Source of the DNA: Nemertoderma westbladi | Lineage: Eukaryota; Animalia; Xenacoelomorpha | DNA length: 52,741 nt | Assembly (NCBI GenBank): GCA_032718475.1 | Contig: JAUCBJ010005860.1 | Coordinates: 1-52,741, forward strand | Direction: 5' to 3' | In this document: piece after piece, positions 1 through 52,741 of the stretch | Layout of the letters: every line of letters starts with the position of its first letter | How positions within the stretch are numbered: position 1 is the stretch's first letter | Position numbers and translations under genes: made by a program | Notes under the pieces: generated by a model | What the model saw: the letters and a program-made list of their open reading frames with translations, nothing else | Databases searched by the model: none | What the model was told of the DNA's origin: nothing

Positions 1-27
1 ATGGTGATGATAAAATATCATTCTTAG

Positions 28-3000
28 GTCCTTGGAGTGACTCTGGTAATACCAAACCGTCAACCGTGACCAATAGCGTCATATCGCCAAGTAAATACAA
101 ATTGAGAGTAAGTGAAAAGAAGAAAGAGTATATTGCTCAATTGTCTCAGAGCAATAACATTGAAGATGTCAAAGCCGTCGCTCGTTATCATCATGCTCAG
201 GCAGCTTCAAAGGCTCGCTGGGCAAAAGCGAGACTTTCTATGGGTTCAACTCCCTTAAATACCGTGGAAGTAACTGCTACATCTGTTGAGAATTCCGGTG
301 CTGGAAAATCTAAGTCTTATAGTACTGGAAAGTCCAACAGATCTCGCTCTGTAGAACAGCACAGGGACGAATCAACGAGTGCTCCTCATCGCAGATCGGT
401 TTCAGCTGATCGTATTGTTGTCAAGTACAAGTCAGGCCCTAATTCGGGGTCTATTATGGCCACAGAATCTGTCAGCGTTAACAAGCCAAATTTACAATCT
501 CCTTTGAATGCTTCAACATCCCTCCTAGATGTCTCGCGAAACAATTTATCTTTGTCCGCAATCACAGTAACGACATCTTTGGGAAACCTAGACTCAACCC
601 AAATATTTACTTTAGACCCCGAATCGTTCCGTCCATCATCTAAGCGTACTTCCATGCCAATATCAAATATCAATGAAAAATCACTTAAGAAGAAAAATAG
701 AAGATTTTCTCAACCATACGTTACTGGCGCTGCTTTCTTGGACGAGTCATCCTTTGATGTTGTGTCCCAGCAGGTTCAACAGGCCTCTAAGCCAGATATC
801 GTAATAAAGACTCCTCAGGCGCAGACTTCGAGCGGCAAAAATCAATCTCATCGAATTGTAAAAACACCAAAGCAGGCGAAGTCATGGGCTGATATCGTTA
901 AGAAGCAACCTCTTGGTTCGGTTAAAAAATACAACAAGAAACAGAAATCTGTTGCGGGGCCTTCAATTAAAGATAAGAAGAGATTGAAGAAAGCGATAGA
1001 AAACGCAAATTCCATGAAAGTAGTGAAAGTACCGAAAACTCCAGGAGTTGGAAAAACTCCTAGAAGTAAAGCGGGTGTATTTACTACCGGACACGCATGC
1101 TCTCCTGCTACGCTTTACATCAAGAAACCTTCAAAGTATCACGCAGACGTCGACAATGATGACTCATTACTAATGTTAAACAATGAAACATCCAGCTTCT
1201 CGGCGATGGAAACGCCGGAACCAAGTATGGTCGTCTCGCCATGGGGTGGTACAGCTTCCCAGAAGTCATCAAGGAGATCCTCAAGGAATTTGTCGGATAG
1301 TGAGTCCGATGTTGGACCCAGTAAACATGATAGTTTCGCGACGCCGGCTCTACCAAAGTCTTCAAAGACTGTTGTTAGTAAGACTAATAAATCAGCTTTG
1401 CTACAAAGTCCTGATGTTTTTTGCCAGGCTGGAATCAGCATGACCCCGACTGGTCGACCTATACCAATGACTCAGGTGACACCAGTACAAGCCAGCCCAT
1501 CTAGCTTTGTCCGCGCCAAACCCGGAATTACCCCTTCTAAGACGTCGAGTAACGTCCAGAAACAGGTGACTCCTAAACCGAGGATTCCTAGTAGCCCGAT
1601 GGTATTTGCCACTGCTAGTGAAACTGTGACTCCTTTGAAGTCTCCTCCAGTTACTGTTGTCCAAAACGATCCCGAAAGGAGAGCAGTGTCGCAAAGGAAA
1701 GAGTCGAGAAAAAGTGATGGATTACAAGGAGTATCAAGGATAATGAAAACTCCACAGGTAAAGAATTCCAAGGCGTTTCCTCAGACGCCAAATATGGAAG
1801 GTTTGCAACGATTATTTGGACAAAAACACACAAAAGGCACACCTGTTGATGATTACCATGGTATGGACCATTTATTCCAAGAATCTCAGTCTCCTATGCC
1901 ATCCGGCGAGGTCAGTACGCCATCAGACAATCTCCCACAAGGTGGTTCATCATCTGCCGTTGTTGACTCCGCGCGACGGCCGCGTGGCCGACCAAAGAAG
2001 GTTAAGTTAGACGTAATATCTACAGTGACCGATGCAGCAGTCACTGAGCAAGAGGGTGTGCCACAGCATGGAAAGGATAGAAGTCATGCAGCGTATGCTG
2101 CTTGGGAAACTCGGCGAAGAAATTCTTTGGAGAAAGCCAAATCAACCCTAGTTGCAACTGAGTGCGAAGTTGATGTGGTTGGTGGTTCTGCTGAACACAG
2201 TTCGACAATGACGCCCACTAGTCCAAGTAAAAGTCCATCACATGTTAAGGGGTGGGAAAAGCGGCGAAAAACAATTGAAATGCAGAAGGCAGCATTATCT
2301 GTTGAAGATAAGGTTTCTGGCATTGTTTTTGATGGTGACACTGTTTTGAAAGACATTCCCCATGATTCTCCACAAAAGAACAAGAGTCCAGCCCGGAGTC
2401 AGGCTGCTGTAGTTGGTTGGGAAAAGAGACGAAATACAATCGAGATGCAGAAATCTGCTTTGCATGTGGAAGAGTCTGTGGTAGAACCTACTGCTGAAAA
2501 AGAAATGTTCCAAGATATTGGATTTGTTGAACACAGCTCACCAACTAAGCTTCTGAATCCACCTAAAAGTCCATCACATGTTAAGGGGTGGGAAAAGCGG
2601 CGAAAAACAATTGAAATGCAGAAGGCAGCATTAGCTGTTGAAGAAAATGTTTCTGGCATTGTTTTTGATGGTGACACTGTTGTGAAAGACATTCTCCATG
2701 ATTCTCCACAAAAGAACAAGAGTCCAGCCCGGAGTCAGGCTGCTGTAGTTGGTTGGGAAAAGAGACGAAAAACAATCGAGATGCAGAAAGCTGCTTTGCA
2801 TGTGGAAGAGTCTGTGGTAGAACCTACTGCTGAAAAAGAAATGTTCCAAGATATTGGATTTGTTGAACACAGCTCACCAACTAAGCTTCTGAATCCACCT
2901 AAAAGTCCATCACATGTTAAGGGGTGGGAAAAGCGGCGAAAAACAATTGAAATGCAGAAGGCAGCATTAGCTGTTGAAGAAAATGTTTCTGGCATTGTTT

Positions 3001-3885
3001 TTGATGGTGACACTGTTGTGAAAGACATTCTCCATGATTCTCCACAAAAGAACAAGAGTCCAGCCCGGAGTCAGGCTGCTGTAGTTGGTTGGGAAAAGAG
3101 ACGAAAATCAATCGAGATAGAGAAAGGTGTTTTACATGCGAAAGAGTCTGTGGTTGAACCTACCGCAGGAAAAGAGATGTTCCAAGATGTTGAACACAGT
3201 TCACCAACTAAGGTTCTGATTCCTACTAAAAGTCCGGCACACGTTAGGGGTTGGGAAAAGCGAAAACAAACTATTAAAATTCAAAAGGCAGCTCTAGCCG
3301 TTGAAGAAAAGGTTACAGACATTGTTGTGGGTGTTGAGATAGATAGTGTCGTGGAAGAAATTGTTCATGTCTCTCCGGAGAAGATCAAGAGTCCCGTCCT
3401 GAGTCAGGCTGCTGCTGTTGGTTTGGAAAAGAGACGAAAAATAGTCGAGAGGCAGAAAAATGTCGGTTCAAAAGATGGATCACCAATAGTTGACGATGGA
3501 ACTGACAAGCCAGATGATGCATTAAACGATCCTAAGAAAGTACTATCAAATAGTGAACGAGCCCGTATAGGATGGGAAACTCGTCGAAAAGCAATGGCTC
3601 TCGCCAAATCTGGGGAAGAGGCCAGCGATAAACAATCAGAAACTACCCAAGTGGTTAAACTAAGCGGCCGAAAACGAGTCATCAAGAAATCAGTTCCATT
3701 TAGTCCAACTCGGGATAATACACCCCACCAGAATGCTGGAATGCCACTCACTCCTGTTGCTAGTCCTACCAAACCTAGCCCGGCAATCACTCGCAGACGA
3801 AAGGCCAATAAACAACCAGCTTCCTCGAAATCTTCAAAGACCGAACCACCAGTGCAGACAAAGGACACCGTTACCAGTAACACAG
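28..3885 (+). CDS. MKI67: Large internal exon of a Ki-67-like proliferation/chromosome-periphery protein (5' exons lie outside the window)
   Basis: Acceptor ttcttag ends at 27 and donor G|GTTAGT starts at 3886 (phase 1/1). Encodes KSWADIVK (879-902) and TGHACSPATLYI (1086-1121), matching the Ki-67 conserved-domain motifs SWADVVK and TGHANSPCTII. Also LQGVSRIMKTP and GLQRLF (Ki-67-motif-like), AT-hook RRPRGRPKK (~1975-2000), and many S/T-P CDK sites. The FHA domain is not in the window. Confidence 0.72.
2197..3450 (+). repeat. Coding tandem repeat, 336-bp (112-aa) unit, about 3.5 copies
   Basis: aaaagtccatcacatg recurs at 2229, 2565 and 2901 (period 336), with a degenerate copy at 3228. Each unit has two GWEKRR(K/N)TIEMQK motifs. 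Confidence 0.95.
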
Positions 3886-4317
3886 GTTAGTTGATTTACT
3901 AACTATCTTCTTGAATGAATTGTAAACACTATGTTGATGCGAAAGTTGGGGAGATTTGATCTTTGATTTTCTGCGATTGTTCTAATTGTAATCCGTGATC
4001 AGGAGTTTTTTAAGAATATATTTGAATTAAGAGAAAAAAATAAGAGATATAGCCAGCTTATATTAGAATAACATGTTTTTATTGTTTTGTTGTGAGGTAT
4101 TTTCCAGTATTCTGGTCGTCATATCTTTATTTTCACTACATTCGGTAGTGTAACAAACCACACTGATTATTAAATATCGAAATCATTGTTATCTATTCAA
4201 GTCAGTGTTAATTCAAGGCAAGCGTATATTTACAAACTCTACCAATTATGAAATGTCATACGAGCGATTTAGTATTATAGTTGTTAATTGTCGGCGCATT
4301 TTCAATCAAAAGTTTTA

Positions 4318-7300
4318 CTATCCCGATTTCGGTATGTGTTGTTCTGTTGCTAAAAGATCTACCAATGTTTGACCAATATTACAGTAATTACAGGAGTTAG
4401 TTTGAGTAGGAATTTCGCCACCTTCTCCTAGTGCTGTCATCACAGTTCCACCCTCCTTCTTTGTCTTCCCTGCCTTACCGCGTCCCATTATCCTCCTTTG
4501 TCTCTCCCGTCTTCCTTCCACTGACGATCCCTGCCGGTCCATTTTCCGTCCTCGCTTATTTGATGGTCCACCGAACCCGTTATCTATCGGGCCCGACGGC
4601 TGGCCTATAGGGATAATGATGGGTGGCGCTGGGTTAGGTGGTGGAGGGAGATACGCAGGCCCCCCACCACCACTGCCACCACCCTGTATTATAATAGGGG
4701 GCTGAGGTGGCGGGTATGAAGGTGGCGCTGCCACATGGCATCCCTGTGGTGGGGAACAACATTTTGGAGCATCCCAACATTCGCAGACATCCACCTCATT
4801 TGGACTGCAGCGTCCCGTTATCTTCATCAATGCTTCCAGACCGTTCATTGGTTTCCTCCTCCTGCCTCCCAACAGTCGTCGTAATAGACCCCGTTTCCCA
4901 CCAACTCGTCCCCGTGTATCCGGGTCGAACGCGTCGCATACACTCCTTCCCAACAGACAGTGGTGTCGGTGGCGTTGAGGACTTCCCTCGCCGTCCAAAC
5001 AGAACGTGTCCACTAGATTTTGACCGATTTCACAGAATTGGCAGTGTGGATCTTCGTTATCACTGCAGCAACTGGAACAACTCGAAGAGCAACTGGAGCT
5101 GCTGCTACATTGCGGGGATTCCTTCCCTTTTTCGTGATGGACGTTGTTGATGTAGGTTATCGGCGCATCCTTTGTAGCCTTTTCCGCAAAATGACAGGGG
5201 CCTCCCTGAGCGCAGCCTTCTTTTACTTTTATTATAATCGGGCCTGGTGGGGCAGCTGGTGGCATTATCGGTTGTGCGGGTGGTGGTGGTGGAGGTGGTG
5301 GTGCTGCCGGCGGGATTATGATTGGTTGTTGAGGTTGTGGGGGTGGTGGTGGGCAGTGGTGGTGTGGTAGATGTGGTGGTGGTGGTGGTGGCTTTGGTTG
5401 TGGTGGAATGATGATGAGTGGTTCTTGATCATCCCTTTTTGCTTCTTGTTTATTTGCTTCAGTCGCTGCTCCTATCTGTGTCCAAGCCAATCGCTCCGAT
5501 TCTCTCGCCTGTTTTGCTGCCTTCGTTTCAGCTTCGGTCTGTTGGGCCGTCTGAGATGTTCCTCCATCATCTTCTTTACCTTGTCCTTGATTTATAATTG
5601 TTGTAACTTCTATTGGTGGAGCTGCTTCAGGTTCAGGTGGTTGACAATGTATCGTCATTGGGCATCCACAGGGCTGCACTCCCCCCATAGGCATTCCCGC
5701 CACTGGAGGCATTCCCATACATGGAAGCATTCCCATACCTGGGGGCATCCCCATACTTGGAGGTAATCCCATCCCAAAGGGCATCCCCATATATGGAGGC
5801 ATTCGTGGCGGCATCCCCATACCCATTGGTAGGATGATCGGTGGTTGAGTCGGAGGGGTGTATGGTTGCGATATCTGTTGCGGCTGTGGCGTTTGGATGG
5901 TGCAGTTACATATATCTTGTACCAAGGATGGATTTGCTGTGGTTTTTGTCCCCTGTTCTGCTACATTTACATTTGTTTTGTTCTTAACATGTTCTACGTC
6001 TGTGCATTCTATATGTTCAGAATCAGTGCACGAACATTCGTAATGGTATTTACTAGGATAGTCTATTTTCATTGTGACATTGCCTATTTCTACATTTCCT
6101 AATTCTTTCTCATTTTCGCTTACGACGCTCAATTCCCCAGTGTTGTTTGTGACTGTTGGTAGAACCGTCGCACCAGTATCGATTCCAACTGTCAACGCTT
6201 TGGAATCCGTGAAATCCTGCAGTACTCCTTGGACGTTTTGGTTTAAGTTTGCGGAGTTCGGGGTGTCTCTGTAGTTGAGTTGCATTGGTTTGCTCGCTTT
6301 GACTTTGGCTTGAGGAAGTTCTGTTTCTTCTCTCTCCTCTAATTCTTTTCTTTTTTTTGCTTTATTTCTCTTTCGAATTCTTTCGTACTTTTTATCCAGT
6401 GGAACAAAGGGACGGTTTTTTTGTTCAAAATCGTGTTTGGGCCACGAAGACGGTTTAAACATATCTTCGTATTCCCGGGCGTAACGCTCGTCTAACGGTT
6501 TGAATGGTTTACGTCTCGGTTGGTAACGGTATGGTGTGTTCCTGTAGGGTCTATCAGTCCGACAGACCACATCTCCAAAGCCCCCATGCCGGTGCTCACT
6601 CAAATCACGTGTAGAAAGTCCGTGACGTTCTCGCATTTTTCCGTATGTGTATTGTTCATTTAGCGACACAAATGGAGCCATTCTCTTTCCGAACTTGTAC
6701 TTCCCAGATTCTATATTTTTGTTATGATTCTTGTCGGTATATTTTGAGTTGAGGGGTATAAATGGGTCCTCCCTGGCTCCCATTTGATGCTTGGGATTTT
6801 CGACTTGTCTGTTGAAGTTATTATCGTCGTATTGCGCAGCTATCGAAACGATTTGGTTGTTTTTCGGCTCATAACGATGTGGCGTCTCACTGAGGTGCCT
6901 CCGATCATTTAACAAGTACTGTTTATCCAAATCCACGAAAGGTTTATCTTTTTCCTTGAAACGATACGGCGTATCCTTATAGTTTGAACCAACGCCTTTT
7001 GATTTTGTGTTTGACTTATTCCTCTTTTGTGTCTTTCGTTTACAGTCAGAAATTCTGCAATGACCTTGTTTGCATGCTCTAGAACTAGTACAAGTAAATG
7101 TTTTATTGCATAGTGGTGCAATATTTGTGCATGAGGGGAGTTGATATTTAGTATTAGCGCAACCATATTGTGTATAGGTTTGGCCACATGACTGGTTTCC
7201 CAGAGCTCTGGGTTTATGTTCCATGGCTCGGATGCCGTCCTTGTTGGAGCTGAATGCAAAGACAACCGGCGCCGCGTCTGGGTTGGTTTCATCGAAGTCA

Positions 7301-7440
7301 AGGCCATTGGGCTCGTTGGCCATGTATCTAAAAGTCCTTCCAACCATCCTCCTCAGGCTGTCTTTAGACCTCTGCCATTTTCCAACAGGCGGAGGGGCCG
7401 CCTCTAATACCTCATCGGTAGCCGAACTGTACCTCCTCAT
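4318..7440 (-). CDS. Intronless 1040-aa Pro/Cys-rich protein of unknown function, nested antisense in the Ki-67-like intron
   Basis: Uninterrupted 3.1-kb ATG-initiated ORF flanked by AT-rich DNA. Internal degenerate protein repeats. AATAAA on the minus strand at 4126-4131, downstream of the stop. Confidence 0.85.
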   Translation of the reverse strand: MRRYSSATDEVLEAAPPPVGKWQRSKDSLRRMVGRTFRYMANEPNGLDFDETNPDAAPVVFAFSSNKDGIRAMEHKPRALGNQSCGQTYTQYGCANTKYQLPSCTNIAPLCNKTFTCTSSRACKQGHCRISDCKRKTQKRNKSNTKSKGVGSNYKDTPYRFKEKDKPFVDLDKQYLLNDRRHLSETPHRYEPKNNQIVSIAAQYDDNNFNRQVENPKHQMGAREDPFIPLNSKYTDKNHNKNIESGKYKFGKRMAPFVSLNEQYTYGKMRERHGLSTRDLSEHRHGGFGDVVCRTDRPYRNTPYRYQPRRKPFKPLDERYAREYEDMFKPSSWPKHDFEQKNRPFVPLDKKYERIRKRNKAKKRKELEEREETELPQAKVKASKPMQLNYRDTPNSANLNQNVQGVLQDFTDSKALTVGIDTGATVLPTVTNNTGELSVVSENEKELGNVEIGNVTMKIDYPSKYHYECSCTDSEHIECTDVEHVKNKTNVNVAEQGTKTTANPSLVQDICNCTIQTPQPQQISQPYTPPTQPPIILPMGMGMPPRMPPYMGMPFGMGLPPSMGMPPGMGMLPCMGMPPVAGMPMGGVQPCGCPMTIHCQPPEPEAAPPIEVTTIINQGQGKEDDGGTSQTAQQTEAETKAAKQARESERLAWTQIGAATEANKQEAKRDDQEPLIIIPPQPKPPPPPPHLPHHHCPPPPPQPQQPIIIPPAAPPPPPPPPAQPIMPPAAPPGPIIIKVKEGCAQGGPCHFAEKATKDAPITYINNVHHEKGKESPQCSSSSSCSSSCSSCCSDNEDPHCQFCEIGQNLVDTFCLDGEGSPQRHRHHCLLGRSVCDAFDPDTRGRVGGKRGLLRRLLGGRRRKPMNGLEALMKITGRCSPNEVDVCECWDAPKCCSPPQGCHVAAPPSYPPPQPPIIIQGGGSGGGGPAYLPPPPNPAPPIIIPIGQPSGPIDNGFGGPSNKRGRKMDRQGSSVEGRRERQRRIMGRGKAGKTKKEGGTVMTALGEGGEIPTQTNSCNYCNIGQTLVDLLATEQHIPKSG

Positions 7441-8653
7441 TGAGTATTACCTGTTCTTAATCGGATTTTAAACGTAATTTTGGACAAATTAATTATTCTT
7501 CGACCCTGTCATTTAATCCGGCCACTAAATTTAAACTATTTATATTAACTATTCTGCAATTGTAGGGTCCACTTAAATAATATCCGTATACTGTAACGAC
7601 TACGTTTAATTGTCATTCATTGCCGAACAAAATTAATGAAAATGTGATTTATATGAATGTTTCTGGTAGTTTTGAATATTAAGTTGTTTAGTTACGACGG
7701 TTTCTATTTTTACATTCATCCACTTCCTTAATTATATTTAGGTTGTTTGTTATTATTTGTTGTAAGTCACTTTTTTTTTGTCAAAGTCGTTAACAAGTTT
7801 GACAAAAAAATAACACTTTTTATGTCAACAACAAAAATAATGTTTCCATGACATAAATAATAATATTGCATTTAATTTTTAATTAAATAGATTATAGATT
7901 AAATAGATAATTTCTAATACTACTAGTTTTTCTCTTTTTATAAATGTTATAGGACAAGTGTTAGTTATCAATTTTGATAAATATTTTTGTTCTAGAACAC
8001 ATTTTATATTTTTTATACTAGCTAGCTTTTTCTACTTTTTATAAATGTTATAGAACAAGTGTTAGTTATCAATTTTGATAAATATTTTTATTCTAGAATA
8101 CATTTTTTTTCTAGAACATTTTTGGGAAAAAATACCTACTACCGTCAGAAGGTCAATATTTGTTCTAGAAAAACAAAACATCATGATAAACGCCTTTTTA
8201 TATGAAAAAAAATGGTTCAACTATGGCTACCCAATGTGTAATAATGCCCATATTTCACTATATGGAAGAAGCGATGGACGATATTATGCTGTAATAGGCC
8301 TAGATAAAAGTGAGAAGACTTACAACAAATAAAACGACGTAAGTGGTGCGGGCAAAAAGTAACTTTTTTTGCCACCACGTAAATAAATAGTTATTATTGA
8401 CTTTAAAAAGTTACGTTTTCCTTTGTGATTAAAATTGGAAATTAATATTTTACATCCATCTTTCAATCAAATTCCATCTTTATTATATAGCATCGCTAGC
8501 TAAACCGCCTACCGGAAGGTATATCGGGGACCCCAAGTGTTTAACGAGTAAAAAAAGAATAGCTACAATGAAATTTAGTTTAACCGACCAGCATCTTTAT
8601 TAACGAAAACGTTACCAATTTCTCAAATGTCAAGTTAATAGATTTACAACCCA

Positions 8654-11600
8654 TAGTCTACCTGCCAACTCCCGAAAATTAAGTTTAGATGGCATTTTTT
8701 GTTAATGGTTGGCATCCACCTGATTTTTGTACTTCAAGACATGGCGAATCCAGGTAGGCCGGATGCCACCTCTGCATTTTTAATTTAATGCCTTTTTTTG
8801 GGCTTCAAAGTTTTTTGCTCAAAAATGATTTTTTTCAATTTTAGGATACAAGTTCAGGGTGAATGCTAGTGAATCTCGTCTCATAACCAGTGTATAAATT
8901 GAAAGTTAATCAAAATGCATCAATGTTGTCCTGAAACTGTTATAAACACTTTGGTAAAGAAGAAAATTTCCGAAATTCCCTTGCAGTCCGCCAACCCGGC
9001 CCTAGTAACCGCCTTAGCAACAGATATATTAAATTTAAATTGTCAATTTCTTTGTCTCACCTTTCCTTTTCCTGAGAAAATCTACAAACAGTTTTAAAAA
9101 TCAAAAAACCCATCACACAACTTATATGACATCTTGGGAACACATCAAGGGCAATATAAAATGAAATAGCGTCCAATGTCGCAGACACAGGCCCATTATT
9201 TGGACCAGAGTAATTTTCACAAGTATCAAAATATTGAGTTTAAGTGGAGAGTTCGTGTACCTTTACTCAACTATTTGCTTCCATATTTGTAATTTTTTTA
9301 AATTATCACTACAGCTCAGTAGCATGGTGATACTTCCCGTCATATTGTGCACATTTAGGTGACATTTACAGACCACGTTACCATAGCAACAGACCAAATA
9401 AGACAATTTAATAAGAATTTAATTTACAGTATAACTATAATGTAGTTTTCCCTAGGCCTACCTTACCAGAGTTTGAGAGATTAAATGTGACACACGTCGC
9501 ATAGCTATAACCTTCGACTGTTAGTCAACATCCTATCGTGACTTGGGGGAATATTGTTTAATATAAATATGAATTTTAAAGTATCTCATGCGTTCATTGA
9601 GGAGACCTACAGTTAATAGTTAACTCACTCTAAATTCTGCTAAGATATTAGTTTTGCAACAGGCAGGTACATCACACTATGCACCGTCGAGACAGGGGTT
9701 GAGCGGGGGAGGGGGCACAAATCCCATTTCGGTTTTTATTTTGTTTTTATTTCAATTATTTTTTCTCAATGTTAAATTATCAATTTAGGGAAAGGACCAG
9801 TTTACAATGGCACGTTATTCCATAAATATCGACCTACCTAACAGTAATGTTTCTTTCACTTTGAGATTGATTTTCACTATCACTTGCATCTGCCTATTAT
9901 TATTATGACTTGATGGAAATGGATGGTGACGAACATATTCCTACTATTAAAAGGAAAACTTGCCCGAATGTGGTTTGTGAAGAGACATGCATAGTATATG
10001 GAGCAAAGAAAGATCTGTGAGCACAGAATCAGATACACGATGTACCTCAAAGTTATCAGGCAATACCCTGTTATGTTTGGAAGCTGCTTCTCAAAGTAGG
10101 CCTTCCAACCATTATTGAGGAGTTCACTCGATTCAGCATTAACCTTGGTGGTTGGTTTGCTTTTCCTCCCAGTGAGCAGGTTTACTGATTGCTATGCCTG
10201 AGCTGATTGCCTGCTATCATCAGCGTTAATGGCATCAACCTCGGCCCTACTTATTGATAAGCTCCTTAAGCATTGTCTGTCTTCGTGTGCCCTAGTCGGC
10301 GGGATAAATTCTGCGCCATTTGAGGTCATTTCGGCACTTCCGAATTCTGTGATCCGAGCGGGTGGGGGGGGGGGGGGGGCTATTTCCTGTTTCGAGGATA
10401 TACAGGATCTGTTTCAGCAGCTGCTAAATTAATTGCTTCTCTGAAGGCAGTATAGCCCACGCAGTGATTTGCCGCCTCAGAGGCGAGAACTTCATACCTG
10501 TTGTTCAACTGTAGTGTGAAGCTGGATCTCACAACTGGGCTGTTGCAACAAAGAGGACCAGTCATTTCTTGGCAATTCTGCTAGCGTGGAGACTAAGTCT
10601 TACCTTGGCCACAATAATAGGTAATAGCTGGATAAGGGTCGAAGTGCAAATATACTTTAGTCTTGTACAGAATAGAGCTCCTGTATTTCCCACGAAACAG
10701 AATATGGTATATCTGGGACGTGTGACCACTTGGTCCAGTATGAGATGTAGATGAGTGATGTAGACTTGCATTAAAGTCACCCAGGCAAATTAAGAATGCA
10801 TGCTGATCCACTCCATCAGTAGATGCATGTAGATTGTGGTAGAAATTTTCCACTTCATCTTTCTGCACACTTCTTCTTGTTCCACATACTATGCAAGTCT
10901 CTTCACAAATCACATTCGGGAAGTTTACCTTTAAGAGTTGGAATACCCATGTTCGTCACCATCCATTTCCATCAAGTCATAATAATAATAATAGGCAAAT
11001 GAAAGTGATAGTTTTGACGCAATCAAAATTGATCCCTCTCCAGGGTGAAAATCGACGCAAATAACACCTGATTACTCTCAAAAATTAAACTTCTATCTGT
11101 TCTGTTGATATTCGTTTATTGTTTTGTTCCGAGTAACGTGCCACTGTAAACTGATCCTTTCCTTAAATTGATAATTTAACATTGATACAAAATATTAATT
11201 CGCCGAAATTAACTTTAGGTCTCGATAAACGCCTGAGATACTTTAAAATTCATATTTGTATTAAACAGTATCCCCCAAGTCACGATATGATGTTGACTAA
11301 CAGTCGTAGGATATAGCTATGCGACGTGTGTTACATTTAATCTCTCAAAACTCTGGTAAGGTAGGCCTAGGGAATACTGCATTATAGTTATACTGTAAAT
11401 TAAATTCTTGTTAAATTGTCTTATTTGGTCTGTTGCTATGGTAACGTGGACTGAAAATGTCACCCGAATGTGTACAATATGACGGGAAGTATCACCATGC
11501 TTCTTAGCTGTAGTGATATTTTCAAATAATTACAAATATGGAAGCAAATAGTTGAGTCTATGTACACGAACTCTCCACTTAAACTCAATATTTTGATACT

Positions 11601-12252
11601 TGTGAAAATTACTCTGGTCCAAATAATGGGCCTGTGTCTGCGACATTAGACGCTATTTGATTTTATATTGCCCTTGATGTGTTCCCAGGATGTTATTAAG
11701 TTGTGTGATGGGTTTTTTGATTTTTAAAACTGTTTGTAGATTTTCTCAGGAAAAGGAAAGGTGAGACAAAGAAATTGATAATTTAAATTTCATAAATCTG
11801 TTGCTAAGGCGGTTACTAGGGCCGGGTTGGCGGACTGCAAGGGAATTTCGGAAATTTTCTTCTTTACCAAAGTGTTTTCCTGAGCACTAATTGCTAACGG
11901 TAGGCTCGCAAGCCTTCCTTTCCATATCTCGTCCTTCCAAACCCAACATTCAAACATAGTTTATAACAGTTTCAGGACAACATTGATGCATTTTTATTAA
12001 CTTTAGATTTATACACTGGTAATGAGACGAGATTCACTAGCATTCACCATGAACTTGTATCCTAAAATTGAAAAAAAACATTTTTGAGCAAAAAACTTTG
12101 AAGCCCAAAAAAAGGCATTAAATCAAAAATGCAGAGGTGGCATCCGGCCTAGCTGGATTCGCCATGTCTTGAAGTACAAAAATCAGGTGGATGCCAACCA
12201 TTAACAAAAAATGCCATCTAAACTTAATTTTCGGGAGATGGCAGGTAGACTA
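8654..12252. mobile_element. Non-autonomous foldback DNA transposon with ~1.3-kb inverted arms
   Basis: Begins TAGTCTACCTGCC and ends GGCAGGTAGACTA. Arms ~8654-9936 and ~10949-12252 are reverse complements with a few indels. CCA flanks both sides (8651-8653, 12253-12255). Confidence 0.9.
10380..10913 (-). pseudogene. Decayed non-LTR retrotransposon (APE endonuclease/linker) fragment in the foldback spacer
   Basis: Broken frames give VENFYHNL...LICLGDFNA (APE GDFNA motif) and FTLQLNNRYEVL (RTE-type linker-like). Confidence 0.7.
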
Positions 12253-13373
12253 CCATATTGTTTACGGGTTTGTCCGTGGTATTAAGCTAGCTTATATTCT
12301 ATAATATTGAAATAGCTAGAAATTCCAGAATATATATTTGTTATCATATGAAACGAGGGGTTAAGCGTATCATAGCACATTGATACTTACATCAATTAGT
12401 TCGTTATAAATTTATCAAGTTTGAGTTATCAAGTTCTGGCAGTGCCGATAAACAAATTTAAATACTAGGTTAGCTACCACGTACCACCAACTAGCAGACT
12501 TGATACCGGTTCATGCAACTACAAACTTTTAAAATCCCAGTAACATCTGTCTGACTAGGTGAAATTTGTTAATATTAATATTAGGCGATAAGGTTCTCAA
12601 CTTTTTCATCTGCACAATCGTTTCATAATGTTACCTTCTGGAATAACCACGTGAATATATTACTGACATGTTGCAAAGTACTTTACATTATTCTGATTCT
12701 CGTGCCGGCTTTATTTTCACGGACTCACTACATCCGTTACGCGCAACGAACCACTCGGATCAGCAAACTGTTAAGTTTTATTTTTCTCGTATGTATAATG
12801 TTTATATTACGCCCTTCTTATCACACGGTATACCTCCAGATTGTCACTATCATGTGAATTAAATTCAATATAAACACAATGCCGACTTTACGGCCCAAGA
12901 CGAGTAACTTTAAAACGATTCCTAAACTGAATATTAAAATTGATATTCCGTCGTCTTGATTTCCACCAAACAATATTATTAGTAATCGAAGTATGCCTAA
13001 TAGCAGCCATTGATAATGTCCCTTTACTTCCAAAAAATATCACATATTTTCTGAAGTTGACAATGCCGCAGTTTCTATTAAGACAAATAAAACCTTCGCT
13101 AGTTCGTGTCCGTAAGAAAGGTAACCTATGACGGTATAGGTCATATCGATTCGGTAGTGTATGTGACACGCTATGGCTATATGCTCGCTCAATTTGACAC
13201 ACTTAAAGCGTCTTGCCTCTTCATTATTTTGGTGGACTAAATGCTGCGTATATCTCTCACCGAACATAATATAGATGAAGTGGAGATACAACTTTAAACA
13301 ACTGCCCTTAAGCAGCTAAATATTCAAATACTGTTACTTTTTTGAAAGTATATTTATAGTATACTAGTATACT

Positions 13374-13825
13374 ACACGTTCGTGGGGCCTTCGCGTAGGA
13401 CGAGGCTCGGTTATTAGATACAGATTAAAATTGAGCAATTCTATCTCAAAATCTGTACAGAAATATAAATAAAGGACGTGACGGAGACAGGGGGGAAACT
13501 GGACATTTATATCTTATACTATAAAATAATTAATGTCCATTAAAAGACAGGCTTAAAAATGCTGTTTTTACCCTAATCAATTTAATTAACTAATTAACTG
13601 CTATTATCGTAGCTTCTCGAAGGCCACACGGAAATTCAACTTGTAAAATTTCTAAACTTTTGCCCGAATGTGTACCAAGTTTGGATAGATTTCATCGATA
13701 TAGTTATTTCGTCGTTAATTTATCGTTATTAACGATTAAAATTGAACACGACAGAACAACAGACACACCGATTGAGTTAGTGGTACCTGTATGCTAAGCT
13801 CGCTTACTTTCGTCGCTCGCCCCAC
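13374..13825 (+). mobile_element. Short Helentron-associated (HINE/DINE-1-like) element
   Basis: 5' GTGGGGCCTTCGCG and 3' GCTCGCCCCAC ends are shared with the element at 30835-32457. Internal partial inverted copy of the 5' end at ~13613-13631. Confidence 0.5.
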
Positions 13826-15430
13826 AATGTAAGTAATATCGTGTAGAGTTAAGGCCAACAAATACGGAACTAGAGACGGGCCTAGCGGCCCATGAAGCAA
13901 GTCGTAGGAGACAGTACGAGTCGAGTAAAAGCTTTTTGTTCTGTCTGATAATAAATTAGTGTGAGGGTAGTTCCGGTGGTGTACGAGAAATTTTCTAGAC
14001 AACTTCAAACTATAATTATTATGTTGTAATTATCTAATGAATTATAAAAGCTGTTGTGATTATAGAAGATAGAGAGCAGTTAGCAAAATGATTATTTTGT
14101 TCTATCGGATAGAGTAGTCGGAGTCTCAGAGAGGAGTCGAGGTGTCAATTGATTAATAATAATAACAGCAGTTGTCATGAATTCAATACAATCGCGCATA
14201 AGAAGTGATAAGACAAATTCGTTCTTATTTTTGTAATAAATAAAGAAAGTTGAGATGTTTCAATGTAAACCGCGATTAACAATTTACACTGTTCAATGTA
14301 AACCGCGATATTAATTAAATACAACAATTATATTATTATTATAACAGATTTTTATATTTCAAACTATAATGTTAGCCTTATGGAGAATCATTATGAGGCT
14401 GAGTAAACATTCAGTCTTATAAGCATACAGCCTCCAAAGTATTAATGTTGGCACAAAGATTTCAAAATAAAACAATAATTAGATGAGAGCTTAGTACAAT
14501 CAATAGTAGCCAACACGCTGTGTAACTAACAGTCATTTAGCTTGCACATCAATTAATTAACATTGGAAAGTGTTATTCAGCTGAGACTGTAATAACCAAC
14601 TAAACCAGTTAATGTTTGATTACTGTCTGGGTTGTAGAGTAGAGTGATAATACTTGGCACAGAAAGTACTTCTTTGTTAGTTGGCCCTTCCTATTGAATG
14701 CATTACCAGGCCATCTGGTGTTTTTATCATTGCGCCTATGGCAATTTTCGTGTTTTGGGGCTATTTTTCGAAATAAAACAAGTTGAGATGTTTCAATTTA
14801 AACCGCGATTTCACAAGTTTTTGCTCTAGGTCAGTTTTATTGACCCTTGTTTATTTTTTTTCATTTTTTTTTACATGTATTACATGGGCCAAAAATACGA
14901 AAATAATGTAATAATGTATTTTTTATTTTAAATATATCCTTAACTCTGAACTTGCCCCTCCACACACTATTGTAAATTCCTAGCGCCTCCACTGGCTTTA
15001 TTGACTTCTGTTTATTTTTTTATTTTTTTTAACAGGTATTGCGTATATTAAAGGAACTTAGCAGGGTTTAAACAAAATTTAAAAAATTACAACAACAAAC
15101 TCACAAAAAAAAACGTTTTGCCCCTATATCCAGTTGCTGTGTAATCTAAAAAACAGTTATAAGGCCGACCCTACAGTCAACTATAATTGTACAATACTAA
15201 TGCATAAAATTCATATTTATTGTACCTTAGTTATTACATGTAATAGTGGCACTGTTGTGCAGATAGTTTTGTTTATTGTTTAGGTTAGAATAACATGCCA
15301 CCTTATCCTGCTCCTTTGACTTTATTGATTCGTCAGCATAGATAACACCCCCCCCCCCCCCCACCCTCGTCTCATAATATTACAGTTAAATAACAATTTA
15401 AATTGTTTATAAATTTTTTTTTCATTACAG

Positions 15431-17107
15431 AGCAAAAGAGTCCCGTAAAAAAAGTTAGAAAAAAAGCTGATCCTGTTGAGGAGATTATTGATGTAGTTTC
15501 TATTGATAGTGCTTCAGAAGACACACTTTCAATGCCATCAACTGGCAGTGGCGCTATAGAAGTTGATCAGCTTAAAGTCATGGCGAAAACGAAAAGAGGA
15601 CCTGCAAAAATGGCTGCAAGGCAACGTGTCCCTGCGAATCATATTGAAGTTGAGCCAGCAGTAGATGCCGTCGGTGAAATTACCATTGTAGCACCGAAAA
15701 TTAATATGAATGTGGAAGATGTTGCAAAGTCCAGCAGAGGTATCAATAGAGTAGGTCTGGAAAATAATACTTTGCACGGATCGTCTGTTGCGCTTGAATT
15801 GCTACCTGCTCTTTTGGAGGACCCTGTCGTCATGGCCAAAGCTAGACGTGGTGGACCTAAAACGGTGACCAAGCAAGTCGCATCATCAAACAGCGAATCT
15901 GAGGAGAGTGTTGCATCTTCTAGTGCTCCTAAACCGCTTCTACCTGCAACTTTAGAGGCACCTGTGGTCAAGGCAAAGCGAGGTCCTGGGCGAACCAAAA
16001 AGGTGACCAAGCAAGTCACATCATCTCACAGCGAATCTGAGGAGAGTGTTGCATCTTCTGTTGCTCCTGAACCTCTTGTACCTGCAACTTTAGAGGCACC
16101 TGTTGTCAAAGCAAAGAGAGGTCCTGGGCGATCTAAAGCGGTGACCAACCAAGTGGCATCATCAAACAGCGAATCTGAGGAGAGTGTTGCATCTTCTATT
16201 GCTCCTGAACTGATTGTACCTGCAACTTTAGAGGCACCTGTGGTCAAGGCAAAGCGAGGTCCTAGGCGAACCAAAAAGGTGACCAAGCAAGTCGCGCCAT
16301 CAAACAGCGAATCTGAGGAGAGTGTTGCATCTTCTATTGCTCCTGAACTGATTGTACCTGCAACTTTAGAGGCACCTGTGGTCAAGGCAAAGCGAGGTCC
16401 TGGGCGAACCAAAAAGGTGACCAAGCAAGTCGCGCCATCAAACAGCGAATCTGAGGAGAGTGTTGCATCTTCTATTGCTCCTGAACTGATTGTACCTGCA
16501 ACTTTAGAGGCACCTGTGGTCGAGGCAAAGCGAGGTCCTGGGCGATCCAAAAAGGTCACTAAGAAAGTCACATCATCTCACAGCGAATCTGAGGAGAGTG
16601 TTGCATCTTCTGTTGCTCCTGAGGCACCTGTGGTCAAGGCAAAGAGAGGTCCTGGGCGAACCAAAACGGTGACTAAGAAAGTCGCGTCATCAAACAGCGA
16701 ATCTGAGGAGAGTGTTGCATCTTCTATTGCTCCTGAACTGCTTGTACCTGCAATTTCAGAGGCACCTGTGGTCAAGGCAAAGCGAGGTCCTGGGCGAACC
16801 AAAAAGGTGACCAAGAAAGTCACATCATCTCACAGCGAATCTGAGGAGAGTGTTGCATCTTCTGTTGCTCCTGAGGCACCTGTGGTCAAAGCAAAGAGAG
16901 GTCCTGGGCGATCGAAAAAGGCGACCAAGCAAATCGCATCATCTCACAGCGAATCTGATGAAAGTGTTGCTTCTTCACTTATGGCTGATCAGAGTTTACT
17001 GTCAGAGGTTTCAAACCGAACAGAAGTTGTTTCTAAGACAAAGAAAGGAGGTGGGCGAACTAAGAAAGTGGTCGAAATTGTAAAGAAACCGGAAATAGCT
17101 CAAAATG
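15431..17107 (+). CDS. MKI67: Ki-67-like gene, next exon (basic/acidic repeat region)
   Basis: Acceptor tttttttcattacag ends at 15430, donor G|GTTAGA at 17108. Phase 1 matches the previous exon (G+AG = Glu) and the frame is open throughout. Confidence 0.75.
15820..16975 (+). repeat. Coding tandem repeat, 138-bp (46-aa) units with shorter 114-bp variants, about 9 copies
   Basis: APVVKAKRGPGR(T/S)KKVTKQV.SS.SESEESVASS repeats; unit starts at 15961 and 16099 are 138 bp apart. Confidence 0.95.
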
Positions 17108-17408
17108 GTTAGAATGTAAATTATATTTATAGCTACTCTTTCGATTTTGTGAATCTATTAATCATATAAATTATCTGATTAGGCGGAATTGAATTGCAAA
17201 TCATGGGGCGGATTCCGGTAACAAACAATTAGGGTATTGTTGTCTCCTTCGCCGTTACTTATTACGGTTGCGATTCAACAATTCGCAGATACAATTTGAA
17301 TGTTTCTTTTCTTAAAAACTGGTCGACGTATGTCATTGTTGTCATGTACTCCGCTCGTAAAAGTTTCATCCCACGAAATGGTGATATATTATTCATTTTT
17401 CCTTGCAG

Positions 17409-17741
17409 ATATTGCGGACGTTATCGTAAAAAGGCGTGGTCGGGGCCGTAAAGCCCCAGTGAAACTCTCTCCAGTCACTGAACAATCTGCGGATGATGAG
17501 GACGATCTGGAGATTTCCTTTAAGGCCGGATCCTCTTCTCTCGAGGAAGATAACCCTGTGGTGGGAGGAAAGCCTGTGGTGGGAGGAAAGATTGAATCTC
17601 GTAAAAGTAAAAAACTCCCTGATGGTAGGAAACGGAAAGTTGTCGATGCTGTGCCCGTAGCCATAGATGTTGAATCTACCGAGGCGATGGTCGATGATGT
17701 CGCGGTTCCCCCTAAACGAAGACGTGCTCCACCAGTAGCCG
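17409..17741 (+). CDS. MKI67: Ki-67-like gene, exon
   Basis: Acceptor ttttccttgcag ends at 17408, donor G|GTTGGT at 17742, phase 1/1. Encodes KRRGRGRK and PPKRRR basic motifs. Confidence 0.7.
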
Positions 17742-20593
17742 GTTGGTTATCATTATTAGTGCTCCACCAGTACCCGATTAGTTATCATTATTAGTGCTCC
17801 ACCAGTAGCCGGTTAGTTATCATTATTAGTGCTCCACCAGTAGCTGGTTGGTTATCATTATTAGTGCTCCACCAGTAGCTGGTTGGTTATCATTATTAGT
17901 GCTCCACCAATAGCCGGTTGGTTATCATTATTAGTGCTCCACCAGTACCCGATTAGTTATCATTATTGGTGCTCCACCAGTAGCTGGTTGGTTATCATTA
18001 TTAGTGCTCCACCAGTAGCTGATTGGTTATCATTATTAGTGCTCCACCAGTACCCGATTAGTTATCATTATTAGTGCTCCACCAGTAGCTGGTTGGTTAT
18101 CATTATTAGTGCTCCACCAGTATCCGATTAGTTATCATTATTAGTGCTCCACCAGTAGCTGGTTGGTTATCATTATTAGTGCTCCACCAGTACTCGGTTA
18201 GTTATCATTATTAGTGCTCCACCAGTAGCCGGTTAGTTATCATTATTAGTGCTCCACCAGTAGCTGATTGGTTATCATTATTAGTGCTCCACCAGTAGCT
18301 GGTTGGTTATCATTATTAGTGCTCCACCAGTAGCCGGTTAGTTATCATTATTAGTGCTCCACCAGTAGAGATTGGTTATCATTATTAGTGCTCCACCAGT
18401 AGCTGGTTGGTTATCATTATTAGTGCTCCACCAGTAGCCGGTTAGTTATCATTATTAGTGCTCCACCAGTAGAGATTGGTTATCATTATTAGTGCTCCAC
18501 CAGTAGCTGGTTGGTTATCATTATTAGTGCTCCACCAGTAGCTGATTGGTTATCATTATTAGTGCTCCACCAGTAGCCGGTTAGTTATCATTATTAGTGC
18601 TCCACCAGTAGCTGGTTGGTTATCATTATTAGTGCTCCACCAGTAGCTGGTTGGTTATCATTATTAGTGCTCCACCAGTAGCTGATTGGTTATCATTATT
18701 AGTGCTCCACCAGTAGCCGGTTAGTTATCATTATTAGTGCTCCACCAGTAGCCGGTTAGTTATCATTATTAGTGCTCCACCAGTAGCTGATTGGTTATCA
18801 TTATTAGTACTCCACTAGTAGCTGATTGGTTATCATTATTAGTGCTCCACCAGTAGCTGGTTGGTTATCATTATTAGTGCTCCACCAGTAGCTGATTGGT
18901 TATCATTATTAGTACTCCACTAGTAGCTGATTGGTTATCATTATTAGTGCTCCACCAGTAGCTGGTTGGTTATCATTATTAGTGATCCACCAGTAGCCGG
19001 TTAGTTATCATTATTAGTGCTCCACCAGTAGCTGATTGGTTATCATTATTAGTACTCCACTAGTAGCTGATTGGTTATCATTATTAGTGCTCCACCAGTA
19101 GCTGATTGGTTATCATTATTAGTACTCCACTAGTAGCTGATTGGTTATCATTATTAGTGCTCCACCAGTAGCTGGTTAGTTATCATTATTAGTGCTCCAC
19201 CAGTAGCTGATTGGTTATCATTATTAGTACTCCACTAGTAGCTGATTGGTTATCATTATTAGTGCTCCACCAGTAGCTGGTTGGTTATCATTATTAGTGC
19301 TCCACCAGTAGCCGATTAGTTATCATTATTAGTGCTCCACCAGTAGCTGATTGGTTATCATTATTAGTACTCCACTAGTAGCTGATTGGTTATCATTATT
19401 AGTGCTCCACCAGTAGCTGGTTGGTTATCATTATTAGTGCTCCACCAATAGCCGGTTAGTTATCATTATTAGTGCTCCACCAGTAGCCAGTTAGTTATCA
19501 TTATTAGTGCTCCACCAGTAGCTGATTGGTTATCATTATTAGTACTCCACTAGTAGCTGATTGGTTATCATTATTAGTGCTCCACCAGTAGCTGGTTGGT
19601 TATCATTATTAGTGCTCCACCAGTAGCTGGTTGGTTATCATTATTAGTGCTCCACCAGTAGCCGATTAGTTATCATTATTAGTGCTCCACCAGTAGCCAG
19701 TTAGTTATCATTATTAGTGCTCCACCAGTAGCTGATTGGTTATCATTATTAGTACTCCACTAGTAGCTGATTGGTTATCATTATTAGTGCTCCACCAGTA
19801 GCTGGTTGGTTATCATTATTAGTGCTCCACCAGTAGCCGGTTGGTTATTATTATTAGTGCTCCACCAGTACCCGATTAGTTATCATTATTAGTGCTCCAC
19901 CAGTAGCTGATTGGTTATCATTATTAGTACTCCACTAGTAGCTGATTGGTTATCATTATTAGTGCTCCACCAGTAGCCGGTTAGTTATCATTATTAGTGC
20001 TCCACCAGTAGCCAGTTAGTTATCATTATTAGTGCTCCACCAGTAGCCGGTTAGTTATCATTATTAGTGCTCCACCAGTAGCTGATTGGTTATCATTATT
20101 AGTGCTCCACCAGTAGCTGATTGGTTATCATTATTAGTGCTCCACCAGTAGCTGGTTGGTTATCATTATTAGTGCTCCACCAGTAGCCGATTAGTTATCA
20201 TTATTAGTGCTCCACCAGTAGCTGATTGGTTATCATTATTAGTACTCCACTAGTAGCTGATTGGTTATCATTATTAGTGCTCCACCAGTAGCCGGTTAGT
20301 TATCATTATTAGTGCTCCACCAGTAGCCGGTTAGTTATCATTATTAGTGCTCCACCAGTAGCCGGTTAGTTATCATTATTAGTGCTCCACCAGTAGCTGA
20401 TTGGGTATCATTATTAGTGCTCCACTAGTAGCTGATTGGTTATCATTATTAGTGCTCCACCAGTAGCCGGTTAGTTATCATTATTAGTGCTCCACCAGTA
20501 GCTGATTGGTTATCATTATTAGTGCTCCACCAGTAGCCGGTTGGTTATCATTATTAGTGCTCCACCAATAACCGAATAGTTATCATTATTAGT
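17724..20593. repeat. 35-bp minisatellite, about 82 copies, beginning inside the exon and containing the splice donor
   Basis: Unit GTGCTCCACCAGTAGC(C/T)G(G/A)TT(A/G)GTTATCATTATTA, period 35 (17724, 17759, ...). Confidence 0.97.
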
Positions 20594-20749
20594 AGGAATA
20601 TAGGAAACCTGAATGGAAATCGTCTGAATCCCTTTATATTTACTGTTATTGAATTTCTTCCCAAACCTGTTCCAAACCTCATAATTTACCCGATGCAGAT
20701 CTAGTTTAACCGGGAAGGAGCCGATTATTATGTGAAATTTGTTTTCCAG

Positions 20750-20871
20750 GTAAATCCAAGAAACGGGTGGGGTTTGATACTACGGGGGATTCGTACAGGA
20801 TTATAACACCTGCAGTTATAGCGAACAGACGTGGTGTAGGACGGTCAAAGGGTGGAGTGGAAAACTCTAAG
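20750..20871 (+). CDS. MKI67: Ki-67-like gene, short exon (not in the ORF track)
   Basis: Acceptor tttgttttccag ends at 20749. Phase 1 entry reads GKSKKRVGFDTTGDSYRIITPAVIANRRGVGRSKGGVENSK without a stop. Consensus donor AAG|GTAAGT at 20872. Confidence 0.65.
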
Positions 20872-21941
20872 GTAAGTGAACAGACGTGGTGTAGGACGGT
20901 CAAAGGGTGGAGTGGAAAACTCTAAGGTAAGTGAACAGACGTAGTGTAGGTCGGTCAAAGGGTGGAGTGGAAAACTCTAAGGTAAGTTAACAGACAGTGG
21001 TGTAGGTCGGTCAAAGGGTGGAGTGGAAAACTCTAAGGTAAGTGAACAGACGTGGTGTAGGACGGTCAAAGGGTGGAGTGGAAAACTCTAAGGTAAGTGA
21101 ACAGACGTAGTGTAGGTCGGTCAAAGGGTGGAGTGGAAAACTCTAAGGTAAGTGAACAGACGTGGTGTAGGTCGGTCAAAGGGTGGAGTGGAAAACTCTA
21201 AGGTAAGTGAACAGACGTAGTGTAGGTCGGTCAAAGGGTGGAGTGGAAAACTCTAAGGTAAGTGAACAGACGTGGTGTAGGTCGGTCAAAGGGTGGAGTG
21301 GAAAACTCTAAGGTAAGTGAACAGACGTGGTGTAGGTCGGTCAAAGGGTGGAGTGGAAAACTCTAAGGTAAGTTAACAGACGTGGTGTAGGACGGTCAAA
21401 GGGTGGAGTGGAAAACTCTAAGGTAAGTGAACAGACGTGGTGTAGGTCGGTCAAAGGGTGGAGTGGAAAACTCTAAGGTAAGTGAACAGACGTGGTGTAG
21501 GTCGGTCAAAGGGTGGAGTGGAAAACTCTAAGGTAAGTGAACAGACGTGGTGTAGGTCGGTCAAAGGGTGGAGTGGAAAACTCTAAGGTAAGTGAACAGA
21601 CGTAGTGTAGGTCGGTCAAAGGGTGGAGTGGAAAACTCTAAGGTAAGTGAACAGACGTGGTGTAGGTCGGTCAAAGGGTGGAGTGGAAAACTCTAAGGTA
21701 AGTGAACAGACGTGGTGTAGGTCGGTCAAAGGGTGGAGTGGAAAACTCTAAGGTAAGTGAACAGACGTGGTGTAGGTCGGTCAAAGGGTGGAGTGGAAAA
21801 CTCTAAGGTAAGTGAACAGACGTAGTGTAGGTCGGTCAAAGGGTGGAGTGGAAAACTCTACGGTAAGTGAACAGACGTGGTGTAGGTCGGTCAAAGGGTG
21901 GAGTGGAAAACTCTAAGGTAAGTGAACAGACGTGGTGTAGG
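20823..21941. repeat. 55-bp minisatellite, about 20 copies, each carrying AAG|GTAAGT
   Basis: Unit GAACAGACGTGGTGTAGG(A/T)CGGTCAAAGGGTGGAGTGGAAAACTCTAAGGTAAGT. Confidence 0.97.
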
Positions 21942-22119
21942 CTTCAGCCTATTAGTCTTCCCTTATAAGTTTGGTACATTCGTAAAATAACATTAGTGAC
22001 ATAGCATTAAAGATGACTAAAATGTAAAAAGTTATGACGTTGTTTTAATAATCGGGCATCTTGTTGAGTTTTTGTAATCTACATTTGTATCCAGATCTTT
22101 GTATAATTGTTTTGTCCAG

Positions 22120-22137
22120 CGGACTCGCTGCACCTAG
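22120..22137 (+). CDS. Candidate terminal coding exon of the Ki-67-like gene (RTRCT-stop)
   Basis: Good acceptor ttgttttgtccag and phase-0 compatible. Alternative acceptors near 22208 and 22215 are also possible, so this is tentative. Confidence 0.3.
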   Translation, partial: RTRCT

Positions 22138-22811
22138 TTGTTTTGCATTGATTTTGATTTGTGACGCCAGTGAGTATTTTTTAACGGATCGATAATTTTG
22201 TTGTTTAGTTACCAGGCGATGAGACGCCAACCCGAATTCTACAGACTACCACAAATTCGACGGCGACCACAAGTTGAATACGGTGAGAGCCGCAAACTCA
22301 TGGTGGCCGACCGGGAGGGGTGGTTGGTCTAGATCTGCCACGAACAGACATCGTATTTAAAAACAATGTCCAGTCCAGGTTATTCTAGAACAAACCGTCG
22401 AATAAATTGGTCGCTAATATTGATTTATTATATAGACTTCTAGATTATTTAGTATTCCAATATTTTTTACTCATGTCTCGTTCAGTGTGTTTTGTGTGTT
22501 TACAATACCCAACGTTGTGTTTTTATTGTATTGTAGTATCCATAGACCATAACTCTTATTTTTAGATTATTATGTATTATATTAATAATAGTTAGTATGT
22601 TGTAATCTTTCATCTGATTGCTGATGATAGTGGGGGTCAACTTTGGTTATTAGATTTATTTAGTTTACTGTTAAGTTTACTGTTAAGTTTACTGTGTTTT
22701 AATAGTAACTAAATAGTTAATGGTAAACATTAGATTGTTAGTTGGAGTTGCTTAATTCTCAACACAAAGTCGAGTTTTTAGCTCAGTTATAATAATTCCT
22801 GCCAAACCAAT

Positions 22812-22916
22812 GTTAAGGGCAGGTGTATGTCAATACATTGGACTGTTAAGGGCAGGTGTATGTCAATACATTGGACTGTTAAGGGCAGGTGTATGTCAAT
22901 ACATTGGACAGTTAAG
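22812..22916. repeat. 33-bp tandem repeat, 3 copies
   Basis: GTTAAGGGCAGGTGTATGTCAATACATTGGACT repeated. Confidence 0.9.
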
Positions 22917-25819
22917 CTTATGTACCTCTTCTGAGGAAATAGTTTAACAGAATTGCTTGAATTTTTTATGGGAAATCATTTAGCGTGTGTCTCAAATCTG
23001 GAACCAAAATAAAAATAAAAAAAATCATTTTGGTCACCAGAAATTTTCAAAATAAATAATGTCATTTTTTTAAATTGAAAAATAGCACGTATATTTGGCC
23101 GTTTTTCGATTGACGACATCGCTAACATTTTAGTTAAAGGGGTTTTCCTGGTCGGTGATTCCAATTCTTGTGTCAAATATTCAAATGTAATGGCTTTGGT
23201 TAGTTGGTCTGTATATCTGTCGGTCTGTCCGCCAAAATGTAACAGACAGAGAGACAGCGGGATATACCATCTAATAATCCTCAAAACGGTAAACCAGACA
23301 TCAGAAATGGAATCCTAGACCAGGAAAACCCCTATAACAACAACTGTTGTGTATTACTTTCATCTGTATCACTTTTATAATTTTTGACTAACAGACAGAC
23401 AGGCCAAAAGACAGATAGACATGCATGCAGACAAAAATACAGACAATGTAGAATAAATGAAACATTAAAACTGACATTATAACAGCGCTTTAGAACCGAT
23501 ACATGGGATATAAGTTAATGATTTATTATTATTTTTATTATTATTAGAAATGAGATCACTAAACAGGAAAAATCCTCTAGCGAAAGTTGTACAATGCATG
23601 TGCTTCTTTAATTTTATCAGACAAGACCGACTGACAGGCAGACAGACAGCTATCTCGACTTGAGAGTTAAACTGACTCGAGAGTTAAAGATCTCTCTATG
23701 TTGTTTTCAGTTTTGAAATCGCCATTAAATTTTGATCCAGAATCCGGTAAAAAAATATATTTTATTAAATTGTCACATACACAAGCCCTTAATCCTTATG
23801 TTAGAGTATAACAATTAATAGAACTGACTATCTTTACAGAATAATTAACACTGTTTAATTTATATACATTTACATACGTTTAGTACCATAGGAACATAAG
23901 ATATTAGGTGTCGCAATATTATTAATATTCAATGTAACTGTTCTGTAACGTTATTATTATTTATAGAGTCGACCGCTAGGGGGCATTATAAACTCGTAAT
24001 GGCCAAGTGCAATTTAATATTTTTCTTTATCTATGCAATAATTTCTGTAAGTTTTTCCACAAAAATATATATTTATAACTAATAAGTTTAAAGCGTTAAA
24101 TAATTTATTAGCTCTGTGTCGGTGATCGCCCGTGTGAAAAATACCAAGTTTTCATTGGAATTTTATTGGAAGAATTCAATTTCTCTTCATTAAGTGTTTC
24201 ATAGCGCTTATTTATATGTTATATAAAATCAGTTACAGATACTAATTCGTTTATTGTTTTGGTTCGATTTAGCCATTCTGTTTTTTTTTAGAGAAAACAT
24301 GGTATTCTTCACATGGGCTAAACTATAGAGAGAAATACATACAGAAAAAATGTTGGTATACTTAACATGGACCTTGTTGATTGGAAAATACTGAAAATTA
24401 TATTTAAAACATTGTTTTTTAATTTTTAGAATTTGTGTCAATGTAACTATCTTCGTTCAAAATACGTCCGAAAATAATTTATGTATATCTACGATACTTT
24501 CAAAAGTTATATATATTTTCTTACATTTTGGATGAGTTTGTAATTATTGACTCACGGTTGTGCTACAATTAGGGCTACACTTCTAAAAAAAACTGTTGGT
24601 GGGGTTCTTTTGATGTGTCTAAATATGGACTAGATTAAAACTGAATTTTATATAATTAGCAGAAAAAAAAACAATATTATTTTGTGTTACATTGTAAAAA
24701 ATATGTTTATTATAGGCATATTCAATTATTAATCATATATTGTTGTGAATATATTTACTATTTAGTATACAATTTATTGTAAAACATTCTATCAATATAA
24801 TTTGATTATTTCAAGGGCGTGCGAGTGTGTAAAGGTTGGGTTGACAGACGTTGGGTGGGGGTGACTACAAAACAAAGACCAAAGACACAATTATAAAGAC
24901 CTGCATAATCTTGTAACATGTGTTAACTTTCGTTTATTGTTTTGGTTCCCCCAACACGCCTCTGTAACATGCTCCTTTCTAACCTGCTAACTTACTAACT
25001 AACAAATGATATTTGAAATCCTTGCATTGCCAGCTTTGTAAAGATTGAAGAATAACTGCGGTGTACAGTAACTGGTGTAATATCGCAGGAGACACCTTTT
25101 TTCAAACGCTTGTAGCTAAAGAATGAAAGCAAAAATAAAAATTCTGGCTCACCCAGCAAGGAGGAGGGAGGTGAAACTATCTCTGTTTCAAATTTCATGC
25201 AATTTCATTACGATTTGTAGAAAAATTAGGGGGGGGTGGGCATGTACCTGTAACGACACTATATTCCTGGACATGGTGTAACCAGTTTGGTTGATAACCT
25301 AACCAACAAAGAAAACACAACCGAACGCTATTGCTTCTGTTTAATTTTCTTCATAGTTATCTTTCACGGCTTTCTCTAAGTCAAATTTTTGCAAAACTTA
25401 ATAATTTAAATGAACTATTTTTTATGAAAATAATTTTGTAATATTTATGTAATTGTTAAATAATGTATTTTTATAAAAAAATATAATGAATTGAAGTCCA
25501 GTATATATTACTGGACTTCTTTTGCAAAATCTACCATACAAACATGTATAATTAATCACAAAGAAAATGCGGAGTAACCAAGGCGATATTACCGATCATC
25601 GGAAGTTATTCAATGGGAACCAATTAAATATTTTTATTTTGTTCTTTAATGTTGTTTATATCTAATAGCTACCGCACAGAGTAGCTGCAAGGTAAAGGAA
25701 GGTAATATACATACTATTATAGGCGACCATCGATTATTTACATGTATATTTAATAAAATAAGAATTTCTTAGAATGCTAACAAACAGTGATAATAGCTAA
25801 TGTATAGTTTAATGAGAAC

Positions 25820-26947
25820 ATGGCAGCAACTCAGACAATATGTATGGACAACGGCTCGGGTTTAACTAAAGTCGGATTCGCAGGAGAAGATGCCCCGCGT
25901 TCCATATTCCCCTCATTGGTGGGGCAAGTTCGACATGATTCGGCCATGGTGGAGGCGGAGGCCGGTGCTGTGTATGTGGGGGCCGAGGCCCAGGCTAAAC
26001 GTGGACTTCTGACCCTCAATTACCCAATAGAGCACGGGGTAGTCACTGATTGGTCCGACATGGAGGCCATCTGGTACCACAGTTTCTACAACGAGTTGCG
26101 AATTGCCCCCGAGAATTACGCCATCTTTCTGACAGAGCCGCCCCTCAACCCCAAAGCGAACCGCGAGAAAATGGCCGAGATTATGTTCGAGACATACAAC
26201 GTGGTGGGATTATACGTTGGTATCCAGGCCGTGATGGCGTTGTACGCGTGTGGGCGCACCACCGGCATGGTGGTAGACTGCGGGGATGGGGTCACTCATA
26301 TGGTGCCGATCTACGACGGTTACGCTTTACCGCACGCGGTGAAACGCATCGATTTAGCTGGTCGCGATCTCACCGAATACCTCATGAAGATGTTCAGAGA
26401 ACGCGGTTACACATTCGTTACCACAGCCGAAAGGGAAGTTGTCAGAGACATTAAAGAAAAGTTGTGTTTCTTGTCGTTGAATTTTGATGATGATATGTTG
26501 TATTCATCAGCGAATCCGCGTGCCTTCTCGCAAAGTTATCAACTTCCAGATGGAAATATAATAGAGATGGGAGCCGAAAGGTTTCGTGTTCCAGAATCCC
26601 TATTGCAACCTTCTTTGGTCGGGATGGAATCAAAGGGGATTCACGCTATTTGTAAATCATCTATAGTAAAATGCGATATCGATTTACGTAGGAAACTCTA
26701 TGAGAATATCGTTCTGTCCGGGGGAACCTCGTTGCTCGCAAACTTCGAGGATCGTTTGCGCAATGAGATCGCCGGGTTGGCGCCGCCCGGTGTAACTGTG
26801 GGTCTGATCGCCCCTCCCGGTAGAAAGTATTCGGTTTGGGTCGGGGCATCCGTACTCGCGTCGCTGTCCACGTTCTACACGATGTGGATGACGAGAGAAG
26901 ATTACCAGGAATCCGGGGTTGCTATTATACATAAGAAATGCCGATGA
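25820..26947 (+). CDS. Divergent actin / actin-like protein, intronless, 375 aa
   Basis: [49 protein letters not shown] and RKYSVWVG actin motifs; full length. Confidence 0.95.
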
Positions 26948-28134
26948 TATAATTCATTTTTCTAACTATAATAATTAAATTATTAATGTAATGTTATTTA
27001 TTCTATTAAAATTGCCTCCAATAGGGACATATTCAATTATTTAACAAAGTCGCACATTTATGGTTTGAGTTTGGTTTATTTCCAGGCCCTGGACAGACAG
27101 GCGGTTAATGGCAGACCACGGAAGGTTGAAAGAAAGCATCAATATTATCAATACTCCATTCCATAGACTATTGGGGATTTAACCAAATCAATAAGGCCCG
27201 TGCTCCACTGGCAACACATGAGTCGTATGTCAAGTCGTTTTCAGATTTTGTCTGAGTCCGTATGTCAAAAGTATAGCTCCCGTGCTCCACTGGTAAGTCA
27301 TTAGTCTTTTCTTTAAAAATATGAGATGCGTCTCACATTTAATGGATCACTGAACATTGAATTGCTTGCTGCTATCCAAAGTAACCAATCACAGGTCTCT
27401 TGCCAGAAAGAACCCATGGCATGGGTCGTATGTCAAAGATGAAACATGGGACATAATCGCTTTCGACCCATGCATCGGTCGTAACAATGACATACCGATA
27501 CCAGTGGAGCCGCTCCCATTGACACCAATGTGTTCCATAATTTATTATTTCGACTTTTTGACAGATATGACTTACCAGTGGCGCACCGCGCACGTGCCTA
27601 AACATGATAAATTAACAACAGCTACATTTTATTAGATTGATTGACTAATAATTGTATTCAGAAATTTATCGTAGTGAGAAGTTGTACTGTAGTAATGGTG
27701 GTGAATACTTGGCCGACAGTTACAGAGTAGCGGGATGTTTTAAGCACAACAATAAACCAGTAGTGCCATGAGCACTGGTTATAGTTAATAAAATGCAACA
27801 TGTTCATAATTTGAAAAATATCTACAAAAGTCATTTCACATCTAGGCGATTTGTTAGGTTAACTTTATCTTTGATCCCAGGCCCTTGTTGTTACTCTATC
27901 TTAATCTACAAGTTGGCGGGCCCCATTAGGCGTTAACAGTTTGAGGCAGTTGAATTACATCTAAAACATAAATAGTGGACCCCAACCTCATGAGTATGCG
28001 TGTCACCGTTAGTGGGGCCTAATTATCCAATGGCAAACATTAGTAGATAGGCCAGGTTATAGTCGTGGCCAGCACAACTAATCAACCGTGTCAGTGGCTA
28101 TGCAAGTCCCAATCACAGGGGTTGATCCGTAACC

Positions 28135-28399
28135 CAGACTCGCTGGCGCCAGGGCCCTCTCCTGCCACAATAGACCCATTCATAGCTACTCCACTTCACG
28201 AATTGAAACTCGTAATCTGTCATACAGGCAAAGCCTTTGGCTCAATTGGGCGCAAATGGCTTTAATAGCCATGAACAATCAACCGGTTGGTATAATTACC
28301 ATTGAATACGGGCAAACAAGCTTTCACACCTGGGGGACAATCTGGGTGTTGGTTAACTCTAAGAGTTCCATCATTGAATCGGCCAGACTCAGTGGCGCC
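28135..28399 (+). promoter_or_regulatory. Putative BMP-responsive enhancer module M1
   Basis: CAGAC-N5-GGCGCC at 28135-28150 and 28384-28399; TCACACCT at 28324; ACAATAGACCCATT at 28167. Confidence 0.7.
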
Positions 28400-29491
28400 A
28401 GTCGCCGCCTACTCAAATTATCAAATAAGGATCAATCACAACCACCAAGTAAGTTAGTCGTATCTCGAAAGGGGATCCACCAGTGACATTGTGAATGTCA
28501 TGCTTGTCTTATCATGGGATTCTTAACGTCTTTTATGATGTCTCCATAGGGGATCAAGATCATTGGTCCACCCGAGAAGACGTTATGTGGTGTATACCGT
28601 TACCGTTTGGAAAAACAAAGACTGGTAGTCTATATCTGTAATCTGCAGGCCTTGTCCCCGTGCCTTCCTTCTTGAAACCTTTTCTTGAACATTAGGATCG
28701 TCAGCAAATGTTTCATTGTTTGGTGAAAAAGGTGACTTCTTGGTATGACGCTTATCATAAATCCCCTTCTTAATTCATATTTTTCTATACCGTGTGTGTC
28801 TGTGTAATTAATATGTGCACAATTAACCCGACGTCCCCTCACCTGCATTTAGTAGTTCGCATTCGTATCCAGGAAAGAAACATACCCTACGTCGTAGCCA
28901 ATCGCTGCATTACAAATTGAACTAAAGCAGGGCGTGGCATTACTATGGGCTGGAATATCGGGAAGAATTATTCTAAATGTATAATTCCGCCGTTCAGTGC
29001 CTCAGTTGAATCGACATTAACGTTTAACAGATTTATGTATTCCGAGTTCGAAAAAAAATACATGCTGAAGATGCGGGGGCAGCTTTGCATCTCTTAATTG
29101 TGCAACAATAGACGAATCAGCAACTCTAGTTGTGGAGTTGAAATGCAAACATAACTTGTGCAGTCAAGACAACTTAGACAACTATTTGCACTCAGGGAGG
29201 GCATCAATAATAATTTGACATTGATTGAATATTCTGTTTTTAGTTTATTTTGTTCAATCGAATGTTCAGTTGAATGTTGTAAATGTAAGCCAGCATCTCA
29301 AATTTACTAAGTTAGGTATAAGCTGAGACCTCGCCATTCAGACGAGTGGACGAGTCGTAAAATTAATTCGATATTTTATTAATTAATATTGATCTATTAT
29401 TTGAAAACTATTATTGTTCGTATAATTATTTTTAAGCTATTTGTAGAAAGTTTTTTGATTAGATTTTTTAAAATTATATCTAATACTGATT

Positions 29492-30634
29492 ATGTGGTAC
29501 GATATCGGAGCTCTGTTGTTTAACCAACTCATTCGATGTCTCGATTCCTGCCGATATTGGCTATCATTCAAGAGGATTTCCTCTCAATGTTTCTCAGCGT
29601 TTGTGGGAGTTCCGGCAGCAATACTTATGGCTTCCTGCGGCATCATCCCATTAATTACCACAAATATTATATGCCACTTAATTATCGGTCGAACTTTCAT
29701 TAAATATGAATTCCGACACCAACGAACAGATTTTCTACTTTTCGTCGGGTTATTTACGTACATATGGGCCTTACTATTCTTTATATTTCACATTGCGCCG
29801 CTGGGTGGACTCAGTAACTTCGCCATGGTGTCGCAGACTTGTCTGTTTGCGCTGACGCTGATGTCTGTACTGGTAACTAAGGTGCGGAACCCGGGGGTCT
29901 TGCGAGAGTCGCTCGCCCCTATCGGAGGACCACATACAGCAGTCCCGGCCAGTCTATACTGGGGAACCAACGGACCCTACCTGGGAAGTTACTCCATGTT
30001 GGACCACCACCACCACTCCACTAGTACCAGCACCGCATTGACTCCGGTGACTCCCCGAGCCGTGCCGGTGCGTCGACCCGACTCCATGGCTTGGTGCGGC
30101 TGCTGCGCGATGTGGGTGCCGCCACGATCAGCTCACTGCCGCGTCTGCAACCACTGCGTGCGACGGCTGGACCACCACAGTGCGTGGTTGGACTGTTGCG
30201 TCGGAATAAACAATCAACGTTTCTTTCTACTCAGTTTGTTGATCTTCGTTGTTTCTACCTGGTGGCGCCTTGCAGTCTCTTTCCCTTTACTCTGTGAGCC
30301 CAGTTGTCTGGCCGCCACATACGAGCCACTGACTTGCGCCAGTCTAGCTATCTGCGCATTTACCGGCTTTACAAACTCCACATTTACATTGATTTTACTG
30401 AAGCAAATAGTTTTCGTCTCCCGGAACATGTTGTGCGCAGAACTTATTGGCCTATTGAAGCAGGCACGAGTCCCTATTTTGTACGGACGTCTAGCAACAC
30501 TCCGGGTTTACGGGGGTGCCGCTAGGAAATACTCGAAATCCTGGAATCGGGGAGTTCTACTAAACTGGGCCGAGTTTATGAGGCCGGAGAAATACGAGGA
30601 TGGATATATAAACAACGTATATGAATCCGTCTAG
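29492..30634 (+). CDS. zDHHC palmitoyltransferase-family protein (ZDHHC23-like), intronless, with DHHS instead of DHHC
   Basis: Cys-rich domain WCGCCAMWVPPRSAHCRVCNHCVRRLDHHSAWLDCCVGINNQRFF, NPG motif, several hydrophobic TM segments, and C-terminal WNRGVLLNW (PaCCT-like). The subfamily call is from recalled similarity. Confidence 0.88.
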   Translation: MWYDIGALLFNQLIRCLDSCRYWLSFKRISSQCFSAFVGVPAAILMASCGIIPLITTNIICHLIIGRTFIKYEFRHQRTDFLLFVGLFTYIWALLFFIFHIAPLGGLSNFAMVSQTCLFALTLMSVLVTKVRNPGVLRESLAPIGGPHTAVPASLYWGTNGPYLGSYSMLDHHHHSTSTSTALTPVTPRAVPVRRPDSMAWCGCCAMWVPPRSAHCRVCNHCVRRLDHHSAWLDCCVGINNQRFFLLSLLIFVVSTWWRLAVSFPLLCEPSCLAATYEPLTCASLAICAFTGFTNSTFTLILLKQIVFVSRNMLCAELIGLLKQARVPILYGRLATLRVYGGAARKYSKSWNRGVLLNWAEFMRPEKYEDGYINNVYESV

Positions 30635-30834
30635 AACTCAGTGATAATACAGTGCAATGAGTGGGCGTGCTTTCTATGTTACACATTGAATTTAATAGAT
30701 GCAGTGATATAGAAATAGTAGGAAATAATGTTTACAGTGGTAGAGATTGAAGATTCACGGTGGCACATTTTTTGTGAACGTTTTTACATTGTTGTATTTG
30801 CATTGTACAGTAGGTTGTAGCACATGTTACAATA

Positions 30835-32457
30835 CACGAAGTGGGGCCTTCGCGCTGCACGTGACTTAAATTTAATTTAAGTACTAATTCGAAAGTATTA
30901 CTGTATTAGCAAATTTTAAGCAGATTTCGCCTAATCACTTTTTACCTCTTTCATTTCTATTCAGACATTTCTGACTCTAGCGGTATAGTGAGAACTGAAG
31001 ATGGATTAGGGTCTCCAGCCCCACAAAGACACAGCCTATGGATGAATAGTACATACGTACATCGGCCAAGTTTCATCTTGAATAACGGATACCGAAATGA
31101 GAGACGGATCTCACTTTCAGAAATTTCGTCGTATAGCGGCAGACCGATTAAATCTCCCCCCCCCCCCACAAAGACGCAGCATGTGGTCCAGAATATATGG
31201 CAAGATTCAGCTTAAACTGATTAAAATCAATGAGACGGGAGGAATCTATTCACTCTCAGGCATAAAGTAGTCCTATAGCGGGTGACTGTTGAACTGATTT
31301 TCAACAAAACAAATTTTCAACTTGGCAGCTTTAAATTCGACAAAGTTATAAGCATGTCAATATCATAACGACGACAACGATTTCACTTTCAGACATTTGG
31401 CCCTCTAGCGGCAGACTGGAGAACTGCAGATGGATTCGCCTCCTTTGAAAGTCACAGCTAATGGTCTAATACATATCTGCCAAGTTTCAGCTTAAACGGA
31501 TTAAAAGCAAAGAAATGGGAGGGCATTTAATGTTTAGACATGTGGCCCTCTAGCGGGAGACCATTGCACTGATGGTGTCTGAAAGTCTCTCAAAAATCTC
31601 AACTTTAGCTCATATTGATACCTACAAATTTTCAACTTGGCAGCTTTAAATCCGACAAAGTTATTAGCATGTCAAAATCGTAACGACGACAACGATTTCA
31701 CTTTCAGACCTTTGGCCCTCTAGCGGCAGACTGGAGAACTGCAGATGGATTCGCCTCCTTTGAAAGTCACAGCTAATGGTCTAATACATATCTGCCAAGT
31801 TTCAGCTTAAACGGATTAAAAGCAAAGAAATGGGAGGGCATTTAATGTTTAGACATGTGGCCCTCTAGCGGGAGACCATTGCACTGATGGTGTCTGAAAG
31901 TCTCTCAAAAATCTCAACTTTAGCTCATATTGATACCTACAAATTTTCAACTTGGCAGCTTTAAATCCGACAAAGTTATTAGCATGTCAAAATCGTAACG
32001 ACGACAACGATTTCACTTTCAGACCTTTGGCCCTCTAGCGGCAGACTGGAGAACTGCAGATGGATTCGCCTCCTTTGAAAGTCACAGCTAATGGTCTAAT
32101 ACATATCTGCCAAGTTTCAGCTTAAACGGATTAAATGCAAAGAAATGGGAGGGCATTTAATGTTTAGACATGTGGCCCTCTAGCGGGAGACCATTGCACT
32201 GATGGTGTCTGAAAGTCTCTCAAAAATCTCAACTTTTGCTCATATTGATACCTACAAATTTTCAACTTGGCAGCTTTAAATCCGACAAAGTTGTTAGCAT
32301 GTCAAAATCGTAACGACGACGACGACGACAACGACGACGACGACGATGACGACGACAACGACGACGACGACGACGACGACAACTATTTGCATAAATTGAC
32401 CCACCCCCTAACAGTGTCAATTCGCTAAGGCTCCGCCAACTTCGTGGCTCGCCCCAC
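30835..32457 (+). mobile_element. HINE/DINE-1-like non-autonomous element with an internal 315-bp tandem array and (GAC)n microsatellite
   Basis: 5' CACGAAGTGGGGCCTTCGCG has an imperfect inverted copy at ~32423-32446, and the element ends GCTCGCCCCAC. (GAC)n at ~32314-32380. Confidence 0.6.
31311..32320. repeat. 315-bp tandem repeat, about 3.2 copies
   Basis: aaattttcaacttggcagc at 31311, 31626, 31941 and 32256. Confidence 0.95.
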
Positions 32458-34564
32458 ATAGCTACACTCTGACTACGGTGGCTTGGTAATATTATATTAA
32501 AGAGGTTAGTTAGTTAGAGTGTTACACAAAAATGTCTTGATTTGATGCCACGTTATTTTGTTATTGGTGGGGTGTACAGTACAACTTGTGTAAAACTTGT
32601 CTCTTGTGTTTACTTCTTTAGTTTAATCCAATGTAATGTTTAATTGTTTAATGTTATGTTTAATCCAAATGGTAGTCATTCCTGTGAATTTGATAATTTT
32701 CTCATTTCACTGAATGGTTACGCAGTGGTTGATATTGCAGTTAATTGTAACAGTCATAGAAGACCCTGCAGCAAAAACTATTGATATAGGAACTTGACTA
32801 AGTGTCTTCTCACCTCCATCAGTTATCTATATTGTTAACCCATTCTATTCGCCACAACTTGAATCATCACGTGAACAATCCACTACTTGACATGACATCT
32901 GAGTTAAATTCGTGGAAACTAGTGAAAAAAAGTATTACGTTCGTGTTTATTTTAGCGACAGAAAGTCGCTAAATTTTGGTGTTATAGAGTGCTGCCCTCT
33001 TGTATTAATTGTCCGGCCTGATGAACCGTGGACTTAGAAGGCATCGAGTTCGATGTCCGTTCCTTATCGTATTTTTTGGGAAAAGGAATATATTTTGATT
33101 TCATATTGTATTTGTTTGCTCTAATTGGAACTTTGAGGTAGATTCTCTCAACAACTCATTTTATATGTGGATGTGGGATCCGGATATCGTAACCTGCTCA
33201 TTTCCCTTACCGCCTAGCAAATACGCCGGTTTACACGGCAACTTTGCTCAGCCACCAGCAACTTCATTTTGAACTTGTTCGCAGTTAAACCTGGCAATTA
33301 TTTTCACAGCAACTTCGTGTTTACACGGGAAGTGCCACGACCGGCCTTGAGAAATGGGAACAACATTTACAATATATATTTTAGTAACTCATTAAATTAT
33401 TCAAGATCTTCTGGTCTCTAGTATTGCGTTTTAAACTCGTTGGTCGTCTAGGCAGAGAAGTAATAATGACAGATAGGAGGAATCCCTGAAATGGAAAGTT
33501 ATCGACTCTCCTAACCTCACTGCCGCTGCGCGCCCGGTCAATAAAATACCTCGAGCAAAGTGATATAAAACATTTTCAAGCCAAAGGCATTTCCAAATCG
33601 CCTTTCATCGTATCTGGAATATTTATTGAAACAAAATAAAACTGTGATGATTAATTAAACTCCTTAGAATTCCAGAACATAAAATGAAAGCCGACGAAAT
33701 TACCCCTATATTCAGGGATCATTAACGGATCGTTAACGGATCATTGTTGGGGTCCACGAAGATTCTGCGTCGAAGAAATAATGGTTTCATAAATGTCAAG
33801 GATAATTATAGAAGATTATAACTAGTGAATGATTAAAGACTGCTTCTTTTCTTCAATTAGTTGTAGGTATTTCTTTATTTTGGACGCGATGGGATCTAAA
33901 GTCACCCAATAGTGCGTGAATACTGCTCAGCTCAGCTCAACCAAAAATTCGAACGAATTACCTAATAGGTAGGCCTACTTCTTAACGATTAAATGGTAAT
34001 AAAAATCGCCACAACGTTAGAATAACGTCCCACTGTCACCTGTCCCATTCCCTTAACAAATGGATAATAATTTGTCTTTGAGAAGAGAAATTAATCACCG
34101 AAATGGGACTTTCAAATACATTTCTACTGTAGTAATACCGTAAATGCTTGAACTACAATTTCCCATTCGTAATGTTTTATACACTTAGCAAAGGGTATGG
34201 GGTATGGCGTATGGGTGGAAAGGATCCAAATCTGTCGTAATTTTAGGTTTGTGTATGATGTTGATTTTCTTTTAATTTTGGTCTGGCCCTGGAGACGGGC
34301 ATGCAGGGCCGGATTTAACCATTATATTTGAGCCTTAACGGGATGTGAACATTATAAACTTTTTAAAGAAGGATTCTTATCTTATTATCTTTTAAACACC
34401 CATTGTTATCTTTAGAAATTAAAATTTAAGAAGGTGCGAGGAAAATTATTATTTAAATATTGGCATTGACCATAAAACTGTCCCTAAAAAATTAACGGAG
34501 GTGTTCCTCCATATGGGTTTTCTTTAATTTGCATGTCCCCAATGTAGTTGAAAATGCATAGCAA

Positions 34565-34786
34565 GGTGTGTAAACGCTACGCCGACGGCCGACAGCCGAG
34601 AACCAAAGCCGACAACCCTTTAAAACGCGAATTAAAGCTAATTATACATTGGGGGAAAGGAACAGAGTTGAAGGTTATTCGAACCAAAACAATAAACGAG
34701 AGTGATGAATACAGGTTACAGCTCCATATTTGTCATTGTCGGCAGTGGTTGTCGACTGTCAGCTGTCGGCGTAGCGTTTACACCCC
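34565..34786. mobile_element. MITE with terminal inverted repeats and a 7-8 bp TSD
   Basis: GGTGTGTAAACGCTACGCCGAC...GTCGGCGTAGCGTTTACACCCC flanked by (C)ATAGCAA on both sides. A related copy lies in opposite orientation at ~50862-51052. Confidence 0.8.
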
Positions 34787-34986
34787 ATAGCAAGTGATAT
34801 ACCACCGAAATGAGAATCATCAAAAGTAATCAGAACTGTGAAAAAATTTTGCCGCAGCGGCTTACATGAGATTATAAAAATTTCACTAAAAGCACTCCAT
34901 CAGTATAATATTTTCCATTTATTTTCATTTTTGGATATTACATTTTTTGGAACCAGCATATAGCAAATACTGTATATCAACAAACC

Positions 34987-35280
34987 GCCCATGTGAAGAA
35001 TACCAGGATTTCACTCTTCGGTCGACTTTTTAATGGAATTTTATATATGAAGATTTTTCATTTTTTTAAATTTATCTCTATTAAGTGTTTTATAGCGCTA
35101 ATTTATGGGCCGCTAATTTCTGTCTTATAACCTGTACATATACTAATTCGTTTATTGTTTTGGTTAGATTCAGCCCTTCTGTAACCTGTGTTTTTGGTGA
35201 AAACCTGGTATTCTTCACATGGGGATATCTGCAAAGTGAAATGTAACGGCAGAAAGTCTGGTATTCTTCACATGGGCCCA
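34987..35280. repeat. Dispersed repeat family (CCCATGTGAAGAATACCA sub-repeats)
   Basis: Related copies at ~24128-24320, ~35958-36090 and, reversed, ~50600-50785. Confidence 0.7.
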
Positions 35281-36420
35281 AACAAACGGTTATGAAATGG
35301 CGGAGGAGTAGTGTTTTCGGTATCCCCCCACGCCCCCCCCCCCCCCCCCCCCACACCGGCTCCCTTATTTTTACTTAAGTTGTAAATTAAGGCAGCCGAT
35401 CCGTAAGAGCAAACTTGAAGACCATTGGTTGGCATTCCTGTCGCGTCTGCTAAAAGACACCTTATTGATAATCAGATGAAGATGAATTTGTAATTTACAT
35501 GGTTATCGCTAACTGTGGAGGTGTTATGTAGCAGAGAGAAGACCGGCAGTGCATACTAATTGTGTGGAATTGCACCGATATATCTACAGTATGAACTCTG
35601 TATGAATGCTGCTTCCTTTGAACAATATTTTTCTCAATATAAAAAAATAAACTAATTGACCCGTCTCAAAGGAATATTCCTTGGCGTTTGATTACAACTG
35701 CGCCAATCAATATTTTCTTACCTGCCGCCTTTATTTATTGCTTTTGTTTCCCGCGGTGACTGCCGGATTTCCTGCCCCACCCGACCTTACTTGGACCACT
35801 CCCTTCTCTGAGCGGCCATGTAATTACTTCGTAGATCCTAGAGTATCCAGCCTAATATTGTCATAATCCAGTAATCGGACTTAGAGAATAAATGAATCTC
35901 AGGTACCTGGTTTTTCCAAAAGTGTCGGTACTACTTTCATTCATGATACTGCGCCACTGGTGAAGAATACTAGGTTTCCATTTTTCAGTCGGCATTTTAA
36001 TGAAAATTTATATATGATTAATTTTTATTTTTTAAATGTATCCTTATTATTCTCCTGTACATAATGCGTTTATTGTTTTTGTTTGATTCAGTATCGTTGC
36101 AGTAAAATAGTTACAATAGCAAGGAAATTATTGTTCACAATGGTCAAATGAAGTTAGTTATATTCGGATATTGACCTGCTACAAAACGCAGCGAACTCTT
36201 AATCTGAATCAATTATAGGTGGGTGATTTTTGGACCGAGATTCAACAAAGTTTATGCTGAATAACAAGGTGTTCTCTCCCAATAGCCAGCAGGTGGTCTT
36301 AATTCCTAAGGTTTATGTATGCCTAATGTGTTTCGTTGTTGTATAAAATACAGTATCGGGTAGGTGGATGGGAGGAGCTTTCCTAACTCTGGGTTTTGGC
36401 GACAGTGAAGGCCATCGCGT

Positions 36421-36679
36421 CAGACAGTCTGGCGCCGTGGCCTCTTCAACCACACAATAGACCCATTGATGGGCCCATGATCGGTGAGTGGGGGCCATCT
36501 CAAACGGCCTATACATATCAGGGGGGACATTGAGAGGGCTCAGTTAACTACCGTCCCTCGTCAATTAACAGCCTGTACAGGAGATGGGCCCAACAACACG
36601 TTTTCACACCATCAGGGCGAAGTAATGATTTCTTAGGCTCAACGAGCTGGCATTGTGTAGGCTCAGACAACCTGGCGCC
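36421..36679 (+). promoter_or_regulatory. Putative BMP-responsive enhancer module M2
   Basis: CAGAC-N5-GGCGCC at 36421-36436 and 36664-36679; TCACACC at 36604; ACAATAGACCCATTGA at 36454. Confidence 0.75.
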
Positions 36680-38900
36680 AGGGGACTTAACTGTGTTTGT
36701 CATAACCTCGAGGTTGGGCGCTTGTTAACGATATGTTATCAGCAAAGATCTCCGTGTGTACTAATACTGTTGTATGTTGTTGTATGCTTTGTTTGTGGCA
36801 CGATGTAGCTTGTGAGATTGGAGATTGAGCGACTCTATTTGTAATATGAATTTACAATAACAACCGTGTTTATGCGATTCAGCGATTCAAGTTTCAGGCA
36901 TATCCCTTTTGTTAATGATACAATACACATTCGCGGTACTATACGGGAATCATAACACGATACAATGAGGACATGCGCAATGAGATGTACGTAAACGAAC
37001 AACCTCGGTAACATACGACCACAGATCCGTATTCCTCAAGCACGACAGTCTTGCCAGCCACAACTGTAACAGATGAGACTGTTACATGCTGCCCGCACAT
37101 GATCATGTCCTATGGCTATGACAGGCAACTGTGATGAGATGAAGAATGGCCAGTAATTGACATTACTGATCGTTTGTCCAACTCCAATACATCGGTATTT
37201 GTGATCTTGACAATTCAGATGATTGAACTTGGAGGTGTCGCATCGTAGAGGTGCAGGGTGATGCCCGGCTCCTCTTAGTGTTGTACACAGTATACAGTAG
37301 CTGGCGGCGGAGGTACTCATAGTCCGATATGATTATATGTTAAACTAATCATCACAATTAAACTATAAACAATAAGTAATGGTTATTTATTATTTGATAT
37401 GCCACTCTATGTTATGACGTCATATACCACAAGAAACTTTCTGGATTATAATTAATTACTATATTGCTATATTTAAATCACTATTATATTACTAAATTAC
37501 TATAATTAAACCTGCTACAGCCTACAGACAGGAATACATGCGTAGGAAATATCTAGTTACTTACTGTAGTAGCAAAGCCCACTGATTTCTTTCCAGTATG
37601 TTTCCGGTTCCGGTTGCCATATAGGCCTACCTACCAGGTATCTGGTTTCGCGATTTCGGATTACATTTTCTTTAGGAGCCCATTCTCATCTTTCCCCTCT
37701 GCCCGCCGCCACTACTCCTCTCTTCCCACAGCCACTCCCCTCTGCCCACCGCCGGCCCACTCCTTACCCCTTAAGGACAAAGTATATTTTTCGATTTTAA
37801 TCACCCAAGAAGTAGAATGGAATCGATTTCATACATGCATATTGAATCGTAGGTAGATTCGTAGATATTAATTAGTTAATTTACAATTCCATTTTATTGG
37901 TTTGGTATATCAGTTTGCTTGGAGATACCCAGAGGGTGGTCATGGTCGCAAACCACCAGGCGCTGCGATTTCAGTAACCTAGCCGATGCTTTCTGCTTCT
38001 GCTGTATGCGGTTGCATGATGGGATGGATAGTTAGTTAGATAATGGAAGATATTTATTTTATTTGATATGGAATTATGTTCTGATTGCAGTTGCAGATTA
38101 TTTATTTAAAATGTATTATAATAATATGTTTAGTTAATATAGATGTAATATGTGGAACTATTTCCGAATGAGATGAAGTTATTTTATTCGAAACTTGGAA
38201 GATTACATTCTATATTGCGGAAATCTACCTATACCAGTTCTAAACGGAGTGATTTAAAATATTATAGACCTGCATAATCGGCTAACACCACTGAAGGATG
38301 TGTTTATTAAATATAAATATTCAACAACTTTACTTTAATTTTGCATACACAAACAAATACAAAAGTACTGCAGTGTGCACAGTACATACAACATCAGCTC
38401 GGTCATTGCAGTAATCAACGCCAATGTCACAAAGTCTGGCACTCTCCTAAATGACATCTGTTGCAGCCCACATACCCATCGAGCTATCGAGGAAGCCTAG
38501 TACGAATTTTGAAGTTTAAGTATACTGCGCATGCTGCACAGTCTATTCGGTAAACATCTATGTCAACGGTTGTTTCTGCTTTGTTATGAAGATAACATGT
38601 TCAATTGTGGTAATGGTGCACAATTAGTGACATCGGGTTTATTCGACCGGACCGACCAATTCTTTTCGGTCAACTTCCCCTCTCCCAGCATGACACTGGA
38701 ATTATAATTTTAATTAGCTTGGAAAAATCGTATATCTGCCTCAATCATTAACTGCTAATATTGAGATCCCCCTTAGGTGTTTCCCGTACAGTTCGGCGAA
38801 GGCGTTGCCTAACTAACTATACAATGGCGCCTTGGTGGCCCACACCTGAACGTGTCAACATTCTCAGATAATCTGTGAAACTAGGAATTCATTCAGTCTG

Positions 38901-38963
38901 ATTGGCCCCAATGCTTTGCGCGCTTTGCCATTGGTCGGTTGCTCCCGGCCCCAAACATATATA
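38901..38963 (+). promoter_or_regulatory. Core promoter of the homeobox gene (CCAAT boxes plus TATA-like element)
   Basis: ATTGG at 38901, CCAAT at 38908, ATTGG at 38930, and TATATA at 38958, ~190 bp upstream of the ATG. Confidence 0.5.
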
Positions 38964-39147
38964 GTTGGATGTAACTCATGGAATGTTTATCGTCATTTCC
39001 AACATCCAAGTTCCATTTGTTATTCCTTATTATTGTTATTTTCCCAAGTTTCTATAATCACTTTACCTCTGCCTTTATATTTTTTGTATTATTACTTTCC
39101 TTATCACTTGTCACTCACACGTCAGTGATATACGCATATCGAACACG

Positions 39148-40449
39148 ATGGTATTTAATTTCTCTGTTGAATTTCTTGCCGAGAGCTGCGCTCGTCCAGC
39201 CAGCGGGACCACGCAAGGGCGGGTCTATGGTCTAATAACACCGCCGATAAGTCCAGACAGTGGTAACGGGTCACCCGAAAGGAAACTCAACTCTCAATCC
39301 ACAGATAACTTCAACTTTTGTTTCCATGGTAAGTCCTAAAGATATTTAAATATATTTTGATTATACCGTTTATTTATTAATAGTCCTGCATAACTGGTCG
39401 TTTCGGCTTGTTACAAACTTTTGTAAGCTCATTATTTCAAATAATTCAAAAAGGTAACATTCCAGTGCCATTTTATGTTATTCTATTTATAACTATGATT
39501 TATTTATATTTCATGTCTATAATAATATCTGATTATCTATTGCAGAAAATATGGAATTCAACGCCTCCAAGTTGGAAGAGATTGGCGACTACGATGATGA
39601 ATCCGATGTCACAAACAAGAAGGGATGCAATAAGAAATCCCGAACTTCCTTTACAGCCTGTCAGGTCGTCAAACTGGAGCAGAAGTTCCAATCCCAGAAG
39701 TACCTCGCAGCCGTGGAGAGAGGCGAATTCGCTGAGAAACTCGGACTCTCAGACACTCAGGTAATTTAGTGTTCGGGGCGAAATGTTATCCAATTCTTTA
39801 CTTTGTAAAACAAGAGTATCCCGGTATTTAAATGATTGGCCATAATTGTATTAGTGTTTTGTATCATTCTTTCTACTATATTGGTTCACAGGTAAAAATT
39901 GGAACAACAATAAATATATTTTTAATATTGTTTCTCCCTCAGGTTAAAACTTGGTTCCAGAACCGGCGAATGAAACACAAGCGGGTACAACAAGACATCG
40001 ACAACGCTGCCATAGCAACCAACTACTACAACCGACTGGTCAGTGGTTGCCCCCCACCTCCGGTCTACCACCCTGTGGCCTACCCGGAGGTCATACCCGC
40101 TCATATGGTTCCCCCGCAATCGCTGCACTACGGCGGCTTCCCGGGTTTAGCGCCCTCTAGCGAGGCCTTCCCGAGTCTGGGCGCCCCCCTGACCCCGCAT
40201 CTACTCCCGCCCGCCACCCAGCTGCCCCCTATGGGTCCCACCCAGCTGCCCCCTATGGGTCCCACCCAGCTGCCCCCTATGGGTCCCACCCAGCTGCCCC
40301 CTATGGGTCCCCCCACCCAGCTGCCCCCTATGGGACCACCAGTGCAGTCGCCCACCCGACTCGGGACCGAGTTGTGGCTCAACGCCAACCGTCTCCCCTG
40401 GGACATGCCCTACCCAGCCCTGACGGCACCCACCGGGGTCTACATGTAA
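39148..40449 (+). CDS. vent: Vent/Vox-like NKL-class homeobox transcription factor, 3 exons (39148-39328, 39546-39760, 39943-40449), 300 aa
   Basis: GT-AG junctions join in frame (phases 1 and 0). Homeodomain KKSRTSFTACQVVKLEQKFQSQKYLAAVERGEFAEKLGLSDTQ|VKTWFQNRRMKHKR has Thr47. N-terminus MVFNFSVEFLAES resembles the eh1-type FSV(D/E)WLAQS motif of Vox/Vent proteins. Pro-rich C-terminus. Confidence 0.85.
40213..40335 (+). repeat. Coding 24-bp repeat (TQLPPMGP), about 5 copies
   Basis: CCCACCCAGCTGCCCCCTATGGGT tandem in exon 3. Confidence 0.92.
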
Positions 40450-42462
40450 ACTCTTTACTCGTCGTCTGTTCCATGCGCCAATGCATATCAGACACGTGAA
40501 CTCATCTTACTCAATGCGAATTCTATTAACCGAACTCATAATTTATTCGCATCGAATTTCTATGCAAATACAAAGCCAGTTTAATTAATTGGCTAAATAT
40601 ATATTTTTACAACTCATCATATATCAGTCCTCATTGTTCTATTCAGTGGTATACATTGTCTGTACCAATCTTTCCCACCAGTTGCCTAAATATATAGTAA
40701 TCTGTGTTATACCGTCGTCCCATTCATTTAAACTCGCGAAGTTTAGTTATTGAATTTTTATTTACCTTTTTGAATTGTGAATAATTGAAATGAAATCCAT
40801 TAATGTCAATCGGAATCCCTTAATTGGGCCGCTATTCAGTGAATATTTAAATGTAGACGTTATCATTTCGAATATTCAGTTTGTTTGGTTCAAATTACCG
40901 TGTGTCTGTGTCTGTTTTTTATTTCATTTAGAGGTGTCGGTACTTTTGAATTAATGCAATATTGTATTTATCGGTCGCTTTGTATATATAATTTTTGTAC
41001 ATAATATTATGCCGTGTCTATTCGTACTACGTAATTACTTTAATTAAAATATTAGAAATGAAATGAACCCATTTGTTTTCTCTGTATTTAACCGCGGGGC
41101 CCATAGACTGGCAAACTGACTAGACAAGTTAGTTTGGTGGGTTGGAGAAGTCTAATAAATAAAACTGGCTAAAGGGAGTGAAGTATAAATCTTAAAATAA
41201 GTTATAAAGCCCAGATGAAATAAATGTTTCCCCCTGAGGAAAGACGATTACGAAAACTATTGGACGAAAAGTCCGGGACGAAACATCCGTACCGAATTAT
41301 CATAAAAGAGTGTCTGCGGTGAGCTGTCCAACGGAGACAGGGGGGAAACTGGACGCAAATCCCATCCTGGCGAATTAATATCCCGCCTCACAATGTTAAA
41401 TTCTCAATTTAAGGAAAGGAGCAGGTTATAGTGGCACGTTATTTTAAACAAAACAATAAACTAAACACAATAGAACTGGTTACAGTTTTATCTTTGAGAG
41501 TCGGTTCAATCAAACCAGTTCAACAGGTTCAACCAAAATAACAACGGACTAACGGAATGTCATAAAGATGACTTGAACGCAGTTTCTCTTTTGAGTTTAG
41601 GTTATGCCTACAAAGTTTGTTTCGTTTTTACTATAAATTCTAGTAAAATTATATAATTGGAGTTTTGAATCCGCCGAAAGTCCCCAATAACTGAAGCAAA
41701 ATATAACTATTTACAAACCCTGGCGGATATCCATGTCGTATGAAGATTAACTATCACAGGTCGTTGTCATAAATGTTTTTATAACTGTTTCACGACTGCG
41801 ACTAAGTTTACATCGCAACTGGCTATTATTTACTAGTCGGATCGTGAAATATTTTGGAATAGGTCGATCGCCCCACAAACTTTGACAAGTTCTACACCTC
41901 GGCGCTTCTAAATCATTCGAGTTTTATGCGTAAGGAATCTTTGAGGACAGCTACAGGTACAGGATGGCTAACTATAACCAAAATAATAAACGAATTAATA
42001 GCAATGTAGGTTGCGAGAACCAACTGAAAGCTATAAAACAGTTGAATCGGAAGAAATTCAATGTCAAATATTTTAATTTATAAATTTCCAATATTTTGAT
42101 ATCATTCAACCCAAAAGAAAAAATCTGGGATCCAGCCATCCCCCACCCCGGGAAGTGTTTTACTTTAACAAATTCACTCTTAGGTTTCTTCTATGTTTCG
42201 TATTACATCCGTCATCCGGTGAAAATGAAAAAGGAAAAAGATAATATAAGATTGAAGAGACAACAGCATGAACTGTAATGAGGCAGAGTCAAACAAATCA
42301 CGGGGGGGGTGGGGGGTATTCTACAAAGTTTATATACCAAATACAATGACAGGCAGTCAACCCAACATTCCACGACATTCCCTGTAGGATTACGGAACCG
42401 AATTAACAACTGGTCTTTAGCCGGTAGTTATGTCGCCCAAGCCCCAAGCAAATAGAATCACT

Positions 42463-42649
42463 GGCGCCAGGATGTCTGGGTGCGATAAAAGGGCCTGTCT
42501 TCGCTAACTACCTTCCAATTGTGCTTTTGGTGTGAATGGTAAGCGCGGCGTTTAATGTGAGCTAACAGATTAGCAGTTCAATTTGCTGTGCGGTAGGCGT
42601 TTGAATGGCCCTATTACCGGTGGAGTGGGCCCTGGCGCCAACGAGTCTG
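42463..42649 (-). promoter_or_regulatory. Putative BMP-responsive enhancer module M3
   Basis: GGCGCC-N5-GTCTG at 42463-42478 and 42634-42649; GGTGTGA at 42529. Confidence 0.72.
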
Positions 42650-43132
42650 GCTTCTAGTGGCATTACCGATATACGAGAGAGTTCTGGGAGGAGGATTGAG
42701 GGCCCAAGTGATTGGTCTCCGCGTTTTCCATCCAGGTAACCGGTAATTTGGGCGCCGATGGTGACAAACCTCGCTTCGTTTCACAACCTAAGTGTCCCAT
42801 TTACCCGGAAACTATTTCACCCTCTTTGCTGCATCGCCTCCCTTTACGAAATGTCGTTAAAACTGTTTGACTGTACATTGATCTCATTGCGGACTGTGTG
42901 TAATGGAATAGGGACTAACGCTTTGTTAATTACAGTTGGGTGCTTTGGTCGAGTATTTTAGTTGTAATTAGGAATTAGCGGATTTGGTATTTGGACCATT
43001 TACTGTTTACTGACCCGCGTTGATACAATCTACATAAGAACTTAATAAGCAGAAATTAAAACAAAAATACAAATTTTTCATGAATATATATACATTTTCA
43101 ATCCCGACCTTTCCTGTCGCTGTCTGTTACCC

Positions 43133-44768
43133 TCCAAGTGCACGGGCCAGTTTTTACGGCCCGGGCCCGCTAAGTTTAATTTTTCTAAACATTACAGAAG
43201 GCATTCGACTCCATCCATAGAGGTAAAATGCTTGAAATCCTAAGAGCTTATGGAATACCAGAAGTAATTGTTGCTGGCATTGGATTGTTATATTGTGACA
43301 CAGAAGCGCAGGTACTCTCACCAGATGGTGAAACTGAGTTTTTCTCAATCCTGACTGGCGTACTGCAAGGTGACACATTAGCACCATTACTATTTGTAAT
43401 TGTGCTGGATTACGCAATGAGGACGGCCACAAAGGGTGAAGATCTGGGATTCACACTTCAAGAACGCAGAAGTAGTAGATATCCGGCAACTACAGTCACA
43501 GACACCGACTTTGCGGATGACATCGCCCTGCTATCTAATACGCTAGCAGATGCACAGCTTCTACTAAATAAAGTGGAGAGGGCTGCTAAGGAGGTTGGAT
43601 TGCATATAAATGCTACCAAGACCGAATTCATGACCTTTAATGGTGATGGAAACTCGACAGCCATTGATAATAATAAACTAAGGAAGGTCAATGACTTCCA
43701 GTACCTTGGATCATGGATAGAGAGTAGCAAAAAGGACATAGAAGTTAGGAAAGCAAAGGCTTGGGTAGCTCTATCAAAAATGGATACCATCTGGAAATCA
43801 GATCTCTCCAGGCACCTGAAGACTAAGTTCTTCCGAGCCACAGTGGAAAGTGTATTTTTATACGGGGGTGAGACCAGGACACTGACTAAATCACTTGAAC
43901 AACGAATTGATGGTTGCTACACAAGACTACTAAGGGCAGCCCTAAACATCAGCTGGAGACAACACATGACAAACGCCGAGCTTTATGGTACAATACCACC
44001 TGTATCAACCACCCTCCGTGAACGCAGACTAAGATTCAGTGGGCACTGCTGGCGAAGGAAAGACGAGGTCATACCAGATCTACTTCTCTGGCAACCACTC
44101 ATGGAAAGCGTAGTCGTGGACGACCTGCCATAACATATATAGATCAACTTGAAAGGGATACTGAACTTGGGAGAAACGAAATTGCGACAACTATGGAGAA
44201 TCGGGAAGCCTGGAAGGATCTCATTTCCACTGTCCGAGTTCGCTCGACCTAGTAGTAGTAGTAAACATTACAGCATAAAATAAAATTTTAACTTTCTGAT
44301 CAATCTACATACCTTGATTCCAAATACTACAGTATATCGGTTTTTCACCGTGAGCCAATGTTCTGGTTGTTTGTACATTAGAAAACTCGAAATATACTAT
44401 ACACACGTTGTGTAGGTCTGTCATGTTAAAACATTACCGGTATGTTTGTTGTCTACTTAGTAATATCAGAATATGTTTGTGAGTCTGTAATAAAGCAAAA
44501 GGTACGGTACATTACAAAGTCAAACAAAGAAACAAATAAATCATGAAAAAACCCTTGTTACAGGAAAATATAATATTGATATTTAATTTCATTTTATTTT
44601 GTAAAGAAAAAAAGTGTAACAAAAATTTTCATATTATTGTGTTTTGAAAACTGGATAATATAATTATTCAATAATAGCGGACTTTCTAATATTTAGAATG
44701 CGGCCCAAGCCCGGACCGGCCCGCGGACTGACCCGGCCCAAGCCCGGACCGGCCCGTGTCCATCTCTG
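43133..44768. mobile_element. Degenerate hAT-like non-autonomous element hosting the LINE insertion
   Basis: 8-bp direct repeat TGTTACCC at 43125-43132 and 44769-44776. The right end reads CAGAGATGGACACGGGCC on the minus strand; the left end retains only CACGGGCC; GGCCC-rich subterminal repeats. Confidence 0.5.
43198..44261 (+). mobile_element. 5'-truncated RTE-like non-LTR retrotransposon (reverse transcriptase C-terminal part)
   Basis: KAFDSIHR, GVLQGDTLAPLLF, FADDIALL and FQYLGS RT motifs. (TAG)n tail. 12-bp TSD TAAACATTACAG at 43186-43197 and 44262-44273. One frameshift near 44096. Confidence 0.93.
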
Positions 44769-44850
44769 TGTTACCCCCCCCCCCCATACACATCATTCTT
44801 TACTCCTTTCCCTCAATATTTGTAACAACATCGTTTTTAGTTTTGGTTAT

Positions 44851-47800
44851 TTGATATGAACCAGCCCACCGTTCACTTGGATATGAACCAACCCAACGTT
44901 CACTTGGATATGAACCAGCCCAACGTTCACTTTGAAATGAACCAGCCCGACGTTCACTTGGATATGAACCTGCCCAACGTTCACTTGGATATGAACCAGC
45001 CCAACGTTCACTTGGATATGAACCAACCCAAAGTTCGCTTGGATATGAACCAGCCCAACGTTCATTAAGATATGAACCAGCCCACCGTTCACTTGGATAT
45101 GATCCAGCCCACCGTTCACTTGGATATGAACCAGCCCACCGTTCACTTGGATATGAACCAGCCCAACGTTCACTTCGTAATGAACCAACCCAAAGTTCGC
45201 TTGGATATGAACCAGCCCACCGTTCACTTGGATATGAACCAGCCCACGGTTCACTTGGATATGAACCAGCCTACCGTTCACTAGGCTATAAACCAGCCCA
45301 ACGTTCACTTGGATATGTACCAGCCCACCGTTGACTTGGATATGAACCAGCCCAACGTTCACTTGGGAATGAACCAGCCCGACGTTGACTTGGATATGAA
45401 CCTGCCCAACGTTCACTTGGATATGAACCAGCCCAACGTTCACTTGGATATGAACCAGCCCACCGTTGACTTGGATATGAACCAGCCCAACGTTCACTTG
45501 GGAATGAACCAGCCCGACGTTGACTTGGATATGAACCTGCCCAACGTTCGCTTGGATATGAACCAGCCCAACGTTCATTTAGATATGAACCAGCCCACCG
45601 TTCACTTGGATATGAACCAGCCCACCGTTCACTTGGATATGAACCAGCCCACCGTTCACTTGGATATGAACCAGCCCACGGTTCACTTGGATATGAACCA
45701 GCCTACCGTTCACTAGGCTATAAACCAGCCCAACTTTCACTTGGATATGAACCAGCCCACCGTTGACTTGGATATGAACCAGCCCACCGTTCATTTGGAT
45801 ATGAACCAGCCCACCGTTCGCTTGGATATGAACCAGCCCTACGTTCACTTGGATATGAACCAGCCTACCGTTCACTAGGCTATAAACCAGCCCAACGTTC
45901 ACTTGGATATGAACCAGCCCACCGTTGACTTGGATATGAACCAGCCCAACGTTCACTTGGATATGAACCAGCCCACCGTTCGCTTGGATATGAACCAGCC
46001 CAACGTTCACTTGGATATGAACCAGCCTACCTTTCATTTGGATATGAACCAGCCCACCGTTCACTTGGATATGAACCAGCCCACCGTTCACTTGGATATG
46101 AACCAACCCAACATTCGCTTGGATATGAACCAGCCCAACGTTCACTTGGATATGAACCAGCCCACCGTTGACTTGGATATGAACCAGCCCAACGTTCACT
46201 TGGATATGAACCAGCCCACCGTTCATTTGGATATGAACCAGCCCACCGTTGACTTGGATATGAACCAGCCTACCGTTCACTAGGCTATAAACCAACCCAA
46301 CGTTCACTTGGATATGAACCAGCCCATCGTTGACTTGGATATGAACCAGCCCAACGTTCACTTGGATATGAAGCAGCCCACCGTTCACTTGGATATGAAC
46401 CAACCCAACATTCGCTTGGATATGAACCAGCCCAACATTCACTTGGATATGAACCAGCCCACCGTTGACTTGGATATGAACCAGCCCACCGTTGATTTGG
46501 ATATGAACCAGCCCACCGTTGACTTGGATATGAACCAGCCTACCTTTCATTTGGATATGAACCAGCCCACCGTTCACTTGGATATGAACTAGCCCACCGT
46601 TCACTTGGATATGAACCAACCCAACATTCGCTTGGATATGAACCAGCCCAACGTTCACTTGGATATGAACCAGCCCATCGTTGACTTGGATATGAACCAG
46701 CCCAACGTTCAGTTGGATATGAAGCAGCCCACCGTTCACTTGGATATGAACCAGCCCAACGTTCACTTGGATATGAACCAGCCTACCTTTCATTTGGATA
46801 TGAACCAGCCCACCGTTCACTTGGATATGAACTAGCCCACCGTTCACTTGGATATGAACCAACCCAACATTCGCTTGGATATGAACCAGCCCAACGTTCA
46901 CTTGGATATGAACCAGCCCACCGTTCACTTGGATATGAACCAGCCCAACGTTCATTTGGATATGAACCAGCCCAACGTTCATTTGGATATGAACCAGCCC
47001 ACCGTTCGCTTGGATATGAACCAGCCCACCGTTCACTTGGATATGAACCAGCCCACCGTTCACTTGGATATGAACCAGCCCAACGTTCTCTTGGATATGA
47101 ACCAGCCCAACGTTCACATGGATATGAACCAGCCCACCGTTCACTTGGATATGAACCAGCCCAACGTTCATTTGGATATGAACCAGCCCACCGTTTATTT
47201 GGATATGAACCAGCCCACCGTTCACTAGGCTATAAACCAGCCCAACGTTCACTCGGATATGAACCTTTGACTTGGATATGAACCAGCCCAACGTTCATTT
47301 TGATATAAACCAGCCCAACGTTCACTTTGATATGAACCAGCCCAACGTTCACTTGGATATGAACCAGCCCACCTTTGACTTGGATATGAACCAGCCCAAC
47401 GTTCATTTTGATATAAACCAGCCCAACGTTCACTTTGATATGAACCAGCCCAACGTTCACTTGGATATGAACCAGCCCAACGTTCACTTGGATATGAACC
47501 AGCCCAACGTTCACTTGGGTATGAACCAGCCCAACGTTCACTTGGATATGAACCAGCCCAGGGTTCACTAGGCTATGAACCAGCCCAACGTTCACTTGGA
47601 TATGAACCAGCCCACCGTTCACTTGGAAATGAACCAGCCCAACGTTCACTTGGATATGAACCAGCCCACGGTTCACAAGGCTATGAACCAGCCCTACGTT
47701 CACTTGGATATGAACCAGCCTACCGTTCACTAGGCTATGAACCAGCCCTACGTTCACTTGGATATGAGCCAGCCCACGGTTCACTAGGCTATGAACCAGC

Positions 47801-50590
47801 CCAACGTTCACTTTGATATGAACCAGCCCACGGTTCACTAGGCTATGAACCAGCCCAACGTTCACTTGGATATGAACCAGCCCAACGTTCACTTTGATAT
47901 GAACCAGCCCACGGTTCACTAGGCTATGAACCAGCCCAACGTTCACTTGGATATAAACCAGCCCACCGTTCACTTGGAAATGAACCAGCCCAACGTTCAC
48001 TTGGATATGAACCAGTCCACCGTTCACTTGGATATGAACCAGCCCAACGTTCACTTGGTAATGAACCAACCCAACGTTCCCTTTTATATGAACCAACCCA
48101 CCGTTCACTTGGATATGAACCAACCCACCGTTCACTTGGATATGAACCAACCCACCGTTCACTTGGATATGAACCAACCCACCGTTCACTTGGATATGAA
48201 CCAGCCCACCGTTTACTTGGATATGAACCAGCCTAACGTTCACTTGGTAATGAACCAACCCAACGTTCACTTGGATATGAACCAGCCCACGGTTCACAAG
48301 GCTATGAACCAGCCCTACGTTCACTTGGATATGAACCAGCCCAACGTTCACTTGGATATGAACCAGCCCACGGTTCACAAGGCTATGAACCAGCCCTACG
48401 TTCACTTGGATATGAACCAGCCTACCGTTCACTAGGCTATGAACCAGCCCTACGTTCACTTGGATATGAACCAGCCCACGGTTCACTAGGCTATGAACCA
48501 GCCCAACGTTCACTTTGATATGAACCAGCCCACGGTTCACTAGGCTATGAACCAGCCCAACGTTCACTCGGATATGAACCAGCCCAACGTTCACTTTGAT
48601 ATGAACCAGCCCACGGTTCACTAGGCTATGAACCAGCCCAACGTTCACTTGGATATAAACCAGCCCACGGTTCACTAGGCTATGAACCAGCCCAACGTTC
48701 ACTTTGATATGAACCAGCCCACGGTTCACTAGGCTATGAACCAGCCCAACGTTCACTTTGATATGAACCAACCCACCGTTCACTTGGATATGAACCAACC
48801 CACCGTTCACTTGGATATGAACCAACCCACCGTTCACTTGGATATGAACCAACCCACCGTTCACTTGGATATGAACCAGCCCACCGTTTACTTGGATATG
48901 AACCAGCCTAACGTTCACTTGGTAATGAACCAACCCAACGTTCACTTGGATATGAACCAACCACCGTTCACTTGGATATGAACCAACCACCGTTCACTTG
49001 GATATGAACCAACCCACCTTTTACTTGGATATGAACCAGCCCAACGTTCACTTTGATATGAACCAACCCACCGTTCACTTGGATATGAACCAACCCACCG
49101 TTCACTTGGATATGAACCAACCCACCGTTCACTTGGATATGAACCAACCCACCGTTCACTTGGATATGAACCAGCCCACCGTTTACTTGGATATGAACCA
49201 GCCTAACGTTCACTTGGTAATGAACCAACCCAACGTTCACTTGGATATGAACCAACCACCGTTCACTTGGATATGAACCAACCACCGTTCACTTGGATAT
49301 GAACCAACCCACCTTTTACTTGGATATTAACCAGCCCAACGTTCACTTGGTAATGAACCAACCCAACATTCACTTGGATATAAACCAGCCCACGGTTCAC
49401 TAGGCTATGAACCAGCCCAACGTTCACTTTGATATGAACCAGCCCACGGTTCACTAGGATATGAACCAGCCCAACGTTCACTTGGATATGAACCAGCCCA
49501 CCGTTCACTTGGAAATGAACCAGCCCAACGTTCACTTGGATATGAACCAGCCCACGGTTCCAAAGGCTATGAACCAGCCCTACGTTCACTTGGATATGAA
49601 CCAGCCTACCGTTCACTAGGCTATGAACCAGTCCTACGTTCACTTGGATATGAACCAGCCCACGGTTCACTAGGCTATGAACCAGCCCAACGTTCACTTT
49701 GATATGAACCAACCCACCGTTCACTTGGATATGAACCAACCCACCGTTCACTTGGATATGAACCAACCCACCGTTCACTTGGATATGAACCAACCCACCG
49801 TTCACTTGGATATGAACCAGCCCACCGTTTACTTGGATATGAACCAGCCTAACGTTCACTTGGTAATGAACCAACCCAACGTTCACTTGGATATGAACCA
49901 ACCACCGTTCACTTGGATATGAACCAACCACCGTTCACTTGGATATGAACCAACCCACCTTTTACTTGGATATGAACCAGCCCAACGTTCACTTGGTAAT
50001 GAACCAACCCAACATTCACTTGGAAAGGAACCAGCCCACCGTTGACTTGGATATGAACCAGCCTAACGTTCACTTGGATATGAACCAGCCCACCGTTCAC
50101 TTGGATATGAACCAGCCCACCGTTCATTTGGATATGAACCAACCCACCGTTCATTTGGATATGAACCAACCCACCGTTCACTTGGATTTGAACCAACCCA
50201 CCGTTCACTTGGATATGAACCAACCCAACGTTCACTTGGATATGAACCAGCCTACCGTTCACTTGGATATGAACCAACCCACCGATCACTTGGATATGAA
50301 TCAACCCACCGTTCACTTGGATATGAACCCACCCAACGTTCACTTGGATATGAACCAGCCTAGCGTTCACTTGAATATGAACCAGCCCAACGTTCACTTG
50401 GGAATGAACCAACCCAACATTCACTTGGATATGAACCAGCCCACCGTTCACTTGGATATGAACCAGCCCACCGTTCATTTGGATATGAACCAACCCACCG
50501 TTCACTTGGATATTAACCAACCCACCGTTCACTTGGATATGAACCAACCCACCGTTCACTTGGATATGAACCAGCCCACAGTTCATTGGA
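44851..50590. repeat. 27-bp minisatellite, ~5.7 kb, about 210 copies
   Basis: Unit TTGGATATGAACCAGCCCA(A/C)CGTTCAC with recurring variants. Confidence 0.98.
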
Positions 50591-50861
50591 TAGAAGTAAA
50601 CCAGACTGTCTGCTGTTATATTTCACTTTGCAGATTACCACATGTGAAGAATACATTACAGGTTTTCAATAAAACATGTATTCGAAAATGTATTAAAAGA
50701 AATTAAAAAATATAAAATTTTCAAAAATAAAATTCCAATAAAAACTCGACCGAAAAGTAAAAACATGGCATTCTTCACATGGGCGATAAGATGAGGCTTA
50801 CCGTGAACCCTTAGATATCAAAATGTTAATCGCTATAACCGTAGGATGTAGGGTAGATTCA

Positions 50862-51052
50862 GGATGTAAACGCTACGTCGACAACCGACAACCGACACGA
50901 CAACGAAAACTGTCAAACTGATGCATGTGCTCATGACTCTCGTTTACTGTTTTGGTTAGAATAACCTTCCACTGTTACCTGTTCCTTTCCCTCAATTTAT
51001 GATTAACATTAATTAGAGATAAATGGTTGTTGGTTGTCGACGTAGCGTTGAC
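50862..51052. mobile_element. Degenerate MITE, same family as 34565-34786
   Basis: TGTAAACGCTACGTCGAC...GTCGACGTAGCGTT inverted ends; interior matches the reverse complement of the 34.6-kb copy. Confidence 0.7.
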
Positions 51053-51364
51053 TGTTAAATAATTGAATATATCAAAATTGACTACCTTCGCATTTCCATT
51101 CCACGCAATCCTACAATTCCTCAATAATATACCTACCATTCTCCGTCTCCAGTGTTATTATATGGAGACCTTTCATTAATAATAATAGTCATTTTAAGTA
51201 CCAATAAAACATTTGACTATAGGGGGCCATAAATACGCACTAAACACACCCTCGATCATAAATAAAGGAACAATTAATCCACATAGTTTCGGGGTTACTA
51301 CTCATCTAACAATCGTATAACGAGCGGGTATTACTTACACCGAGCCCCGGTCGCAAAACCGGCT

Positions 51365-51629
51365 GGCGCCGCGAAGTCTGGCCTCCACAATGTGTCCACT
51401 TCCGCGCCTACTCAGGGATGAATTGTCCGTTTGGTGTGAAAACTTGTTTGCGTGTATTCAATAGCAATTAGGTGAACGGGGCAATTGTTCGAATGCATTA
51501 AGTAGGTAGCGGCCCATTGGCGTGCCCTTAACTTGGCCCCGTGGAGTAATGAGGTAACCATTTACCCCGTAGTGAGCGAATCAATAGGTGTATTGTCGGT
51601 GTGAAGGGTCTATGGCGCCCGACAGTCTG
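51365..51629 (-). promoter_or_regulatory. Putative BMP-responsive enhancer module M4
   Basis: GGCGCC-N5-GTCTG at 51365-51380 and 51614-51629; GGTGTGA at 51433 and ~51598. Confidence 0.72.
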
Positions 51630-52226
51630 GCTCTGAAATCCGAGGCCCCGTTGCCCCCGTTCTGTTAGAGAATATCGCTCTCTTCGGGTCTAATTCATCG
51701 CAGGGCTACTCAGGCGCGTTAGGTTACAGCTTAGGTGTGCATATTTGCCCTTCTTATCAGCGTGGAAGTTGGCTTAAAGGTAATTTAACAATTCATACTT
51801 AACTGGAGTATCACAAAAGTTAAACAATAATCAAATCAATAGGTTAAGTAGTCCATTATCGGAAACATTAATCATGTAGAGAAATTAAAATATTTACAAC
51901 CAAAGCTAAGGAAATGGTAAATAATATTTTGGACACTGGGATTCGAATATCGGACAAAACGAGGGTCTGAATCTCTCTCTATGTAGGTATCTTAAACAGG
52001 CAGGGTCGGTGTATAGCTGTGCCGCCCATCTTGAACAAACCCCTAACCGTCACAAATCTGATCGCAGCCTATACTAAAATCCGAACCCTTTAATATGGCT
52101 TATCAATGTAAATTAGAAAATTCCACTGAATATAGAGTACCAGTATTTTTGGATTGATTTGAGAGCTTTAGAACCGATATTTTCGATAAAGTATGTCTAA
52201 GTGCACTTTATCTGCAATATTTATGT

Positions 52227-52724
52227 GAACTACAAAACAAAGACCAAACACCCAAATAATAAAGACCTGCATAATATTGTAACATGTGTTAAATTTCGTT
52301 TATTATTTTGGTTCCCCCAACACGCCTTTATAATCTGCTCCTTTACTAACCTGCTCCTTTATATGGCAATGGCACCTCACGCCCTTTGGGACCTATGCAA
52401 AACAGACCTAAAGTCGCGTCTTCAGCACCTAAGCGTCATTTGGTCACAAAGAGCCTGTAGGCCTCACAGAGCAGTAGGTCTCGAAGAGCATTAGGTCTCA
52501 AAGCGCATTACGCTCTCAAAGAGCGTTAGGTCTCAAAGAGCGTTAGGTCCCATTGCCATAGGGCGTTTGCTCCCATTGCCATTTAAAGGCAGCATGTTAG
52601 TAAAGGAGCAGGTTTACAGAGGCGTGTTTTGGGGTACCAAAACAATAAACGAAAGTTAACACATGTGTTTTGTACAGGTATTTAGTTTTTTGGGTCTTTG
52701 TCATTGTTTTTGTAGTCACCCCCA
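52227..52724. mobile_element. MITE with long (~150 bp) imperfect inverted arms
   Basis: 52227-52375 and 52570-52724 are reverse-complement related; a solo arm of the same family lies at ~24857-24995. Confidence 0.7.
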
Positions 52725-52741
52725 TTTATTATAAACTAAGG

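Follow-up and report, generated by a model that had tools for sequence, protein, structure and literature searches.

Two unrelated minisatellites span the 5' splice sites of consecutive introns in a gene of Nemertoderma westbladi and are likely inert intron filler

Two consecutive introns of one gene of the xenacoelomorph Nemertoderma westbladi begin with large tandem arrays, each of which starts inside the preceding coding exon and crosses its donor site. The two arrays are unrelated in sequence. Their extra copies are likely inert intron filler produced by ordinary tandem duplication, and the one assembled transcript splices at the first copy in both introns. The analysis covered a window of 52,741 bp, which is the whole of contig JAUCBJ010005860.1 (assembly GCA_032718475.1). 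The arrays and the host gene lie on its + strand.

Anatomy of the two arrays

As assembled, array 1 (17724-20593) comprises 82 copies of a 35-bp unit across the donor at 17742, and array 2 (20823-21941) comprises 20 full copies of a 55-bp unit, followed by an 18-nt partial unit, across the donor at 20872. Both were delimited with Tandem Repeats Finder and unit parsing, which returned the same copy numbers, and the same start inside consecutive coding exons, that a first-pass annotation had read from the letters alone. The 35-bp unit is made up of the last 18 nt of the exon and the first 17 nt of the intron; 80 of its copies measure 35 bp and two measure 34 bp, they fall into 20 variants, and the array closes with a 2-nt GT overhang after unit 82. 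The 55-bp unit (19 copies of 55 bp and one of 56 bp) joins the last 49 nt of the exon to exactly GTAAGT, and its end corresponds to donor position +6. The intron of array 1 is 3008 bp long and would measure about 175 bp if the extra copies were removed, while the figures for the intron of array 2 are 1337 and about 273 bp.

A GT is present at the donor position in 42 of the 82 copies of array 1 (41 of the 81 later copies) and is lost in the other 40, including copy 2. Array 2 is near-uniform, with GTAAGT intact in 20/20 units (19/19 later copies). On a nine-position donor consensus, 16 later 35-bp copies score 7/9, against 6/9 for the donor in use, GTTGGT (17742-17747). Selection against decoys in array 1 was considered and rejected: there are about five common variable positions, one of them falls on the GT, and chance allows that. 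Folding of the array starts as RNA (run without a shuffle control) gave no structure setting donor 1 apart.

Each junction had been described as amplified independently, and the anatomy bears this out. The best local score between the two units was 14, within the range of shuffled sequences (mean 12, 95th percentile 16), and the 14-mers of either first unit had no further occurrence outside the arrays within the window. A candidate motif common to both units, a 7-nt match in opposite orientation, was also within the shuffle range and was rejected.

The arrays in sequencing data

Five of the eight runs were examined as assembled contigs (X1-X5, with X6, X7 and X8 left out). X1 comes from sample S1, possibly the source sample, and X2 and X3 from sample S2 of another study. 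The arrays exist and are not an assembly artefact, because DNA runs of the two samples contain head-to-tail unit junctions. For array 1, contigs in which a unit tail continues upstream of 17724 numbered three in X1, four in X2 and two in X3. For array 2, the head-to-tail junction is present in X2 and in X1 junction contigs at a depth of 700-725 versus 42 in the flank, with a further unit contig from X5; the X1 maximum of 725 is close to what 20 copies would give, with contig depth not being a copy number.

The 3' ends of the arrays are anchored as well. An X1 contig runs from the last 35-bp unit through the unique rest of the intron, acceptor included (20594-20749), into the next exon, and an X2 contig links a unit of array 2 with the unique intron sequence past 21941, which extends with its acceptor to 22208 (21942-22208). 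Relative to the flanks, the depth over the units of both arrays was 2-3 times lower in S2 than in S1, a difference that length polymorphism or library bias may cause. Holes over 20599-20820 in X2 and X5 carry no evidential weight.

Host gene

The gene model has exons at 3-3885, 15431-17107, 17409-17741, 20750-20871 and 22209-22277, with GT..AG introns and a single open frame of 2027 residues within the window, still open at its 5' edge. The first exon is large and contains a 336-bp coding repeat; its in-frame GT..AG join to 15431 is a predicted junction, without RNA support. The second is an open frame with 138-bp coding repeats, and its 3' junction is present in a spliced contig of run X4, as are both junctions of the third exon, whose last 18 nt (17724-17741) are the exonic part of the 35-bp unit. 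The same contig contains the 122-nt coding exon between the arrays, whose last 49 nt are the exonic part of the 55-bp unit, and its loose end past 20871 matches 22209 onward, the last coding exon (22 residues and the stop). From the length of the X4 contig, the 3' UTR would reach at least 22850, a position inside a 33-bp repeat, if it is unspliced, and 20871>22209 would be the last junction of the transcript. The acceptor of the 122-nt exon is directly followed by a donor-like GTAAAT (20748-20755); no use of a zero-length exon was seen there, and the X4 contig includes the 122-nt exon.

The encoded protein is basic (pI 9.84), has 52 S/T-P sites versus 30 expected, and contains 336-, 138- and 18-bp coding repeats. 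A motif scan placed a PP1-type motif at residues 1969-1973, encoded by the 122-nt exon, and the short PP1 pattern occurs at three places. At two places, near residues 294 and 362, the protein has a short motif that we assume to be akin to those of Ki-67. Together with the general features, these likenesses suggest that the product is likely Ki-67-like, in which case an N-terminal FHA domain would fall beyond the window. Large size, basic charge, repeats, many S/T-P sites and a PP1-type motif are listed as general features of non-vertebrate Ki-67 in the consulted part of bioRxiv 10.64898/2026.06.18.733134, and the host protein matches this set, which is not specific to Ki-67. Homology searches with the host gene gave no match to known Ki-67, and a domain search with the host exons gave nothing above the cut-off apart from the 336-bp repeat, which scored weakly for DUF7001.

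Donor choice in the transcript

No run is recorded as RNA, and the RNA origin of X4 is assumed solely from the splicing of its contig. This contig (1345 nt, depth 165) contains the junctions 17107>17409, which skips 17108-17408, 17741>20750 and 20871>22209, and backs the exon models initially drawn around the arrays. Bases unique to copy 1 directly precede the 17741 junction and the next exon, and the 122-nt exon is present once. The main transcript in X4 uses the first donor at both introns, as seen in one contig of one run. The single X4 contig placed at each array does not lie on copy 2, with the reserve that contigs lose rare forms and that minor isoforms are invisible in X4, which was prepared without a decay block.

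Reading past the first donors meets in-frame stops, as had been reported: a TAG at 17792-17794, at the end of copy 2 of array 1 and included by every later donor, and a TAA at 20923-20925, in the second 55-bp unit and 1 nt before donor 2. The related claim, that the complete protein requires the first copy, holds formally; at array 2, however, donor 2 would cost only the last 22 residues, with 17 others in their place, and a single nucleotide would separate the stop from the last junction. In array 1, each of the 41 later GT donors would lead to a product of 1981 residues that lacks the PP1-type motif, with 139 nt or more between its stop and the last junction.

The distance between stop and last junction marks a transcript for decay according to a 50-55-nt rule. 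If this rule applies in the present organism, RNA from the later donors of array 1 could be hidden by decay, and the donor 2 product of array 2 should be stable and not a decay target, because its stop almost touches the last junction. Nearby copies may be used at a low level, by analogy with human 6-16, CBS and ABCA7.

Other features of the window

Tandem repeats are abundant in the window. The largest array (44853-50592, 5.7 kb) has a 27-bp unit in about 213 copies; it was tried as a third junction array and rejected, with no exon found and its right end adjoining a dispersed repeat that also lies near 24300, 35000-35270 and 36000. At 31309-32325, an ACG microsatellite comes after 3.2 copies of a 315-bp unit.

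Nested antisense in the host gene's 11.5-kb intron (- strand, 4321-7446) is an open frame without introns, about 1040 codons long, which had no match in Pfam and includes an 18-bp coding repeat as well as tracts rich in glycine and proline. A long inverted pair (8646-9640 and 11290-12250), identified by eye in the same large intron, looks like a transposon-type element. Elsewhere in the window we noted an intronless divergent actin-like gene (25820-26947), about 62% identical to its best relatives, actins of all groups; an apparently intronless DHHC palmitoyltransferase gene (29492-30634); a predicted three-exon homeobox gene (39149-40449) with a 24-bp coding repeat in its last exon; and a reverse-transcriptase fragment of a LINE-type element (43189-44130).

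Origin of the arrays

A route absent from the first-pass annotation, and simpler than those it considered, is that exon duplications whose length is not a multiple of three survive only when they straddle a splice site. Each array would have been born from a short tandem duplication across an exon/intron junction. Duplications of 35 or 55 bp within an exon would be eliminated for breaking the reading frame, while one straddling the donor would spare the upstream exon and the first donor and leave all the extra copies intronic, provided that the most upstream donor is chosen, as seen here in one contig and known from F7. Slippage or unequal exchange could then have enlarged the arrays, followed by free drift, including the loss of GT in 40 of the 82 copies. 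Surviving arrays would start in an exon because the reading-frame filter removes the non-multiple-of-three duplications that do not straddle a splice site.

Several observations are coherent with inert filler. The first donor is used at both introns in X4 although 16 later 35-bp copies fit the consensus better, as in the F7 experiments (PMC1557585), and almost half of the copies of array 1 have no donor GT. The window is repeat-prone, with 27% of it in tandem arrays and three coding arrays in the host gene, and no link to an exon was found for its largest array, which adjoins a dispersed repeat. On the other side, the RNA basis is one contig from one run, and unproductive splicing at array 1 could be hidden. 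Furthermore, the window has an excess of donor-spanning arrays that survivorship alone does not predict: they are two of the three arrays with at least 20 copies, and the 55-bp unit stops exactly at donor +6.

We evaluated this excess against a window null in which arrays were collapsed to one unit, exon interiors were barred, and 12 non-coding arrays with a period of at least 10 were placed relative to six modelled donors, three of which (one in the host gene and two in the homeobox gene) have no RNA support. Two of the 12 arrays span a donor versus 0.12 expected, with P about 0.005; the value is 0.012 for either kind of splice site and 0.001 without the 315-bp array. All these P values are post hoc, as this feature was the reason for selecting the window out of a very large scan. 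Given this choice, the 27% of the window taken up by arrays and a largest array unconnected with any exon found, the excess neither proves nor excludes a donor bias.

The excess over the null speaks for the strongest alternative, which we consider unlikely: a mutational process in this lineage would favour the seeding or expansion of minisatellites at 5' splice sites, for example through transcription-bubble slippage at the point of U1 binding, and two arrays in one gene would not be chance. Coherently with it, two arrays are donor-side and none acceptor-side among the 12, the 55-bp unit ends at +6, and the lancelet authors see the pattern as possibly general, with the mechanism unclear (PMC3087553, consulted in part). 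However, the count is two in a window chosen post hoc, acceptor-side arrays occur too (lancelet BflGb6; PMC3087553), and the units have no significant common sequence. The +6 boundary also loses force, since keeping the first donor requires the unit to reach about +5/+6, and +6 is then the allowed minimum.

A broader form of this idea is, in our judgement, doubtful: the 5' splice sites of the lineage would be hot spots for the birth or runaway growth of minisatellites, exon ends would give rise time and again to kilobase arrays, with short introns growing as a result, and first-donor choice would hide the process from selection. Counting such arrays across the genome would test splicing-linked mutagenesis directly, as well as the way in which a spliceosome selects the first among as many as 42 donors. 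In the literature searched we found no published test of genome-wide enrichment of such arrays at donors, including the consulted portions of PMC10078293 and PMC2812944.

The first-pass annotation had also proposed that the arrays act as splice-site decoys feeding unproductive splicing, a reading that the evidence does not support. Donors kept by selection as decoys would adjust the output of the gene by way of isoforms that carry a stop and are sensitive to decay, or the length of an array would adjust skipping of the 122-nt exon; we regard this as very unlikely. Any of the 41 later copies with a GT in array 1 would indeed give the truncated 1981-residue product with a stop far enough upstream of the last junction, and the ABCA7 VNTR shows both decay-subject unit retention and length-dependent exon skipping (PMC5954066). 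Against this, the X4 contig splices at the first donors, about half of array 1 (40/82 copies, copy 2 included) lacks the GT, and unit retention in ABCA7 did not vary with array length according to the consulted part of the same source. As for array 2, its donor 2 product should escape decay under the 50-55-nt rule, yet no such contig was seen in X4.

Finally, that an assembly error created or inflated the arrays is barely conceivable: there is no long read across an array in the examined data and S2 has the lower relative depth over the units, but head-to-tail junctions come from two samples and two studies, contigs tie both 3' ends to unique intron sequence, the X1 junction depth of array 2 is near that of 20 copies, and array 1 has 20 distinct unit variants.

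Comparison with known systems

The gene is a clean, large natural case of first-donor choice, in which 41 and 19 spare donors, some of them stronger, are bypassed in neighbouring introns, and it shows how exon ends can make the short introns next to them grow tenfold. The significance would grow if donor enrichment held genome-wide.

The arrays belong to a known class, the junction-spanning minisatellites described in human F7 intron 7 and in the lancelet 'mirages'. Both arrays of the present gene have head-to-tail units of 10-100 bp, a first unit across a real boundary and the donor reiterated downstream; dominance of the most upstream donor, also typical of the class, was seen in one contig of one run. 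The comparisons below refer to the consulted parts of the cited articles; among these, PMC2812944 surveys human exon/intron-boundary repeats.

In the 37-bp VNTR of F7 intron 7, the first unit lies across the exon/intron boundary and the donor is reiterated in the intron, and splicing takes only the most upstream donor, even if later copies are stronger (PMC1557585). The arrays described here share with it the boundary-spanning first unit, the repeated donors and the use of the first donor past better-matching ones. They differ in size and number: F7 has 4 exonic nt and 5-9 copies, and the present gene has two unrelated arrays in consecutive introns, one with 18 exonic nt and 82 copies, the other with 49 exonic nt and 20 copies. 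The same geometry is found in the minisatellites of human 6-16, CBS intron 13, LMNB2 and PDGF intron 4, which provide 10-25 extra donors; the first donor alone is used in LMNB2 and PDGF, and the two nearest copies are used as well in 6-16 and CBS (in PMC1557585). Those genes are described with one array each, unlike the two of the present gene.

The 25-bp VNTR of ABCA7 intron 18 also has a donor in each unit and kilobase alleles, and use of a later copy causes a frameshift and a decay target (PMC5954066). It resembles our arrays in the donor carried by the units and in the kilobase length; its unit, however, begins at the GT without an exonic part, and its length effect on exon skipping is shown.

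The lancelet mirages (Adh3, the globins BflGb6 and BflGb9, PGBD5 and troponin C) include donor- and acceptor-side arrays with length instability, with units of 10-72 bp in Adh3 and 60- and 108-bp repeats in PGBD5, and the consulted parts of these articles report no mis-splicing (PMC3087553, PMC3902484). As in the present case, they are invertebrate tandem duplications at exon/intron boundaries with differing unit lengths in one gene. The lancelet globin arrays have 3-6 units and acceptor-side cases too, whereas both arrays of N. westbladi are donor-side and kilobase-sized. The only unusual point is the presence of two large, unrelated arrays in consecutive introns, for which the lancelet offers a partial precedent.

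Follow-up and report, generated by a model that had tools for sequence, protein, structure and literature searches.

Four related modules with paired Smad-type sites around a likely Vent-family homeobox gene of Nemertoderma westbladi: likely duplicated BMP-responsive enhancers, one of them likely doubling as a palmitoyltransferase promoter

Four related modules surround a homeobox gene

The 52,741-nucleotide stretch of Nemertoderma westbladi DNA analysed here (contig JAUCBJ010005860.1, hereafter the window) contains four related blocks of 190–265 bases arranged around an NK-like homeobox gene, which by their sequence are likely duplicated BMP-responsive enhancers. With slightly better than even confidence, we read them as old duplicated BMP-responsive shadow enhancers of this gene, one of which (M1) would have been co-opted as the promoter of a neighbouring DHHC palmitoyltransferase gene.

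Two modules lie upstream of the homeobox gene start on the forward strand, and two lie downstream of it in inverted orientation (minus strand). Module M1 (28135..28399, 265 bp, 10.6–10.9 kb upstream) comprises a first BMP/Smad response-type site (BRE; 28135-28150), a Sox-like pair (28167-28182), a Fox core with a T-box site (28311-28331), an ACAAT (28337-28341) and a second BRE (28384-28399). M2 (36421..36679, 259 bp, 2.3–2.6 kb upstream) has its BREs at 36421-36436 and 36664-36679, a Sox-like pair at 36454-36469 and a T-box site at 36603-36610, without a Fox core. On the other side, M3 (42463..42649, 187 bp, 3.5–3.7 kb downstream) has BREs at 42634-42649 and 42463-42478, a Sox-like pair at 42602-42617 and a T-box site at 42529-42536, and is missing about 78 bp of the module middle. 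M4 (51365..51629, 265 bp, 12.4–12.6 kb downstream) is colinear with M1 and nearly gap-free, with BREs at 51614-51629 and 51365-51380, T-box sites at 51598-51605 and 51433-51440, a Sox-like pair at 51581-51596 and a Fox core. The second BRE of all four modules faces the homeobox gene, a mirror arrangement with a chance of 1 in 8 that we do not count as evidence.

All eight GGCGCC-N5-GTCTG sites of the window sit at module ends, two per module, and each has the GC-rich GGCGCC half for Smad1/5, the GTCTG half for Smad4 and the exact 5-nt spacer of a Smad/Schnurri-type site. Searched as CAGAC-N5-GGCGCC, the pattern gave 8 matches in the window vs. zero across 100 dinucleotide shuffles, and among the 14 GGCGCC palindromes of the window, GTCT follows at spacer 5 in nine and in at most one at each other spacer from 0 to 11. 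The Drosophila-type activating element, GGCGCCA(N4)GNCV, has a base other than T after GNC; in the form GGCGYC-N5-GTCV it has no match in the window, every site reading GTCT. TGGCGCC was also considered as the tRNA primer binding site of an LTR element, a reading dropped because the bases that follow it differ among the copies, whereas the upstream CAGAC spacing is invariant.

Motifs shared inside the modules

The initial annotation had described a fixed order and spacing of motifs, and its individual observations were reproduced. The Sox-like 16-mer starts 16, 17, 16 and 17 bp downstream of the first BRE in M1–M4 (a degenerate pattern for it matches the window four times, once per module), TTCACACC starts 60, 60, 57 and 59 bp upstream of the second BRE, and a window search for TCACACC-N6-ACAAT returned three matches, in M1, M3 and M4. 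TCACACC occurs five times in the window, always within a module, M4 carrying the extra one at its 5′ end; of the T-box sites, only that of M1 has the terminal T of the consensus. “Fixed” overstates the case, since the Fox core is found in two of the four modules (M1 and M4), T-box-N6-ACAAT in three, and the module lengths differ (265, 259, 187 and 265 bp). M1 and M4 are of equal length, with motif offsets that agree within 1 bp.

M1, M2 and M4 further share extra Sox-type cores near position 140 and roughly 11 bp ahead of the second BRE. Overall, the modules hold 20 Sox-type cores vs. 3.6 expected, a count reached in none of 2000 shuffles. Identity is concentrated on motifs: T-box, Sox and Fox cores are identical at 400 of 537 positions (0.74) vs. 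1134 of 2264 (0.50) overall, a partly circular comparison, as its motif list was chosen post hoc after the sequences had been seen. Separately, 23 T-box + BRE loci from a metagenome scan were set aside as chance matches, none of the 23 having another BRE, an ACAAT following the T-box, or a homeodomain motif.

The enclosed homeobox gene and the sign of the BMP input

The homeobox gene (39148..40449, + strand, 300 aa) has three coding exons (39148-39328, 39546-39760 and 39943-40449), and both GT..AG joints are present in cDNA contigs of one run (X4), which proved to contain spliced contigs although none of the runs was recorded as RNA. The 5′ end of its cDNA in this run, 38989, closes a proximal promoter (38880..38989, + strand) with CCAAT-type boxes at −88, −81 and −59 and a TATATA at −31. 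From its protein sequence, the gene likely belongs to the Vent family. The best homeodomain score (213) is to Ptychodera vent 1, followed by two proteins not named Vent (212 and 209), and identity is 39/60 to Ptychodera vent 1, as against 42/60 for an unnamed protein of Priapulus and 40/60 for a different clade. Trees of 63 and 29 rows left the gene unplaced; a grouping with five hemichordate rows, three of them named vent, had the best likelihood (+0.94), with none of the five groupings rejected (AU p-values 0.13–0.55). The protein carries FSVEFLA at residue 5, an eh1-like sequence that may mark a groucho-binding repression region and that resembles the FSIEFLA of an oyster cluster that includes a member named pv.1; such a motif occurs in other NK-like proteins as well. 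Comparing the N-terminus with those of 70 homeobox proteins gave no useful signal (best z 3.6), and a protein homologue search with exon 2 gave no hit.

This gene is quite probably a target of the modules. Following established BMP biology, a Smad1/5–Smad4 complex with Schnurri would assemble on each GGCGCC-N5-GTCTG, while tissue specificity would come from Sox and T-box factors occupying the DNA between the paired BREs, in the manner of Xbra and Smad1 at Xenopus PV.1. BMP signalling would then act through the modules to switch on the enclosed likely Vent-family gene. That BMP activates rather than silences it is proposed with moderate confidence and by analogy: the 5-bp spacing described as required for the Smad1/4–Schnurri response belongs to an element through which vertebrate id3 and ventx2 are activated (PMC3439458), the chordate vent promoters treated in PMC3033397 (amphioxus and Xenopus) are BMP/Smad-activated, and a T-box site is described as cooperating with Smad1 at Xenopus PV.1 (10.1101/156992).

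The same duplicated elements could also work with the opposite sign, Sox and T-box factors activating by default and Smad–Schnurri silencing where BMP is high, as at brinker; Smad4 over the M1 start would then block DHHC transcription too. All eight sites end in GTCTG and fit the Drosophila silencer consensus GNCGNC(N5)GNCTG, none fits the activating element, and the modules are rich in Sox cores. According to PMC10847725, flies need Schnurri for repression and not for activation, and in Ptychodera, as reported in PMC4571091, vent1 and vent2 expression is apical and ventral, away from the Smad1/5 activity on the dorsal side. Against this stand the activation by the 5-bp-spaced element at id3 and ventx2 and the BMP-activated vent genes of amphioxus and Xenopus, and we regard silencing as rather unlikely.

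A neighbouring transcript likely starts within M1

Downstream of M1 lies an intronless ORF (29492..30634, + strand, 380 aa) with a DHHC palmitoyltransferase domain (PF01529, E-value 1.5e-21), its ATG being the first of the spliced leader; protein homologue searches with the whole DHHC protein and with its residues 185-315 gave no hit. One cDNA contig of run X4 consists of an adapter end, an untemplated G and 16 nt identical to 28385-28400, and then continues from 29463 onward. The adapter followed by an untemplated G is the cap tag described in PMC9245221. The 16 nt form the first exon of the transcript (28385..28400, + strand), and the joined cDNA end implies a 5′ UTR intron of 1062 bp with GT..AG borders (28401..29462, + strand). 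Nothing in the window matches the first 14 letters of the contig well (one match has 3 mismatches), so that an upstream exon was rejected; these letters match the cDNA adapter instead. Position 28385 sits in the CAGAC of the second BRE of M1, and one contig from one run identifies it as the likely capped start of the DHHC mRNA. M1 thus likely doubles as the DHHC promoter, again on this one contig of one run. A GT donor directly behind the second BRE may have allowed enhancer transcription to be spliced onto the neighbouring ORF, and PMC6172195 links enhancer-to-promoter change to splice donors close by. M4 has the same CCAGACT start context, and M3 has a GT donor at the corresponding place. 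For run X4, no coverage of M2 or M3 is listed, which is neutral on transcription there.

A start within M1, together with these traces in M3 and M4, would also fit modules that are leftover promoters of a former tandem vent array whose coding parts were lost, M1 having stayed active as a promoter and been captured by the DHHC ORF. Several hemichordate vent-like proteins have consecutive locus numbers or lie on the same contig, and amphioxus vent consists of two adjacent copies. However, no remnant of a vent paralog lies near any module within the window: tblastn found no homeobox remnant there (best other hits E-value 9.3), and neither M3 nor M4 is followed by a gene within it. The promoter and 3′ UTR of the homeobox gene are likewise dissimilar to the modules and their flanks, its promoter being of a TATA/CCAAT type unlike them. 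We consider such an array improbable; as an account of where the modules came from, it would not conflict with their use as enhancers today.

Common origin and copy number of the modules

The initial annotation had proposed that one ancestral enhancer was duplicated and inverted, with selection keeping its sites. Common ancestry and inversion are supported, the module interiors being homologous, but M1 is likely more than an enhancer, as the DHHC mRNA likely has its capped start and first exon there. The interiors resemble each other at z 2.4–8.7 across pairs, and still at z 2.4–6.5 with textbook motif cores held fixed, while the 250-bp flanks have no homology in 12 comparisons (z −0.9 to 1.8). 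Leave-one-out profiles found the omitted module again with E-values of 1e-24 (M1), 9e-11 (M2), 3e-5 (M3, 5′ part) and 3e-21 (M4). The two long matches reported earlier were recovered exactly: 28293-28330 matches the reverse complement of 51433-51470 at 33/38 positions, and 28134-28162 that of 42622-42650 at 27/29. Pairwise identity is about 57–65%. The DNA between motifs has diverged, as had been claimed, although its similarity remains above chance. A fifth copy was not found in the window, and an Rfam search gave 0 matches. A single duplicated cis-regulatory element is the likely ancestor of all four modules, which are very probably duplicated Smad-bound elements.

Selection would have retained the sites while the flanks decayed. 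Uniform decay of identity, named beforehand as an outcome that would speak against this, was clearly exceeded by blocky conservation in only one of four pairs: window variance against a realigned uniform-decay simulation was significant for M1–M4 only (2/300; 17, 23 and 38/300 in the others), and the best 20-bp window was significant in no pair. Of the 45 differences to one other sample, 1, or 2 at the most, falls within M1–M3 vs. 5.9 expected (p-value 0.013, or 0.052; 711 module bp of 5382 non-coding bp, M4 left out), a borderline depletion inside the modules. The flanks of M3 are also free of differences to that sample.

The homology ends sharply at the outer sites, and the copies lie in both orientations in a repeat-rich region, as might the exapted remains of a repeat, such as a transposon, that carried Smad sites by chance. 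The absence of terminal inverted repeats and target-site duplications noted earlier was nevertheless confirmed, inverted matches being only 6–10 nt long, in windows that both hold a GGCGCC palindrome, and no direct flank repeat being shared. The two flanks of M1 share a 7-nt direct match that is not common to the other modules. Three DNA runs yielded no further copies of M1–M3 at ≥80–85% identity: M1 is represented by one contig per run at 80%, and M2 and M3 have single-contig depth at 85%, vs. a summed depth above 100,000 for a true repeat (41334-41501) in the same comparison. Copies as diverged as the modules themselves fall below this threshold, but every copy in the window clusters around one gene, and we hold a repeat origin to be very improbable. 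Convergent assembly of the same sites in unrelated DNA, which would fit a non-motif identity of only 0.37–0.51 and the weak M2–M3 and M3–M4 pairs (z 2.4–3.0), is extremely improbable and largely refuted for M1, M2 and M4 by the matching length and offsets of M1 and M4, the N5 spacers and flanks common to M1 and M3 (the 27/29 match), and motif-fixed nulls exceeded in 6/6 pairs (0–14 of 1000).

Comparison with known systems

A multi-module layout is known from the brinker silencer. The Drosophila silencers of brinker, msh and ind share the consensus and spacer found here, with several elements per locus, but are repressive and, in the available sections of PMC4161316 and PMC10847725, are not reported as homologous duplicated blocks. 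The bipartite GGCGCC-N5-GTCTG (Id2 form) is that described for Xenopus id3/ventx2 and mammalian Id2/Id3 (PMC3439458), here beside a likely vent gene. As presented in PMC3033397, Xvent-2 depends on one Smad site within a short stretch of promoter, compared with eight paired sites in four homologous distal modules on both sides here; AmphiVent1 likewise makes its BMP input robust by multiplied Smad sites, but through six scattered CAGAC within 1.2 kb of the start in place of complete duplicated modules that carry the full bipartite site, and AmphiVent2 has a Fox site, as do M1 and M4. The Xenopus PV.1 (ventx1) promoter described in 10.1101/156992 also belongs to a vent gene and has a T-box half-site close to a Smad element, as one proximal pair, for which the available sections describe neither the 57–60 bp spacing kept across copies here nor a Sox cluster.

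With duplicated shadow enhancers, M1–M4 share homology between elements at one locus. PMC13345019 gives duplication signatures, binding sites being partly retained, for 18.3% of shadow sets in fly and 33.9% in mouse; the fly matches described there have a median length of 18 bp at 93% identity, vs. four colinear copies of 190–265 bp at about 60% here. As 62.2% of the fly duplicate pairs reported likewise lack flank homology, its lack around the modules is not disqualifying. The P/E elements of PMC6172195 are likewise enhancers that acquired a transcribed 5′ exon and have a splice donor close by, but are described there from cross-species comparisons, whereas here the comparison is among sister copies in one locus and the start lies inside a Smad4 site.

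It is tempting to speculate further that these are four ancient Vent enhancer copies, with a BMP-Smad/Schnurri, T-box and Sox code of fixed local spacing predating the studied chordate vent promoters, and that M1 is a BMP-gated promoter with a Smad4 site as initiator, which would place a palmitoyltransferase under an axis-patterning signal; taken as a whole, this is unlikely. The BRE, duplicated shadow enhancers and enhancer-to-promoter change are each known, and it is their combination and clarity that is unusual. Because four diverged copies form a phylogenetic footprint inside one locus, the BMP-relevant sites and spacings can be read and tested in short reporters. The locus thus bears on whether non-chordate vent genes are activated or silenced by BMP, and on how an enhancer becomes a promoter, the three sister copies, no start being observed at M2 or M3, serving as built-in controls for M1.

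A homeobox gene flanked by four related modules

The composition of the window (41% GC, with spliced genes and tandem repeats) is that of animal DNA. The homeobox gene lies on the (+) strand between modules M2 and M3 and has three coding exons (39148-39328, 39546-39760 and 39943-40449; 300 aa, PF00046), and run X4, listed as "DNA?", is in fact cDNA because one of its contigs skips both homeobox introns at GT..AG joints. The 5' end of this contig falls at 38989, with a TATATA 31 bp before it and CCAAT-type boxes at -59, -81 and -88; its 23 unmatched 5' letters equal in number those of the DHHC contig described below (the count alone was compared). The 5' UTR carries a 9-bp insertion polymorphism at 39135 (X4), and exon 3 includes a length-polymorphic 24-bp coding repeat (~5 copies, 40214-40334). 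A lone GGCGCC without GTCT partner is found at 38825-38839, 160 bp upstream of the start.

For family assignment, the joined 60 homeodomain residues were scored against 150 listed proteins of the 572 found using exon 2. Among these listed matches, the top score was 213, for Ptychodera vent 1 (39/60 identical). Two others came close behind: a Priapulus protein without a name (212, 42/60) and one from another clade (209, 40/60). Further high matches among the 20 looked up included Saccoglossus vent 1 and vent 2 and, from molluscs, proteins that carry the names vent1-like or pv.1. Trees placed the gene in no group, and none of five tested groupings was rejected. Judged on sequence, the gene likely belongs to the Vent family (for Ventx distribution, see PMC6050708). 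No homeobox remnants were found elsewhere within the window.

Probable common descent and shared motifs of the modules

The modules M1 (28135-28399, +), M2 (36421-36679, +), M3 (42463-42649, -) and M4 (51365-51629, -) each end in two Smad-type BREs (GGCGCC-N5-GTCTG). With BREs removed, the interiors of all six pairs were more similar than shuffles (z = 4.5, 7.0, 8.7, 2.4, 6.6 and 3.0; 0-7 of 300), and all six also exceeded a null in which BRE, T-box, Sox, Fox and homeodomain cores were kept in place and the remainder permuted (z 2.4-6.5; 0-14 of 1000). The 250-bp flanks showed no excess similarity over shuffles in 12 comparisons (z -0.9 to 1.8). Profiles built from three modules recovered the fourth with E-values of 1e-24, 9e-11, 3e-5 (5' part of M3 only) and 3e-21, and a profile scan for a fifth module in the window gave a best outside score of E 0.24. 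Kinship is mosaic, M1 being nearest M3 at its 5' end and nearest M4 in the middle.

CAGAC-N5-GGCGCC occurs eight times in 52,741 bases, always at a module end (0 in 100 shuffles). Across the 14 GGCGCC palindromes, GTCT follows at spacer 5 in nine, and no other spacer between 0 and 11 is found more than once; the ninth, ending GTCTC, lies within the DHHC ORF (30264-30278, +) without module context, and a lone GGCGCC without GTCT partner sits at 42751-42756, 100 bp outside M3. All five TCACACC of the window are inside modules. The initial annotation had proposed a fixed motif grammar, and every motif detail it listed was reproduced; the grammar itself is looser, with the Fox core in two of four modules, T-box-N6-ACAAT in three, and M3 ~78 bp shorter. 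M1 and M4 are of equal length (265 bp), with motif offsets equal within 1 bp.

As the initial annotation had proposed, the concentration of identity on motifs was put to the test. Textbook-core columns were identical in 400/537 cases vs. 1134/2264 across all interior columns, random words from the modules had an identity of 0.53 (p = 0.0035 vs. textbook cores), and Sox-type cores numbered 20 in 848 bp vs. 3.6 in shuffles (0 of 2000), tests which are partly circular because the motif lists were picked after seeing the sequence. Sox, Fox and homeodomain are the usual names for the cores so called here. The T-box consensus is that of section 7 of 10.1101/156992. Testing without motifs gave a weaker result: runs tests had p-values of 0.053, 0.013, <0.0005, 0.0005, 0.008 and 0.10 for the six pairs. 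However, when uniform divergence was simulated for four of the six pairs and realigned like the real modules, blockiness was clear only for M1-M4 (2 of 300, vs. 17, 23 and 38 of 300 for the other three), and in none of the four did the best 20-bp window stand out.

Possible constraint on the modules and their copy number

Run X3 derives from another sample than the window (X2 from the same one), and its ten wholly non-coding contigs, four contigs overlapping coding sequence being excluded, showed 45 differences in 5382 bp. M1-M3 (711 bp; M4 lies outside this test) held one difference vs. 5.9 expected (p = 0.013), or possibly two (p = 0.052), as the listing leaves out one difference near M2. 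The single listed difference, at 28247, is outside the shared motifs; the flanks of M3 were also free of differences.

At 80% likeness each DNA run has a single contig over M1, and at 85% the depth over M2 and M3 is that of a single contig, thresholds blind to copies as diverged as the four modules are from each other; for contrast, a true repeat at 41334-41501 reached a summed depth >100,000 in the DNA runs. This very high-copy short repeat stands directly behind the homeobox 3' UTR, with related pieces at 11074, 15266, 24928, 35141 and 52294. As initially noted, the modules have neither terminal inverted repeats nor shared target-site duplications. None of 23 loci from a metagenome scan had a second BRE. 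Between M3 and M4 lie a non-LTR reverse transcriptase fragment (PF00078, 43189-44133, +) and a 27-bp satellite (213 copies, 44853-50592), minus which M4 would be ~6 kb from the homeobox start.

A probable transcript start within M1

Downstream of M1 is a DHHC palmitoyltransferase ORF (29492-30634, +, PF01529), whose X4 contig carries 39 loose letters ahead of 29463. The last 16 of these reproduce 28385-28400, the second BRE of M1, letter for letter, with a GT at 28401 right after the match and an AG right before 29463. The preceding letters correspond to the last part of the SMARTer template-switch label plus one additional G at a position that is C in the genome; in PMC9245221, which gives this label, untemplated G tags are reported as cap marks, 88% of them near gene starts. 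From the 16-nt match, the GT/AG junction and the adapter end with its untemplated G, the DHHC mRNA therefore likely starts, in this one contig of one run, at the A of CAGAC in the second BRE. With a start at 28385, the first exon would measure 16 nt and the leader 45 nt, and the first ATG of this leader is that of the ORF. The start context fits the initiator consensus. A GT is present at the matching place in M3, and in neither M2 nor M4.

The leader has a 4-bp insertion polymorphism at 29474 (X3, X4). An intronless divergent actin-like ORF (25820-26947, +, PF00022, E 5.9e-127) lies 1.2 kb upstream of M1; this and the intronless DHHC ORF may be retrocopies, or the genome may be rich in intronless genes. 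Further features include a large interrupted inverted repeat (8654-12252; arms >1 kb, 89-100% complementarity, centre <900 bp), tandem arrays at 17724-20593 (35 bp, 82 copies), 20823-21941 (55 bp, 20 copies, each closing with GTAAGT, a word resembling a splice donor) and 31309-32325 (315 bp, 3.2 copies), and long low-complexity ORFs at 3-3890 (+), 4318-7446 (-) and 15394-17112 (+), with internal 336-bp, Pro/Cys/His-rich and 138-bp KRGP-type repeats, for which Pfam returned no convincing family.

Probable response to BMP: activation or silencing

By sequence, the module end site is the Smad1/Smad4/Schnurri element, which needs a spacer of 5 nt to respond (PMC3439458). Chordate vent promoters are activated by BMP (PMC3033397, sections 6 and 15), and Xbra and Smad1 act cooperatively at PV.1 (10.1101/156992); the T-box site ~60 bp from a BRE in the modules matches this cooperation. 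On these grounds, we lean toward the modules being BMP-activated shadow enhancers: Smad1/Smad4/Schnurri at the paired BREs, with a T-box factor, would activate the enclosed homeobox gene under BMP. Silencing under BMP is less probable yet a serious rival, because the same site acts as a silencer in flies and the expression of Ptychodera vent1/2 lies outside the dorsal domain of Smad1/5 activity (PMC4571091). A species-dependent meaning of the BRE is unlikely, since sea anemone pSMAD1/5 peaks are also enriched for BRE motifs (PMC10849676).

Our search, mainly of titles and abstract openings of papers outside subscription journals, turned up no vent gene described as surrounded by homologous modules with two BREs each. 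Duplicated shadow enhancers are known, with fly matches of typically 18 bp (PMC13345019), as is the change from enhancer to promoter with new 5' exons in mammals (PMC6172195). The four-module feature of N. westbladi is real and likely functional, and its modules may well serve as BMP-activated shadow enhancers of a probable Vent gene.

Follow-up and report, generated by a model that had tools for sequence, protein, structure and literature searches.

The window, a 52.7-kb stretch of DNA analysed over its whole length, contains eight exact copies of the composite Smad site GGCGCC-N5-GTCTG, grouped in four pairs around a homeobox gene that is best called Vent-like. Judged by their alignments, the four pairs descend from one non-coding module of 187–265 bp that was copied long ago and whose copies have since diverged. 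We propose that each copy works as a BMP-activated enhancer of the Vent-like gene, and we put the probability of this reading at about 0.5. That the modules are bound by Smads and serve this gene appears quite probable from their sequence and, given such binding, activation seems reasonably likely. The features are as follows.

28135..28399, minus strand: module A, 265 bp; Smad sites at 28384-28399 and 28135-28150, T-box-like site at 28323-28330, inverted Sox-like pair at 28168-28182
29492..30634, plus strand: DHHC palmitoyltransferase gene (PF01529, E=1.5e-21), covered by an X4 contig
36421..36679, minus strand: module B, 259 bp; Smad sites at 36664-36679 and 36421-36436, T-box-like site at 36603-36610, Sox-like pair at 36455-36469
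39148..39328, plus strand: Vent-like coding exon 1, where residues 5-10 form an eh1-like motif; supported by contig 25 of run X4
39546..39760, plus strand: Vent-like coding exon 2, homeodomain up to residue 44 (PF00046, E=4e-10)
39943..40449, plus strand: Vent-like coding exon 3, helix 3 with T47, Q50 and M54, and a proline-rich tail
42463..42649, plus strand: module C, 187 bp; Smad sites at 42463-42478 and 42634-42649, T-box-like site at 42529-42536, Sox-like pair at 42602-42616
43189-44133: reverse-transcriptase fragment, between modules C and D
44853..50592, no strand: 27-bp satellite, 213 copies, making up most of the C–D distance jointly with the reverse-transcriptase fragment
51365..51629, plus strand: module D, 265 bp; Smad sites at 51365-51380 and 51614-51629, T-box-like sites at 51433-51440 and (second) 51598-51605, Sox-like pair at 51581-51595

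The eight matches compare with none in 100 shuffles of the window (mean 0.00, maximum 0). A recount reproduced every coordinate, strand and pair spacing (249, 243, 171 and 249 bp) given in the preliminary description, and none of the eight sites overlaps any of the three homeobox exons or a Pfam-positive ORF. The looser pattern GRCGNC-N5-GTCT is found nine times in the window versus 0.27 expected, the ninth match, at 30264, being inside the DHHC coding frame. The proximal promoter of the Vent-like gene has only a looser Smad-site match, at 38826. GGCGCC occurs 15 times in the window and is accompanied by GTCTG at spacer 5 in 8 of the 15 cases. When spacers of 0–15 were scanned, eight matches were obtained at N5 and one elsewhere (N2, at 7268), so the enrichment is confined to spacer 5. 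In its inactive orientation, GGCGCC-N5-CAGAC, the composite is absent from the window. All eight sites combine the palindromic GGCGCC with GTCTG, a spacer of exactly 5 and the active orientation, and their identification with the consensus of the ID-type BRE and of the silencer element is correct (PMC11907993, PMC3738585).

The chance expectation of ~0.03 offered for these sites (4^-11) uses the wrong null, since they are not independent and come two to a module in four homologous modules. The informative contrast is that between invariant cores and scrambled spacers. Across the four copies, 22 of 22 columns of the Smad cores are invariant and 0 of 10 columns of the spacers, which bears out the earlier remark on constant flanking bases and a varying N5. 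Invariant columns also make up 8/8 of the T-box-like site and 9/15 of the Sox-like pair, with 21/127 in the other inner and 4/107 in the outer columns. Invariant cores, free spacers and drifted columns elsewhere form the pattern expected under selection on protein-binding sites, and the Smad sites look selected.

Common descent of the modules is seen at several levels. A and D align with 61% identity over 277 nt (E=5e-11) and A and C with 75% identity over 92 nt (E=1e-10); overall identity among the four is 49–59%, and that of the non-motif DNA 36–50%. In a leave-one-out profile search each copy was recovered by the other three (E 4e-22 to 2e-6), including B, the most diverged copy, by the profile of A, C and D (E=3e-13). 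With the Smad sites removed, five of the six module pairs beat at least 297 of 300 shuffles, and the B–C score is reached by 14 of 300. With all three motifs removed, similarity persists for A–D (z=13) and A–C (z=6.5), the other four pairs not rising above shuffles. All four copies have the same motif order: Smad site, T-box-like GGTGTGAA, inverted Sox-like pair, Smad site. The T-box-like offsets are +69, +69, +66 and +68 and the Sox-like offsets -32, -33, -32 and -33; three module lengths are 259–265, and in C the middle is ~75 bp shorter.

An independent origin of the four modules, with convergence on this motif order, or a role as structured RNA or small exons, is highly improbable. Module B has little beyond the motifs in common with the other copies and segment similarities between modules are patchy, as convergence would predict, but the motif spacings are near-identical and A–D and A–C retain non-motif homology. 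No reading frame is open across all four copies. RNA structure was rejected: consensus folding of the four sequences gave a covariation term of only +0.25, with pairing mostly in palindromes, and there is no Rfam match. Three further candidates were discarded. Internal duplication of module halves gave z scores of at most 0.8, a block inversion from A+B to D+C is contradicted by B–C being the least similar pair, and a piece common to the B and C flanks is no proof of duplication, being present at least six times in the window.

In the window, GGTGTGAA has five copies, all five within modules. The canonical T-box site has an A before GGTGTGAA; in three of the four T-box-like sites the preceding base is T rather than A. 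The T-box and Sox labels denote motif resemblances, found post hoc. No TCF site is present in the modules. The modules are G+C islands (0.49–0.54 versus 0.37–0.39). A CpG observed/expected ratio of 0.80–0.92 speaks against a vertebrate source. Only 1 of 25 listed polymorphic differences falls in A or B versus ~4.8 expected (P ~0.03), a weak signal from one sample that four or fewer unlisted differences could erase.

The preliminary description had raised the prospect of a high-copy dispersed repeat. For A, B and C a young repeat of this kind is unlikely: at 80% identity they attract hardly any further contigs, and the copy number typical of a MITE or SINE is not seen over these modules at that identity. 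Each DNA run shows just the own spanning contig over A (one per run) and over C, and little more over B, whereas a true repeat at 41334-41501 reaches a summed depth of >100,000 in the same read comparison. We regard it as improbable that the module is an ancient repeat or the remains of a transposon, diverged copies of which would be spread through the genome, with four here by local hopping and any Smad function secondary. The four copies do occur in both orientations among many repeats, and the read comparison for A, B and C detects only copies at least 80% alike, the modules themselves being 49–59% alike. However, neutral decay would not preserve 22 of 22 core bases while altering every spacer column; the profile finds no copy in the first 28 kb of the window, and all four are no more than 11 kb away from the homeobox gene. 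Apparent terminal inverted repeats in B and C (z 4.1–4.6) are lost when the palindromic cores are removed (z ≤1.3), and the modules have no Rfam or tRNA match. For target-site duplications, the module boundaries have decayed too far to be pinpointed.

The full-module pattern has no match among metagenome contigs. The exact Smad site is also absent from 191.5 kb around 29 metagenome NK2-type homeobox loci, many of them redundant. This set is the output of a Vent alignment scan; since its homeodomains are all NK2-type by eye, with no orthologous Vent-like locus among them, it was used as a negative control. X4 contigs are absent over modules A, B and C, and this missing cover carries no weight as evidence.

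The Vent-like protein has 300 amino acids encoded in three spliced exons, and contig 25 of run X4 skips GT..AG introns on both sides of exon 2. The transcribed sequence extends 5' to at least 38989, with a TATA-like box at ~38958, and X4 contigs cover the 3' sequence to 41228. The gene is an NKL homeobox gene. Its homeodomain has Q50 with T47, as in the Vent family (PMC3033397), T47 being found also in non-Vent matches and hence not diagnostic alone. Six of the 20 near clusters looked up carry a vent or pv.1 name, and the N-terminal motif at residues 5–10 is nearest to those of oyster and limpet proteins. This motif resembles the eh1 repressor motif. All three features agree with the Vent-like identity claimed earlier. 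In FastTree the gene falls among Vent-like proteins of molluscs and nemerteans (local support 0.91), and IQ-TREE, run on 62 homeodomains that are at least 31/60 identical, groups it with vents from Priapulus and hemichordates (UFBoot 50); the two trees thus disagree, with UFBoot 50 at best. Homeodomain identity is 40/60 to sponge and anemone proteins versus 39/60 to named vents. An atlas look-up for the protein returned 'homeodomain' only, and a word-index protein search with exon 2 gave no match.

Reading the sites as BMP enhancers, as the preliminary description did, is supported in part, by the consensus motif, the selected-looking sites and the Vent-like gene. That description overlooked the descent of all four pairs from a single module, whose copies have other motifs in common as well, and it assumed activation although the sequence is also that of a Drosophila silencer. 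We suggest that one ancestral element was copied locally, giving C and D in tandem and A and B in the opposite orientation. The copying would be old enough for the DNA outside the motifs to have decayed to its present identity while selection retained the binding sites. A phospho-Smad1/5–Smad4 complex would bind back to back at each GGCGCC-N5-GTCTG, so that every module holds a pair of complexes. Between the Smad sites, a bound T-box factor and Sox dimer may make the response specific to a particular tissue or stage; the T-box restriction is modelled on Xenopus ventx1.1, where Brachyury acts with Smad1 (PMC6065435). Four copies could provide greater sensitivity or robustness, and the induced Vent-like protein would repress low-BMP-side genes through its eh1-like motif. 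In human-cell reporters the composite requires N5 and the active orientation and is stronger with copy number (PMC11907993), and amphioxus Vent1 is activated by BMP/Smad through six Smad sites (PMC3033397).

The opposite sign is conceivable, if rather unlikely: the T-box and Sox sites would activate the gene, the paired elements would recruit Smad and Schnurri and silence it at high BMP, and it would be read on the low-BMP side. In Drosophila this sequence acts as a silencer element that depends on Schnurri; its strict consensus is GRCGNC-N5-GTCTG, which all eight sites match, and brinker has many such elements (13 predicted; PMC3738585). GTCTG, present in all sites, is the feature that sets the silencer apart from the fly activating element; six of the eight, however, start with GGCGCCA, as that activating element does. 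In Ptychodera, as far as expression shows, vent2 is ventral and pSmad1/5 dorsal (PMC4571091), and pSMAD1/5 targets in Nematostella include both activated and repressed genes (PMC10849676). Against silencing, the identical composite activates in vertebrate cells (PMC11907993), and the chordate Vent promoters tested so far are BMP-activated (PMC3033397).

Compared with known systems, the sites have the same cores, spacer and orientation as the ID-type BRE of ID1/2/3 and of Xenopus id3 and ventx2 (PMC11907993, PMC3439458), but here there are two sites per module, 171–249 bp apart, in four homologous modules over 23.5 kb, none of them in the proximal promoter. The Drosophila brinker silencers (Mad/Medea/Schnurri) are alike in their strict consensus and in the many elements around one transcriptional-repressor gene, whereas the available portion of the source (PMC3738585) does not describe them as copies of one module. 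The amphioxus Vent1 and Xenopus ventx1.1 and ventx2 promoters likewise belong to Vent-type genes with several Smad sites (PMC3033397, PMC6065435), and ventx1.1 also has a T-box site cooperating with Smad1 (PMC6065435). These chordate promoters are proximal and have either one BRE or CAGAC-type sites that occur singly, of which amphioxus has six; the full composites found here, by contrast, lie in distal copies that flank the gene upstream and downstream. Homology of enhancer bodies near one gene is shared with duplicated shadow enhancers (Ness, Kosztyo and Wunderlich 2026, PMC13345019); 18% of fly and 34% of mouse shadow-enhancer sets show duplication, which makes it a known route. The window has several separate predicted enhancers, known from sequence, around one gene with a duplication signature. 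Fly shadow-enhancer matches have a median of 18 bp at 93% identity, whereas the four copies here are colinear over most of their length at 49–59% and have stayed intact in their motifs alone.

Neither the element, nor the status of Vent as a BMP target, nor enhancer duplication is new; the striking part is the arrangement. Smad target selection is incompletely understood; four copies conserved only in their motifs amount to a natural mutagenesis series that suggests candidate co-factors, and they are usable directly as reporter constructs. Our fullest reading, put forward tentatively, is that a Smad–T-box–Sox–Smad cassette, amplified fourfold, drives a Vent-like gene in a non-chordate invertebrate. 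If true, a direct BMP-to-Vent link with T-box co-input, as in Xenopus ventx1.1, would predate chordates, its sign possibly reversed to silencing, and paralogous enhancer copies in one genome would footprint a full BMP-enhancer grammar without cross-species alignment. In the literature on BMP and Vent genes outside chordates we found expression data only, and no passage on invertebrate Vent in the available parts of PMC13121700 and PMC8911082. If the animal is a non-chordate, the modules make BMP control of Vent, and its sign, testable outside chordates.

The layout around the gene was confirmed in its distances, claimed as roughly -11, -2.6, +2 and +11 kb: the outer modules lie at -10.7 and +10.9 kb, B is 2.5 kb upstream of the Vent-like ATG and C 2.0 kb past the stop codon. 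The right outer distance contains the satellite (5.7 kb) and the reverse-transcriptase fragment, without which the C–D gap is ~2 kb. The strands are mirrored as described (A and B minus, C and D plus), but 'convergent' is a convention, as reading from GGCGCC to GTCTG points away from the gene. By our own arithmetic a mirror arrangement of four units has a chance of 2/16; the convergent symmetry is convention plus chance and carries no weight.

That the modules are functional Smad elements not all serving the Vent-like gene is unlikely. They might have been copied with tandem Vent paralogues, since lost or beyond the window, or A and D might act on neighbours. Vent tandem clusters occur in hemichordates and amphioxus, 1.1 kb of the window lies beyond D, and A lies ~1.1 kb upstream of the DHHC gene, which separates it from the homeobox gene. 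However, tblastn finds no second homeobox gene or remnant in the 52.7-kb window, the 700-nt module flanks have only AT-rich pieces in common (the B–C piece among them), and a housekeeping-type DHHC gene would be an improbable BMP target. The DHHC gene is a bystander or possibly a target of module A; a word-index protein search with its product gave no match. An actin-like protein is 51–65% identical to actins of all groups.

All eight Smad sites (GGCGCC-N5-GTCTG) reported in the preliminary description are present in the window, four per strand, and none arose in 100 dinucleotide shuffles. By pattern count, 8 of the window's 15 GGCGCC hexamers carry GTCTG at a spacing of five bases. A spacer of 2 gives a single match in the window, the other 14 spacers tested give none, and the reversed half-site at spacer 5 accompanies 0 of the 15 hexamers. 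A lone GGCGCC at 38826, ∼ 160 bases upstream of the start of transcribed sequence, fits the looser activating-element pattern only.

The four same-orientation pairs of Smad sites are copies of one module, a point missed in the preliminary description. The modules and the Vent-like homeobox gene between B and C are as follows.

Modules and coding exons of the Vent-like gene
28135-28399, minus strand, module A
36421-36679, minus strand, module B
39148-39328, Vent-like gene, coding exon 1
39546-39760, Vent-like gene, coding exon 2
39943-40449, Vent-like gene, coding exon 3
42463-42649, plus strand, module C
51365-51629, plus strand, module D

Module A is 61% identical to D across 277 nt (E=5e-11) and 75% identical to C across 92 nt. 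Whichever copy is left out, a profile of the remaining three recovers it, with E values of 4e-22, 3e-13 and 9e-16 for the copies other than C and with C found as two pieces (8e-7 and 2e-6); the three-copy profiles detect no fifth copy in the window. All modules share one order of motifs: a Smad site, GGTGTGAA (at +69, +69, +66 and +68), a pair of inverted Sox-like half-sites with a 4-base gap, and, 32–33 bases further on, the second Smad site. The 8-mer GGTGTGAA occurs five times in the window, always within modules. It resembles the T-box core in PMC6065435, and the paired half-sites are similar to a SoxE palindrome, likewise spaced by 4 bases, in PMC4445065; both labels denote resemblance only. 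Similarity among the modules persists when the Smad sites are removed; with all three motifs removed, A-D and A-C are still similar and the other four pairs show no similarity. That convergence or a shared RNA produced the likeness is very unlikely. The modules have no Rfam or tRNA matches, and a structured RNA was rejected for lack of covariation across the four copies. An exon reading fails as well, with no reading frame open in all four.

Since the copies share an ancestor, the modules provide their own footprint. Invariant columns across the four copies comprise 22/22 in the Smad cores, 0/10 in their spacers, 8/8 in the T-box-like site, 9/15 in the Sox-like pair, 21/127 elsewhere inside and 4/107 in the flanks. 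Treating columns as independent and taking the background rate of the inner columns (0.165), the Smad cores give P = 6e-18, and an 8-column invariant run anywhere in 130 positions gives P = 7e-5, for a motif found post hoc. Within the species, contigs spanning A and B place 1 of 25 listed differences inside a module (∼ 4.8 expected) and none on motifs, and contigs over C show no differences. This comparison, which represents one sample (runs X2 and X3 being the same) and lists differences apart from up to four substitutions near B and some gaps, points weakly to selection in the same direction as the footprint between copies.

C and D have the same orientation and would lie ∼ 2 kb apart if a satellite of 5.7 kb and a fragment of a reverse transcriptase were taken out, which fits a tandem copy; these two elements also account for most of the distance that puts the last pair at +10.9 kb. 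Modules A and B have the opposite orientation to C and D. The convergent arrangement stressed earlier adds no weight, as it needs elements read from the CAGAC end, and a mirror arrangement of four units is expected by chance in 2 of 16 cases. The part of A past its T-box-like site resembles D (0.71, z 9.1), and the part ahead of its Sox-like pair resembles C (0.64, z 3.3); this suggests that different copies retained different ancestral sub-motifs.

A young repeat is unlikely for A, B and C: in each of three DNA runs, A and C are each covered at 80% likeness by their own spanning contig alone, and B by little beyond its own. Copies as diverged as the modules are among themselves fall below the threshold of this test. 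An old repeat carries little probability; the modules have no terminal inverted repeats. In the same comparison, the depth over a dispersed repeat at 41334-41501 added up to more than 100,000 across the three runs; this repeat is short and very high-copy and lies just downstream of where the homeobox transcript ends, with similar pieces across the window. For comparison outside this locus, 29 NK2-type homeobox loci from metagenomes (many redundant), scanned over 191.5 kb in total, contain neither the exact Smad site nor the module. Four near-identical loci among them (L003, L004, L007 and L009) have one GRCGNC-N5-GTCT site each, at 5369, 576, 8271 and 8254, respectively, ∼ 1.7 kb upstream of the matched NK2-type stretch.

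The three exons encode 300 aa. Both predicted GT..AG introns are absent from one contig of run X4, and from these joints we infer that X4, which automated classification assigns to DNA, is an RNA library. The earlier label of Vent-like is fair: T47 and Q50, which PMC3033397 gives as characteristics of Vent, are present in the homeodomain (T47 is also seen in non-Vent matches), and a vent or pv.1 name is attached to 6 of 20 clusters looked up. Orthology lacks firm tree support, two trees placing the gene in different vent-containing groups. Among 150 matches, the closest homeodomains are those of Patella and Priapulus (42/60) and Glandiceps (41/60), followed by a nemertean, an anemone and a sponge (40/60) and vent1 of Saccoglossus and Ptychodera (39/60). 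An eh1-like motif close to the N-terminus has its nearest counterpart in an oyster protein. A 24-bp coding repeat (40214-40334, 4.9 copies) encodes a proline-rich tail and has a 3-base deletion in X4.

GGCGCC-N5-GTCTG confers BMP responsiveness in reporters, requires its 5-base spacer and orientation, acts more strongly with copy number and is rare, with 45 Smad-bound regions across surveyed data sets (PMC11907993). BMP activates amphioxus Vent1 via six Smad sites (PMC3033397), and Brachyury and Smad1 cooperate at ventx1.1 (PMC6065435). We predict, with a probability of roughly one half, that the modules are BMP-activated elements of the Vent-like gene. Each would hold a pair of Smad complexes, bind a T-box factor and a Sox dimer between these, and drive the gene; having four copies may provide sensitivity or robustness. 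The same elements might instead silence the gene on BMP, since their sequence is identical to brinker's Mad/Medea/Schnurri silencer (PMC3738585, PMC4161316, PMC6344883) and Ptychodera vent2 is found opposite the pSmad1/5 side (PMC4571091). However, vertebrate reporters read this sequence as an activator (PMC3439458), and we consider silencing somewhat unlikely; Nematostella targets respond in both directions (PMC10849676). That the modules, which flank the Vent-like gene, serve other targets or lost paralogues is decidedly unlikely.

The feature is real and non-random; its parts are known and its arrangement is unusually explicit. Among shadow-enhancer sets, duplication is seen in 18.3% of those of the fly and 33.9% of those of the mouse, the fly matches having a median of 18 bp (PMC13345019). 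Hemichordates are reported to have Vent clusters (PMC4729200) and an oyster a Vent-like gene (PMC7566022). The full-text literature searched, with most subscription papers outside its scope and judged mostly by title or start of abstract, yielded no account of paired BREs duplicated as modules near a Vent-like gene of an invertebrate.

Elsewhere in the window, an X4 contig over a DHHC gene matches exactly from 29463, just after an AG acceptor; its 39 leading bases have no placement on 26850-29750 and would come from a short exon further upstream or from a trans-spliced leader. An actin-like gene (25820-26947, plus strand) with one open frame and 51–65% identity to listed relatives is probably a divergent, lineage-specific actin. 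Two open frames have no Pfam match: 4318-7446 (minus strand; 1042 codons, proline- and cysteine-rich), possibly a secreted structural protein, and the repeat-rich 15394-17794 (plus strand), whose many lysine/arginine-glycine-proline units we take to be reminiscent of AT-hooks and after which come tandem arrays of 35-bp and 55-bp units (17724-21941). A long inverted repeat at 8654-12252, with arms of ∼ 1.3 kb (89–100% complementarity) around a centre of ∼ 0.9 kb, is a foldback-like element.
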